DNA of 64,000 bases, taken from contig OZ237750.1 of assembly GCA_965178125.1 (NCBI GenBank), forward strand, positions 434,001 through 498,000, read 5' to 3'. The position numbers were made by a program, and so were the translations under genes. The notes beneath the pieces are model-generated. The model worked only from the letters and a program-made list of their open reading frames with translations, searched no databases and was not told where the DNA came from. Of this stretch, positions 1 through 64,000 are shown piece after piece (within the stretch, counting starts at the first letter, position 1; the number at the start of each line of letters is the position of its first letter). The stretch comes from Bilabrum cf. latius (lineage: Eukaryota).

Positions 1-880
1 GCCACGTGAGAGGCCGGGGACGAGCCCCCGCGATGTGTCTCAGCAGCTGGTCGGAGCTCTCGGCGTCAACGAGCTTGCAGTCCGGTCCGATCTCAGTGCT
101 GAACAGCCGCCCCGCCCACTTGCGTGCCTCCCCCTTGCGCTTACCCGCTGCCGACAGGCCCTGCACCGCGCCGATGGGCGAGGGCAGGCCCGCTGCCTTG
201 ATGGCCGTGAGGCAGTCGTACGCGTGTTCCCCGAGGGCTTCATCGGGCCCGCGGCTGAGGTCCACGGCCATGACGAGTGCGTCGCAGACTCGCACAGTGG
301 CAAGGCATGCTTCCACGGTCAAGGTGGGGACCAGGGTGAACGTGAATCGCTGCTTGAGCTTTACGTAGGAAGCAGTCACGAACTTGCTTTGGCTGACGGA
401 TCCGTTGCTGAGCGTGGCCTGAACATCCGCCGAGCTGGCGAGAGAATCGATCAGGGCGCCCAGCCCGGTGCCACCGTGCGACAGAGAGATGAATCCGACA
501 ACTTTAGGCGTTCCATGACCACCACCTACGCCGAGACGCCGCTTTACCCTCAAGTTTCTCTGTTTCTCCAGCCGCTTTTGGGCTAGCTAATTGGTTCTAG
601 CTTGCCGGCTCGACTACGAGTTGGTTCTGCGCAGAAAGCTAGAGCCAATGTTTCAGATACAATAGCGTGAGATCCCATGCATGCACAAGAAGTGTTATGG
701 ATGATTTGCGAAAGCTCACTTGGCCATCGCAGCATACTTTGCACCAACGATACTCCTACCGGAACTCTCCACCCTGCCTCCGCTCTTCCGGTCCAAGGCG
801 CGCTTTGATGCATGGCCTCCCCCTTTATGTGCCTTGTTCCTCTATTTCTTTCGTCCCGAGCGGTGGTGGTGACCTGACAT
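1..880 (-). CDS. TSR1: Pre-rRNA-processing protein TSR1, 5' part (runs off window start); exons 880-720 and 626-<1
   Basis: Absent from the ORF track. With TAG=Gln it reads MSGHHHRSGRKKQRNKAHKGGGHASKRAL...RQARTNQLAQKRLEKQRNLRVKRRLG...KQRFTF...CLTAIKAAGLP, matching the TSR1 N-terminus. Intron 627-719 (GTGAG..CGCAG). In-frame TAG at 842-844, 614-616 and 587-589. Confidence 0.88.
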
Positions 881-999
881 ACGGTTAGCGCAGAATGTGA
901 GCGAGTTGCACTACAGAGGAGAACAGTAGTGCACGCTGCAGTGCAATGAAATTCATCAACACAATTTCGATGATCCTTCGAGCCCCACTGCCAGGGTGC
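881..999. promoter_or_regulatory. Putative bidirectional promoter between TSR1 and MOCS2A
   Basis: Only ~119 bp separates two divergent start codons. Inferred from geometry only. Confidence 0.45.
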
Positions 1000-1275
1000 A
1001 TGGCAGAAGTACCGGTTGCATTTGACGTTACTATACTGCTGTTTGCATCTGCTCGAGAGGCGTGCGGATCGAGCTCTCTCGAGGTATCGCTTCCAGGCCC
1101 GACATCCATCGCGGAAGTTCGCGAAGCCCTGAAGTCTATTGAAGAGCTGGGAGGAATACTGAAGGGGCAATCAGCTTTATTTGCTCTTAACGAGGAATAC
1201 GTCTTAGACGAGACTTCGGCAGTGGTAAGAAAGGGGGACAGCCTTGCATTGATTCCGCCGGTATCCGGGGGCTGA
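1000..1275 (+). CDS. MOCS2A: Molybdopterin synthase sulfur-carrier subunit (MoaD/ThiS family), 91 aa
   Basis: ILLFASAREACG...ALNEEYV...GDSLALIPPVSGG with the diagnostic C-terminal Gly-Gly, then TGA. In-frame upstream ATGs at 946 and 970 are alternative starts. Confidence 0.95.
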   Translation: MAEVPVAFDVTILLFASAREACGSSSLEVSLPGPTSIAEVREALKSIEELGGILKGQSALFALNEEYVLDETSAVVRKGDSLALIPPVSGG

Positions 1276-1313
1276 GAGTCCTTGAGACCGCTTGAACGCG
1301 ATATCTTCGAAGA

Positions 1314-2162
1314 ATGGAAGGAACAAGTGATAGCAAGGATACCACAGAGCCAGTTACCAGCTCTAGCAAGTGCCCCATCACGGTGCGGCTTGGCCCAAGC
1401 AGCGCGGGCATCCCGGAGCCATCGGCAGCTGAATTAAAGCACGACAACATTTGGGTTAGGATTTCAGGCGACAAGATAGCCCCCGAAGAATTGATCAAAT
1501 TTTGCACAAGACCAAAAGCCGGCGGCATCGGCGTATTCCTGGGGACCACTCGCGATTCGTTCAAGGGCAAGAAAGTGGTCCGGCTAGAATACGAAGGCTT
1601 CTCCAAGATGGCCGCCGCCACGGGCGTCCGGCTGTGCCAGCAGGCGATGGATACTTTTAAACTATCCGCCACAGGCGTCTTTCATCGGCTCGGCAGCGTG
1701 CCTGTGACGGAGAGCAGCGTCGTGGTTGTGGCAAGCTCCGTGCATAGGCGTGAGGCGATGCAGGCGGCTGGGTGGCTCATTGACGAGGTGAAGGCGAGGC
1801 TGCCTGTGTGGAAGCTAGAGTGGTACTAGGGTGATGAAAGGGCCTGGAAAGAGAACTGCGAGTGCGCGTTCGAGGCCATGAAGCGGAGGGCCAGCGAGCG
1901 TGAGGCGGCAGGGGCAGGGGCAGGGACAGGGGCAGGGGCAGGGGCAGGGGCAGGGGCAGGGGCAGGGGCAGGGGCAGGGGCAGGGGCAGGGGCAGGTGCT
2001 CCCAGCACCTGTGCGAGTGGTGCCTCTGAGGAATGCGGGCATGACCACGATCACCCACACCGTGGAGGGGGGGCTGAATCTAAAGGCGGGTTACCAGGGG
2101 TGTCACTCTCCGGGTCATCACCATCCCATGCAATTGACAGAACCATGGTACCAGTGGGGTGA
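1314..2162 (+). CDS. MOCS2B: Molybdopterin synthase catalytic subunit (MoaE family), 282 aa with low-complexity tail
   Basis: GGIGVFLGTTRDSFKGKKVVRLEYE, HRLGSVPVTESSVVVVASSVHRREA, LPVWKLEWY[TAG 1827-1829]GDERAWKENCEC. The conserved WKEN.EC end lies after the TAG. Ends at TGA. Confidence 0.93.
1908..1996 (+). repeat. (GGGGCA)n hexanucleotide tandem repeat encoding poly(Gly-Ala) in the MOCS2B tail
   Basis: About 15 near-perfect copies, directly visible. Confidence 0.95.
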
Positions 2163-2395
2163 ACCTGGTGGCTAGATCCATGGTATTACCATGGGCGTGC
2201 ATTTTGACTCATTTTTCGAGCCATGGTTTAGATATCTGCCGTGTGACAGAATGACACTTCTACCCTACATTTTGCATCAATATAGCGTCGGTCTGTCATT
2301 TTTCATTTTTGGCCACCTCGGCGAGTGCACTGCACGCTCGTGGACGGATCCTCACTGATGGCATCATCACTGCAGACCAGACCGCGGTGCCGACA

Positions 2396-3927
2396 ATGAA
2401 AAGTCTCATATCTATGATTGCACTTACCGCGGGACTTTCCTTTGCAAATTCTGTGGACCCTATTGGTTTTGCTCGAGTCGTGGTTGACACGCGCAGCAAT
2501 TCCAATTGGCTTGCTATCAACGAGACCATTTTCTTAACGTAGGGCATCAACCATGTCAACGACGGCGGCCTTGATGAGTGAGATGAAGTTTTTGTACAAT
2601 CAATCAGCGGCGAGTATGGACTGTGGCATGGTGCTCAGATTTGTGTATCCTTTGGCGATCCGAGCCCTGTCATCGTTCTTCTCGCAGTGGAGTGGGTGGC
2701 CGCGAGTCGTCTCAGTGCCAAGCGAGGACTGGAAATCCAAATTGTGGCGACTCTCTAAATTTTTGCGGCGCTCTCAATGTGTCAGTGTATCACGCATCGC
2801 TGATGGGAACCTACGGCAACTCTTCCTCGCTGTGGGCATCGACTGCAGCCTCTCGCTTGAACCAGTGGGGCTTCAACACGTTGGGCGGCTGGAGCTCAGA
2901 CGAAGCATGCACTGTTGCCGGGAGAGAGCGAGGACTCTTGTGTGCTAAGCTGCTGGACATCGGCACTACGTGGCTCAACCATGATGGATTCGACAACGAC
3001 ATGTACTCGCCCGCGTGGCCCGCCCAGGCCAAGGCAGTCGCACAGAAAGTCGTTGCCCCCCGCAGCAACGACCCAATGCTTCTGGGCTGGCAGCTGGACA
3101 ATGAGCCCAAGTGGGGGACCCTGGCTCTCACTCCGTACCTCCAGCGGCCGGCAGGATCCGAAGGGCAGCAAGCAGCTGTGGCTTTCCTTAGATCTAAATA
3201 CGGCACCATTCAGGCCCTTGACAAGGCGTGGAATGTGCAAGCGTCCTCCTTCGATGACGTTGTCAACCACCTGAACGACCCTGGGATCGACAAGGCTGCC
3301 TTCGGTGCCGACAGTGACGCGTTCCTTGAGCAGACCGCTGGCGTGTATTTCAACGTGTCGTGCTCTGCCATCCGCGCCCACGACACCAACCACATGATCC
3401 TTGGTGTTCGCAATGCGTAGCTCCCCGTGCCTGTTATCAACGCGATGCGGGGGTTCGTCGATTTGGTGGACTAGCACGGATACGGAAACCTGCCGCCCTT
3501 CAACCTTGAGCAGATCCACAACATCACGGGTCTCCCAGTCATGGTGGGCGAGTTCTCTTTCACGGCAATCGATTCCAACCTGCCGAACACAAAGGGTGCG
3601 CGAGAGTACATTCCGTATTTGACCCAGAGGCAGAGGGCGACTGCATTCACGGCCTACGTGGAGCCTCTTATGTCCCTTCCGTTTGCCGTGGGATACCACT
3701 GGTGGCAGTACAACGATGAGCCTTACTTGGGCAGGTGGCCCGATGGAGAGGATTCTAACTATGGGGTGGTAAGCCAGTCGGACGAGCCGTACACTGCACT
3801 GGTCAACGAAATGACGCAGACGAACGCCCGGGTGCCTGGTCTACACGCGGCGGGTAAGCCTGTGCCGACCTGGTCCGACGTGCAGTCCGGTGTCGTCAAG
3901 ATTCTCCCACTGCAATACAGGTCCTGA
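2396..3927 (+). CDS. Secreted clan GH-A glycoside hydrolase, GH50/beta-agarase-like, ~473 aa; exons 2396-2577 and 2688-3927
   Basis: Signal-peptide-like MKSLISMIALTAGLSFA. Motifs GINHV, RLNQWGFNTLGGWS, DPMLLGWQLDNE, DTNHMILG, LPVMVGEFSF, VGYHWWQYNDEP, GRWPDGEDSNYGVV. Intron 2578-2687. In-frame TAG at 2540, 3418 and 3472. Ends at TGA. Confidence 0.8.
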
Positions 3928-4203
3928 AGGGGTACTCCACGATCGGAATCAGATCGGAATATTGCTAGGAGAAACGTCTTCGGGTGCTGGTCTGCCCGTG
4001 GTCAGGTTCCGTGTGCTCAGTGAGCACTCCTCACCCCGAGGCTGTGCGTGGGTCGCATACCTACATAGCTTCGTGGGCTGGTTTGATCCGGGGTTGGGTG
4101 CGCGCTCCGTTTGGTGTGAATAACTCATAAAACGAAATGGCATATTGATCTGTACAATACTAGTTTGCAGCGAAAAGGCCAACCAAAATAGATACCCCAA
4201 GGT

Positions 4204-7200
4204 TCACTGCCGGCAACCCGAAGTGTCGTCGTCATCACCGTCCTCGATCGCGGAAAGCAGCTGCTGCTCCAGCTCGCTCGCCTCGGCACGCGTCATGCCC
4301 GCGGCTTGCGCCATCGCGGAGGCTTCTTGCGATCCGCCGCCCAATGCTCGCAGCTGCCGCTGCAGGTCTGCGTAGGCCGCCGGGTCAGCATCTCCGTCCT
4401 CCTATTGCAGCTGATCGAGGATGCCAGCCACGTGCTAGTGATCGGCGTCTGCCGCCACTGCATCTCGACGCCTCTCCACGCTCGAGGCCGCGCCAGGCCT
4501 GCGGATCCCGAACTCGTCTTCCACTTCCCTATCCTGGTCCCACGTACGGTCGGTCCGGCGTCCGCGCGGGCCTCGAAGTCCAGTCTTGCGCCTCCCTCCC
4601 GTCGTGTTGCCAGTCCCTTGGACAGACGCGATTGCCTGACCCGCCGCTCGCTCGGCCTTGCCGACCACTCCATCGAGATGCTCCGTGGACGCGCCGAACA
4701 CGTGCTTCCTGCTGCTTCTGCTCCCGCGAGCGCCCGATGGTCCGGCGTCTGCCCGGGCGCCTCGGCTGCGGGACAGCTTCGTCCTTCCGCGCCCCGCGAA
4801 CCGAGAGGACTACAACTACGCCTTTGGCCTTGCCCTCTTCTTGCCTGCGTGGGTCTGATTGTTGCCATCGCCCTCGTCGTCACCGATGGCATCGTGAAGC
4901 TCGCTAAGAGCCCGCATGCCCCGCCGAGATAGCACCCGGCGTCCCTTCATGATGCCCAGTTGGGCTGGCGTCTGCGAAGCAAACCACTCGGCGTCATCTA
5001 GCACGTTTCCTTGAGTCCGACCCGTGACTTCCCGAAGGACCTCGATGGGCCCATTGAGCTTGCCGAGCACTCCAGTTAAGTGCTTCTGCGTTTCCTGGAC
5101 TGCAGCCGCCTCCCGTGGCAGCGAGCTAGTGTCCTGTGCCGCCTCTAGAGAGTCGCGCATTGCAGCCACGACCGCGCCTGGCGACCCCGCGTCCGGGCCG
5201 AGGGCATCGGCCTCTTCCTCCTGGCTTTGCTTGACGGCCATGGTGAGCATCTCGATGGCGGCGGGATCGCCCCTTCTGAAGGCCTCAAAGTCGACCCCAA
5301 TGCTATCGAGCATCTGCTTCGTGTTGTTCGCAAGCATCTCGCGCTCTGCTTCCAGCTGCTTCTGGTCGCTAGCACTCATGAAGTCTCCGGGAAGCTTCCC
5401 TTCTCTCAGCTTTGCCTCTGCCTCCTTGGCAAGTCGGTCGATATCGAGGCTGGCTGCGCTGCCTGCATCTTCGTCCTGGCGCTAGATCGACTCGAACTGT
5501 TCCATGAGTCCGCCCATCATTTGCAAAGGGTCGTCCTGCGCACTGCTGCTGTTGAGAGACTTGCTGGAATCAAGGCCATCCGGGGCGGCCTTGCGGACTT
5601 CGTCCTCACGATCAAACTGCAGAGGCAACGTCCTTCCCTTCGTCTTGGGTGCAGACTGACCGAGCTTGGCAGGATTTCTGACGGGTCTCCCATGGCCGTC
5701 CGTGTCTCCAAACGTATCAATCTCCCTCTTGAGCTGCCTGATGCGCACCCGAAACTCCTCAAGGACTGTGCGGGCACGAGCACCCTCCTCGCTGTCGCTC
5801 GGCTGCTCCGACACTGCACCCTCGAACTCGGCGCAGGTCTCCATCAGGGCGGTGCGCATGGCTGACCTAGTCACCAGCTTCCGCTGCACTGTCTCCCGCG
5901 ATAGGTCAACTTGCGCGGGCTCCACAACCGACACTTGCGACAGCCTGTCCAGCATGACTCGAACCAGCTTGCGGTTGAGCGCCTCTTGGATGGCATCTTC
6001 GGTTGGGCTCAGATTGGGCGTTTGCGCCAAGAAAACCCTGGCTTTAACCGGCGTCAGCCGTTCCTACCTTGGCTTGTTCGCGGTGCGCCCTTCCTCGTCG
6101 AGGTCTGGGGTCTCTCTACTGCCGTCCTTGCTGCCGTCCTCTGTATCCTTGAAGACAACGCTGGCCGCCTGATCTAGCGTCAGACCAGCAGCCTGCAGTC
6201 GATCCATTTCCTCCTTGGCAGCATGCACAGCACTCATGCTGGCACCCATCTTCTCTTCAATCTACACCCGTGCACGCGCGAGGGCTTGCTCTCTTGCCCA
6301 CTCAGCCGGCCGCCCCCCTTCCTCCTCCTGCCCGTCCACTGCAATCTCTTCATCCTCTAGCTGTTTGGCGCGGCGCATCGCAGCGACGGCTTCGGCAGGC
6401 ACCCCGCCAGCCAGCAGCGCAGCTTCTGGTGAGCCAGTCTCCTCCACTGACTGTTCAAATTGCTCCACCTGCTCGATGATGGTCCTCTCGAAGGAATTCA
6501 CGGGGGAGTTTATGGCAACGATGCGTGCTAGATCGACTGGGATGCCCAGGTCTTCCACGAGGTACTTGGCACGGCTCGCGAGCGGCTCAGGCAGCTCTGC
6601 GCCTCTTCGCCTGAGAGCTCTTGTGCTGTGCTCGCTGACCACCGCTTCTGCAACCGCGCTCTCGATGGGGCCCTGCACGCCGCTCTTGGCCCTAGCCGCC
6701 AGGACGTCGTCCGCCGTCTCGCCCTCCTTGGCCCCAAGCAGCTTGGCGAGAGATTCGCGCCTCTGCTTGGAGCTAGAGACGGCGAGGTGGGCTGGCAGCT
6801 GCGGCATAGGCGGCAAGGCAGACTCGGGCACGGTCTTGCCTTCATTCTTCTTAGAGTACTGCTGCGCGATCTCCTGGCATTTGGACTCCCACGCCTTGAG
6901 CTGCTCCGAGTATTTCGTCACTGCCTGCAGCTGTTTGGCAGATACGATGCCTTCGAGGCTGGACTACGGGGTGCTACCGCCGGTCTCGCTCGCCAGCGCA
7001 GCGGTGCGGGCCTTGAGATCCTCCGTGCCGGGAGCCCCCGACTCGATCAGGAAATCGGCAAAGGCCAAAAGGGCGTCCTCGCTCTCCGTGAGCTGATCCA
7101 TCGCAGCTGCGACGCCGAGCCTCTGGTCGCCTAGCTGACTGAGCAACTCGTCACGGAGCACATCAGCGCTGGGAATGGCCAGCTGAGCCAATGCCAGCTT

Positions 7201-10200
7201 GTCTTTACGCAACTACTCAGCAGGAGATATCTGCGGCTCGGTAGCATCGGGAGTAGTGCCTTGGCTGCGGTAATTCGGCTTGATCCGCCCACGAGCTGGC
7301 CTGCCCTCCATTTCGCGACTGAGCTCCTGCACCCGACGGATGACATCGTCCGTCGATTTGGCACCATGCGTCAATACGCTGGGAAGGGTGTCCTTCATGA
7401 CAGACAGGACTTTAACGTCATCGGCAGTCGAAGATTTACCACCTTGCGGGGCGCCCTTGGCAGTGCCACTGTCCACATTCGGTGCTGCTGCCTCAACGTC
7501 ATGTGCGGCACCACCAGTGACCGTCTCCTTGCGCTCGGGCTGGGTCTATTCGGCTCGCCGTTGGGCTGCTCTACGGCGCGCCCGCTCTCTAGCGGCTCGC
7601 ACGGCGTTCATGCGTGCCGTGGAGAGCCGCGCAAGTCGCAGGCGGCTCGCCGGAGTCACCACTTCTCTGGAAGGCCCAACGAACTTGCTGCCTTTCGCCA
7701 TCGCGATCTTCCGGAGGATGTCTGCTGTAGCTTGGATGGATTGCGATTGAGGCATTGGCTGCGGCGCAGTCTTACGCTTCCGACCTTTTGCGAGGTGCAT
7801 TGAAGGCTCTGAAGCTCTCCAACGCTGAATCTTCTGCAGAGACTTCGTATTCCGGCTCCTCGCGTCATACGACGGCACTGTCCTGTTCGGTACCTTGGTC
7901 CACATTGATTCCATCGATCGGCGGGAGAGCTCGATGGCGCGTAGAGTCTGCTCCATCTTGCGACCCTCCTCTGCGTGCTTGCCGAGGAGCGTGTGGAATG
8001 ACTCGGCGCTTCGCCCGTCCTGGCGGCGCGATCCATAGGCTGCTTCGTCGCGGGCCTGGGCCTAGCCGATGGCCCGAAGGAGGCGGTGCCTCACGGTGGA
8101 GTTCTTGATAGTGCCTGGTTTGATGGACGACAGTTGCTGCTTGGACAAGGACCGCAAGATGCGCTCTGTCATGAGGCCACGCTGTGCGAGCGCAGTGAGC
8201 TAGTCGCCGTCTAGCCTTCTTGGTCTGAGTCGCTTGAATAGGGAAGGTTTCAGCGGACGGACCTTGCGCTGCCTGCCCGACCTGCTGGCTGATTTCCCCC
8301 TCTAAACTGCTGTATTCGCCGATGATGATTGCTTCTGCTTCTCGCTTGCATCATCCTATGAGTTCTGCTCCGACTTTGACAGAGACTGTACAAATTGCTT
8401 TAGCTGCTCGTCTGCTTCCACCGCGAACTCCAGCAACGCCTCGAGTCTCGCCTCCGAGTGCGGGCCAAGTGGTAACCGATCCAGCGCCTGTAGCACCCCA
8501 CGGTACGGCGCAATCAGCCCCGGCCGGCGACTTAGTAGCTTCAGCAAGGCATGCATCGTGTCATCCTCTTCAGGTGGCATGCTAAGGATGGAGCGGATGT
8601 CCGTGCGAGAGCGCGTCTGAGAGATTGCGGGCGCGAGCTTGAACGGCACACCGTCAGCGGTGGAGCCAAGCAAGGCAGAATCCAATCCTCGATTCCGCCC
8701 GATTTCGGCGTCCCGAATCATGGCTTGGAAGTGAGCTGCCTGCTCGGGAGTCAGCTCTTCGAGGGCAGCGGTGTCGATCTTCGCCGCAGCCTCTTTGAGT
8801 TTCTCCTCGTGCGACTTTGCCTCTGCGGCTTCAGCACTCTCTGCGACCTTCGGTTCCTGCGGAGATCCACCCATTAGCTCTTCAGGAGTGCCTACCTGCT
8901 CCTCAGCAATCTCAGTCCTTTCGGCGGTTGGTCGCCCACCATCATCTGCGGCTTGGCTTTCGCTAGAACCTGCGCCCGCAAGCCGACCCTGATGCAGCAC
9001 GCTCTGGGCTCTCTCGTCTGCGGTCATGACGAGCTCGGATGGCAACCGAAGCTTCAAGATTTTTTCTTGCTCCTCTGGAGACAGGACCGTCTCGGCGGCT
9101 GTACTTCCACGCAAATTTGAGGGGCTGCTTCCAGTCCACTCGAAAAAGGCGATTCGCCTGACGTCCCAGCCCGCCGTGCGGAGGAGCCTCTCCTTCCAGC
9201 GCGAAGATGCGTTCAGATCTGTGGAAACGCCGTTCGACGACACATCAGATGTAGCCGCGTCTTCTGCGAGCATATTGTGCAAAAGGGCGAGTTGCAATAC
9301 AAATAGAATTGCAGCGCATTCGCTATTCGCACAGTGCTGCGAGTGGTTGCCACTCAATTGCTCGACTGTCCTAATATTCACGGACGACGAGCACTCAACA
9401 AAAGCGGCTGCGCCGCCAACCATGCCCGTAGGCTGCAGCAACCACCGAGGCGGAAGCGCGCCAGGCAGGCACCGGGTGGCAGCACTTATCTTGCAGCTCT
9501 GAAGAACCAAAATCCGCACCGGACACGGTCACTCGTTGCCGAGCTCCCGCGGCAGAAATCAGCAGATACAGAGTGCTTTCAATACAAATTAGCAGGGCAC
9601 TACACTACAAAACGAGGCAACAAACGAGCCAATAGACTATCACTGCACAATAAGAGCTATCCCTCACGCGGCAAGAAGTGATGCGGTCCGTCGACCTCGA
9701 GGCATACCATGCTGCTCGGCCACGCAGCATCCAAGTACAGCTGTTCATCTGTTAGGTACTCCCTATAAAACGGCTAGAAAGCTGCGGTTACGAGGATTGA
9801 ACAAGCAAAAAGGCATACCAGTGCATAGCAGGAACGAGCACTAAACAGAAGGGCAGGTGCACGCGCGCTACAGTCTTACACATCTTGCTTCGCAGAGAGA
9901 AGAGCACGTCACTCTGCAGCTGCGACTATTGCGCAGATGGCGTCGATTCTCCTGTTAAAGCATTCTGCACCGCAAATCGCAAACGCGGGGGCAGCTACAG
10001 CTGCTTCGGCCCTGACAATGTCCCAATCTTATCCAAGGTAAGCTGAATCTGCCTCAGCTGGACGATGGTCCTAGTACCGAGAACTTTCAGTACCTCTGTC
10101 TGGAGGCCAGCCAACGACTGCGTGCTTCCAGAGGCGTACTCACTAGAAATGTACCTCGAAGCCTGGAACACAGCGGCCAGTCCCTGCTGCAGCGGCGCTG

Positions 10201-13200
10201 CCAACTCCTCGGGCAGCTCCTTCCCTTCGCCCACGCAGCGGCTCCAAGTGGCCAGGCTCACAGAGGCGACCGTGGGCACCATATACTCGAGCAACTCATC
10301 GCGCAAAGCAGTCATGTCCGTGTCTCCTCCAGGACCACGGGCTGCAGCGGCCCACTCTTGTGCAGTTTCAGACAATTCAGCAGAAGCTGTCGCGCATATG
10401 CGACTGACAGCAGCCGCAACCTTGGCATAGGAAGCAGCTTCGGAGTCTCGCAGCCCGTAACCGGATGCCTGCAGGTTGTATAGAAACTGCACAGCATCTT
10501 CGAGCCGGATGGAGCTGGCCTGTCCCTCGCTCACAACATGCATGAAAGCATCTGCTGCTGCCTTGTCGAACACCGAGTTGCGCAAGCCGACCAGCATTAG
10601 TGCCCGCTGCAGCCGAACGAGAGACTGCACCGTGTCCTAGGATGAGCGACCTGACATGGGGCTGCTCTCCGAAAGTATGCCATCAAGATGCCCAGCGAGG
10701 ACCCTGGAGGCAATTGTTACGAGCTTGGTGTTGCCTTCCTTGTCATGCTAGGCCAGCCGAAGGATGCCACGAGACAGATCAGCAAAGCCACCGACCCCCA
10801 GCGATGCTGCTGTCTCCGCCGAGCCCAGCGCAGCACCGATGTTTCTCTTGACAGAGTCGACTACAGTCTGTGCAGTCGCCTCAACCTGCTCCGTGGCCTT
10901 GCCAAGCTCCCTCTGCGCCTGAGCTTTGACCGCGCTGAGGCCTTCCTTAAGCTCGTGTATTGTTGTCCTGCGACGTCCCACCGCACCACGTGCCGCCCTC
11001 TGCAGCTTCAATTCCATCTTGTCAGCAATATACTCAATCGAAGCTGCCGCCTGCTTGCATTGCAGGGCTGCCTGGGTGCTCTCGAGGGCAGAGTGCATCG
11101 ACTGCGCTGCTTCACGCACTGACTGTGAAGCAACATTCCTTCGCAATACCGACAAACCTACTCTGACTCCTTCCATGGCGCGCTTGGAGTCCAGTACGGC
11201 AGAGTGAAAGGTAATGAGAGCATCGTCTGCCTGATCCAAGAACCGGTTGTTGCTGCCCCCGTCAGCAGCCGCCACGGATTGCTGCATGTGCTAGCCAGCC
11301 ACAGCAAGGTCGCTCCTGGCCATATCGATGGCCCGCGACGCCATTCGCACCGCTCCTACGTACGCAGACGCGCCTACTGCCTCGATACCAGCCGCACGCG
11401 CAGGCGCCAGCAAGGCTGCTGAAAGGACGCTTCGTGTTGGAGACCTCAGGTCCATCCGCATGGCGATCTGTCGCAAGGCATCTGCAGCATCTTCCTGTGC
11501 TGCTGGGGGCTTCTGCATCGATTGCAACGTAGCTTCCCAGTCGTCCGAAAGGGGTGCATCGCTACTGTCCTCCTTTCTTTTCTCTAAAGCAGCGATCGCC
11601 CTCTCCACGAGCGGGTGGCGCCTCCCGTCCGTGCCCAGCGACATGAGATCGGCGAGGTCACGCAGCGTCTCAGGGTCAGAAGGGGTCCCTCCTCCGATCT
11701 GCTCCTGGGAAATCAGCAGCCGGGTCAGCGACGGCCTGCCAAGCGCAAAGAGCACGCTGGCGTTGAAGGTCTGGTCCAGCAGGAGAGCGGCGCTTGTCCC
11801 TGCCCCGGGCGCAGCCTCCTGCGCATCCAGGTCCTGCCCCGTGGCCCGCTGCAGCACCAGCCGAATCGTCGACTCGACGACTCTCCTTGGCTTCGATAGC
11901 GCCCCCTCCAGGTCCCTCACACCAGCGGGGGGCAGCCGCGCCCTCCGAGCGGCAAGCCGGACAGATGGCCCACAAGCCTCTCCTCGGGATTCGAGCGCTC
12001 TGCCAGCCAAGGCAAACGAGTCTATGGCGGCGTTCAGTGTTGGGCGGTGCATCGCGGCGGCAAAGAGCTGATCTGATTGGCTAGCGCTCCCATCGATGGT
12101 GCTGCGGCTGTCCTCTGTCGCAGGCCCTGTGATGCCGCCGCCAAGGATCTCCTCGGGGCTGGTGGAGGCATCAGCCAGCAAAGGGACAGCGAACCTTGAT
12201 ATCACCGCAGATGCCTTACGGATACCAAACGCGGCTACCGTCCTGCCCTCGACCGTGCACAGGGCATCGAAATCAGAGAGGGCGGCCCTGGACAGGTGCA
12301 CTGCACTGTCGACCGGCAGCGACCCCAGCTGTGGCGCAATCGCCTGCAGGAGCTGGTCTTTAATGGAAACAAATTCAGCAGTTGAAGAACTCTTCTCTGC
12401 AGGACTCCAGGCCCGGGAAAACCTCTGCAAGGTCTTATACACATCAACTGCGTGCATCAAGGGAGCATTCGATGATAGCTGCGCGTCCGATGCTGGCGAG
12501 CCACCTACCTTCTATGCTCCCAAGTATGCTATTGCATTCTACCCTACAACTCTGGAAATCTATGCAATACTGTTTATTCCAACCGACGACCCAGGTCCAC
12601 CAGCAGCTGCTGCAATTGCAAACAAACGCAGCTGAACCTACATGCTTGCATCTGTTGGCAGACCTTCTGCTGCCTAGTCTGCGCCAAGCGAAGACACGAT
12701 CACGTCCATAACATCATTCTTAATTCTAGTATCTGCATATGGCAGTATTCTGGTTAAGCTGGCCTGCGTGATGTCAAGGGTCTGTGATACCGACTACAAG
12801 TTCCCCGACTTCAATGCCATACCAACCGCGATCACAACATCGAGGGCATGTCTACAGTTATCTGCCAACTGGTCTGCAGGTAGTTTATCCTAATTGATGT
12901 TGCTTAGTCGCTATATTGCATCCGGTAATCGCTGCCCTAGTCCAGCATGTCGATCGGATAGCGAGTTTGCTCTTGCGTCAGATGAAGAAGCGCGTAGCAG
13001 TCTAGCTCGCGCCAAGACTTCGGGGCGTGCTTGCATCCGACTGAGTCTAGTCTTGCTGATTGATACCCTACGGCCCAATGGCGCCGAAATTCTTTGCAGA
13101 TGGCAGCAAAAGCATCGCTGCGTTGCTGCAAAGATCCTCGAGTACTAGAACTGAGCCGCAAATCGTGCTTTATCGAGATGACTACGCGATACGTTGCCTA

Positions 13201-13216
13201 TATTTAAGAAGTTCAT
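4204..13216 (-). CDS. Very large (~2,836 aa) RAP-domain protein, probably mitochondrial RNA-binding; exons 13216-9880, 9781-9668 and 9263-4204
   Basis: Track ORFs 11291-12460, 10748-11287 and 9995-10630 share one frame. ORFs 8356, 7546, 7213, 6964, 6262, 6064, 5482, 4816 and 4435 share another. All end in TAG. RAP motifs: SQLQSDVLFSL, YLDAAWPSSMVCLEVDGPHHF, RWKERLLRTAGWDVRRIAFFEW. The N-terminus is Arg/Ser-rich and presequence-like. About 29 in-frame TAG; ends at TGA 4204-4206. The 404-nt second intron may hide an extra exon. Confidence 0.72.
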
Positions 13217-13410
13217 GTATTTAGTTGAGACCTAGATCGGCCAGGCTCTCGCCTCTGTTGATGAATAAGGGAACAAGCCGGATGTTGCATTGTTGGGTGC
13301 ATGTACGTATCACTCGTCACAGCACAACAAAACCAGATCTGGGGTATGACGGAATTTGCCGAAGTCGTACGGCAGTCGAAGCCTAAACTTGCGTGTGCCG
13401 TTATCTTAGA

Positions 13411-15172
13411 ATGCGCATTACTGGTTTTGAAGCCAAGGATATTCGATTTCCGACCAAGTGAGAGCGCTTACTTTTCCATGCTCCGTATCACACACTGGCC
13501 GACAGCGCGTGCGACGCGTCATGTCACTTGCGATCCCTTGCTTGAGCCTGGCAACGTGGATCTGCATTGCATCTACTTGCAGGGATGAGATTGGAGATGC
13601 CAAAAACAAGAGTCCCGACTACTCTGCGGCGCTGTGCGTCCTGAAGACTGATACAGAACACACTGGGCATGGGCTTGCTTTCACGATCGGGCGTGGAAAC
13701 GAAGTTGTTGCGGCTGCGATCAAGAGCCTAGCGCCTATGGTGGTTGGCAAGGATATTTCTGAATTCACGAAGAACATGGGAGCGTTTCAGTGAGAAAGTG
13801 GGAGCCTCCCGAACGACTGTCGTCGCGAAGCATCTTCGTGCTACGCTTCTCTGCGCGACTCATTGGCATCACGATTCCAAAACTTATGCTGAGAACATTC
13901 ATAACGTGTATCGCAGGCGATATATGGAGGAGGGTGATTCACAGTTGCGCTGGATCGGACCGCAGAAGGGAGCAATCCACCTCGCCACTGCCGCCGTTGT
14001 CAATGCTGTGTGGGATCTGTGGGGCAAAGACTGTGGGAAGCCTGTTTGGAGGATTGTCAGCGACTTATCGCCTGAGGAGCAGGTAAAGCTGGTGGATTTC
14101 TCCAGCATTACGGACGCCATCACGCCAGAGGAGGCGTTGGAGATCTTCAAAGCATCAGAGAAGGGCAAGGACGAGCGAGTGAAGGAGATGCTGGAGGTGA
14201 GACCAAGTATACTTATGAGTATTTGCACTGTACGAGAAGCACGTTTCCACGACTGTCGGGCTCCGTGAAGACTTGCTACGGGCTCTTCCACGTCTTGGGT
14301 CTGCTCCCGAAACGCAGACTGGCTATCCCGCGTATGTCACAAGTGCCGGCTGGCTGGGGCTTTCCGACGACGTCATGAAGGCAAAATTGCAAGAACAGCT
14401 GGACCAGGGAATGACGTTCATCAAGATGAAGGTTGGTGCTGATGTGGAGGAGGACAAGCGGCGCCTTACCATCGCTCGCAAGATGATGGGTGATGACAAG
14501 ACGCTGATGATCGACGCAAACCAGGTGTGGGAGGTGCAGCAGGCGATCGACTGGGTGAAAGAACTCGCGGAGTTCAAGCCCCTGTTCATCGAAGAGCCGC
14601 TCTCACCGGACGACGTGCTCGGTCACCGCAAGGTGGCGGAGGGGGTACGGCCGCTTGGGATCGGGGTAGCCACCGGGGAAATGTGCATGAACAAGGTGCT
14701 ATTCAAGCAATTCATCATGCACGACGCGCTGGACTACGTCCAGATCGACAGCACCCGCCTGGCTGGCCCCAGCGAAGTCCTGGCAGTGCTCCTGATGGCG
14801 CACAAGTTCAACAAGCCGGTGTGCCCGCACGCGGGCGGAGTGGGACTCTGTGAGATGGTGCCCCACCTGTCCATGATCGACTACACGTGCGTGTCTTGCA
14901 GCCACAAGGGGCGCGTGCTGGAGTTTGTCGATCACCTGCACGAGCACTTCAAGGACCCCTGCGTCGTCAAGGGCGGCCGATACATGGGCCCAACGGCCCC
15001 TGGCTACAACACGGAGATGTACGCCAAGTCGCTCGAGGACCACAGCTTCCCGGACGGCACCGTGTGGGTGAAAGAGATGGCAGACAGGGCCAAGGAGGCG
15101 GCAGCAGGCGGAGACGGGGCTGCTGCCGGAGGAGCAGGGGAGGGAGAGGCGGCCGCCGGAGGGGCGCAGTGA
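13411..15172 (+). CDS. ENOSF1: L-fuconate dehydratase / mitochondrial enolase superfamily member 1, ~462 aa; exons 13411-13457, 13583-13789, 13917-14196, 14318-15172
   Basis: DIRFPT, PDYSAA, FTIGRGNEVV, DSQLRWIGPQKG, GYPAYVTSAGWLG, KMKVG, DANQ, IEEP, ATGE, VCPHAGGVGLCE, DHLHEHF. Three GT-AG introns join in frame. No in-frame TAG. Confidence 0.95.
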
Positions 15173-15329
15173 GTGGGTCGGGGGATAAGTGCCAGTGCCG
15201 CGTCTGCCCTGGGGCTAGCAAAGGCCTGCTGGCAGTCTATTAGCACGGAATGGCTGAAAGGGTGGTGGTCATGCTCGTTCGTTGCAGTGAGGTGCCAATG
15301 TGAATCGCAAAACATGAGAATATCGACGC

Positions 15330-18300
15330 TCATTCCATGTCAATACCAACGTCAAACGCATGCATGCCGGTTGCAGTGGCTGCCAGGAGTCGGATGACCG
15401 GGGCATCAGCACCGGGCGTGCCATTAGGTCCGCTTCGACCTTCCATGCCTGTCTCACCTTGCAGCACACCGAGCGACAGCACGGCGGCGAAATCAGCTGT
15501 TTGCCCAATGGCAAGCCGGTCTCCTGCCCTGCCCCCAGAAGAGCCCAGACCGTCGACAGTACTAGCTGCAGCGGCCCCCAGCCGCCTTCCTGCCATTCCC
15601 ATGCCCATGCTCGACCCGCTCACAGAGGCAGTCGCCTACGAGAGGTGGATGGAAGCGAGCGCTTCTGCGCCGGGGCCCGGAGCTCCTTCGGTTGCGGCGC
15701 GCAGCAGCTCCACACGACCGTCCACCGTGCCGACCACGATGGCTCCTCCGTCAGCCAGAGCCTGTTCCAGCTCATCCTGGTCGTTTGAGCCCATGCCGCC
15801 CGCAAAAAGAACGCTCCCATCCTGGTCGTTCAAGCCCCCCTCCTCGTCCCCCGAATCGGCATCCATCGCATCAAAGCCGGGCCCGGCGGCAGCTGCACGC
15901 ATGCGCGCTTCCTGTGCCACGATATCGGTAGCCGCTCTTGCAGCAGAATCAACGACGGCGGCGGTATCGGCGAGGGATGTTCGCACGCGCATCTTGGGCG
16001 CAGGCGCGATGGAGCTGACCTGCGCGCCATCCAGCACCATCGCATCGGGGCATGCCCGGGTTTGTAGATCGAATACCCACATGGCGCTGCGAGTCTGCTG
16101 TTTGCGGAGCAAGGAGCCGTCCGAGACGGCAGCGCGCGCCGCGCCTTCAGCAACGAATCGCATGGAGCTCACCTGCTCGTCCTCGTCGGCGGTTGCGAGC
16201 GCAGGGTCATCGAACGCATCTGTCGCAGCCACGCAGGCCAGCGTGGACGGCATTGCGGGTGAAAAGCACAGGAATGGTCCCAGCGACTGCGTGTCGAGAG
16301 ACGAACCAGACCCCGAAGCATCGCTTTCTCCTGCCTCTGTCTCGACTGCGTCGGCGTCAGCATCCCCTAGCCCGGACCAAGGCAGCTATGCCTCAAAATC
16401 CTTGGCAGCTCGAAGCTCCACTGCGATCTCAAGCGCGGTGGGGAGTCGCGTCTCTCCCGACTGCCTCCCCACGAGCGCCGCGCCTGCGACATCCCTTGCC
16501 TCACCGGCAGCCTCGAGCGCTGCCGCACCAGGTGCAGTGAGCGCGCCTGCGGCACCGCCGGCAGCCACCTGTCGCTGCGCCTTGCGGCTGCGAGCACGCT
16601 CCTTGACGGCTGCGCGCTCCTGCTTCGCAGTGCGCTGCACTACGCTGTCCACATTCTTCGCGGTAGGCGTGGTCACGCTCAGCCTATAGCTCCTCACGGT
16701 ACCGTCCGCCATCGCGACAGCAAGCTGGGTCGGGTCCCACATCGAGCAGCACACCGAAGAGACAGGGATGTGAGGCTAGTCTTCGAAGACGGACGTGCCC
16801 TGCGTGGTCCCTCCGAGAGACTTGAAGCTGGCGCTGGGACGAAGGCCAGACTTGCTAGACCTGCCGGTCGCCACAGACGGGGCAGCGGGCGCTGCTTCAA
16901 TGCCTGCCTCTGGCTCCAGCAGGACGTGATTAGGCTCTTGCAGCCGGATGGGCAGCTCCGTCACGCTAGTCAGTCCGCCCGCCCTGCGCAGTGACTCGGG
17001 TCTCCTGGGGCGCTTTCTCTGCCCGCGCGCAGCAGCTTGCTGCTCGTCTGCCGCCTTGGTCGCAAGGTCAGCGACGTCTGCAGCCTCTGCATTCACGGCC
17101 TCGTTCTCCTCGTCTGGAGCAAAGGGGAGGAGAGCCACGGTACCATCCGAGTACCCCACCGCGATGACCCAGAAGGACGGAGCCTGCCTCTCGACATCGG
17201 CCCGCCGTCGCCTCGTGGCACCCCTCACGTCCCTGGTGCCTGGCCTCATGTCGGGAATCTCTACCGTAGAGGTCCTAGGGCTTCGAAGCAGTGCGTGAGA
17301 CCATGCGATGCAGGTCACTGCCGCGTCATGCGGCCTCGCAACCGCCCTGAGTTCCTTTGCGCGACCACCTCTTGAGACCCGAAGCACGTGCACGGCACCA
17401 TCAGAGAACCCGACCGCGATGTGCCTCCCTCTACTTGCCGAGGACTTCTTGGGAATTGAGAAAGGAAGTATGCCTGACTTGTCCGGCTCGCCGCTCATGA
17501 TCTCGGAAAGAGACGCGGGGAACGCCTGCTTTCGCGCCAGGTCTTCCATCTCGCTTCCGAAGCTCTCCAGCAAGTAGCGCTCCCACTCCTTCCCTGGCTC
17601 TGCCGACATTGCGGTGGGCCTCGGGGACTGGCCAGCTGGTACCATGGCCCCGGGCAAGGGGGCCAGGCTGGCATCCAACACGGGCTGGGGCCCTGCCCCG
17701 CTGCCACCGGGCGCGCCCATGGTCCACACCTGGAAGCTGGTCGGACCAGGGTCGGCCACCTGCCAGTCGGTTCCTTCTCCAGTCCAGCTCTTGGCCACGA
17801 CTACGACTGGCAGCACTTTGCGAAGCACCTTTCCGACCTACCCTCCTAGTCCCGCACTGTTTGAGACAGATAAGGCTGACGATGATCCAGGACCGCCATC
17901 AGGTGCCTGCACCAGTGTAGTGGCCGCTGCAATCCCCGAGGATGACTTAGCACCTGCAGCGGGCACTACCAGGCACGGCGCCCCAGATGCATCGCTCCAG
18001 TCTACAAAGTACAGCCCACCGGCCGGGCCCTGCATGGCAACCACACCGTCGACACCCTCTCCGGACTCGATACCTCCCATGGCCCACGCAGAATCGACGA
18101 TGCCTCCCAGCAGCGGGGAGGCGCTACCCACGTCCTTCCTCGCAACCAGCTGCAAGGCAGCTTCGCTTGCCGCGGATCCAGCGCTCCTACCGACTCCTGG
18201 CCGCTGCGGGCCGGGCGTGGCCCCTGCTGCGACTACATTCCAGAGTGCGAGCTCGCCAGCCTCGTTGCCCGAGACCAGCTGCCACGGCCCTACAACCTGC

Positions 18301-21300
18301 CTGGCAGGCAGCCTTCCAGCGCCGGAATCGCCTGCAGGGAGCTTAACCCACGATGCCGATGTGATGGCAGTGATGGCATTCTGCGACAATCCGCCCCCGA
18401 ACGCGAAAGGAGCACGCATCCATTCGCAGCTAACCACCGAATACTTGGCCTTCAGCTGCTGCATGCCGGCAGTGGAAGCCCCCGGCTTGGCACAATCCGC
18501 ACGAAGCAGCCAAAGCCTGCCAGCGTTATCGCCGGCACACACCAGGCCAACAGGCCCAGTGACAGGGTCGTCTTCGTCGAAGTCGAGCGGCATGGTCGAC
18601 ACTGTGCGCATGCACGGCTGGAACCCGCCTGCTGATTGCACAGGTGGCAGCCCTTTCTGCATGGATCTGGCCGAGACGAGCGGGCGCATGGCGAGCTCGA
18701 TCCTGTCACGAGGGTTGCGGGAGCGGCCTGCAGGGTTAGGGGGAGCGGCGCCCATCATCTCATCGCTCGCACCTTCCGAGTCGCTATGCCCGAACCCACC
18801 CTGCGGCTTTGGCTGCACCCTGATTTCGATCAGGCCCATGATACCAGCCACCAGGGCCACTCGGTTTGTGAGACAGCTCATGCTGCTCACCACATCAGAC
18901 CGACGTAGAAGACCAGCCCCATCCTCCTAGGCATCGCCCACTGCGGCCTTCGGCTCGGTGGCCCGGATCCTGAGTCGCCGCTGAGCCGCAGGCATGATCA
19001 CGACGGGCTTGCGCGCCGGCGCCACGCCCATCGATTCGGCCAATGCCGACACCCGACTCTCCCGATCTGTGCCGGCCTGCCGCTGCGCCAGCTCTGCCAG
19101 CGACCAGGCGCAAACGAGGAGCGTTCTCGTGTCGCCACGCTTGCCCGTGCTAGACCCCGAGGAGCTAGAGCTGCCAGTCTGTGAGGATGACGAGTCCCCG
19201 CGATGCGTGGATGGCCTACCAGCGTCATACGTAGAATCAGCTGCAACTCTGGAGGCAACACCCGTGCCCACAGGCTGCTCTTCAGCCTCGGCAATCCCAA
19301 ACACGGTGGTACCATCGGGTCCCAGGCAGCAAGCAAGGATCCTTCGAGCCAGAACAGTGGTGACTCTACGGCTCCGGTGTCCGCTGTGGGCGGTCTTTTG
19401 CTTCACGTGCCCGGCTCTGAACGACAGCACTGCCTGACTGGCGAACCTAGGGGTTCCAGGTGACGATGTGCTGCCTACCGTCAGCTCTCCACTCTCTCGC
19501 TCCACGACCGCAATGCCTGCAACCGAGCCCTACCTGTACAAATTCTCCGAGGGTGACGAGCCAACAGCAATGATGTCCGTAGACGGGCGGCCAGGCGGCT
19601 ACACGGAGGCGATGCAGTCAATGCCCCATGAGCCAGTCGCGATCTGCCTCGCCTCCGGACCGAGCCTTGCCGGAATCGGGGGCGTTGCCCTCGAGTCTGG
19701 CAGCCCAGTCTCACCAGAAGCACTCTTTCGCAGGCCTAGCTGGATTGCAGCGGAGCAGAACACGTCGTTCGGTCGCAGAAACAGCTGCTCGGCAGTCGTT
19801 GCGTCTTCGCACACGAGCGTGGAGCCCAGCCTGTACGCAAGCATGGACGTAGACGGGTGCCACAGCACCGCGCCTCTCTCGTGCTTCTCGCAGCTGCACC
19901 CAAGGGCACGCGACCGTGAGAGCGCGTTCGAAGCAGAGGGGACTCTTTCACGAAGCAGGGGCAGCGGGGCGGGGTATGCATCCATGTCCTCATCCTCCCG
20001 TGCTTGAGATGCTTTTGCTCCGCTTCTGGCAGCCAATGATCGTTGGCCGCTGCTTGGAAGGGCCGGCGGCTGAACGTGATTATTTCTTCCGGGCGACCCC
20101 TCCCGCAGCATTTCTTTCGCATGGGCCGTTGGTGTGGCAGACGGCGGCAGGTTTGGTACGGGGGACGTCGGTGGCGGAGGCAAGCCAGCGCTAGGCTGCT
20201 GCCGGGGAGCAGAGGCATGGATGCGTCCGGCTGCCTTGCGGCCTTTGCCGCCTTTTTTGCCCCCGGTTTTCTTGCGTCTACCTTGCGGCGGGTCGTGAAG
20301 GATGGAGTCGATCTGTCCCAGCGAGCCGCCGGCAACGTCGTGGTCCACCGAGCTGTCGTCTCCAGCGAATTGCAGGGTCCCTTTGCCGGCGTCTTGGAAC
20401 CCTCCTGCCGACTCGATTCCTTCGTGAAGGTTAGTTTTGGCGGGCGAGTGGTGCAAACCGAGCGAGCCTCTTCCCCGGCTTGGACCATCCTCACCGTTGT
20501 ATCCAGCCCCCGTCCCAAGAATATCGTCTTCGCGGCCTGCAGCACCGTGCGGCGCCATCATGAGTGTAGGCCCAGCTCCAGCGGATCGGCCTCCACCCTA
20601 TTCGGACGGGGGGCCGCGAGAGGACGCCGGCATGGATCTGTCGTCATCCTGCGCAACTTCCGAGCTAGCCATGGTGACAATGCGCACGGCCGATGGGGCC
20701 AGGTGCCCGCAGCACACGCGCTGGCCAGCCTCCACCCCGACCCTCCACACGATCAGCGAGCCATCCACCCCGCCGCTGTACATGGTCCTGCCGTTCCAGG
20801 CAAACTGAACCGCCGACACCGCGCCGCTATGACCACCCTTTGGAGACACGGACACGGCAGCATCTCGCGGGGGTCCCGCCAGGGTAGCATCCCACATCCT
20901 CACCGAGCCCTGTGGACTGCCCGTCACCAGGAAGTACCCGTTCGGGCTGGCATCCAGGGGTAGGCGCCGCGTGCCGTGCACCGTGCTGCTCGTCCCTGCA
21001 GTGGGCCGCAGCTTGCTCTCAATCGCTGCAAGGTCGCGAATGACACGGCCGGTGCCGGTGTCCCAGCGCAAGATCCTGCCGTTGGACATGGTGCCCACTA
21101 CCTGCCGTCCGCCGTGCAAGAAGCGGACTTCGACCAGTCCAGCCTCACCAAGCCCACGCGATGACACACCAGCTGCGGGTGCCCCGGCGTCTTCTCCGGA
21201 TATGCCAGCACCCAGTAGAGCGGCTTTCTCTCTCGCTTTGTCATCTTCGACCCCTGGGTCTTGCACGCGGCGCGACGACAGCCTCGAGGGCAGGGCTCGA

Positions 21301-24300
21301 GGCACTCGTAGTCGAGAGACAGCTGTGAATCCAGACGTTTCCAGCACCGTTGCTACGCTGCTTGCACTGCCATCCTTCCCCTCCCACGAAAAGGAAGCTG
21401 TCAGCAGGTCACCCGCAGGGGACACATCCAGTCCCACCCCGGCGCAAGCGCTGCCAGACGGCACACTGGAAGCAAGCAGCACCCTGACAGGGACATATCC
21501 GTGCAGCGCGTCGTGCACGACGATGCGCCCGTCCTCTGCTGCGGTCATCATGAACATGGGCTGCGCGCGCTGTGCTGCGGGCTCGGCCCTGAGTGCCCAG
21601 CCATCCACGGCTTCCCTTGCCCTGCGCATCTCCACTGGGGTGGGGCCTGGAGGGGGTGGCGCCGCGAAACCGATCCTACGCACGGGAGCATCATGCTGCC
21701 TGTACTCCTCCACAAGCTGTGCGGTAGGAACGTGGAATACCCGCACGCATCCGCTCTGGTACCCTACAACCAGGTGATACTCGGCCACTGCTGCGTCGGC
21801 AGTGTCTTCTGTTTCCGCTGTTGCGCCGTCCAGCGCTGCAGCGGCATCGGCATCCGTCTCTCTGCCCGTTGTCGCCCCAAGCACAGCAGCCGACAGGGAG
21901 CCGGCCACTGCAGCCGCAGCAGATTCGGGCACGGTGGAAGGCGGCCTAAAGCACAGGCACGTAGGCGTGTCTCCCGGAGCGACAAACTCGAACAGCTGCT
22001 GCAGTGACCTTGAGCTCCACACGCGGACTGTGCCGTCGGAGCTAGCGGTAGCCACGTCATCGCTTTCTATGTGGTGCACGAACCCTTCCGACTCTTGAAT
22101 CGCTTGCCTGGCCGCATAGAGGGATTCCGTGGGTCGGTCGCCGTCCAGGAAGAACAGCCTATCGGGGATCACCGGTGTTGGGGGCTTCACGGCGATATCT
22201 AGTATAGAGCCCGTGTGGCACCTTGCTGCCGTATGGTAGGACCGCGACGAAATATCCAGCACGCCCACTGCGCGGGCATCTGTGGTCGCCGCAACTCGGA
22301 GTCCGTCGGGGCTGCAGGCGGAGGCTGCCAGCGGTGCCTCGTACCTCACTTCCACGAAGAACTCTGAGAAATCCAGAGGCCACACCCGCAGGTACCGATC
22401 CGCCCCCGCCGTGACGCAGAAGCCCTCATTCACGGACAGAGAGCGGACAGGCCCTGAGTGCACCTGGAACACGGCCTCCACTCGCAGGGTCGAGTAGTCG
22501 ATTTGCACCACGGCACCACGACTCGTGCACACAAACACGCGATGCCCACCACGGTGCGCTGAAGCGGACATGTGTGCCAGAGAGAGAGCGCCGCCAGCAG
22601 CGCCAGGCGCCAGGGCACTGTCACCGTGCACTCCCTGCGGGGGAGGTTCAAAGGCAACGTCTGTAAACTCCGTGCCGCGTGCGTGCTGGTCCAGCACCAC
22701 GGGACACCCAGGCAGGTACCCGCGCTTCACCCGCCAGAACCGCACGTTTTCGTGCCCGCAAGACACGAGGCGCCCGGCCTCAAACGGGGAAAAGCGGGCT
22801 CGTGTGATAGCAAAGTCTGACACCTGCCTGGCAGCCACGGAGAACTCCTTCATCGGGATGACGGGCTTGGAAGAGTGCAACACCGGCGCATCACCGTCCG
22901 CACCTGAAGCCGATGCGGAGGCAGACGCGTGCACCCCGTGAGACTGGAGCACGTGCTTCGCGGCTGCGCTGACGTCCCAGACCAGGACCAGCGTGCGGCC
23001 CCTCTCGTCGACCCCGTGCAGCGCAACCTGGCGACTGTCAGGGGAGATTGCAACGCCGCCGACGGTCTCGTGCGAGGGGCACGGGAGCACAGCGAGGCAC
23101 TCTCCGGTGCGATAGTTCCACAGCCTCACCGCAGGCACCGACTGCAGGGACGCTTGTTCCTCTTGGCCTCTCGTGGAGGACGATGAGGGACCGAGCCTGC
23201 GGCGGCGGCTGGCGCCAGACTCGATCATGGTACCGACCCTGCCCTCTCTCCTGCCGTGCACGCGAGCCACCACTGTCTGCACCGTCGCTAGGACCAGCCC
23301 ATCATCCGACAGACAGAGGTGCTCAATGGGCCCGCCTTCCCCTGCAAAGATCCGCTGGGACCGCCTCAAGTGGCTGAGACCCTCCGGACTGTAGGCATCA
23401 CCCGCACCGGGTGCTACCAGGTCCGCCTGCATGGCAATGGCGAACCGCCCGCTGGGGAACACGATCTCGTCTCCGCTGGCAGACCACAGCAGATCCTCTG
23501 CCCCTCGGCCTCCGCCACTAGCCTTTGGCTTCACGGGGGCGGGCGACATGCCCGCAACGTGGTCCAGCGCCAGGGCGGGTTCCGATGCCATCAACAAGGT
23601 CGTTCGAGAGCTTGTTGGTTGCACAGTCTCCGGCATGCTGGGTGGGGATGAGTACCCAGGGCGGCGGGGCTCGGGCTGTTCCTCCGGGACAGGCACCCGG
23701 TCTGGTCCTCGCGGGCGAGACTCGGGGTGATGTGTCCGTTGCTGGGACAGGCCAACAGTGGCCGGAGGCGGCGCTTCCCCCGCGCCATCGAAGGCAAGCA
23801 CGCGGCGGTCGGTATTGTCTGCGCTGCCCTCCATCCGCATCGCTGTGCCCGAAGGCAGCTCAGACCTCCTTATGCTCGTGGACGCTGCGAGATCACTGCC
23901 TCGCCCAGCCACGGGCAGCTGCCTCTCCTGGGTCGCTGCATCAGGGCCGTGCTGGTCGTCGCTCTAGCGACTAGCCAATGGTTCGCCGCCTTTGCCCTCG
24001 TCGAGCTCACCGCGACCATCGCCCGCCCGCTCGAATGCAACCCGTCTGGAGCTGTCGGACGAAGGCTCTCGTGCAGCACTGCTTTTGCCGCTGTCAACGG
24101 TGCAAGCTTGCCGTGCTGAGTCAGCGCTCTCTGATGTATGTACGCCAGTTGCCCGCTGCCCGGCTTGAGCTGCGTGCGGCTGGCGGGCACGAAGATAATC
24201 AGCTGCCAGCTATTCGGGCTGCGATGTGCTGGACACTCCTTCTGCACGAGGTTCGGCTGCCATGGAGCAGGAAGGACTGCGAGCTGCAGCCTTACCATCG

Positions 24301-25685
24301 CTTCTGCTTGTGAGCGCAGGTGCGTGACCCTTGGACGAGCCCTCTGCCGCTTGACTGCCTCCTACCTTCTGCTCCTGATGCTCAACATGGTCGTCGTGCT
24401 TGCCACCGCCTGCCTTGCCGCTATCCATGGGCTCCTCCTCGAGACCTTTCACACCCTGCAGCTCTATCACGCGTATGCCCTCTTTGCGCATGAATAGCTC
24501 TAGTCGGTGCGCCGATACGTGCTGCACACCAAGCGAAGCCATGTCCCCCATGGGGCGCATCTTCCGAGTTCCCCTGGAACCTCGCCCTCGCTTACCACGG
24601 GCGCTCCCCCCAGCACCTCCTTTGGCCAGCTTCTCCACGATTGCGTCGTGCATGGCCTCGGCAGCAGCGCCGGGCAGCGCCGGGACCCAGTCGAATGAGT
24701 AAAACTCCCCAAAGGCGAAGTCAGGTGGCAACGGCATGCTGAACTCCCTGGGGAGGGACCGCGGCGACAGAGCCACATCTGACGAAAATGCTGCTCGATA
24801 AGAGGCGGCGCAGCATAGACGCAATGCCTGCGGTGCATGCTTAGATGCGATTCGGCGTGTGATCGAAGCAGAGGTTGCAGTGCAGTGCCGGCTCACGAGC
24901 GCACCTGGGTCGATTCATGGCACCAAATGGGCAGCATCAGCACAACAGGGCGGAAATCAACAACAGACAAGAACATAATATAAATAAAAACAAACGTGGA
25001 GAAGACGACATACTCTCACCTTGAGGCAGACGAAGTAGTCGCCCTAGTAGCGCCCCATCGCCGGGGGCCTGCCAGGGCTGGCAGTGCCAGAGCCAGCCGC
25101 CAGGGCAGAGCGGGGCCGCAACGACAACGACGCAGCCTGGGACGGGTTGCACAGAACTTGAGTGAGCTTCCTAAGGTCTACTGCGAGCACGGTCCATTTG
25201 TTCGGCGCGGCATCGACCGGGATTTCGAGAACACGGCCTAGGCGAATCCGTGGGGCCCGGAATGAGCTACCCAGTGACAGACGAACCACACGATCCTAGT
25301 ATGTAGTAATATCAGCATGTATAGCCCAGTTTTTGCCGTCCATTGGTTTTATTTGGACGTACAGAAATCGCCCAGTCAGTGCAAGCGTTCCGCCGGGACC
25401 CAGCGTGGGGCGCAGCTCCTTGGTTGATTTTGTTGATGCTCCCCTTGGAGCTAGCGTAGGATCAATGGGGGGTACAGCACGCTTGTCAAAATTTGGAAAC
25501 TCGACAAAAGTCTCCGAAGTCACCGGTCCATCCAGCTTCCAGACTGGTCTTCTAAGCGTGCCATCAATGGTGCGGGAGACAGTTTTCCCAGTCTTGGTGC
25601 AGCTCAGCCAGCTACCTATTCTCCATTCCTTAAATATGTCAACGAAAGGATGCTACCATAATGTGCTCTTCCTCTTGGAAGACAT
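15330..25685 (-). CDS. WDR90: WD repeat-containing protein 90 (POC16-like centriole/cilia protein), ~3,387 aa; exons 25685-25020 and 24827-15330
   Basis: N-terminal CFA20/DUF667 domain W[TAG]HPFVDIFK...LALTGRFLYVQIKP...WTVLAVDL...CLK|ALRLC...LPREFSMPLP. WD40 repeats follow (LVSCGHENVRFWR, FCVTAGADRYLRVWPLDFS, ATASSDGTVRVW). Track ORFs from 15330 to 24896 are all one frame, joined by TAG. Ends at TGA. Confidence 0.88.
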
Positions 25686-25850
25686 ACCAAAAGGCGGCCA
25701 AATTTGAGAGACGTTTGGATCAAGACACCACCGTGCAATGAATCCACACATCGTGTATATCGAATTGTTACGTTATAAAACCATCAAGATCTGCAACCAC
25801 CCAATCACCGAAATTTTCTACTGAACTGTTGAGATCTATAAATAAACAGT
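25686..25850. promoter_or_regulatory. Putative bidirectional promoter between WDR90 and the SDR gene
   Basis: 165-bp AT-rich gap between divergent ATGs, with TATAAATA just upstream of the SDR ATG. Confidence 0.45.
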
Positions 25851-26726
25851 ATGGCAGGAGTTGCAACAGGACAAGGAGCAGGGACTGGCAAGAGGGAAGT
25901 TTCGTCTTCTGAGTTTGAAAGCCTTCATGGCAGGCTTGCGGTTGTGACAGGTTCGACGGCTGGAATTGGCTTCACATGCGCGAAGCAACTGCTAGAGAAG
26001 GGCGCGACCGTAATCATCAATGGACGAACTGCAGAAAGGGTAGAGGCTGCTGTCGAAAAGCTGCGTGCAGGAGTACCAGAGGGATAGGAAGGCCGAGTGA
26101 TCGGCGTTGCAGCGGACGTGTCCACAGCCTCTGGAGCGCAGCGACTGTTCGACGCTTCCACTGAGACCGGCAAATCATGCAGAATTCTTGTATGCAACGC
26201 CGGAATATTTGCAACAAAGGACTTTTTCGAGACGACAGACGATGAATGGCAGCGATACTGGCAAGTGAATGTGATGGGCTACGTGATGCTTTGCCGGCTC
26301 TTCTTGAAGCCCATGCTGGACTGCGACGTCACGTCCAGGGTCATCATCCTTGCGAGCGAAGCCGGCGTCAAACCGTTGCCCCACATGCTCGCGTACAGCG
26401 TCTCAAAAACTGCCAACATCAGCTTGGCTCGCGGGCTGGCAGAGCTTACCAAGGGCACCAAGTGCACGGTCAACAGCGTGCTGCCGGGGCCAACGAGAAC
26501 AGAAGGGGTCGAGAAATATTTCGAAGGGCTCGCAGAGAAGGAGGGGAAGTCCGCGAAAGAGGTCGAATCGGCCTATTTCGAGATGCACGAGCCGACCTCG
26601 CTCATCAAGAGGCTCATCGAACCGAAGGAGGTCGCCGCCACGGTGGCATTCCTGGCTTCAGATGCAGCCGGGGCCATCAATGGTGCGGCAATCAGGGTTG
26701 AAGGGGGTATTATAAGGTCCATTTGA
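25851..26726 (+). CDS. Short-chain dehydrogenase/reductase, 291 aa
   Basis: VTGSTAGIG Rossmann motif, VIINGR, LVCNAGIF, YSVSK catalytic YxxxK, VNSVLPGPT, GAAIRVEGG. The two track ORFs are joined by TAG 26085-26087. Ends at TGA. Confidence 0.93.
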
Positions 26727-26878
26727 GCGCGAGTAATGCGCATTGCGATAAGAAAGCCATCGTTGCGGCACTCAAATAACTACGCTGTTGTTGCGACCAT
26801 TCGCGTCTTTGTGAAGATGAAGATACTACTAGCCGCGCGGATACAAAAAACCGGTGCAAAGGGACATACTGCGCTGTC

Positions 26879-29450
26879 ATGGAGTTGTCCCCCCGATTAG
26901 CGGGTGCTTTACGAAAGGCAGAGGCCAAGCTGGCGCCCGCCCGCAAGGAGAGGCGGCCCCGGTCGAAGCTTCGAAGGAAAACCCAGGTATCCAAGGCAGG
27001 ACCTGCTGAAAAGCACCTCGTCCGTGCAAGCAAGCGTCCCAACACCGCACCGGGTCCTATGCATTCATTAGAAGAATCTGTGCGGAGGAATCCAAATTCT
27101 TTTTCGATCATGTGAGAACTCTCTGATATCTCCTCGCCCGTAGCGTGTCCGTTAGTTCGCAGCTACGGCGTATCTTTGCAACCGGTTCGGACCAAGACGT
27201 TCTCGCAGCCGGTCCAAGACTCCAAGATTTTCTGATAAACCGAGCGGGAAAGGGGCTGATGCTCCTCCAATGCACTACTAGACCGATACCGTCGGTCCAG
27301 ATATGGCGATCGCTGCACGAGTCGCAAGGTCGCCTAGGCACGTCAGCGTAATGAGAAGCAAAGCCAAGCGATTCCAGGAGCACACCTCAGACACGCCAGA
27401 TGTTGTGTACGACTTGGAGAAAGGTCGCACGGCCAGCATGGCTGCAACTGTGCTGGCCTCCGCTCGCACATACACTACGATGCGGTCAAAAACTCCTAGA
27501 TTTGGCAGCAAAGCTGCGGGCGGACTGCCTGCTGGGCCTGGTTCTGGAACCGGAGAAGGTTTGGAACATCTTGGCCCTGGTTCGTACGGGTTTGCCCCTG
27601 AAAATCCCAACTCGAAGCGACCGGTTTCGGCGAGGATCACCAAGGCTCCTCGCTTTTCGGACGTGGGCCAGAGACCCACCACCGCCGGAGCGTACTGCAA
27701 AGAAACAGCTCACCTGGAACCTTACAACTTAGAGCGCACCGACATGGCAACGATGGCGACCCGAACGGCCCGCTCGGCCAGGAATGCGAGCATCATGCGA
27801 TCGGCGGTGCCTCGGTTCGGCGACATTGCAGGCCACTCGAAGGACCCCCAGCTGAGGGTTGCGCTGGAGAACATAGCCCACGAGGAAGACGCGGCGGACC
27901 AAGGCCCCGTGCCTCGGCTGACGACAGCCGTGCATAAATCAAGGCGCGCTTACTCTGCTGCCTTCCGGTCGCGGCAAGCTAGGGGAGATCCTCACGGAGG
28001 TCCTTCGGGCGGAGGAGGCTCGGGCGCGCGGGCGTGGCGGGAGCGGCTGGCTGCGCTTGACTTTGTGGTGCCAGACACGACCTTCGTGACCGGCTCCAAG
28101 TCTAGCGTGCTGACCTCCATACGGTCCTCCAAGGCCAAGTACTCTGCCATGAGGTCCAAGGTGCCCAAGCACGGCGGCGGAAGGCACGACCCGCAGGCAG
28201 TCAAGCTCAGGGAGGGCAGAAGGCTCGGGCCGGGGGCTTACGATGTGGAGGCGGGGGAGCGCGCCACCAAAAAGAGCACCACCTTCAAGAGTTTATCGAC
28301 CCAGGACCGGTTCAAGGAGCCCACGTGGGCACGCAATGACGTCACCAAGGCGCTGGGCACTCACGTGGATCCAACACGGGAGGGCCGGAAGCACCTGGCA
28401 CGCAAGACCACCTACCTCAGCAGGACCGAGCGACCTCCGCTCATGCCACCGCAGGAGAGCGCCGGCGTTCCTTTCTACAACACCAACACCGCGCACAAGG
28501 CAGACCTGGTGAGCAAGGTGAAATCCAGCGCGGTCAGCTACAGCATGATGAGAAGCAAGCAGAGGAGGGCAATTGACCCGGAGGCATACATCGCGGGGGA
28601 TGCACGGGCAGCCAATGCGCCGCGTCGTCCTGCTCGTAGCGCAGACGCGCCCGACTTTTACGACGTGAAGCGCCTCCACAGCGGGCAGCCCGCCACGCTG
28701 TAGGCCAAGCTCAGGGAAGGCCCCCCGATCGGTACCAAGCTCGCTGGTGGCGCAGACGGGCGCGGCAAGAAGCTGCTGCGAGACCGGGAGAAGCGCATGG
28801 CAAGGCGGGAGGACGCTGTGCTGCACTCGCCCGTGCACTCCTAGGAGGCATGGGGTCCGCCGAGCCCTGTCTCCGTACGAGCTCCCACGGCCCAGAGCTC
28901 AGCTCGTGGGGGAATGGCCAGCAGTCGTGGGGGTCACGGAACAGGGGATCCGTCTTCGTGGCTCCGCAAGACGAAGCAGAACAGGCCGCTGTCGGCGCGC
29001 GTTCGGCGCAATCCTCGGGCGGCGTCTGCTGGTCGCAAGAGGGGGGGTTCTCCGAGGGGCACGGGCACAGACAGGGCAACGACGACCGGTGGGACTGGCA
29101 GGCGGCCGTTCCAGGGGCCTTCTGGTCGCGGGGCAAAGTACCAGGACGGCGCTCTGCCGGGCCACATTCGATCTCCAAGGGGAGAGGGGAATGGCAGCGC
29201 TAGCCCGGGGCTAGGCTCCACCTCCAGAGCGACCAGAGCGCTCGCTTCCGCCACGCAGAGGTTCGCTCCTCTGCCCTCTGACCAGGACGCGGAGACGAGG
29301 CAGTCGCTGCTCTCGATTCCTACCAGGTCCGAGAGGTTCCAAACGATCGAGTCGAGCGTGTAGCAGACGGCGCGCTCGTATTCGGTGTTCCGAGCGAAGG
29401 GGCGAGAGGCGCCAGTGAGAGGGAGGGGCTTTGAGGCTACCATCGGGTGA
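26879..29450 (+). CDS. Basic repeat protein, SHIPPO/STPG (ODF3-like) candidate ciliary protein, ~824 aa; exons 26879-27111 and 27209-29450
   Basis: Recurrent units (Y)SxMRSKxPRF with LGPGSY, LGPGAY and APDFY motifs. Intron 27112-27208 joins in frame. In-frame TAG at 27278, 28701, 28842 and 29361. Ends at TGA 29448-29450. Confidence 0.6.
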
Positions 29451-29560
29451 TCGCAGCGAACACAGAACTGTCCGCAGTGATGGGTGATTTGGATAGCGCA
29501 TAAGAAAGTTGTAGTCTTCAGTAATCTCAAAAAATATGGTCTGCATGATCCGCAGACAAG

Positions 29561-32500
29561 TCAGCAGCAGTATCCGCAGCACATGATGGACCCGTGCTTC
29601 TTCAGCCCAGGCAGACCTTGCTCCCCAGTTTCCTGCTTGGCTGAAATCACCTGAAGGCCCCTCCGCAGCGGGACCACAACGTCCTGCACCTCCTCGGGCA
29701 CCAGCGTGAGCAGCTCTCTTGCGGACTGGAGGGACTCCTACAGCGACCCAGCGGCGGGCCAATAGTACACCCCAACTGCGATAGTGAACGCAGCCGCAAA
29801 CACATACGTGACGATGGTCATGACCCCCCTGGTCGTGGACAGCCTCGCCGCCACCTCATCATCCATGAGGCGAAGCACCAGGCCGTACGCCTCCCGCATG
29901 TGGGGCAGCTCCAGAGACACCATGCGGAGCACGCGATGCCTGTTGTTTGCGCTGTCCATGCTGACAGCAGCGCTTGAAGAAGGAGACAGCTGCGACAGCA
30001 GCTCTTTTACGATGGACCCAATGCTCACCAGCGTGTTGAGCAGGCCATGGGTCATGATGCCTCCCTCCACCTCCACGCAGTCGTCGAATTGGAGCTGGGA
30101 ATCCACCTCGATCGCAGCCAGGATCGAAGAAGTGTTGCTGTCCTTGAGGACCTGAGGCAGGGAGCGCGATGACGCGCCCTTGGGCAGCACGCCGTCCCAT
30201 TGCCGCGAGGGCCAGTTCTCCGTGTACACCGGGCTGCAGGCGTCATGCATCAGCAAGTCAAGGGCAGCTGAAGACGAGGGAAGGGGTGGAAGGTCCACGG
30301 AGACTGCCGTGTAGTCCGAGGTTGTGGTGCCGCCGAACTGGATCAGCTCAGACTGTTCCGTCAGCAGCCTGTCGTGCTGCGCCACCCTATCGTAGGCCTC
30401 TAGCTGATCGTGAGTACCTGCGCGACCCAGCACCAGCTTTATCGACTGCCGCAAGGCACCAGACGCGTGCAGAGCAGATTGCTCGACCACCACCACGCGC
30501 TTGATGGCCGTCTCTGTGGAGATCATCCTCGACCGGAGGTACAGCGCGGTAAAGAGAAGCAGGCCCAGCACCAAGGTCACAGGAGACATGAAGAGGCAGA
30601 CCTTCCTGCAGATGAAGTTGGAGGACGATGTGTAGGGTCTGGACGGGGGCGGGATCGTCTGGTCCCCACCCCCACTTGAGACGGCGCCCGACGGAGCCAC
30701 CATCCGGTGCTCAGACATGGCGCTCTCGTACTTGCTAGACGATACGCCAATCGGTCGGCCGCCAAGCATGTCGTTTGTCGTCATCGGGCTGTCCTTTGAG
30801 CCGTGGCCCAGATCTGACTGGGCCGATTCGATGTCCATGACTGGCACACCATCCATTACCCTCCTGCTCCGACGACCAGGAAGCAACTCAGACTGCGAGC
30901 CCTTCGATTCCATGTTCTTGGCATGCTGCTCCAGTCGACGGAACACCTGACGCTCGGCTGCCTTCAACACGTTGCGATACACCTCCTCGCCGTCTGCCTC
31001 CTGCACAATCAGCCGTTTCTCTTCGTCTTCGTCATCGACCCCACCAGTCCCTGCGGAGGCCCCGTTGCTGTAGTCCTCCTACTCCACGACCATGCGGTCC
31101 AGGCTGGACTGAGCGCGGTCCTTCAGGGCCTTTGCTAGTCGTCGAGGGACGTGCAGCAGCAGCATGGTAACGGCCTGCGTGCGCTCGGCGATATCTCTCA
31201 CCGCAGAGTAGAAGATGGGAGCGGCGAGGCACACGCAAACCGCAAAGGACAGCATGCCACCGAGTATAATGTCCCTCTGGATCCGAGGCATGGCCGTGGC
31301 GAAGTCCCTCTATCTTAGCGCGAGGCTCTCGTTCATCGCGTCCATGAACGGGTAGTAGTTCAGCTACAAAAACTACAAGGGGACGGCGCTTTCCTGGTTC
31401 ATCTCTTCGATGTGCAGCTGCCCAAGCTGTGTGAAGGCAGTGTACATCTCCAGGCCAAGGTCCACCAGGTTGATCGTGCGGTTGGAGGGCTGGCTGCCTG
31501 GTGCTTCTGCATTTGGCTGCTGCACCTGTATGGACCTGTCAAGCTCGAAGTGGAAAGCATCTTTACCTCCGGCTTCCTGGATGTCGAACAAGTGTTCGTG
31601 CCGCTGTCGCATCGCATTGCTGTGGGCTGCCATCATTGCGACGTCTCGCGGGTACCCTGCAGTATCTCCAGCGGCGTCGTGGATGTCAAGCAGGTCCACT
31701 GCCATGGACGCGTTCGAGCTGCCCGTTGCGTTGGCGGCCTCTAGCCACGTGCTGTACCTGTCCAGATTCTCGGCATAGCTCATCCCGTACTCGAACTGAA
31801 GCATGCGCTCGCCTCCCTTGGTCAGCGCCACGGTCAGGGCAGACAGACGGTCGAGCTGGGCGTCCAGCCAAATGAGCTGGGCGGTGCCGATCACAAGAAC
31901 CGCGACGACGAGGAACGCGAGAGTCTGCCTGGAACGAGTCACCTCTGGTTCAGTCAACTTGCCCAGATTGCGGACGTTCCGCCTGACTGCAAGTACGGCG
32001 TTGGACCCGCTGCTCATCATGGACTGCCCTCCTCCCATCCCACCGCCCGTCATTGCCGACTGCATCGACGCCCGCTTCGACTTGCCCATCGACGGGGACT
32101 GCAGCCCTCCCGACGTGATGCGCGAGGTGCCCCCCTTGCTACCGCTTGCCATGCCTCTCCACCGCACGGCGCCAGCAGTGACGTCTAGGCTCCTCCTCTG
32201 GAGGTTAGAGCTGTTTATCACGTCAGATGTGTTCCTTTCGTTGGCATCTACTTTGCGACGTGTACCCATTCGAGTTGCCTTGGAGCGTCGCTTCGACGCC
32301 GTCTTTTTCTCCAGAGGTTCGCGCGAGTCCGTGTCCGAGAGGTCATCCATGTTGATCCCCGCTCGCGGTTTCGTGCCATTCTCTTTGAAGAAGTGGGCGG
32401 AGGGGCGGTGAGCCCAAGGGCCGGGAACCTTGCTGTCAGCCTCTGCTTGCTTGCCCTCAGCGCCTGCTGCTGCTGCTGTTGCTTTCGCTCCGCCCGCTGA

Positions 32501-35500
32501 GCTCCTCTCACTCTCCGGTGGGCTTGCTCCGGAATCGCTCGATGACGCCCTGGAAGTACCCTGCATGTCTTCTTTGCCGACCGTGCTCTGGGTCTGCTCT
32601 TGGGGATCGTTGTCGGAATCGGCGAAGAGCTTTTCGGCTGTCGCTTCTGCGACCAGCTGCTGATGACCAGCAACCGCGTGCACAGACGCGCCGATGTGCA
32701 GCCGCGTGCTAGTAGCAGCAGAGTCAACTAGGACAGCGTCTTCATGCCGTACCGCGCGCTTGGTTTGCAGAAGGGGTTTCACCTCGTCTGTGCTCGCGCC
32801 TGGTCTTAATCCACCGGAAGCTAGTGCTGCGATCGATTGTCTGGCCGCGTCTCCGTTGTCACCGTGGCCGCCCAGGCTCGGACGGCTAGCCCTAGACTCT
32901 TCCATACTCTTGTACTCATACACCCTGGATCCAAGCGCGATATCGCTGGCCCCATCGCTGCCCCCATCGCTGTCTGATTCGTCCGATGACGAGTAGTTGC
33001 CGGCAAAATTTTTCCTGTTCAGCTCCGCTTCCTGATTCTTGTCCACAAACCTCCAACGGAGCACGAAGAAATCGCCGGCACCGATCGGCAGCGGGACGAA
33101 CTGCACGCTGCCTAGCAAGAGAACATCGCCCTGGGGGGTACCCACCGCGGGGATGAGACCCACCTTGCTGTTCATGAGAGACAGAAGGGGCTTCACGTCG
33201 GCGGTGCGGCTGCCAGGACCATGAGAGCTGGGGTGCTCAGTGGTGCCGGCCGGAGCATCAGTCTTCAACGACACGGATGTGGCGGCGCGGGCCAGGAGCG
33301 CCCTTTCGGAGGTGTGATCCTCATGCCAGCCAGACATGTTAAGCAGGCTGCGCTTCCGCTTGCCAATCTAACCGACCGCAGTACTCTGCGAGCTAAGGAT
33401 GCCTGGGGGTGCCCGGTCGTTTTTCCCTCTGTCCTCACCCGACCCGGCGCCCGAGCTCTCTGCACCAAGCGCGCCGTCAATCCTGGACTGGATGAGCTGC
33501 CCTCTCCCAGTTTCAGCCTGACTTGTCTCCACCGTGTAACCCGTCTGGTCCCCGCTGGTGGACCGTTGATCGCTCTCAGAAAGTCCGCTCTCTGAAGGCC
33601 TTTTTGCCACCTTGCGGGCGTGGCTGCGGGCCACTGAAGACCGACGGGGCCGGCGGGCATTTCGTCGGAGTCCGAACTGCCTGCGAATGTCGTGCACGGC
33701 AGGTTGCGCCTTGAGCTGCCTGATCTGATCTCTATTCAGCTCGACGGTGGCAGAGTCGAAGGAGGGCGCGAGAGTGGGGAAGTAGGAGAGCATGTGTGCC
33801 CTGCCGTCCCCAATCTGGTCGTGGGAAAGCCCCAGGAGATCCACCGACTTCTGCGTGGCTGCATACATCCTGAACCCGCCTTCCACGGGCGCAAATGTGA
33901 TGTAGTCGTCCTCGCTGACGATGGGTCGCATCACCGCCGTGAACCTAGGCTCAAAGGTGCGCTCGTCCGGTGGAGACTCGATGATGGTGTTCCAGGCAGG
34001 GACCAGAGAGCCGTCTTGCCGCTGATAGAACACCGCCCTGTCCCTGTTCATGACCCGGGTCCGCTGACGGGGAGCCGCCGCGAATCGACTCAGCAGCGAA
34101 TCGTGGGCGGAGCGGATGGGTTCGGGCAGCACGCTGTTGATGTTGTGGCCCAGCAGTGCCGCCTGCGAGTATCCGAGCATCCGGCACGCCGCGGGCGACG
34201 CCGCGACGATCTCTCCGATGGAGGACCCCTGTCCCGAGATTGAGATGACGGCGCTGCTCTCGTCCATGATCGAGAGCCTGGCTGCCTTGACGTCAGCGAT
34301 GGCTGCGGCCGACATCCCTATCATGCCTCTCGCGGCGAGATCCCTCCGTTTCGCTGCCACGGCACTGGCAGAAGCCATGCCGGCTGTTCCGCCGCCCGCG
34401 CCGTGCTCATCGCCGTTTGGCCCCGTCTGCTCTGGCTTGGCCGGGGCGAGCATGGTGACGGTGCGCACGACCTTGCGCTTGTCCTGCCTGTGCACCTCTT
34501 CCAATCGATCCGCCTTGTTGAGGTACTCTTGTGCCTTATCTGGGTCCTGACCTAAGTCCAGCAGGTGCTTGGCGTATGCCCTCAGCGCGCTGGTGCTGTC
34601 GCTGTTAAGGTCCAGCATGGACCGGTGCAGCGAGTCAGCCGAGTGCAGCGTGCGCTGCAGCTGGAGCCCGATGGACCACAGCTTGTCGAGGTCAGGCGCC
34701 ACGTGCGACATGTTGGCCCACAGCCTGGTAAGCAGCTGGAAGCATTTGGTGCGAGCCTCCTGGGCCTGGTTGAACATCTGGTCGAAGAGCACCCTGTCGA
34801 TGGGGGAGGAGCCTTCGGAGCCTGTTTCTCGCAGCTGGGTGGACCGGTGGTAGATGTGGAATAGCACGTCGAGGGAGGGAGACAGTGCCCTCGCGCGGGC
34901 AAGGGCCATGGCCTCGTGGAAGAGCCATGGGCTGTGATCCCTGAACCCGATGGACGCCAGCATGCAGGCCATCTCCGACTGCGGGAACTGGGTGAGGAGG
35001 AAGTGCATGCCCCGGAAGGACTCGCGAAGCAGCCTGCTCTGCTCCTACTGCCGGTGGCGGGAGGCGCGATCCACGGCTGCAGAGACGCCGTCATCTCTCT
35101 TCTTGTTGTTGCTGCCTCCTCGCCTGGTAATGCCGTCTGTTGAAGTGCCGGCTTTGCCCTCTTCTGCTTCGGCGGCTTGGGGAGCAGTGCGCTGTTCGCT
35201 GTCCTCCTGCTCCTACGCAGCGGCAGCGGCGTACGCCTGGGCGGTTGTCGCGTCTGCCAGGGACTCAAGCTTGGCCATTTGCCTCAGCCTGAACCGAATC
35301 CATGCGTTTACGTCGTATACAGAGGAGGCCCCCGCGCTGAACTCTTCCAATCGCATGCTGGTCACATGGAACTGCCGCACGTACACGAGGGTGCCTCCAG
35401 CGAGACCCGCGACGGCACCGCCGAGCAGGAGAAAAGCAGAATGATCCTGGCCTTCAGAGGATGCCTACCCAATGGCAAGGCTCACGCCAAACCAGAGGTA

Positions 35501-36518
35501 GGTCGCGGCGAAACCTCCCATCAGGGCGTTTAACTCGGGAAGTGGGTGTACAAGCATGTAGGACGTCAGGTAGTACCACAGCGCCCCGCACCCGAGATGA
35601 ACAAGAGTCATATAAATCGTTCCAAGCAGCTGGTCGGCCAAGAGGTTGGATACGAGCGACAAGGTCAGCATAATGCACAGGACAGCGACATCAAGCCGTC
35701 CGGTCGCTTTTGCCGCCCAGGAGGCCGAAGTCGGATCCTTGTCGTGGAACACACTTGCAACTAGTAGTGCAAGTACTGCGAGGTAAGTCAAGTTGATGCG
35801 TGGCTTCGATAGGTCGGCATTTGATTCCAACTGGGCACTCTGTGTCATGCTCTGTCACACTGCGCAGCTTACCTGTCAAGATGAGCACAAAGATGATAGC
35901 CACGACAGCGGTGATGATACGTGCTGGAGAACTGCATTCTGCTCCTGTACCGAGCCAGTCGTTGTCTGTGCAGCTAATGCCTTGGAACAGCAATCCACTT
36001 ATCGGCAGGTAGAGCACAGACGCTGTCAAGCTTCCTGCCCATCTATAGACTCTAAGAAGAAGCCCGTTCTACGGCCAGTCTAACATGAATGATACTGCAA
36101 TGAAGCAAGCCGTCGCACAGACTCCAGCAGTCCATGCTGCAGCAATTGCAAAGAGAACCGGCTGAAACGCCGAGCCCTTCGATGCGCTTGCAGGCGCCAA
36201 GTATGACACGGCTCGACCGTACGCGAGTGCAACTGGAGAGTTGCCCCAGGGCAGTGCGCTGTTCGAGGCCACGATGAAACTGGAGAGCTGCAAGAAGCGA
36301 ATCGTGGCTATGAAGACGTAGTTAAACCTAGAATCCTCTTGCTGGCGAGTAAGCAGCGCCAGAGTACCGAACAAGCTCCTGACGATCTGTAGACCAAGTC
36401 TATCAAGGCATGTATTAGCCTTGCTGAAGTCGAAGAAACCAGTTTTGCTGGTGACCGACTGGCGGCCATGGTTTGCGCTGGTGCTGCCCGAATCATCAAC
36501 GGATGCAGAGCTCGCCAT
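29561..36518 (-). CDS. Large multi-pass membrane protein with PAS domain (tiny macrocysts TmcB/TmcC-like), ~2,286 aa; exons 36518-35873 and 35775-29561
   Basis: N-terminal TM cluster with DKDPTSASWAAKATGRLD, helical region LRAYAKHLLDL, PAS motif IVAASPAACRMLGYSQAALLGHNINSVLPEPIRSAHDSLL, then two TM-pair modules ending LLLHVP and LLTLVP. About 10 in-frame TAG. Ends at TGA. Confidence 0.78.
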
Positions 36519-36804
36519 ATCTCGAATCTTTGTTAAGATTCTTCGGACCAATCCTCTATCAATCGATACTACAAGTAGACAAAAAGGCTCTGCCGTGGGA
36601 GGATGGCGAGATACGAGCCTTTCAGGGGTTCTTTTCACGTCTACTGATGAAGTGCTCACTATTTGCAGTACAACTTTCGAAAGAAGGTTGGTGAGTCGCA
36701 GTTGGTCGCAAATTCATCTGATTCGACGCTCCACCCTTTTAAACAACAGTTCGACTCGGACACCGCTATCCTCTATACCAATAGTGTTTCAGCCATATGT
36801 GAAT

Positions 36805-37772
36805 TTAGTCTTCCATTGCTGCTTGGGTCGCAGCCTGCGTACCCTCACCAGACGAGCCAGCACCTCCCTCACCAACCTTAGAAGCCCCCCGAGCGGCACC
36901 CAGCCTCGCTGACAGCCGCTGCCCCTCTGCCTCCTCGCTGCGCTTGGCCTCTGCGAACCTCCTGTCCCGATCGGCGAACGCAGCCTCGAGGATGGCCCTC
37001 TGCGCGTCCGTCTGCGGCGCCGCGGCCCTCGCGGAGGACACCAGCTCGGGGTACTGCGAGGCAGCGTACTGAAGCACGTCAGTGGCCGTGAGCTCCGGCC
37101 GATCCAATTCTACCGATCGGGCCTTCGCACTCGCGGCTCCACCTTTGCTGAGAAGGTCTGTTTCGGCCTGGTGGGCCGCGGCGGCACCAGAGCCGCCAAG
37201 CCTGGCCTTTAGCTCGGCCTCAATCACCCTCTTCTGCTCGCGGCCGTGCGACGTGCTAGACATGGCATCCTACCCAACCACTCGTGAATCTCGAGATACT
37301 GCCTCCTACGGAACGACTGAACCTGCTGGGGCGGCACCGACCGAAATACCAAACTCAGCATCGGCGGCGTGCACGGCGGCATCTGCTGGCGTTTTCGCGA
37401 TTCGGGCAGCCTGTCTTGCCACCCGCATCCGTGCTAATTTGCCACCGCCCGCAAGTAGTTCATCGCAGAACTCGACCGAGTCCTGGACGAGAAACTGCGA
37501 TCCAAACGAGCGCGCTGGTTGGTACTGGTCGTTGCAGCTCGACCAAAAACTCAAATGAATACTATGGAGGACCGCAATGTACTTACTTCTTCAACAAGCG
37601 GGTCCAATAGCAGATCGGGGGCTTCTTTGAAGAACTCTCCCCGGATGAATTCCCTTAGCATCGAATCGGACTGCAACAAGCAATAATTCAAGGAGTAGGA
37701 CAGCTGGGACCTAAACTACACCAACATTGCATCCGTATACCTACACATCAGAAGCCTTACTGGAGCTACCAT
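36805..37772 (-). CDS. Hypothetical helical protein, 5' end uncertain; exons 37772-37761, 37670-37587 and 37494-36805
   Basis: Introns 37671-37760 and 37495-37586 have consensus sites and join in frame. In-frame TAG at 37306 and 37270. Ends at TAA 36805-36807, followed by AT-richer sequence. Confidence 0.5.
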
Positions 37773-38407
37773 CGCAAGAGTATTCCTCCTTTGAAGAAAG
37801 TGGCATTATTGACATGCGATATAATATCTGCATTGACACTAAAACATATCGCAACAAAACGGCAGCGCCCAAACGAGCGCGCTGTTTTCATCCCGCTTAC
37901 TCCAGCGCCTCCGGGAGAAAGATGCATAGCGTACAACTATACATAGCTATGCCACTCTCCATGCTGTCCTCTACTCGAGGCAACCAGCCCCCTACAACAA
38001 TCCCTCTGTAACCTGAGCCATAGTAGGTCACTGTCAATCCCTAGACTTAGATTGTGTTCATTGAACAGCAGCTGGTTGCTGCCCGCACTACTTCTTGCAG
38101 ACACAATAATTGCGTCTAGCGTGGGAAGGGGGGCCGAGCGGATCCTCCGGACCGCTTCCGTTCCATGCTGCGACTGGCGCGAAGCTCCTGCCTTCTTCTC
38201 TAGAGGCGCGCCCTACTGTGCGCACTTCATGTGCAACTGCCACAGTGTTATCGAGCCGCTTATTTAAAGCGCCATATGCATGCCCTTCGGTTGGCTGCTT
38301 TGGTGCATCCCAGCTAGTTCCTCGTGCTACGGCGTCGGGCTTCATCGGCCTAGTTCATCCGACTGAAGTGGTGAATCACCCGTAGTCTCCTGCGACTACA
38401 CAAATTC

Positions 38408-38910
38408 TTATCCTGGGCTTTTCCTTAACCTTCGCAACCTTCTTCGTCTCCGGTTGCTGCAAGGCCGAGATCCATGGTTAGCCTGCGAAAGTGGCCGAGA
38501 TGACGCTACAGCAGCAAGTTAGTTTCATGAACGAATAAGCGCAAATAGAAAGACAGGAAAACATACATGCGTGTCATCGGTGGCTAGGAAGGTTATCTCC
38601 ATAAGGAAGCAATGTTGTTAGGTGCTCCTCTTTATCAAAAAGTCTGGTGCTAGTCAAAAGGTTCGTCATTTGACACTGAATCGGGGCTATGGATCAGTAT
38701 GCAACATAAACTCACTTTCTTAGGGGATCGCTTATTCCTGTTCAACATTTCCAAGGTCTCTCGCATGGCATCGCTGGGGCTACCAAGGCATAGCACGGAT
38801 TGCATCGTAGATGGCCCAATTTGTGCAGTTCTATGCAATGCCCGCGCTTGAGATGATTGTGCTATTCTTGGTGCAATTTGTGCAAACCTTGCCACCCGTG
38901 TGGCAAGCAT
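38408..38910 (-). CDS. Small mitochondrion-targeted basic protein with KANHGxRP (bL37-like) motif, 89 aa; exons 38910-38716 and 38482-38408
   Basis: Presequence-like MLATRVARFAQIAPR...RALH. The spliced C-terminus reads MLNRNKRSPKK|ANHGSRPCSNRRRRRLRRLRKSPG followed by TAA. Intron 38483-38715 (GTGAGT..CGCAG). Confidence 0.65.
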
Positions 38911-38969
38911 CCTTTGCTGGTATTCGCTTTGTGGTTGTGCGGTCGGAGGCCAGCATAAATCTTGAATAC

Positions 38970-40118
38970 ATGATAGTACGTTACATTCATTACGAAGGTT
39001 CGCTTAAGCTCGGTTTTGCGACAGCTGCAATAAACGCGAAAAGCAGCATTACCATGTCCACCAAGTGGGTTGTGACTTCTTTGGTTGCGCTTGTCTCACT
39101 CTTGCACCGTAATGGGCATGCAGTTGCGGCGATTGGGGTATCTTTGCTGACTGCCCTCTTCGGCAAGATCATGAAGGCCGGCTTAGCGGTCGGACGGCCA
39201 GCAGGTGCGAGATAGAAAGACTACGGAATGCCCTCATCGCATTCACTTATGCTATTTTACTTTGCAGCCTTTGTGTCAAGCTCGGTATTGCTCCGCGGGT
39301 GGAGGCTATCCAGCAGCGGATACCCAGTCCCACTTCCCAGGCTGTCTCGGGGGCGCGACGACGCAGGAATTGTGCACACTGAGCTCATTTGTGGGGTACA
39401 AGATCCTGTGGTTGTTCGCAATGTCGGCGATGAGCGCGGGGAGAGGCGGTCGGTGAAGCAGGAGCTGCTCATGTGCGACCACCTGGACCTGGTTGGTTTC
39501 GTCGCGGGCCCCTCGGCAGACGATGTGCGCGGCATCGTTGGTGAAGCCGCAGCAGATGCGTTGCAAGTACCCGCAGAACATGTTGCGACTGGCCTGGTCA
39601 TCCCGGTGATTGTAGCAGCGTCTGCCCTGTCAGCGTGGAGGATTTGGGCGGGGCTGCACACTCCCGCGCAGGTGTCTGTCGGCGCGTTGCTCGGTTCGAC
39701 CTTCGGCGTGTTTGGCCACTGGGCGGCGACGGCAGAGCGTGGAATCGGTAGGATGGTGGACACGTGGATGCGCGGGGGTGACCCTTGGTCCCTCGGTACG
39801 ACCACTCAGAGGCTTGAGGGCAGCGAGGCGCCCCCCTTGGGCATTGGAGCAGCGGGAATCGGACTGGGACTCGTCCTGGTGGGGCTGGCGCTCGTGGGGT
39901 CGATCGAGAGGACCCTATGCCCTGTGAATTCGACGCATACGGGTTCGGGTGATGAAGGCGGGAGCTGCGGGAAGGACGTGAATCAGGGCCACGGGGAAGG
40001 TGCCGGGGGTAAGGACCGCAGAGAGGATCCGGATGCTGGCACCAGTGGGCCTCAAAAGGATGCAGATGGAGTGGCTCGGGCACCCAGCGGCGTGCGGAGA
40101 CGGCACAAGGCAAAGTGA
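38970..40118 (+). CDS. PAP2-family lipid phosphate phosphatase (LPP-epsilon / dolichyldiphosphatase-like)
   Basis: C1 KxxxxxxRP (KAGLAVGRP), C2 GMPSSH, C3 RIWAGLHTPAQV. TAG 39213-39215 lies between C1 and C2. Start may instead be 39054. Ends at TGA. Confidence 0.85.
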
Positions 40119-40297
40119 TTGTTTATTTTATGGCATTTCAATGCAAGTTCGCGCTTGCTAGTCTCCGGACCAGTGCGACCACAACGTTCCAGCCTCATCA
40201 GGCTTCGTGTGCACCGCACTCACGTGCAATGATCGACCGCCGTCGGTTCGGTTGCAGCAGTCCATCCGCGTCCACCCGGCAGCCGCTCCGGTTCGCC

Positions 40298-43200
40298 ATG
40301 GCGGGCTCTGCGCAAAAAGAGATCATTGTCACGGTTGAACTTGAGCTAGACGATGGCATGCTCGAGCTCAATGTGTGCAGGGGCGAGGATCCTGAGGCAA
40401 GCGTGGACTCGTTCGTGCAGCAGCACGGCCTCGATGCTGATGTAAAGCCGATCCTCCTTGACGAGGTGAAGCGCAATCTTTTAGATGTTGCGCAACGAGT
40501 GATGCCCGCTGTGTCCTTTCCTGTAGAAGTGGCTGACGGATAGAATGAACAGCTTGAAGCATAGGAGGGCGAGGCGTCGCAAGCGGCGGCGGAATCCTTC
40601 CTGCGCTCCCACTCCTTTGATATCACGCCGGACTTTGTTGCAATGCTCGAGGAGCAGATAAATGGTGATAGAATCAAGCATATTCTCGAGTTTGGAATTG
40701 GGGGATAGCTTCGAGACGTCGAGGGAAGCTACGGTAAGGTGTTCGTCCCCATGGGATCCGAGAGGATGCGAGCAATTCACCATTAAGATACCGCGCCACT
40801 CATAATTTCTAGTCTGTTTTCTCGCAGCGCCTGCAGAGGAGCCGGGGGCCGAAAGGGTTCCGCCCCAAGGGGCGCCACCGGGTGGAGGCCCCAACCCTTC
40901 GGAAGACACGAGGAACCCTGCAGATGAGTACGAGCCGGTTGATATCGACGACCCTGCTAGCAGCAAGCGCGACCAAGTAGCTGCAGCTTCTGGAGAGACC
41001 CCCAGTCCGCCCGCTGGTCCGGATGACGACAAGGCCGCCGGGCCGCAATCCGAACCAGACTTCCGGGCGGCATCCGGTGAATTAGCCGGCGCCGCGGCCG
41101 CAGCAGCTGCTGCCATGGCAAATATTTCCTCTCCAGAACCGGCCAGAGATTCAACGCAGGGCGTTTCCCCCCCTCCCTCGTCCGAAGCCGACAAGGAACC
41201 AAAAAAGGAACGTGCTGCCAGTGAGGAGGTGACAGAAGCACCAGCGGATGCACCAGCACCCGAGCCCGCACCAGCACCAGCACCAGCGCCCGAGTCGGCA
41301 CCAGCACCAGCACCAGCACCAGCACCAGCACCAGCACCAGCACCAGCACCAGCACCAGCACCCGAGCCCGCACCAGCACCAGCACCAGCACCAGCACCAG
41401 CACCAGCACCAGCACCAGCACCAGCACCAGCACCAGCACCAGCACCAGCACCAGCGCCAGCACCAGCACCAGCACCAGCACCAGCACCAGCACCAGCACC
41501 AGCGCCCGAGTCGGCACCAGCACCAGCCGCCGAGCCGGCACCAGCACCAGCACCAGCACCAGTGCCTACCCAGGAGCCGCCCTCGTCGCTCAGCAAGCCG
41601 GATGTAGGTGTGGACATGGGGGGGATCGAGAATGACGCAGAGGCGGAGCATGAGCTTGCTCAGTTTGGACTCTCTCCCGTCTCCTCCCCGCGACGGTCCG
41701 CTAGCGATGGCAAAGCACAATCGCCAGGGGGCAAGCAGGAGCAAGCCAGTGGTGCTCTCCGTGACGGTGCTAGCGATTCAAAGGCCGGTGATCCCGCAGC
41801 TGAGACACAGGGCAATGGCAATGGTGCGCAGTCCGCGGACGGTGGAGCTGCTGAAGCGCCATCAACAGAGCAAGCAACGGAGCATGCTGCAGCCCAAGAG
41901 GGTGGCAGCAAGCCCGATGCAGCTGCAGGAACAGAGGACACAAGCCGCGAGTCGAAGACCAAAAAGAAGAAGAAGAAGAGCGGTAAAGAATTGCCCGAGG
42001 GAGAGATTGACCCCACCTTGAGCGGCGAAAGGATCGGACAGATGCACCTGTTCGAGTGGCCATTCGAGGGATGGCCTCAGCCGGATGTCTGCGGGACCTG
42101 GATGCCCCGCAGCATCCGCTTCGCTAGGGCAGAGGGCTCTGCCGCCAGGCAGACGAGCGACGTCGGGCTCCGACGATGCGCCGTGGTGGGTCTAGCAGGG
42201 GCGATGAAGAGGAAAGACATCCGGGATGCGCGGAAGTCGGGCGCAGCCGGCCCGCGTCCTTCGACTGCCGGGCGGGCCTTGCAGCGCAGCAAGGCTGCTG
42301 CGGGCGGTGCCCGCGGCAGCCCCTCACGCGGCACCAGCTCGCCAGCCACTAGGGCGCAGCGCATGCACCCCGACATCCGAGGCAGCCAGCTCAAGCTGCT
42401 GCAGGAGATGACCGGCCTCATCCAGGCCATGGAGTCGTGGGACCCGATCGTGTCGTCTGGGCCGAGGAAGCGCCTCACCTACACCATGGAGGCCAGGGAA
42501 CAAGGGTGGTGGGCCTCCCAGGCACTCATCTTCGAGGCACCGAGAGGAAACGCGTGGTACAGCTCGCCCGACGACTGCGGAGCCACCAGGTTTGGCTGCT
42601 ACCGACAGGACCTGGTGGAGCCGCTGGGCCTGCAGAGGGACCTCGCTCGCAAGGAGAGGGACAAGGCAGCCGGAGCAGGTGGGGATGACAAAGGTGAAGC
42701 GGACAAGGACGGTAGAGAGGAGGAATAGCCGTCTGTAGAGGAGGGTGCTGGTGGTGCGGCCGGATCTGAGGACGGGGCGTCGAGATCGACTTCGCTGCCC
42801 ATGCAGCCCCTCGTTCCCGTGGACCTGCTGCTGACTTCGCCTGCGATCGGCATGTACATCTCGGAGTTCATCAGCGTGAACACGGGCAGGGGCGAAGAGA
42901 CGGTCGAGTGGTTCGAGGATGATGTGCCCTACGGCCACGGCCTCCAGGGGAGTGCCATCGCCGTGCAGAAGATTCGCGTGCCAGGCAACCAGCAGACGCT
43001 GACCAGCATGATGCAGCCCGAGTTCGCCCAGGCCTTCATCATGCCGGGTGACATCGTGGTGGCGTGTAACGGGACCCCCATGAAGAACGCCCCTGACACC
43101 GTGGCGGCTCTGTCCCGCGTTGACCTGGCTATATCCAGGGCCACAACGGAGGCACCCCAGTCCATCACTCTTCTGATGCCAAGCGAGAGAGCCAAGCGGG

Positions 43201-44930
43201 CCATGATCTGGCAGAGGGCGTGCGACCTCTACAACCACCTGGAGAAGATCGGCGTCAACGTGACCGACCGGCCCTCCCCCCCGCAGCGTGGAATCCCCGC
43301 CCCTGCCAGTGCGAGCAGCCGCCGGCCGTGGGGCAGGAAGGAGCTCCCGCCTGCCAGGCCCTCGCCGGTGTCCTCGCCGGCTGGCGGTCCCGTCCGGAAG
43401 CCCTCGCCCGTGACCAGGCCTGGGTAGTACCGGGCGACCAGGGAACAAGTGGGCCAGTACGGCTCGGTGAAGCTGCCTTCCCCCGACGGAGAGCAGACGA
43501 TCGTTGGGAAGGTTGTGGTGCGGCGGACTAGGGAGGGCGGAGAGGTGGTCGACGTGCAGGTGAGGGAGGGTGCCAGCCTCGGGGTCGTCTTTGCAGCCTT
43601 CGACAAATCGGTGCGTTCGAGAGCCGAGAGCTCTGGCGCGGCAGCCACGGGTGCTGGAGACGACGCCGCACTCGTCACGGAGTTGTCCGGTCTCACGGGG
43701 CTGGCGGCGGTGGCGGAACCGTCGGCGCTGACTAGCAACTTCGACACCAGGCTGGAGGTGACCCGCAAGGCGCTGGTCGTGACCCGCGCTGCGTCGGGCT
43801 GTCCCGGCGAACACGTGGTTGCGGCCGGTGACGTGCTCGTCCGGATCGGGGGAACAACCGCGGAGGACCTGTGCAGAACCGCGGCCCAGCACGCGGACGG
43901 TCCCCTGGCCGCCCTGAGGAAGGGGCTGATGCGGGCCATCCGCGCCGGCACCATGCAGACAGCCACTGCCTCGGGGGACAGGGTCAAGGTGGTGACATAC
44001 AGGTTCAAGAGGTTTCCTGGAGATGCGCTGGCGCTGCCCACCGCCGCCTGGGATGCAGCTCTGCCTGCCCCTGCTGCTCCTGCTGCTGCTCCCGGCCGAG
44101 GGACGGGTGCCGGGGCTGATGCCGGTTCGGAGGCAGCGGTGAACGAGGACGGGAGGCGTGAAGTGCCGAGGCTGCTGCTGGACAGAGTGCGGGCAGGTCT
44201 CATTAGTACGGGGGGCAGACAACGGCAGGGTGCATCGAACGGCGGTGCAGCGGGGTACAGGCCCGGTGAGGAAAGGTCGGTTCGTGGCGGTGGTGGTGGT
44301 GGCAGTGGGGGTGCATCGAACGGTGGTGCAGCACCCGCCGGCGGTCGCAAGGGCACCCGGTAGCCCCAGCGCACGGGGCGCAACCCCTCCCGCATGCCGT
44401 TCAACTCGCCCAACCCTCCCGTCGGTGTAGGTGGTGCTGGTGCTGGCCCTGCCGTCCCGGCCGCGATGTCGGCGGCGATGTCAGGCGGGGGGTCAAACCG
44501 GAAGAGGAGGGCTGGAGCGAGGCGAGCCCTCATGGCTGAGCCTGCTGGTGCTGGTGCTGGTGCTGTTGCTGATGCTGGTGATAGTGCTGTTGGAGGGGAT
44601 GCCACTGGGGTTTCCACAAGCCGTGGTGGCGCCGCGGGGCCAAGGTCTTCAGGTACCCTCGAGGCCCGTGTGGTGGGGGAGGTCATGCCGCCTCCGCTGC
44701 CCTCAGACCAGCTCACTCCATCAGGAGAGGCCCAAGGGGCTGCAACTGGGACTGGGTTCTCGCCGGCGGTAAATGGCGGGTCCTCCTCGGGTGGTGCCGA
44801 TGCTGGCGAGGCTGGCTAGGATGGCGTGGGGCCCAGCCGGGTGGATGGCGAGAACCTTGATGACCACTCCGACATCCTGGCCAGATCGGCTGCCGCTGCC
44901 AGTGCTGCGGAGCAATCGCTGTCCAAGTGA
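40298..44930 (+). CDS. ~1,512-aa protein with tandem PFU-like N-terminal repeats, poly(Pro-Ala) linker and two PDZ-like segments; exons 40298-40733 and 40828-44930
   Basis: LNVCRGEDPEASVDSFVQQHGL and LEAQEGEASQAAAESFLRSHSF repeats; IMPGDIVVACNG and VAAGDVLVRIGG PDZ-like motifs. Same-frame ORFs are joined by 7 TAG (40541, 40562, 40706, 42726, 43425, 44361, 44817). Ends at TGA 44928-44930. Domain names are tentative. Confidence 0.6.
41250..41562 (+). repeat. (CCAGCA)n tandem repeat encoding ~50 Pro-Ala units with PEP/PES variants
   Basis: Directly visible hexamer array inside a CDS. Confidence 0.95.
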
Positions 44931-45178
44931 AGCGGCTCAGCTCGGCGAGTTAGTGTGATGATTATCCTGCTGATGTTTCTGATCGTGAACTTCTGTCCCC
45001 ACATATGATCGGTTTCATCCCTGTGTCTTTGCCTTACGAACACACACTTGTTTAAACACATTCGAACATGTCTCTTTCGGGACTAGTGAACCTCATCCCG
45101 GGCCCGGGATGGATCGCTGACCCCATCGAAATTCAAGTAGTCTTCTAGTCCGCGTTCGTCGTACAGCCTGGGTTCCGC

Positions 45179-47962
45179 ATGGGGAAACAAGTAGCACTTT
45201 CCGGTTTCAAAACACCAGATCAAGATGATGACCACCGGGCTGCTGGGTCTATGCCGCAGGACACGGAGCCAACGCTATACTGCCCAGAGGAGTACGGGGA
45301 GTCCGGCGAGGACGAGCTGCTTGCTTTGCCACGCATTCCCTCAGAGTGGATCCCAAGGTCCACTCGCATAGCTGCTAGCTTTGCTGCATCGACGGAGGAA
45401 TCTGATGATCGAATTGCGGCCGGTGTTGTGCGCAGCGCGTCGTCCTCGGTTGCTACCTCCCCTGGACAGCCCTCTGAAGGTGAACCAGTCATTCGCGGAA
45501 GTGATTCGGGGATCGTAGCGATCCTTGGAGAGGTGGTCTTAAGCACGAAGGGCTCGTCGAGTCACGTGTGGCAAGGTGGGATCGTACTCAGGATCGAGAC
45601 TTCGCTGCAGAGCTTCGTGGACACCGATACGCGCTAGCTAGCTGCGGTCGAATGCATCGTGCCTGGTACCAAAGGAGCTGTGGAAGGAACTGCTCGATTT
45701 CCCTTTGTTCTTCCGCTGCCGCGGCCCCTGTCGAGCGCAGTGCACGGCAGCACGGTGGCCAGGGCGCCGGTTCCCACGCTGCGAGGCGTCTCCATGGCCG
45801 TCACGCACGGCCTGGCCGTGGTCGTTCGCCGCCCGTGGTACACGTTCGACATCACTCGGTATTTTCCCCTGCGGGTTGAATCGAGGGGCGCTGCACTCCT
45901 GCGGGAGTGGAGGGGTCTCGAGGCCCGCGTCATCGCTCGGGTGATCGAAGCGAGCATTCGGAGGAAGCAGAGGAGGAGGAGGAGCTCGGGATCTAGTCAA
46001 GAGAACCGAGGCGGCGATCGTGACTCACCAGTAGACGATACGTCCGTGTCTCTGACGCTCGATGACGTCAGGGAGCTACCCAACGTTGTTCTCGTGGACG
46101 ACTGCGGCGGCGGGGTGGTGGCACTCGACTTGGAGACGTGCGCGAGGGGCACGCGGGGGAGCTTCAGGGCCTCTGTGGCGGTCAGGGAACAGCCCAGGGA
46201 ACATCCGATCGTGTGTCTCCGGCTGCGTGTGTGGCAAGAGGAGGCATGCGACGACATCGTTCGAGAAGCCCTGCTCCTGGACGAGGTACTCTTCGACGCG
46301 TGGGGCAGGAAGAGATCTTTGCTGCTTTCGAGCGACGACGCGGATGAAATCGGCCCTGGGAGTGGGGGTAGCGAGCTTGAGGATAGTGGAATGGAAGATG
46401 AAGACGGGGACGATGGCGGCTTGGGCCCTGGCGAAGATGAGGGCGAGGATGCCGGCGGTGGCGGGTCTCCATCGCTGCCCAGCAAGTCAGCCAGCCGACT
46501 CTCTCGGCCACCTCGCCGGCGGGCGTTCAAACCCATGCACGGTACCAAAGAATTCACCTTTGGATTTCCCTTGGAGATGCTGGGGCTATTGCCGACCGTG
46601 ATCTACAAGCCGCCGCGCCACCTGCGAGATGACAACGGTGACAATGACACTACAGCTGCACCCGGTGCCAACCACCGCATGGGACGGGGACTAGTGGGAT
46701 CTGCAGAGGGCGGGACGCCTGCGGTGGATCTAGATGAGAGCGACCAGGAGGAAGAGGGGGGGGAGAACGGCACCACACACGGCACGGTGACTGCACACCA
46801 CACTGCCATCGAAGTGCCTCACGCCGAAATGGTAGGGGATCACACCGACGACGAGGAAGACGATGCCGCAGGGATGCGGGGAACAGGCAGAGCGGGACCA
46901 GGGCCAGTCGGGGCGCAAACAGCTGCAGGAGCAGGAGCAATCGTGTCAGCAGGCATGCAAGCGGCAGCACCCGCCGGGGGGGGGCCATCTGGTTCCCTGG
47001 AAAACACGGTGACTTCCCAGACGGCTTCCTTGCAGGGCGACTCACGGAACAGTGGGGAGGGGGAGGCGGACTCGAGAGTTGCGGTCGGGGCCGGTGCTGG
47101 CCCGGCTTCTGGTGCTGGATATGGTGCAGGTGCTGGTGCCAGTCGACCGGTCCACATCGACGACCCAGACGAAGAGGTCAAGGAGTTCGAGGAGGAGCTG
47201 GCCGCCGACCTTCAGGAAGAGCTGGGTCTGGATGCGTGCTCCTTCAGCGTGCGGACGTACGCCAGACTGGACGTCTACTGCTGGAAGGCGCCCAAGGAGG
47301 AGAGGCAGCGCATGAGTCGGTGGAGGAGGCAGAGGCGGCGGCTGGTGGCGATCACCAAGGGGCTGGAAGAGGGCGACCCGGAGGCTGCAGTGAGGCTGCT
47401 GCGCAAGGATTACAAGTACGGGGCCAGGCCACCCGTCGTGACGAGGTTCCGCAAGACAAAAATGCGCGGCGCCGTTATGGAGCAGGCATGGGAAGGGGTG
47501 CAGAAGGAGGTGTTCAGCCGCAGCTGGGGAACACAGGAGGTGCTGGTGGCGGAGGCGGTAGACGGCGCGGTTGATAAAGAGAGCGACGATGAAGAGGGCG
47601 AGGATGATGGGCATGTGGATGTGGATGGCGGGTCAGGTGGTGCACGGCATGTTGGTGCATCATCGGGGGCAGGTGCAGCGCATGCGGAACAGGCAGATAA
47701 GCCCAAGGTTCCTCCTCTGCGGTCTGGTGGAGTGCCGGGGGGCCGGACGAGGCCTGCGATTTCGTTCGTGTCTGCCAGTGGCCCGCCTCAAAGGGCCAGG
47801 GCAGCGGGGGTTCCTGGCGGCCGTGGGTTGGTTGCGAGCCAGCTGTCCGGATCGTTCACCCTTGATTCCATGGGGACGGGCAGTTATGGTTCGTCTCTTA
47901 TCGTTTCTTCGGCGGAGGCTTCGATATATCCGAGCAGGGAGGAGCATTCGGGACACGAGTGA
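45179..47962 (+). CDS. Vps26/arrestin-fold-like protein with long acidic low-complexity insertions, 927 aa
   Basis: GEVVLST...GIVLRIE...RFPFVLP...PTLRGVSMAVTHGLAVVVRRPWYTFD beta-sandwich pattern. TAG 45635-45637 joins two same-frame ORFs. Ends at TGA. Confidence 0.55.
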
Positions 47963-48138
47963 CAGGTTGGATGGGACGTGCGAGAGTATTGCAGTGTTGT
48001 TGCTCGTACAGATGGCAGTTTCATGCTTGCAACCCCTCCCTCAACAAATAAGCAAACAAATGCATGCCGCCGCTCGTTCGTTTAAACCTTGCATGGCTTC
48101 CGAGGAATCCCCGCTCGCTCAGGTTGTGTGCGACCAAT

Positions 48139-48501
48139 TCAAGTCGAAGCTGCCTCCTACTCGGCAAGTAGCTTCTGGACTTTATCCGTCAACTTTTGCA
48201 CCTTCTTGAGAGCTGCTTTCTCGCCCATACGCATGAGCACTCTCGAAAACGAGAGCCATTCGGCTAAATCAAGCTGCTCGTTCGAGTCCGAATCTGCTTT
48301 TCGTATCTACCTCCTTGCCTCTTCTTTCGTGACACCTTTAAGTCCCATCGCGCGAGCAAGCAAAACAAATTCATCATCATCTAGCTCTCCGCTGGAATCC
48401 TTATCCAAAGCGTTGAAGAGCTCCGTCAGCTTCTCTTCCACCGCAGGCGAGAGCTCTGGTAGTTCGGGCTCCGCTTCAACTCTATCACCGGCAGCTGCCA
48501 T
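48139..48501 (-). CDS. Two-EF-hand calcium-binding protein, ~120 aa (an upstream exon is possible)
   Basis: EF loops DKDSSGELDDDE and DSDSNEQLDLAE; the second lies beyond TAG 48307-48309. A further TAG occurs near the end; stop is TGA 48139-48141. A CGCAG acceptor-like site sits just upstream of the ATG. Confidence 0.8.
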
Positions 48502-48898
48502 CGTACCCTGCGGGAAACAGTCGCATACGTAATATTCTGATACTCATCGGGGCATCGGCATGTTGCGGTGGGTCTGCTCGAGGGAGCCTTGCGCTGTGGG
48601 TTGTGGCTAGTTGCACCACGAATTGGTGAAGCCTCGGACTTACGTGCAAATGCAAGCCAGCAAAGAAAACAGTGCACTGAGAAAAGTGAGTTTGCCTCGG
48701 CCAGTGTCTCGCTCGCTGTTCAGAATAGTCTGGTGCCGATGATAATGCGACTACCAGCGGTGAACCTTCGCAGCCGCGGTCGCTTCAGCTGTGAGCTCAT
48801 TAGTGGTCGCACAGCAACGTCAGCGAAGCCCCCAAGAATTGTGTGCACCGGCACGCTGGCAGAACTCATCTATCATCATCAGTCAAAGGAGGCGTCTT

Positions 48899-50544
48899 TC
48901 ACAGACTCTTAGGCGCATCGTCGTCCCCCTCGAGCTCGTCCCCGTCACCGGACGGCCCGACCGGTCTCCCCGGATCAGCGCCGGGGCCCGCGCTCCCCCC
49001 GAGGGCAGACCCCATGGCCGCCACCGCCGCGGCTTCATCTCTCCTTGCGGAGGAATCGTAGCGCGGGTCTACCAACGGGGGCGCGCCGCCAGCCCCGGTC
49101 GCTCCCAGGTTCGAGACCCGCCTCGCCGCCAGCCGGTCGTCGGCCTCGGCGTCGCCCGCGCCGCCCGAGGCCGCGCTCTGCGCCATGTCCGACTGCCCCT
49201 CGAACGTGAATCCCCCGAAGCTGGGCGGGGTCGCCCCCGTGGCATCCTTGAGCTTCGAGTCCATGGGGGAGGGCGTCACCGCCGGGTTCTCTGCAGTGAA
49301 CTCGGGTGCGATCCTAGAGGTGTCCTCCGGTCCCTTGACCCCGGGCTTCCATGGGGGAGTGACGTCCTTCTTCATGAGCTTGTCCAGGTCCAGGGAGGCG
49401 TAGAAGGGGTGTGCGAGCACGTCGTCGCCGCTGATCCGCTTGGAGGGGTCTCTCTGCAGCAGCTTGGTGCAGAGGTCGAATGCGTCAGCTGACATGGTGC
49501 GGGGCTGGGTCAGGGGCGCGTCTAAAATCTTCCTGTACATGGCCTGGCGGTTGCGGTCGTAGAAGGGGGGCAGGCCCGCGATCATCTCGTAGAGCAAGGT
49601 GCCCAGGGACCACCAGTCCACCCCGTTGCCGTAGGGCTTCTTGCGGAGGATCTCCGGGGCCAGGTACTCGGGAGTGCCGCAGATGGAAGTGATGCTCTCT
49701 CCTTCAACTCCTTCCTTCGACAGGCCGAAGTCCGTGATGCGGATGTGCCCCTGCGACGCAAGCAATAGCAACGGAACGGAAACACCTGGAGAAGATGAGG
49801 ATACGAAGGGAGAAGGAAATACGAGTCGCCAGGGCGCGTGCCGGGTCCAAGCGGTCTCACCTCAGCGTCCAAGATAAGGTTTTCTGGCTTCAAGTCCCTG
49901 TACACGATGCCTTGCTTGTGCAAGTAGTTGAGGGCAAGGGCGATTTCGGCTGAATAGAACCGTGCGCGGGTTTCACCGAACCGGCCGCCTTCGCTCAGGT
50001 AGTAGTACAGCTCTCCGCCATTGAAGAAGTCGAAGACCATGTATAGCTTGTGTTCGCTCTAAAACGCGTATCGCAGCGCCACAATGAACGGGTGACGAAT
50101 CTAACCAAGAATACGTCTCTCGGACAATGTGTGCTCGTACTGCTTCCTGCGGATCACCATGTCCTTCTTCAGTATCTTCATAGCGTAAATCTTTCCACTG
50201 TCCTTCTTACGCACCTGCACAACCTTGCCAAAGCTTCCTTTGCCGACTGTTTGAAGCAGCATGAAATCATCAAGCGTCGCCTTCTGCACACCCTCCGTGA
50301 ATTTGTCGATCATGTCTTGCTTGATGTCGCCACATTCGCCTCCACTCGAAGCATCGGTCGCAGGTATTTCGCCATCCGTGGTGCTGCCTGCTGGCCCTGC
50401 ATCACCAGCTCCCGGAGACGCACCTTTGGCATCGGCCTATGCGCCAGTTCCGGTCGCTTCTTGTGCTGACGCCTTGTCCGGCTACGCCACTCCCTCTTTC
50501 TTGACGGCTCCTGTCTCGCCGGGTTTCGAGCCTCCCTATCCCAT
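48899..50544 (-). CDS. AGC-family Ser/Thr kinase (Akt/SGK/S6K-like) without PH domain, predicted N-myristoylated, 511 aa; exons 50544-49861 and 49750-48899
   Basis: MG[TAG]GGSK start, [25 protein letters not shown][TAG][31 protein letters not shown], hydrophobic motif FGGFTF. Intron 49751-49860. Five in-frame TAG. Confidence 0.93.
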
Positions 50545-51053
50545 GGTCCTGCTGGAACGCAGTCACACCAGCTTCAGGGGTCAGTTGTGAGACGAGTCTC
50601 GGAACCAACGAGCGTTCTAGCAAAGCTCGTGTAGGCGGCGGCTTCTCTGGGCCAGACTTCCCCAAAAGAGAAGATATGGGTAATAACAATGCGTATTTAA
50701 CTTTAGTAGGCGCAAATCGAGGAGCGCAGAACCGTAGTAACCAAACAAACTGGGTGCACTATTTTGCCGATCACTTCGTGGCGCCGCGCATTGATATCAT
50801 TTGGTTCCGCTTGTCAAGCATTAGCACCGATTAGGGCTCTGTCCGCAGTCAGAAGCGATCAATTCGGCATACAGATTGTTGCGGGGATCCCCCATGATAC
50901 AGTCATACACAAATACGGGACCATGGAAGCAGGAAGCCCCAGAACCACTCCCCCCATGCCGAAATACAAAAGTGCGCCGCGGAGACGCGGCCTTCCGAAG
51001 ACGCCGCGTTCCGCCATCTCGCCATCCTATCATTCCATCGTCTCCAAGCTCAC

Positions 51054-52565
51054 TCAGAGGGTCAGCTCCTTGGCTGCCTCCCAGGCGAAGCCCTCCTTCT
51101 CCCTGCCGAAGTGGCCGTAGGCGGCGGTGGCCTGGTACTGGGCCTTGGTCAGCTCAAGGTCACGCACGATGCAGCCGGGGCGGAAATCGAAGTTCTTCTT
51201 GAGGATCTCCACGAGCTCGGCCTCGGACTTCTCAGAGGTGCCGTAGGACTCCACGTTGATGGACAGCGGGTACGGCACGCCGATGGCGTACGACAGCTGG
51301 ATGAGGCAGCGCTTGCACAGCCCGGCCTTGACCAGAGACTTGGCGGCCCAGCGGGCGGCGTAGGCGGCGGAGCGGTCCACCTTGGTGGGGTCCTTTCCGG
51401 AGAAGGCGCCTCCGCCGTGGGCACCCCATCCTCCGTAGGTGTCGATGATGATCTTGCGGCCGGTGAGGCCGGCGTCGCCGTGGGGGCCGCCGATGATGAA
51501 GCGCCCCGAGGGGTTCAGGTGGTAGATGGTGTGCTCGTCGAGGAGGGCCTCGGGCACCACGGGCTTGATGACCTTCTCGTGGAGGTCCTTGCGGATGGTC
51601 TCGTTGTCCACCTTGTCGTCGTGCTGGGTGGAGATGACGATGGTGTGCACGCGCTGGGGGACCATGCGGCCGCCCTCGTTCTTGTACTCGATGGTCACCT
51701 GGGTCTTGCCGTCGGGCCGCAGCCAGGGGCAGGTGCCGTCCTTGCGGACGTCGGTGAGCTTCTTGCCGATGTTGTTGGCGAGGAAGAGGGTCATGGGCAT
51801 GCACTCGGCCGTCTCGTCCGTGGCGTAGCCGAACATGATGCCCTGGTCACCGGCGCCGATGTCCTCGACCTTGGTCTTGCCCACGTGCACGGACTGGGCG
51901 ATGTCGGGGGACTGCTGCTCGATGGCCACGACGACGTTGCACGTCTTGTAGTCGAGTCCCTTCTCCTTGGCATCGTAACCGATGTCCTTGATGGCGTTCC
52001 GCACCACCTGCTCGTAATCTACCTTAGCCTTGGTGGTGATCTCACCGAAGATCATCACCATGCCGGTCTTGGTGGCCGTCTCGCAGGCTACCTTCGACTC
52101 TGGGTCCTCCTTCAGGCAAGCATCCAGCACAGCATCCGAAACCTGATCAGCGATCTTGTCTGCGAGGCAATTGTAGAAAATAGGTAGCATGAAGTGGGGA
52201 ATTTCTCGCGTTGCAACGCCGCGAAATGCGATATCAATGCGTGACAGCCCACTGCTCTCGCGGTGACGGGCAGCCGTAGATCGCCAGCCAACGTGTACCG
52301 ATTAGCTACATAATTAGCCAGAGACGGTAGAATTTGATCGACCCAAGCTTGCAAAAAGACTAACTCAATCAAGCAAGAGAGGGAAAAACCAGTTCAAATC
52401 GATCTGGGGCCAGAAACCTGGCGTGATCCGCACAGGCGGGGCACACCCGCGATCCAGCTCACCAGGGTGGCCCTCGTTCACGGACTCGGACGTGAACAGG
52501 AATGCGCCCTCGGTGCGCACAGACAGCTGTCCCTTGTCGTCAGAAGTTCCTGCGGCAGCGGCCAT
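51054..52565 (-). CDS. MAT: S-adenosylmethionine synthase (canonical MAT), 402 aa; exons 52565-52463 and 52159-51054
   Basis: [47 protein letters not shown]. Intron 52160-52462 (303 nt). Strong GC3 bias and no in-frame TAG. Confidence 0.98.
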
Positions 52566-52738
52566 ACTTTCAGTTGAATAAAAAGCAGAAATGCAGTTTT
52601 TCCCGCATCCGCGCCATCCAGGCAGCCAAATCTGATTTTGTTTGCAATTAACACCTTACCTCCGCGTTTCGTGGCGAGCTTCCTCTTGCAGATAATAATC
52701 ATTTCAGGTATATATAGGGAACAAACTCACCAGCAATC
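52566..52738. promoter_or_regulatory. Putative bidirectional promoter between MAT and GCAT
   Basis: 173-bp AT-rich gap between divergent ATGs, with a TATATA at ~52709. Confidence 0.45.
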
Positions 52739-54052
52739 ATGCAACTAGCTGCTATTCGAGCCGCTGCTGCGAAGTTTACTTCAAGATTCTCTACGAACCA
52801 CGCGGCATGGAGCCGACTTGCCGTTCAGCGACGGTGGCAATCACAGGAGGCTGCCCAAGAGACTCTGGAAGATCGTATCCACACGGAGATCGAAACCATG
52901 AGGAGCGAAGGCACTTACAAGCAAGAGAGAGTGATTACTTCGCCTCAGAGCGCTTCGATCCGGGTTCAGGGCAGGACGGAGTCTGTGCTGAACTTCTGCG
53001 GCAACCAGTACTTGGGATTGTCGAACCACCCAGAGCTATGCAAGGCCGCGAAGGATGCTATTGATACGCATGGATTCGGTTTGTCCAGCGTGCGGTTCAT
53101 TTGCGGCACGCAGGATCTTCACAAGCAGCTCGAAGCATCTATTGCGAGATTCCACAAGACCGAGGACACGATCCTGTACCCGAGCTGCTTCGATGCCAAC
53201 GCGGGGCTCTTCGAGGCAATCCTGACCAAGGATGATGCCATCATTAGCGACCAGCTGAACCACGCGAGCATCATTGACGGCGTTCGCCTCTGCAAGGCGC
53301 GCAGGAAGCGGTACAACCACCTCGACATGGTCGACCTCGAGAAGGCCCTCTAGGAGACGCAGGACTGCCGCGTGCGACTGATCGCCACGGACGGCGTGTT
53401 CTCCATGGACGGCGACGTGGCCCCTCTCAAGGACATCGTGGGGCTGGCGAGGAAGTACGACGCCCGCGTGTTCATCGACGAGTGCCACGCCACGGGCTTC
53501 TTCGGCCCCACCGGGCGTGGGACGGACGAGTACTTTGGGCTGCAGGGGCAGATCGACATCATCAACTCCACCCTGGGCAAGGCCCTCGGGGGCGCCACGG
53601 GTGGCTACACGACCGGCAAGGCGGAGATGGTGGACCTGCTGAGGAACAAGGCGAGGCCCTACCTGTTCTCCAACACGCTGGCCCCTGCCGTGGCGGGTGC
53701 CAGCATCAAGGTATTCGAGATGCTGGAGGAAGACACCTCCATGGTCCAGACCCTCAGGGAACACACGCACTACTTCCGGGATAGGCTGGACGCCGCCGGG
53801 TTCACCGTGCTGGGTGCCAGGGACCATCCCATCTGCCCTGTGCTTCTGAAAGACGCACGCCTCGCCGGCGAATTCGCGGACCGCATGCTGGAGAAGGGCA
53901 TCTACGTGATCGGGTTCTCCTTCCCGGTGGTGCCCAAGGGCCAGGCCCGCATCCGCACGCAGCTCTCCGCAGCGCACACCAAGGAGCAGCTGGAGCAGTG
54001 CGTGGAGGCCTTCATCGACGTGGGCAAGGACCTGGGCGTCATCGAGGGGTGA
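52739..54052 (+). CDS. GCAT: 2-amino-3-ketobutyrate CoA ligase (glycine C-acetyltransferase), mitochondrial, 437 aa
   Basis: Presequence, [54 protein letters not shown][TAG 53351-53353][40 protein letters not shown]. Confidence 0.96.
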
Positions 54053-54300
54053 GGGCCAGGGAGCAGCTGGAGTAAGGGACCGATTGTCTGGAGCATTGAG
54101 TGACAGGATTTGTGCCGATACTTGTGTTTATTGAAAAAAGAAGAACGGGCACTTTTGATATTGAGTCCTTCAGAGAGAGGGTTCTCAGGGGGGGCTGCCG
54201 ACATGCTGGACTGGCAAGGTTCACCGCACTAGAGTGATTCAAATGAATCGAGGCAGAGGGAGCCCTTCACCACAGGATCAGCCCAGAAATCAACTCAAAC

Positions 54301-55608
54301 TCAAAATGTCTCGAGCACGGCGTACTCTCCGTCCTTCCACAGGAGGTTGACTACGGGCCTGCCCTTGAATCCAGCGGGGCACGTGTAGGACCCCCCTCCC
54401 ACGACCACGGGCTTGCTAACGAGCTCGTCCCAGGAATACACCTGCACAGGGATGCTCCACGCGGCCACGGTTGCAACCACCTCGAGCACCGTGGCCTCCG
54501 CCTTGATGGAATCCACGTACTTTGCCCTATAGTCCGTCAGCCCCAGCTTGCTGTCCCTGACCTTGCAGAACGACTCCAGCTGCTGCCTCTTCTGGTACAG
54601 GCCAACCCCGGTCATAGTCTTGAGGAACACAGACACGCTCATGATTCTGTGCTTGTCCTCCACGAGCCCGAGCAGCTGCTCGAGGGTCATGGTGTCGATG
54701 CTCAGCACGGCCATCTGGAACTCGGCCTGGAAATCCTCGATCACCATCGGTTCGTAGCCGGCCAGCTCCATCAGGGGGGTGCAATTCTCCATGGTTCCAA
54801 GCAGGCGAGTTCTCAGCATGCCGGGGTCTGTGCTCTTTGGAACGCCGGTGGCTGGAATCATGGCTGGTTGCACGGGCGTCCAGTCCTCCGGCGAGAGGTC
54901 AGCTCCGTCGCCGCCCGGCTTCCCAGAGGAACCTCCCGAGGCACCCCCACCAGTGCGAACACCAAAGGCGTACCCACTCGCAGAACGGGCGGCGTATTCC
55001 TTCTCAGTCTCCTCATCGCCCTCGATCGGCTTGCCATTCCAGCTGCCCCAGCCGCGACCTGGCGCTGCAGGCCGCGGTGAGTACTTGAACTGCTGCGCTG
55101 CAGGCTTTTTCTGTGTTTTTCTGCTGCTTTCTTTACTATCGATGGAGGAATCTTCCTTCTTTGAGCTCTGAGAACTAGATGTTACCACATCTGCAGGTGG
55201 GACGCCCATGCAAGCGGTCAGCACTGCAAAGGCCCACGCCCTGTAGAATGTGCTGAGATCCAACTTGTTATTAAAGAATCGAGCATTTTTAAACGCAGCA
55301 CATAAGTCCCGTAGCCCCTCTTTCTCTGCATCGTTCTCGCATGTTGCAGCCAGATCATCCAGCGACACTACTCTGGTACCGTACTCCCGCTGTGCACCGG
55401 ATCCCCCTCCCCCTGTCGCTGCATCACTGCGAATGATAGTGAAATAGGCTAGGATCGCTTGCTGTTGGCAGTATTGCTTGTTCTGAGACAGCTGATAAGG
55501 AGGGTGGCACCCTCACGGGGCATCCTTCATGCTTGCCGCAATGGCTGCCTGAATCATCGCATCCTCAGACTTTGCAGGTGCACCTCCTTTTGGTGCGCTT
55601 GATGCCAT
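54301..55608 (-). CDS. Otubain-like (peptidase C65) pseudo-deubiquitinase with N-terminal UIM, 405 aa; exons 55608-55517 and 55426-54301
   Basis: UIM-like SEDAMIQAAIAASM. LDLSTFYRAWAF corresponds to otubain DGNCFYRAFGF, and PVVNLLWKDGEYAVL to PKVYLLYRPGHYDIL. Intron 55427-55516. Confidence 0.72.
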
Positions 55609-56509
55609 CTTGTAGTGGGTCTGCTGCGGTTTTGTGACGGCAGTCGGGTGGGAAATCGTGCAGCTCCGAGTTACTGCTTGCCCACCGTACAGTGGCAGTG
55701 CCGGTGATGGCGGTGTCCCAGGGGTGTTGCAAGTGGTCGTGGCAGCTTGAAGACCCTAACTATATGACCTCCTTGTTATCTACCAATCGTCTTTGATAAT
55801 ACATGTGGAAAAGTGCTTCAAAGCAGACGGGCTGTGCAAGGCCGTGGCTCGGCTTGGTGTCCAATAGTGCTGCCCCATTGCCGTGAGGCTCTCAAGTCAG
55901 AGGTAGGACTGGGGTGACAAAGAGGGAAAGTAAAGTGTCCTCAGGCGGGCAGGCGGCCGGGAGAGGGTCTTCTATCACATACTGAACAACCACTGGCAGA
56001 GCGCGGTGTGAGATGACTCGATCGGATTGGCTAGATGGGCAGAGCACCAGTGGTGCGACGCCTGGTCGAGGTAGAAATCGCGGGCACCAGCGGCAACGAA
56101 CACCGGTGGCAGCGCAATTGGCCAGTCGTAGTTTGGTCCGAAGTGCAAGTGGCCGCCCTCCGAGCCGTTGGCCTCGCCCAAGCAGTTGGGATGATGGCCA
56201 TTGATGTGCGGTGGATCCAGTTCCAGTGCACCACGAGCGTGCGTGATGATCGACAGCCTGACCATCCCGTGGGTATCCAAACAAAAAGGGCTTTGGAAGG
56301 GATCAAGACATGGGTAACGACAATTATGATGATGAAGATCAAAACCAGAAAGGTGCACATCCGAGTCGGAATACCGGATTTTGCCGAGACCCGCAGATAC
56401 TGCTTCACTAGCATCGCGCCTGCCTTACAAAGGCTACTAGATATACATAGCCACAAATAACAATCCGAGCTTGCACATAATTGTCACCGATTGAGTTGCA
56501 CTTGGAACG

Positions 56510-57736
56510 ATGGAAGCTCTTGATGCGTTGGCCGTATTTGGCAATAGTTTGGCCGAGTACGTTCACTCCCTGTCCACCCTTTACTTGAGCCTGCACATTG
56601 TGGCGGCTGTGCTGGCTGTTTTTTCCCTCTGTGTACTATGGGGTGTGCTGCATTCGCAGTGCTTGCACGGTTATTTTTCGGTTGGCGGGCGCCGCGTCTG
56701 GGCTTACGCTCCTGGGGAGGCCCACTTGCTAGCCCACGAAATGTTCGAGATGCCGACTCGTGTTGACCACGGCATTACAATGCCCAAGAAAGGAGCCGTT
56801 GTGGTTGATGTGGGAGCCAACATCGGGCTGTTCACGAGGTGGGTCCTCGAGAACTACAAGGATGCCACTGTGCACAGCTATGAGCCTATGAAGGACACGT
56901 TCAAGGCGATGGAAGCGAACATGGCAGAGCTGGGCGACCTTGGCAAGCGTGCAAAGCTCCATAACTTCGGGCTTGGAGACGAGGAGACCGAGATCGAGAC
57001 TGAAAAATTCGTCTCACGCTGGACGTGCGGAGCGAGCATGGTGCCGAGCCAGGCCGTGGAGGACGTGCAGGCAGCCGAGGGGACAGACATGGTAGTGGCC
57101 GCCCGCGCCTTAATGCACGATGCTGTGGAATGCCGTTCTTTCTCCTGGTGGGCCTCGTGGCCCGCGTACTGGCTGCTCAAGACGGGCTTCCCGCCCCTCC
57201 AGTACCTCGGTGTTCTCTGGGCGGCAGGGCCCATGCTCATGGAAGGCTTCATCTGCGGGTTCCTGGAGAAGAAAGCGACATTCCAGGTGCGTCGCACACG
57301 CGACGCTTTGAAGGAAGCGGGCGTGACTGGCCGCGTGGACCTCCTGAAGATCGACGTGGAGGGGGCAGAGGAAGCCGTGCTCAAGGGCATGAGCAAGGAT
57401 CAGTGGGACAACACGCAGGCCGTGTGGTGCGAGGTGCATGACTCGGGAGGCACCCGGGCTCGGGTCACCAAGCTCCTGGAGTCCCACGGCTTCGAGGTAT
57501 ACGCGGAGCAGGAGGACTTCCACTGGCTGCAGCTCATGGGACTCTGGGTCCTATACGCGCACAGGCCCTAGGGGTCGGCCTCGAAGAACGGCAGCCATGC
57601 CAATGGGGAACAGAAGGATGCTCGCGACGGCAGTGCCGCAGAAAGCGAGGAGGAGGGGGGAGGAGGAGGAGGAGGAAAAAGCCCAAGGCCACCCGCAGGC
57701 GCTCTGGGTTCGCGTGGCAGAAAGGGACGTTCGTGA
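56510..57736 (+). CDS. FkbM-family (Methyltransf_21) SAM-dependent methyltransferase with N-terminal TM segment, ~408 aa
   Basis: VVVDVGANIGLF, SYEP, LHNFGLG, VDLLKIDVEGAEEAVLKG, CEVHD. TAG 57569-57571 is read through to TGA 57734-57736. Confidence 0.88.
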
Positions 57737-57965
57737 AGGGAATGCCTAGCCTCACGCTGAAGCCATCTGCTCGACGATTTCGATTGTGCGTGTGCCTGTG
57801 GGGGTCGAGCAATTGCGACAGTGTGAGCAGGTCTACTGTCTTCATAAGTTATGTTTGCACTGCAGCCTGAGCGCAGCGCTTTGTTCGGAGGGCTTTGGCC
57901 CACCCGGCATCTGCTGCCTTACGTTCAAGCGGCTTAATAATCTAGCTTGCTCAGTTTGTCGCGAT

Positions 57966-58294
57966 TCAGATGTACTGAACTTGGTGCTCTGCCCCCCACT
58001 TTCTTTGGTCTGGCGCTCGACTCGCACCAACCAGCGGAATGCGACCACCGACGTGACTAGGCCTGCAGTCGCCGCGCACCGGCCAGCGATCTCGCGCAAC
58101 GGAACCGAGCCTCGCCCGAGGTTTGACTGGCCCTGCTCGTTCAAGAGATAGCATCACACCCAGCTGAGTTCGCGCATATTTGCAAAAACCGACGACACTT
58201 CGTTGTCGTTCGCTTCACTTGGGTCCGTGACGGTCGCAGCCCAGCGCGGCGAATGATTTACTCCTGCGATGCTCCCTGGCTTGCCACCAGTCAT
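57966..58294 (-). CDS. Possible small hypothetical protein (~80 aa); exons 58294-58219 and 58132-57966
   Basis: An 86-nt GT..GCAG intron gives an open frame ending at TGA. No recognisable domain, and the donor GTGAAG is atypical. Confidence 0.25.
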
Positions 58295-58458
58295 TGACTC
58301 TGGATAAACCTGTGTGAGACACCACTCTCGAGTATATTACAGCTAGTACAATGCAGCATAGCGTTGCTTCCTTACGGTACCCCACCTGATCCCGGATAGT
58401 TTTGTTGAACACAAACAGTTTAACCGTATCGTCGCAGGATTGGCTGTTGAAATACTCA

Positions 58459-61400
58459 ATGGCAGCAGCAGATTTCGACGCCAAGGCTGGCTAGCAGGGT
58501 CTTTTGCGGCGGACAAGATCGCTTCGAAGCGACGGATTCCGCGAAGGTCGGGCAGGCAAGACACTGCCAGTGCCTGCGCAACTTGCTGCCCGTGCCAGTC
58601 GTGCGTCGCAAGGTGTGCCGACAACCGGGAGGGTTTACGGCGCAGCAGGAGCAGATTCTTCTCCTGTAGATAACAGTATCGATGCTTATGCGAAAGAGGT
58701 GGTTGCATAGCCGTACAGCACCGTGGCCAGGTCAAGAAAGAACGCCAGTCCATCGGATGCCCAGGCGAGCAAGACTTCGGCCCGTGATGAAAGCGATTAT
58801 TCAGATACAAGTCGTGTTGATGTTCGCCGTCGCCGCATTGGATCGGAGCCACCACCCCGAATCCGTAGCGATGGCCATTTTCCTGGCGCTAAGCCACGAT
58901 CCGACGTCTCGAATGTAAGCGAGCACAGCAACTCATCGTCACACCAGACCCCGCGTGCAATCACTCCTTCAAGCGAAATGAGCAGACGACGAGGTAGCTC
59001 TGGGGGCAAGTGGCGCCGGCAGGTGACTGCCCGCCGGTCCCGCCTTGGTCCCCAAGTTGGGTCGGGTACCTCCGGGGGGATTTCCCCTCAGGCGGTGGGG
59101 TCACGTGAGCCATCGTAGAGCGTCAGCAGGGTTGAAGCCACCCTCAGCACCGATGCAGCAAGCAGGCTCACGTCTGCCCAGCCCATGGCAGCCACAAGTA
59201 TCGACTAGGAAGGGCAGGCTGCAGCAAGCCAGGCTATGCATGCGGATGCGGATGCAGCTGGACTGGCATCAACTGGGGCGCAGCACCATTCGTCCCGTGC
59301 AGGCACAGGCAGGGATAGTCCGGGCACTCCCTTGCTGCCACAGCCCGCGGACTCGCCTGGTAGCGAAGAATCAGGGCCAGGTACCTCCCAGTCGAGGCAG
59401 CCTGACGGCTAGAATGGCCCCGGGTTTAATTAGATATTGCGGTCAACTGGCCACGAACACATGGTGTCAGGGTCGGGGCGTCTTGTGGCCGCCCCTGCCG
59501 AACGTCCACCCTCCACCACTAAGCGAACCAGTACAACAGGGAAGTTCTCCCCAATTTCGGGGGCGGCTTCAGGCCAGTACGCAAGCGCGCTACAGGAGGA
59601 TGCTGGCATGCTTAGGGTCTTGGGCGGCACCCCAACCCCGCCCGACTCGCCTGCCCCTGCAATCGCAAGCTTTCAGGGGCGGGCGCAGCACAGAACTGCT
59701 TCCCCCACGCCGTCCCATCTGAGTGGTGCCTCTGTGGAGCACCTGCACGGAAAAGGGACCATCCCCTCTCCCGGTCACGCCTCTATCCCTGACAGGGACA
59801 GGCGCCAGCAGGCAAAGGTGGGCTGGCAGGCACCGTCTCGATTGGGGGGTTACAAGGTTGGCAGGCCGTTAGGAGAAGGTGGCTTTGGAACCGTCTACTA
59901 GGCAACTAGACAGGATGGCATGCAGGTCGCTCTTAAGTTTCTCGCTAGCGGTCGAGGGGCCTTCGATACCACCGAAGATGCCTCCCGCGTGGCTACGGAA
60001 GCTCGCGTGCTCAGCAGCATCCGTCATCCGCATATCACCGAGCTCCTCGAAGTAGTTGTGGCCCAGGTGCACTCGCAGCCCGGTCGACTGAACGGCCGTG
60101 AGCGCGAGTCCCCGGCCAAGCCGCAGGGAAGGGAGTCGGCTGGCCGATCGGTCAGTCCCCGGTCCGAAGCTGCGAGTCCGCGGCTGACCAGTGAGGTCTC
60201 CACGGGAGCCAGCGACAGCGACGCGCGGGCCAGCGGTCCCGCGCAGCGTTGCTCTGTCCTAGTGCTGCAGTATGCGCCTGGGGGCAATCTGAAGCAGGAG
60301 ATCCGCAGGCGATCCGCGAGGAGCAAGGACGCCGTAAAGAGCTACGCGCTTGCCATGATGCAGGAGCTGAGCGGCCACGACCTCGACAAAGAGGGGCACT
60401 TGCAGGACCACCACACATCTGGTCCGAGGCTGACGCTCCCGATGGAGGTACAGAGTGCAGGGGGCAGCTCGGCTGGAGGATCCTCCGCCTCGTCCCATGC
60501 CATGAGCCCGGCGAGAAAAGCCCCGCCGCACTGGCAGGAGCAGCTCAAGCTGGGCCTGTACGGAGCCTACTCGGAATCGGAAGCTGGTCATATCGCTAAT
60601 CAGCTAGCGGCCGCTTTGGCAGTCCTGCATGCGCAGAGTGTCGCCCACCTTGACGTCAAGCCAGACAACGTGCTGCTGACAGCCCCGAGCGTTCGCGGGT
60701 CCCGTCTTGCCGGTGGTTCGATCGGTTCGTCTGGCTCTTTGTCCAGGCGGCCGCACGGAATTCACATCCTTTTGACAGACTTTGGTCTCGCATAGTACTT
60801 CACGTAGGGCCAGAAGGTAGTTATAGACGCCGGGAGCTTGCCATACCTCCCCCCAGAGGTCCTGCGTGGCAAGCCCGCTGTGCCAGCCAGTGTGGACATG
60901 TGGTCCCTCGGGGTCACGCTGTATGCCTGTCTCCTCGGCAAGCTGCCGTTTCGACCGGACTCACACCCGCACCTGTACGACCATCTGAGTCGAGATCCTC
61001 ACGCCGGTCACGACAGCACTGCAAGCGCGGGGCGATACCAAGGAAGAGTCGCTGCTGGTGCGCCAGTGGGCGGCATCAAGCAGCCGCCAAGCGGTCGGGA
61101 CACGCCGACTGGACTTGATGGTCTGTCTCCTCTTCCTGTGGGTAGTCCCAGGCACGGTGTCCGCAGCAAAGGCATCGCAGGAGTCAGGGCGCGGTCGCGG
61201 TCCAACAGCCCAGAATCCATGGCTGGCCACGCCGGATCGCCGTTGCTGAGACAAGCTCTCCGCACGAGGGCCCACACGGATTTGGGGCCGCCCCCAAGCC
61301 CAGAATTGGCCCCGCAGTCTAGACCATCCGCTGCAGGGGCTGCTTCGTCGCAGCCAGGGTCTGCTCGTGGCAGTCCCCGCGCCGGGACACCGAGAAGGAC

Positions 61401-63723
61401 ATGCACACGGAAGGCTTCCTCACCGAGGCGGGACCGGTATGACGCGCGATAGCGCACTGGGAGTGCGGAACGCATCAACATGCTCCTAAAGGACATTGCA
61501 CCCTCCGACAGCGAGGCCTCTTGCTCGTCAATGGATGAGGCAGAGGGCCAGTCGCCTCGGAGGGCGAGGCGCAAGCGGTCCAAGGAGCGCAGGCGACGAG
61601 AACGCAGCCTCGAGTCATCCAATTCTTCTATTGGCTCGTCAGCGCACCCAGACCTGCCTCAAGTCAAACCACGATCTGCGCAGGGGCTTACAAAAGACGC
61701 TATCATCCACGGCGAGCCCGTATTGCCGTCCTTTTTATCCATTGAAGTGAGGGCTTTGCTTCGATCATTACTGAGCAAGGACCCGTCCATGCGACCCAGC
61801 GCCAGCAGCGTCAAGCGACACACACCGTGGCAGATAGGAGGAGATGCGTCCGGTATTGGCGTGAGGCCGCCCTGGCTGTCTTTGTCTCCGCTCTTTGGTG
61901 GGCTTGAGAATCCTACGGATAGGCTATCGTTGGACGCGGGTTCGCTTCATGCCGCCACAGGCGCAATAGCGGTACCACCGCAGCTGGATCTTCCGCAGCC
62001 CAATTTGATCCAGCAAAGGTTCAAGTCGGTGTCGGCTCAATCAAGGGCAGAGCAGACAGAGCCACTGGCTGCGGCAGGATCCACTCATCCCGTGGCATTG
62101 CCGAGCAACGGCCGCGCAACCAACTCTGCCGCCAGCTCACAAGCAGCCGGCACTGCCCGGTCTAGCCCCGGGCAGCTCGGCGTCCTCTCTCCCATCGTGG
62201 GTCAGTAGAGGCTGAGTTCGCCTGACAGCATTCGAAGCGCCAGGAGCGACAGGTCACCGCTGCAACCATCGCAGCGCTCGTTGTCCCCGACAGGACACGC
62301 CGCCGGCCTACCTGGTCTCGCGAGCTTGTCTGGGAGCACTGCCGGTCCAGATGTTGCAGCTGATAGTCATGGCGCGATTCGAGTGGACGAATCAGGGTCT
62401 GCATCACCCACGCTCGCGACTGATGGCGCGCACGCCAGCCCCCAGATTGGCGGGGGTCGAGTGATGGCAGCCCGGTCGCCTGCGCTGTCATCAACGTCCT
62501 CATTCAGGCGAGGGCGCAGAGGACCTGTCGCCGCAATCCGACTGGACAAACCGCGAGCTCTTCCGCGGTTGCAGACAACATCGTTCAATAGAACTCCCAG
62601 GGGTGCCGGTTTAGCCGGCGGGTCCGTCGGTGGGAGCATTGAGGCTGCCAAGAAATCTCCGCAGCACGCATCTTCTCCAAGCCTCATCCGAGCTGCATCG
62701 TTTTCGCTGCCAAGTGCTCCTGCAATCATTGCGAAGACCAAGCCTAAGATGTTTGGCATGTCGTTTGACGCCTCTCAATTCGAACAGTCCGCCCCAGGCA
62801 AGGGCTCGAGGAGCTAGTGGGGCGCCATGCCAGGCAGGCTAGGGTCCATCGGCAGGCAGCGAGAGCCGGACGGTGACATCAAAAAGGAAAAGGCTTCCGA
62901 GCTGCTCGGTGAGGAGACCCCGGATGACAAGGCTCCGATGCCAGGCGTGGTCACGGGAAGGATGTCGGGCATGGGTGGTTCGATGCGTGGCCGGATGATC
63001 GGGGAGGCGGCAGCAAGAGGGCGGCTTGGCATGGGCAGATCAGAAACCGATGCGTTCACGAGAGGCTCTCCAGTGCAGACGACAAGGATTAGGAAAGGCG
63101 GCGCTGTTGGGGTCGGCAGTCCGGGCATCCGATCTGTAATTAGTCTGGCGCGCCAGGAATCAGACGACTCTCTAGGCACTGCGGGGACTCGGAAACAGTC
63201 AGGATTCTCGCCTGCGCAGGGCAGCCCGCTCTCTCCGAACATGGGGAGCAGGGCAAGGCCATCAGCCCGAAGTATGGAAAGCCCGTCAAGTGCGGGGTTG
63301 CTTTCGCCGATTCGCGGAAGTCTTGGCTCACCTGGCATTACAGCCAGAGCGGGAACCAGCCCGGTGTCTGCAGCAGGATCAGGATCCCATGTTGCGCAAA
63401 GCCCAACAACAGGCCGAACGTTCGCCAGCCAATCTCCGCAGAAGCATGGCTATTTCCCTGCCAGAGATAGCAGCACAGCACATAGCCCTGGATCTGGTCA
63501 GCACTTAGCTGCCCTTGGTACTGGAAGCCTCCACCGCCGCAATGGTTCACCTTCATCCGTGAGGAGCGGTTCCACTGGCTCTCCATATGGCACAGAACGG
63601 AGACAACTTCCAGGATATGTTGGTGCGGTTAAAGTACCGCCTGCACTACAGCACGGGCTGAGACGGTTCCCGGGAGGGGCTTGCGCGGGCAGTACGCTGG
63701 CTGCCAGTAGACAAGGCACGTGA
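58459..63723 (+). CDS. Large single-exon CAMK/MARK-like Ser/Thr kinase with long disordered inserts, ~1,754 aa
   Basis: Eight same-frame track ORFs are joined by 12 TAG. GEGGFGTVY[TAG]A, VALK, HPHITELLEV, HLDVKPDNVLL, TDFGLA[TAG]YFT[TAG]G, PYLPPE, VDMWSLGV, LLSKDPSMRPS. Ends with tandem TGA TAA. Confidence 0.85.
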
Positions 63724-64000
63724 TAAGGCTAGAAGTCATTGGACGGACACGGTCTGACGGTGCACGCGGCCTCTGCATGGTTGATTGAGTACAGAAAACA
63801 ATAGTGTGTTCCTTAATTGGCAGTGATTATATCCGTGACCCTGCCCTAAATCCGTACATCCAAAATGTGACGAGTACGTCGGATACAAATCCGTACATCG
63901 AGCTTTACAGGTACAATCAGCAGCAATTAATTGAAGTTAGAGGAAAGTAAGACTTGGATTGAGAGCACAGATAAGATATTCATTCCGTGGGTAGCACAAA

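Follow-up and report, generated by a model that had tools for sequence, protein, structure and literature searches.

A GC-rich flagellate, probably a stramenopile near bicosoecids, in which UAG very probably encodes glutamine

Gene content of the locus

The window, i.e., the whole 64-kb stretch of DNA analysed here, contains spliceosomal introns and belongs to a genome with a GC content of ~60%. Its left end carries the 5' part of TSR1 on the reverse strand (2-880), whose exon 1 (722-880) is separated by a GT..AG intron, read by eye, from an exon 2 (2-625) that runs off the window; in-frame TAG codons lie at 842-844, 614-616 and 587-589, and a homologue search with exon 2 returned no matches. 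On the forward strand follow the gene for MoaE, the catalytic subunit of molybdopterin synthase (1314-2162; Pfam MoaE, E 5.8e-30), in which homology (W-K-x-N) picks up in frame beyond a TAG at 1827-1829, and a gene for a GH42-like glycoside hydrolase (2803-3927) with two in-frame TAGs; both end at TGA. Two reverse-strand genes come next, each with 14 TAGs in frame: one encodes a 1739-aa RAP-domain protein and stops at TGA (4204-9423), and the other, P0002, encodes a 1142-aa protein of unassigned family and meets TAA as its first in-frame stop (9788-13216).

A further reverse-strand gene encodes WDR90/POC16, a protein of the centriole and flagellum (15330-25685). Its main exon (15330-24737) carries 10 TAGs, and an N-terminal CFA20-domain exon (~25176-25685) carries two more, including that of the LWqHPF motif at 25653-25655 (q denotes TAG); the gene model has no defined exon joins between 24737 and 25176. 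A homologue search with the 3135-aa exon gave two matches among 7998 scored candidates, a low yield caused by low-complexity words that crowded the search, and no usable TAG columns were obtained beyond the N-terminal motif; the N-terminal exon had no match in the PDB. Further along lie P0003, a forward-strand gene for a repeat protein (26736-29450) with eight TAGs, five of them within a doubtful N-terminal stretch of 190 codons; P0008, a reverse-strand gene for a 2095-aa TmcB-TPR/PAS membrane protein (29561-35848) with nine in-frame TAGs; and P0009, a forward-strand gene for an (AP)n-repeat, PDZ-like protein (41115-44930) with four. All three end at TGA.

The right-hand part begins with P0010, a forward-strand gene of unassigned family (45068-47962; two TAGs, stop TGA). 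It is followed on the reverse strand by an AGC kinase gene (48899-50544), in which exon 1 (49861-50544) carries five TAGs, including those at 50536-50538 and, in place of an invariant Gln, at 50059-50061; an intron at 49751-49860 leads to exon 2, which reaches the TGA at 48899-48901, and the 3'-UTR contains another intron (48508-48643). The adjacent gene for S-adenosylmethionine synthetase (MAT; 50859-52573, reverse strand) has no TAG, one intron (52160-52462), a TGA at 51054-51056 and a poly(A) site at ~50859. Three forward-strand genes, all ending at TGA, follow: 2-amino-3-ketobutyrate CoA ligase (GCAT; 52739-54052) with a TAG at 53351-53353; an FkbM-type methyltransferase (56510-57736), whose lone TAG (57569-57571) falls just past the Pfam domain, with low-complexity sequence after it; and P0011, a large protein kinase of 1754 aa (58459-63723) with 12 in-frame TAGs and a spliced 5' intron (58314-58437). 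ARAGORN found no tRNA in the window, and no Rfam family, rRNA included, reached its gathering threshold.

UAG is frequent in frame, UAA and UGA are absent

A first-pass annotation of this DNA had reported about 90 TAGs in about 17 genes, with neither in-frame TGA nor frameshifts. The codon count bears this out: 18 gene models with ~16,940 codons contain 89 in-frame TAGs (five of which belong to the doubtful N-terminus of P0003), no TAA and no TGA. The count was made over 21 exon or gene segments of these 18 genes, totalling 17,026 codons, of which 86 are AGC kinase 3'-UTR beyond the stop; the single TAA and four TGAs found in the raw segments all lie in this 3'-UTR, outside coding sequence. 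Read in their two alternative frames, these segments contain TAG, TAA and TGA at 6.7, 3.1 and 17.4 per 1000 triplets, respectively. TAGs are present in 16 of the 18 genes, both conserved and lineage-specific, the exceptions being MAT and an otubain gene; an enolase-like ORF is also free of TAG.

Reading frames respond accordingly when single stop codons are read as sense. Under the standard code, the longest stop-to-stop ORF measures 1121 aa and ORFs of >=500 aa sum to 5003 aa; with TAG as sense, these values rise to 3194 aa and 16,773 aa. The longest ORF stays at 1121 aa with either TAA or TGA as sense, and the sums become 5096 aa and 10,544 aa, respectively. Together with the absence of in-frame TAA and TGA, this gain places the TAG count far above chance. 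Additionally, all six TAG sites singled out in the first-pass annotation were recovered at their coordinates, on their strands and in their peptide contexts: on the reverse strand 25653-25655 (LWqHPF), 50059-50061 (YAFqSEHK), 842-844 (KKqRNKAHK), 587-589 (TNqLAQ) and 50536-50538 (MGqGGSK), and on the forward strand 53351-53353 (KALqETQ).

UAG is retained in spliced transcripts

Whether RNA keeps these codons unedited, a check that the first-pass annotation had proposed, can be read from contigs that resemble transcripts. In contigs of runs X5, X6 and X7, the kinase ORF becomes intact through GT..AG joints, and there is a loose poly(T) end; the run records carry no RNA label, and it is from the joints and the poly(T) end that we infer the RNA nature of these three runs. 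The evidence consists of assembled contigs, as opposed to raw reads. Over 44001-64000, not one letter differs in four runs that come from three studies, among them X5, X6 and X7, which belong to two studies other than that of the DNA run. The P0010 contig (45012-47971), two GCAT contigs (52729-54158 and 52719-54117) and a single contig across P0011 (58153-63808) are each identical to the window, and the contigs listed span all 21 TAGs of P0010, AGC kinase exon 1, GCAT, FkbM and P0011 with no joint at any TAG. UAG is thus kept in spliced mRNA, neither edited nor removed.

These data bear on the explanation that the TAGs are never translated, being the product of assembly error, RNA editing, in-frame introns or pseudogene decay. 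We found nothing in its favor, consider its probability negligible and reject all four variants: the contigs agree across runs and pass the TAGs without joints, the TAG-bearing genes contain no TGA, TAA or frameshift, and a relative of 43% identity shows the same TAG pattern.

Homologue columns identify UAG as glutamine

The amino acid was assessed with TAG masked as X, and these independent tests support the earlier claim that UAG is a sense codon for Gln and that UAA is not reassigned. The YAFQ column of the AGC kinase (column 162) is invariant, being Q in 69/69 homologues and also in 5/5 solved Akt chains. In line with this, the WXHPF motif of WDR90 stands opposite WQHSF in its homologue from Cladosiphon, and the TSR1 TAG at 842-844 faces a Q in human TSR1 (KQQNKAHK), albeit in a weak match (E 0.35). 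Two other positions that had been put forward as diagnostic proved not to be so. Among the five solved GCAT homologues shown, the column reads I, K, K, E and E, with no Q, and the MG*GG column of the AGC kinase (column 3) is mostly N (49 of 69 homologues; Q 4, G 4). Likewise, four of the five solved MoaE homologues shown have E, E, L and E at the TAG column and the fifth is unaligned there, again without Q, and the variable column 148 of the AGC kinase is E in 26 homologues, N in 24, D and K in 6 each and Q in 2.

A broader comparison is offered by L001, the metagenomic relative of 43% identity, which was found by a metagenome scan with alignment A3 (a scan that used only P0002 yielded no confirmed locus). 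Its code and gene order are those of the window, with the RAP-domain ortholog adjoining the P0002 ortholog, and the locus yielded no tRNA with ARAGORN and no Rfam family at gathering thresholds. Alignment of L001 with the X-masked window gave 51 TAG columns, occupied by Q in 17 cases, R in 6, T and S in 5 each, A in 4, G in 3, P and H in 2 each, and by a single N, D, E, I, L, K and M. Within these alignments, an ordinary Q stands opposite Q 28% of the time, and every other residue does so in <=8.2%. Where local identity is >=0.6, 11 of 15 TAG columns are paired with Q. The first-pass annotation had named alignment of TAG columns mainly to some other residue as grounds for abandoning its proposal; in the L001 comparison, Q is both the commonest residue and the best by likelihood.

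That UAG is sense but specifies another amino acid, such as the Glu, Lys, Leu or Tyr of other lineages, might be suggested by the E in three of the five solved MoaE homologues shown, by the K or E in four of the five for GCAT and by an E opposite TAG1074 in a close relative that is 94% identical. We regard this as very unlikely, given that the AGC kinase column is invariantly Q, that E is found opposite just one of the 51 TAG columns and that the log-likelihood over these columns favors Q over K by 16.4 and over E by 27.9 log units. A relative of 90-97% identity points the same way: its four ORF fragments (4/4) end just before TAG642, TAG1097, CAG766 and CAG1010 of the window, so that in both of the non-TAG cases (2/2) the relative's ORF breaks off at a CAG codon of the window, a pattern consistent with synonymous turnover between TAG and CAG. 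Glutamine thus remains the preferred assignment. As judged from these alignments, UAG behaves as a synonym of CAG and CAA, and the trait is common to the window and at least one more distant environmental relative. Pyrrolysine-type recoding was set aside on account of the Gln profile of the TAG columns.

UGA ends 15 of 16 genes, with no sense use of UAA

Of 16 gene ends that could be read, 15 are TGA and one is TAA. Since these ends were set by the first TGA or TAA, a real UAG stop would pass unnoticed, and with just 16 ends at hand this leaves some room for an ambiguous code of the Condylostoma or karyorelict kind, in which UAG is sense inside genes and a stop at some ends. The lone TAG of FkbM, beyond the Pfam domain and ahead of low-complexity sequence, could be seen as such an end. 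Nevertheless, no gene among the 16 needs UAG as a stop: GCAT, MAT and MoaE have their TGA at the place where homologues end, and in P0002 and P0003 homology or a repeat motif goes on past the last TAG. Moreover, ciliates with ambiguous codes have very short 3'-UTRs, and the one 3'-UTR seen here, that of MAT, is ~195 nt long. We therefore judge ambiguity unlikely and retain the reading in which UAG is sense.

The near-exclusive use of TGA implies that UAA hardly serves as a stop, which could be taken to mean that UAA and UAG both encode Gln (NCBI table 6) and that UAA is merely rare because of GC-richness. However, Gln codons ending in A are common in the window (CAA 140, CAG 510), and if TAA tracked TAG in the same proportion ~24 in-frame TAAs would be expected, against none observed beside 89 TAGs. 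The same holds for the two genes of L001, with 29 TAGs and no TAA in frame despite 57 CAA and 70 CAG codons. In agreement with these counts, additional read-through of TAA adds nothing to the four longest ORFs of the window. UAA does not serve as a sense codon, and a table 6 code is extremely unlikely.

What speaks for UAA as a stop comes from a single ortholog pair. The first in-frame stop of P0002 is TAA, and likewise that of its L001 ortholog, so that UAA ends 1 of 16 window genes and 1 of 2 L001 genes; the C-terminal tails of the pair do not align. On this one window gene and its ortholog, UAA is probably still a stop.

Phylogenetic placement

Exon 1 of the AGC kinase falls in an 18-row clade together with Cafeteria roenbergensis and a EukProt row (SH-aLRT 99), in a quick tree of one partial gene in which most rows are unnamed; in this one kinase tree, C. 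roenbergensis is the nearest named relative. The only named WDR90 match comes from the brown alga Cladosiphon. A MAT query of the Protein Atlas recovered only generic MAT clusters (bacteria, plants and chordates), with no lineage signal. On the partial kinase gene, the organism is probably a stramenopile near bicosoecids, and it is plausible that its use of UAG as Gln arose outside ciliates and independently.

Collectively, the evidence is best explained if the window is nuclear DNA from a flagellate with a GC-rich genome and few introns, probably one of the stramenopiles close to bicosoecids, in which UAG has changed from a stop to a Gln codon, UGA carries out almost all termination, and UAA is not sense and is probably still a stop; we put the probability of this reading at roughly 0.9.

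Relation to known code changes

UAA and UAG nearly always switch meaning jointly. Both encode Gln (NCBI table 6) in Tetrahymena, Hexamita, Streblomastix, ulvophytes and Amoeboaphelidium, where tRNA-Gln(CUA) is known; the window shares with these the change of a stop codon to Gln, but UAA is sense there, whereas here no in-frame TAA was found against the ~24 expected. UAG alone is reassigned to Leu in the rhizarian exLh and a phyllopharyngean clade and to Ser in Scotinosphaera; these cases differ from the present one in the amino acid, since L and S occupy 1 and 5 of the 51 TAG columns, respectively, and neither comes close to the fit of Q. In phages that use 'code 15', recoding goes together with late genes and suppressor tRNAs. 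Their codon table, with TAG as Gln in crAss-like and other phages, is identical to that found here according to the available part of the source (PMC9523058), but it belongs to phage genomes in bacteria as opposed to the nuclear genome of a cellular eukaryote.

The closest counterpart is the fornicate Iotanema spirale, in which, as far as the accessible text of its description goes, UAG is Gln, UAA and UGA are stops with UAA dominant, and eRF1 carries a T32G change in the GTS motif (PMC5304391). As in Iotanema, UAG alone is reassigned in the window, to Gln, with UAA not sense and with tRNA-Gln(CUA) and an altered eRF1 as the expected mechanism; however, the two lineages are unrelated, and UAA dominates there, whereas TGA ends 15 of 16 genes here in a genome of ~60% GC (available portion of PMC5304391). 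Among ciliates, Hartmannula sinica, Trochilia petrani and Protocruzia tuzeti are likewise described, in the portion of the source at hand, as having UAG alone as Gln, widely used as sense, and UAA as the preferred stop (PMC11687900). The window differs from them in being GC-rich, in its spliceosomal introns and in an AGC kinase that groups with Cafeteria and not with ciliates. With Iotanema and a few ciliates already known, the present case is not a new type of code change.

By analogy with other UAG reassignments, in so far as these are covered by the available text of two reports (PMC5304391, PMC11687900), the decoder of UAG would be a tRNA-Gln that descends from tRNA-Gln(CUG) and whose anticodon is CUA. 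This tRNA would pair with UAG and not with UAA, and eRF1 would no longer recognise UAG (PMC5304391, PMC11687900). The window contains neither a gene for this tRNA nor one for eRF1.

Implications

When the standard code is used to annotate this genome or those of its relatives, genes are split at each TAG, and fragments broken in this way are already present in a public protein collection. The window sequence, or parts of it, also occurs in runs labelled as several other organisms, so that mis-translated contaminant transcripts are likely in other data sets.

A literature search found no report of a nuclear code change in stramenopiles. The locus could represent the first such change, namely an independent origin of UAG as Gln among GC-rich heterotrophic flagellates of a clade related to bicosoecids, one that includes the code-sharing environmental relatives, with UGA as almost the sole stop, unlike every described UAG-only lineage, in which UAA dominates; we advance this tentatively, at somewhat less than even odds. 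Few UAG-only cases have been described; they come from a fornicate, a rhizarian, a green alga and some ciliates. In the parts of the two reports available, these lineages retain UAA as the stop they mainly use (PMC5304391, PMC11687900). Each lineage that splits UAA from UAG is a test of the constraints that couple the two codons, i.e., tRNA wobble and eRF1 recognition. With its reliance on UGA, a GC-rich lineage would set the same change against another background, one that fits poorly with the idea that AT pressure first makes the reassigned stop rare.

Reading frames and gene content

The window's 64,000 bases contain zero N and have a GC content of about 57-65%. Under the standard code, the longest ORF spans 1121 aa and seven ORFs reach at least 500 aa (sum 5003 aa), whereas with TAG as sense the longest spans 3194 aa, followed by frames of 2097, 1777, 1774, 1374 and 1173 aa, and 13 ORFs of at least 500 aa sum to 16,773 aa. 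With TAA as sense, the longest ORF remains at 1121 aa (sum of those of at least 500 aa, 5096 aa), and the same holds for TGA (1121 aa; sum 10,544 aa), the giant frames being absent. A hand count of about 90 in-frame TAGs in about 17 genes came out, on recount, at 89 in 16 of 18 genes (21 exon or gene segments counted); five of the 89 belong to the 26736-29450 gene, in an N-terminal part that is itself doubtful. The coding sequence of the same segments holds neither in-frame TAA nor in-frame TGA; one TAA and four TGA in the segment count belong to the 3'-UTR of the AGC kinase gene, past its stop. Per 1000 triplets, the other two frames of these segments hold 3.1 TAA, 17.4 TGA and 6.7 TAG. The six TAG triplets cited in the first-pass annotation (587-589, 842-844, 25653-25655, 50059-50061, 50536-50538 and 53351-53353) have the position, strand and peptide context ascribed to them.

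The genes are eukaryotic and comprise TSR1, MoaE, a GH42-like hydrolase, a RAP-domain protein, an enolase-superfamily enzyme, WDR90/POC16 with an N-terminal CFA20 domain, a TmcB-TPR/PAS membrane protein, an AGC kinase (48899-50544, minus strand), S-adenosylmethionine synthetase (MAT), GCAT, otubain, an FkbM methyltransferase (56510-57736, plus strand) and a large protein kinase (58459-63723, plus strand). The presence of WDR90 suggests a flagellate or a cell with centrioles. Neither tRNA genes nor Rfam families were found in the 64,000 bases. Long perfect dipeptide repeats occur in two genes: close to the N-terminus of the PDZ-like protein P0009 (41200-41560) lies (AP)n, about 60 units long, and the C-terminal tail of MoaE (about 1900-2000) carries (GA)n, whose opposite strand reads (PC)n. 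Additionally, in the repeat protein P0003 (26736-29450) the motif S-x-M-R-S-K-x-P-R-F recurs every ~60-100 residues; we take it to resemble the sperm-tail PG-rich (SHIPPO) repeats of flagellar proteins, and a Pfam search of P0003 returned nothing at E 0.01.

Identity of the amino acid

Every amino-acid test was run with TAG masked as X, and under this masking the proposed reading of UAG as glutamine is supported by both a conserved AGC kinase column and the substitution profile of relatives. The alignment of AGC kinase exon 1 (49861-50544) includes 69 of 120 listed homologues, after 20 rows among P0012-P0100 (at most 57% identity, mostly long S6K/RSK-type) had been left out before column inspection, as were all 31 after P0100. 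The column of the TAG at 50059-50061 is Q in 69 of the 69 homologues aligned and in five of five solved Akt chains shown. The two other alignable TAG columns of this exon are variable (E 26, N 24, D 6, K 6, Q 2; and N 49, Q 4, G 4). In WDR90, the N-terminal WXHPF faces WQHSF in the sole homologue with that N-terminus, and KKXRNKAHK of TSR1 faces human KQQNKAHK in a weak match (E 0.35). Two sites put forward as diagnostic do not serve as such: the GCAT column is variable in the family (I, K, K, E, E), as is the column of the TAG at the kinase start. The MoaE column varies likewise (E, E, L and E, with a fifth homologue unaligned), and neither it nor the GCAT column shows Q. In both GCAT and MoaE, homology picks up in frame past the TAG.

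The strongest amino-acid test is the comparison with relatives. A full HMMER search with P0002, a 1142-aa protein of unknown family (9788-13216, minus strand), recovered nine proteins, every one a fragment. Four of these, 90-97% identical, stop exactly before window TAG642, TAG1097, CAG766 and CAG1010, the pattern predicted for a close relative in which TAG and CAG can replace each other and whose genes were called under the standard code. A metagenome contig of a relative, L001 (11,213 bp, GC 0.555), has a longest ORF of 322 aa under the standard code; treating TAG as sense yields two ORFs, of 1665 and 1208 aa, and treating TAA as sense brings no gain. The two long ORFs correspond to the RAP-domain protein and P0002 as orthologues (43-44% identity), and the gene pair has the same order and orientation in the window (9788-13216 and 4204-9423) and in L001 (254-3880 and 4300-9297). 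Across 2686 aligned columns, TAG faces a residue in 51 and another TAG in one. The 51 partners are Q 17, R 6, T 5, S 5, A 4, G 3, P 2, H 2, and N, D, E, I, L, K and M once each. For comparison, these alignments set an ordinary Q opposite Q in 28% of cases and every other residue opposite Q in at most 8.2%. Substitution-profile scoring of the partners places Q best, by 16.4 log units over K and 27.9 over E. Where local identity is at least 0.6, Q faces TAG in 11 of 15 columns, and a conserved C-terminal block shows a reciprocal swap (FAVQNAL versus FAVqNAL, q being TAG). Only one TAG position is common to window and L001, the other aligned TAG columns (26 and 25) not being shared, which indicates that TAG and CAG/CAA turn over freely.

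UAG in transcript-like contigs

Contigs from sequencing runs were compared with the window over 44001-64000, where the DNA-like run X1 and runs X5, X6 and X7, which come from two studies other than that of X1, show zero differing letters. X5, X6 and X7 behave as transcript assemblies, with run records that carry no RNA label and X5 classed as 'probably DNA'. They contain joints flanked by GT..AG on the gene's strand (49751-49860, 48508-48643, 52160-52462, 55427-55516 and 58314-58437), a poly(T) loose end at 50859 (X5 and X7) and a hundredfold spread of contig depth between genes. The first joint connects the AGC kinase exons into an unbroken 511-codon ORF ending in TGA. The contigs cross all 21 TAGs of P0010 (a protein of unknown family, 45068-47962, plus strand), AGC exon 1, GCAT, FkbM and the large kinase without a break. 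Sequence artefact, RNA editing and splicing-out of the TAGs are contradicted by these intact contigs and the zero differing letters; UAG is kept unedited in the assembled contigs of X5, X6 and X7, from which rare variants drop out.

Two of the spliceosomal introns lie outside coding sequence, 48508-48643 in the AGC kinase 3'-UTR (stop 48899-48901) and 58314-58437 upstream of the large kinase start codon. At 57709, within or next to a run of G towards the 3' end of the FkbM gene, all three covering runs, X1 included, are one base shorter than the window, which may reflect an assembly indel shifting the last FkbM codons. MAT (50859-52573), whose contig depth in the three transcript-like runs far exceeds that of every other gene, has zero TAG, as do otubain and the enolase-like ORF; such TAG-free genes may reflect rare-codon avoidance at high expression, though contig depth is no basis for ranking genes.

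UAA and UGA

The window's coding sequence holds 140 CAA, 510 CAG and 89 TAG, and L001 holds 57, 70 and 29, with zero in-frame TAA in either. If TAA related to TAG as CAA to CAG, about 24 TAA would be expected in the window and about 23 in L001; thus, UAA is not a sense codon. Among 16 readable genes, 15 end in TGA and one, P0002, in TAA; its L001 orthologue also meets TAA first, and the two tails do not align. UAA is likely a working stop, on thin support. UAG is needed as a stop by no gene in the window, although the single TAG of the FkbM gene, which follows the domain, could conceivably be one.

Decoding of UAG

Decoding of UAG is efficient enough to supply an invariant catalytic-domain Gln and to read 14 UAGs in one gene. 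By analogy with the systems treated in the cited accounts, as far as these extend, a tRNA-Gln(CUA), one anticodon change from tRNA-Gln(CUG), would read UAG and not UAA, eRF1 would no longer recognize UAG, and glutaminyl-tRNA synthetase would take the new anticodon (PMC5304391, PMC11687900). None of the genes for these three components lies within the 64,000-base window.

Lineage

Among the matches listed, the best named match of the AGC kinase is Cafeteria roenbergensis (77% identity), exceeded by environmental and transcriptome rows at 78-81%. In a maximum-likelihood tree from a quick search over 70 rows, with only 45% of columns filled in the window row, the window joins Cafeteria and one EukProt row in a clade of 18 rows (SH-aLRT 99); the adjoining groups include a labyrinthulomycete. 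The sole named WDR90 match is a brown alga. The full HMMER search found no P0002 homologue from a named organism, implying that the organism is not close to any annotated genome. We lean, with modest confidence, towards a stramenopile near the bicosoecids.

Known cases and implications

In the cited accounts, so far as they go, reassignment of UAG alone to Gln is described in Iotanema spirale, Protocruzia tuzeti, Hartmannula sinica and Trochilia petrani, to Leu in a rhizarian and a phyllopharyngean clade, and to Ser in Scotinosphaera (PMC11687900, PMC5304391). The main stop is still UAA in Iotanema, the rhizarian and the phyllopharyngeans (PMC11687900, PMC5304391), whereas UGA is the near-sole stop in the window. 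The codon table itself is therefore already known, UAG as Gln with UAA not a sense codon having been described several times since 2017. What appears to be new is the lineage, the use of UGA as near-sole stop against a GC-rich background, and the evidence of a code common to a wider environmental clade. The full-text articles searched, which covered few of the subscription journals, yielded no report of a stramenopile or bicosoecid with an altered nuclear code; the data date from 2025, and a description may exist elsewhere.

The window sequence, whole or in part, also occurs in runs X5, X6, X7 and X8-X19, under at least ten other organism labels as well as 'algae metagenome' and 'protist metagenome', and protist cultures may often harbour the organism as a companion or contaminant. 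In the public protein collection, genes of its relatives are stored as TAG-cut fragments (P0134-P0139, P0137, P0142, P0144), three of which trace to one 11,263-base contig. Thus, annotation with the standard code already mis-splits the genes of this clade.

Follow-up and report, generated by a model that had tools for sequence, protein, structure and literature searches.

This stretch raises the question of whether UAA still terminates translation in a genome where UAG is a sense codon, as a sequence-only reading had claimed. The window (the whole stretch of DNA analysed, 64 kb in length) had a GC content of 55–65% along its length. Its reading frames were broken when the standard code was applied, while with TAG taken as sense, open reading frames (ORFs) of 900 to 3194 codons were obtained on both strands. 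Comparisons with Pfam and PDB showed an ordinary eukaryotic gene set (Table 1). By tRNA scan, 0 genes were found in the window and in two related metagenome loci (L001 and L002), eRF1 was absent from the genes of the window, and Rfam at the gathering threshold gave 0 matches in 79,303 bases. The window very probably is nuclear DNA of a protist, probably a stramenopile, whose genome is GC-rich and poor in introns and whose code is of the table 15 type. In this code, with the same high degree of confidence, UAG is a regular glutamine codon, and UAA and UGA are terminators with UGA strongly preferred.

Table 1. Positions of the genes, gene ends, introns and ORFs considered in the window.
Feature	Position	Strand	Remarks
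MoaE			Window gene; Pfam/PDB
GH42-like hydrolase			Window gene; Pfam/PDB
Enolase-superfamily enzyme			Window gene; Pfam/PDB
Short-chain dehydrogenase			Window gene; Pfam/PDB
Dolichyldiphosphatase-like (DOLPP1-like) PAP2 protein			Window gene; Pfam/PDB
AGC kinase			Window gene; Pfam/PDB
S-adenosylmethionine (SAM) synthetase			Window gene; Pfam/PDB
Otubain			Window gene; Pfam/PDB
FkbM-type methyltransferase			Window gene; Pfam/PDB
WD40 protein			Window gene; Pfam/PDB; 3194 codons, with low-complexity tracts
TmcB-like/PAS membrane protein gene	29561–35854	−	9 in-frame TAG, 0 TAA; ends TGA
2-amino-3-ketobutyrate CoA ligase (KBL) gene	52652–54052	+	With presequence; ends TGA
Kinase gene	58390–63723	+	1777 codons; TGA TAA tandem at 63721–63726
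AGC kinase TAG	50059–50061	−	Opposite Q of Akt2 'YAFQT' (5/5 alignments shown are Akt2 chains)
Gene A, TAA stop	36805–36807	−	After ...AAMED
Gene A, transcript by spliced contig	36704–37710	−	Exons 37710–37587 and 37494–36704; intron 37495–37586, GT..AG
Gene B, TAA stop	38408–38410	−	After ...RKSPG
Gene B, transcript by spliced contigs (X6, X7)	37821–38928	−	Exons 38928–38715 and 38481–37821; intron 38482–38714
Six skipped segments	35776–35872, 37495–37586, 38482–38714, 40733–40826, 48507–48642, 49750–49859		GT..AG ends
Intron holding TAA 40784–40786	40733–40826	+	Joint 40732>40827 in X5, X6 and X7
Predicted intron holding TAA 9788–9790	9764–9880 (approximate)	−	Putative GTGTAAG donor and TATAG acceptor
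Non-circular ORFs	4204–9528, 15330–24914, 26727–29450, 29561–35854, 58390–63723		Limits identical under a TGA-only code

The 20 gene models of the window comprised 17,131 codons and contained 83 TAG, 518 CAG and 144 CAA codons, with no internal TAA or TGA. The share of TAG among glutamine codons was about 11%, and at least one in-frame TAG was present in 16 of the 20 models, conserved enzymes and kinases among them. These counts, together with the retention of TAG in the RNA-derived contigs described below, bear out the earlier statement that TAG is common in coding frames. That reading had left the amino acid of UAG unnamed, and glutamine was assigned here by alignment.

For the decoding of TAG, the last 848 residues of the TmcB-like protein, which is about 2070 residues long, served as query in a full HMMER search. 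The search gave 55 relatives, many of them short fragments, with 45–66% identity. The alignment was made from the window protein, the L001 and L002 ORFs and the 18 closest fragments, with the other 37 matches excluded. It held 34 TAG-containing columns (TAG counts of 9 for the window and 15 and 11 for L001 and L002, with one column common to L001 and L002), and the TAG codons of the two relatives were at other positions of the gene than those of the window. The residues opposite TAG (n = 113) included 46 Q, 14 R, 10 S, 8 A and 4 L, against a background of 4.7% for Q. Of the 18 well-flanked columns (flanks at least 50% identical), 14 had a Q majority; two had a majority of A, one of E and one of L, and none of S. 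Outside this protein, a TAG of the AGC kinase was opposite a conserved glutamine of Akt2 (Table 1), and both gene A and the DOLPP1-like PAP2 gene of L001 carried TAG opposite a window Q. Some positions differed: the window TAG column with its first base at 31375 (flank identity 0.46, outside the 18) had R in 8 of 8 relatives, another TAG column had L, A and R, mostly L, the KBL TAG was opposite I, K and K, and one AGC kinase TAG was opposite N. The Q majority in well-flanked columns, the Akt2 glutamine and the exchanges in L001 together point to glutamine, and as judged from these alignments TAG is a glutamine codon.

Contigs identical to the window were present in three public runs (X5, X6 and X7), and in these contigs six short GT..AG segments were skipped. 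The six segments were of the spliceosomal intron type and 92–233 nt long. The labels of the runs were 'RNA?' for X5–X7 and 'probably DNA' for X5; we infer an RNA origin for all three from the six spliced joints and from the way in which contig limits track gene limits. Run X8 gave little coverage. All 18 in-frame TAG codons of the models between 30000 and 49999 were in contig pieces with 0 differences to the window, one of them (38808) being probably upstream of the start codon. Since TAG was unchanged in the RNA-derived contigs, it is not edited away.

The absence of TAA from confident gene models, as claimed earlier, was confirmed with 0 in 17,131 codons, a count that is partly circular because ORFs delimited by TAA or TGA cannot hold TAA. 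A non-circular set was therefore defined from five ORFs whose limits did not move when TGA was made the sole stop (Table 1). These contained 53 TAG, 317 CAG, 86 CAA and 0 TAA. At the ratio of CAA to CAG, the 53 TAG of the five ORFs should be accompanied by about 14 TAA, with a computed probability of about 1e-7 of finding none; over all 20 models the expected number is 23. The share of NNA codons in the other two-fold purine-ending pairs was 14–31%, and that of CAA was 22% of CAA and CAG, so the deficit of TAA is not peculiar to the comparison with CAA.

Both TAA gene ends noted in the sequence-only reading proved to be real, on the evidence of spliced RNA-derived contigs and of conserved TAA in L001. 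The joint of the gene A intron was present in X5, X6 and X7. Its coding sequence extended at least from the ATG at 37659–37661 and included in-frame TAG codons with first bases at 37308 and 37272. A Pfam search with gene A gave no family, and its only database relative, P0057, was 94% identical and ended at the same residue (...AAMED). Past the TAA, the mean codon score was −0.18 (0.33 before it) and GC3 was 0.40 (0.74 before it), and a second in-frame TAA followed after 21 codons. The next in-frame TGA (36622–36624) was past the contig end at 36704, contig ends being weak evidence for transcript ends, and within the piece of the neighbouring transcript (35873–36635). Gene B as a single ORF had about 34 codons; removal of the RNA-supported intron gave a coding sequence of 95 codons from the ATG at 38908–38910. 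Its contig coverage was the deepest of the 20 kb compared with contigs. The product is small and basic with a presequence-like N-terminus, and had a weak match (E 0.44) to the mitoribosomal protein mL102.

Other TAA codons were considered as gene ends and rejected. The TAA at 40784–40786 was inside an RNA-supported intron. The TAA at 9788–9790 was placed inside a predicted intron of about 110 nt, GTGTAAG..TATAG, which splits a RAP domain; the ORF at 9788–13309 carried one part of this domain, the C-terminal part was in the next ORF and the EVDGPHHF stretch was in a third frame. The ORF at 56017–56460, which ended in TAA, was weak (score 10) and was left out of the gene count.

The 20 complete 3' ends, with the EF-hand gene counted, consisted of 18 TGA, 2 TAA and 0 TAG, the absence of TAG at gene ends being that of a small sample. 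The earlier statement that the other genes end at TGA agreed with these 18 ends, the two TAA genes excepted, and the final kinase was found to end in the TGA TAA tandem as described. KBL served as a control for TGA: its alignments reached residue 464 of the 466 of the query, where three solved bacterial chains were at their final residue or one short of it, and TGA is thus a true stop at the C-terminus of the homologues.

When metagenome contigs were scanned with the TmcB-like protein, two related loci were obtained, L001 of 10.5 kb and L002 of 4.8 kb. L001 was syntenic with the window, with protein identities of 52–57%. Its orthologue of gene A was 52% identical over 227 residues and that of the PAP2 gene 56%, while for gene B the final 25 residues were 92% identical. 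The gene A orthologue ended in ...KMEE followed by TAA, and the gene B orthologue in ...RRSPG followed by TAA, both at the same position as in the window. Downstream of both TAA codons, the in-frame translations of the window and of L001 were unrelated. The ORFs of L001 and L002 (3,378 codons) contained 26 TAG and 0 TAA and were unchanged under a TGA-only code, and the relatives therefore appear to share the code. The TAA ends conserved in L001 are the strongest evidence that TAA is a terminator of translation in this lineage.

The absence of TAA could also arise under the UAR=Gln code (table 6 type), in which TAG and TAA both encode glutamine, TGA is the sole stop and TAA is rare through high GC. 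This would fit a genome of about 60% GC in which NNA codons are a minority, as CAA is beside CAG, and in which TGA stands at most gene ends. It is nonetheless very improbable, as the window models and the L001 and L002 ORFs had no in-frame TAA that could act as glutamine, where 14 (non-circular set) to 23 (all models) were expected in the window and where the relatives had 26 TAG. Both TAA ends were also at the same residue in L001 with similarity lost directly after them, and past the TAA of gene A the coding score and GC3 fell, with no in-frame TGA before the contig end. It is equally improbable that TAG is something other than a standard glutamine codon, that is, another residue (Leu, Glu or Arg), a lesion in pseudogenes, an assembly error or a site of RNA editing. 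The column with R in all eight relatives and the column with mostly L would suit another residue, and so would the TAG of the EF-hand gene, which is at a position that we take to be usually hydrophobic in calmodulin-type EF hands. Against these stood the Q majority in 14 of 18 well-flanked columns, the other four being divided among A (2), E (1) and L (1), and leucine made up only 4 of the 113 residues opposite TAG against a background of 10%. Also against this reading, TAG codons were unchanged in the RNA-derived contigs and were present in 16 of 20 models, among which were conserved enzymes and kinases, and the relatives carried TAG elsewhere in the same gene and at one position common to both.

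A context-dependent code, with TAA (or TAG) as sense within genes and as stop at their ends, might be present in the genome with the window too small to show it. The sample comprised 20 gene ends and 17,131 codons, and codes with dual meaning exist, for example in Blastocrithidia and Condylostoma (PMC5304391). This reading is unlikely, since TAG was at 0 of 20 ends and TAA at 0 of 17,131 internal codons, and the relatives had the same pattern over 3,378 codons. About 64 kb of window and 15 kb of relatives were examined, a scale which limits the exclusion of a rare sense TAA elsewhere. That the window comes from a giant virus, or from an organelle, with a code of its own is extremely improbable, given six GT..AG introns of 92–233 nt, a GC content of 55–65%, housekeeping genes with presequences (KBL and gene B), kinases, a WD40 protein of 3194 codons and zero viral hallmark genes among the Pfam matches of the window.

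For a nuclear code with UAG as glutamine and UAA as stop, established knowledge of such codes suggests that a tRNA-Gln with the anticodon CUA would read UAG and could not pair with UAA, and that the eRF1 of the organism would have lost efficient recognition of UAG and kept that of UAA and UGA. The codon meanings and their usage were read from the genes themselves, and the tRNA and eRF1 are the part that we infer. The same reasoning on a CUA tRNA and eRF1 was given by Pánek et al. for Iotanema and the rhizarian exLh (PMC5304391). They report T32G in the GTS motif for the eRF1 of Iotanema and, for that of exLh, alanine at position L69 (PMC5304391).

The sequence-only reading had claimed that UAA and UAG are uncoupled with UAA kept as a stop. 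The codon counts, the spliced contigs and the L001 ends supported this claim, but not the rarity that it implied, as several unrelated nuclear genomes with UAG alone reassigned and UAA as stop have been on record since 2017 (PMC5304391; PMC11687900). Its premise that UAA and UAG are nearly always coupled is correct, yet uncoupling is already an established category. The code itself is of the known table 15 type, and the uncoupling of UAA and UAG is not new in kind; the lineage is apparently new for this code.

Iotanema spirale (Fornicata) is described with UAG as glutamine, UAA and UGA as stops and UAA as the primary stop (PMC5304391). Its codon meanings, as well as the requirement for a CUA tRNA-Gln and a modified eRF1, are like those considered here, although the lineages are unrelated. 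The evidence for Iotanema in that source is a transcriptome only, with UAA as the main stop, whereas the evidence here extends to genomic DNA with introns and to a syntenic relative, and TGA was at 18 of 20 ends. Table 15 users with UAG as glutamine are also described among ciliates, namely Hartmannula sinica and Trochilia petrani (the phyllopharyngean group includes some such users) and Protocruzia tuzeti (PMC11687900). The meanings in these three are like those in the window, but they are ciliates. UAG in the table 15 ciliates behaves as a synonymous glutamine codon along the gene body, as it does here (PMC11687900). H. sinica and T. petrani have UAA at 93.5–100% of C-terminal alignments (PMC11687900), and their preference for UAA is the opposite of that for TGA in this GC-rich genome. 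UAG is leucine in the rhizarian exLh and serine in Scotinosphaera, with UAA as stop in both (PMC5304391; PMC11687900); the two codons are uncoupled as here, but the amino acid differs, L being the majority residue in 1 of 18 columns of the present alignment and S in none. The UAR=Gln code of table 6 is described for many ciliates, Hexamita, ulvophytes and Streblomastix (PMC5304391), and was reported for Amoeboaphelidium protococcarum (PMC6299283). UAG is glutamine in these as in the window, but UAA is glutamine there also, while here it was never in frame and ended two genes.

For the placement of the organism, the best 120 matches listed for SAM synthetase showed the organism in nine entries. 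Eight were stramenopiles with 73–77% identity (Placidida sp. in five, and Suigetsumonas, Cafeteria and Ascophyllum in one each) and the ninth was a Favella transcriptome; the top match had 92% identity. The matches of the WD40 protein gave the organism in one of four entries, an oomycete with 30% identity. A search of the ESM Atlas with SAM synthetase returned only generic methionine adenosyltransferase clusters without usable taxonomy. The organism is tentatively regarded as a stramenopile, on best matches that act as a pointer and not as a phylogeny. Amoeboaphelidium was also considered as the source and is regarded as less likely, since the best matches with a name were stramenopiles. A literature search, with subscription journals and the newest papers outside its scope, found no nuclear code change or stop-codon reassignment in stramenopiles, and the authors of the assembly may already have described the code. 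It is possible, and is put forward only tentatively, that a heterotrophic stramenopile-like lineage, comprising this organism and at least one relative at 52–57% identity, independently evolved UAG as glutamine as the first nuclear code change in stramenopiles, in a GC-rich setting with UGA as the main stop.

Reassignment of UAG only shows that termination in eukaryotes is able to distinguish UAG from UAA, which bears on the evolution of the code and is relevant to the engineering of eRF1 and to amber suppression in eukaryotes (PMC5304391). Genome sequences exist for few such organisms, and for this one an assembly, RNA data and environmental relatives exist, so both the tRNA-Gln(CUA) and the change in eRF1 that are predicted could be read from existing data. 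Gene models made with the standard code will truncate most long genes of this genome at TAG, and such truncation may account for the database fragments of 90–420 residues that matched the TmcB-like protein of about 2070 residues. If the stramenopile placement is true, the code would have an independent origin in a major group without a reported nuclear code change.

The coordinates of the features are listed in the table. After the TGA of the SDR gene, the next ORF followed in the same frame with no gap, and the coding signal came back only about 167 codons further on. We read the SDR gene and the next ORF as two genes that happen to share one frame, rather than as a case of read-through of this TGA. 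The RAP domain on the minus strand was spread across three reading frames, with an S.LQSDV...-type start preceding the TAA at 9788, the core EVDGPHHF in a second frame, and the end (...RLLRTAGWDV..FFEW) within an ORF continuing to 4204. Given this layout, the two ORFs (9788-13309 and 4204-9528) may belong to a single gene, about 2,900 codons long, in which the RAP domain is internal; alternatively, there may be a RAP gene whose true end was not located. An N-terminal GHPDK-type stretch is usual in the S-adenosylmethionine synthetase family; the ORF in the window lacked it. The first exon is probably upstream, past a putative intron.

Coordinates of the features in the window and in the metagenome contigs L001 and L002
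Feature	Position	Strand or location
RAP domain spread across three reading frames	9100-13309	minus
SDR gene end (TGA)	26724-26726	plus (25842-29450)
Gene B, small basic protein, highly expressed	38408-38928; L001 1639-2132	minus in the window
Long alanine-proline repeat tracts	41250-41571 and 44533-44592	within gene 40827-44930
S-adenosylmethionine synthetase ORF	51054-52301	minus
Relatives on two contigs of one metagenome	L001 1-10513; L002 1-4790	

Contigs of other organisms or paralogues attach to low-complexity GC-rich repeats such as alanine-proline tracts, and the long-range joints 32483>44064 are false products of such joining. The sequencing runs X5-X7 additionally contained contigs differing from the window, with 22 positions listed (34328-35009), and gene A (36805-37263), one of the two genes ending in TAA, had a variant in the protein database (P0057) with 94% identity. 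Together, the variant contigs and P0057 suggest an origin in a second haplotype, in a homeologous copy or in a closely related strain.

The protein of gene B, the other gene ending in TAA, had a presequence-like N-terminus and a conserved stretch NHG.RPCS. Its last exon (23 residues) matched the Tetrahymena mitoribosomal protein mL102 (6z1p_AQ) weakly (E 0.44), and on this match the product may be a mitochondrial ribosomal protein.

The relatives on L001 and L002 demonstrated 44-57% protein identity to the window, and the gene order of 29561-40118 was preserved in L001. Both contigs had the codon pattern of the window, together with 26 TAG and 0 TAA in a total of 3,378 codons. The organism of the window is a cellular eukaryote with TAG for Gln and TAA and TGA as stops, and this code appears to be common to a wider environmental lineage.
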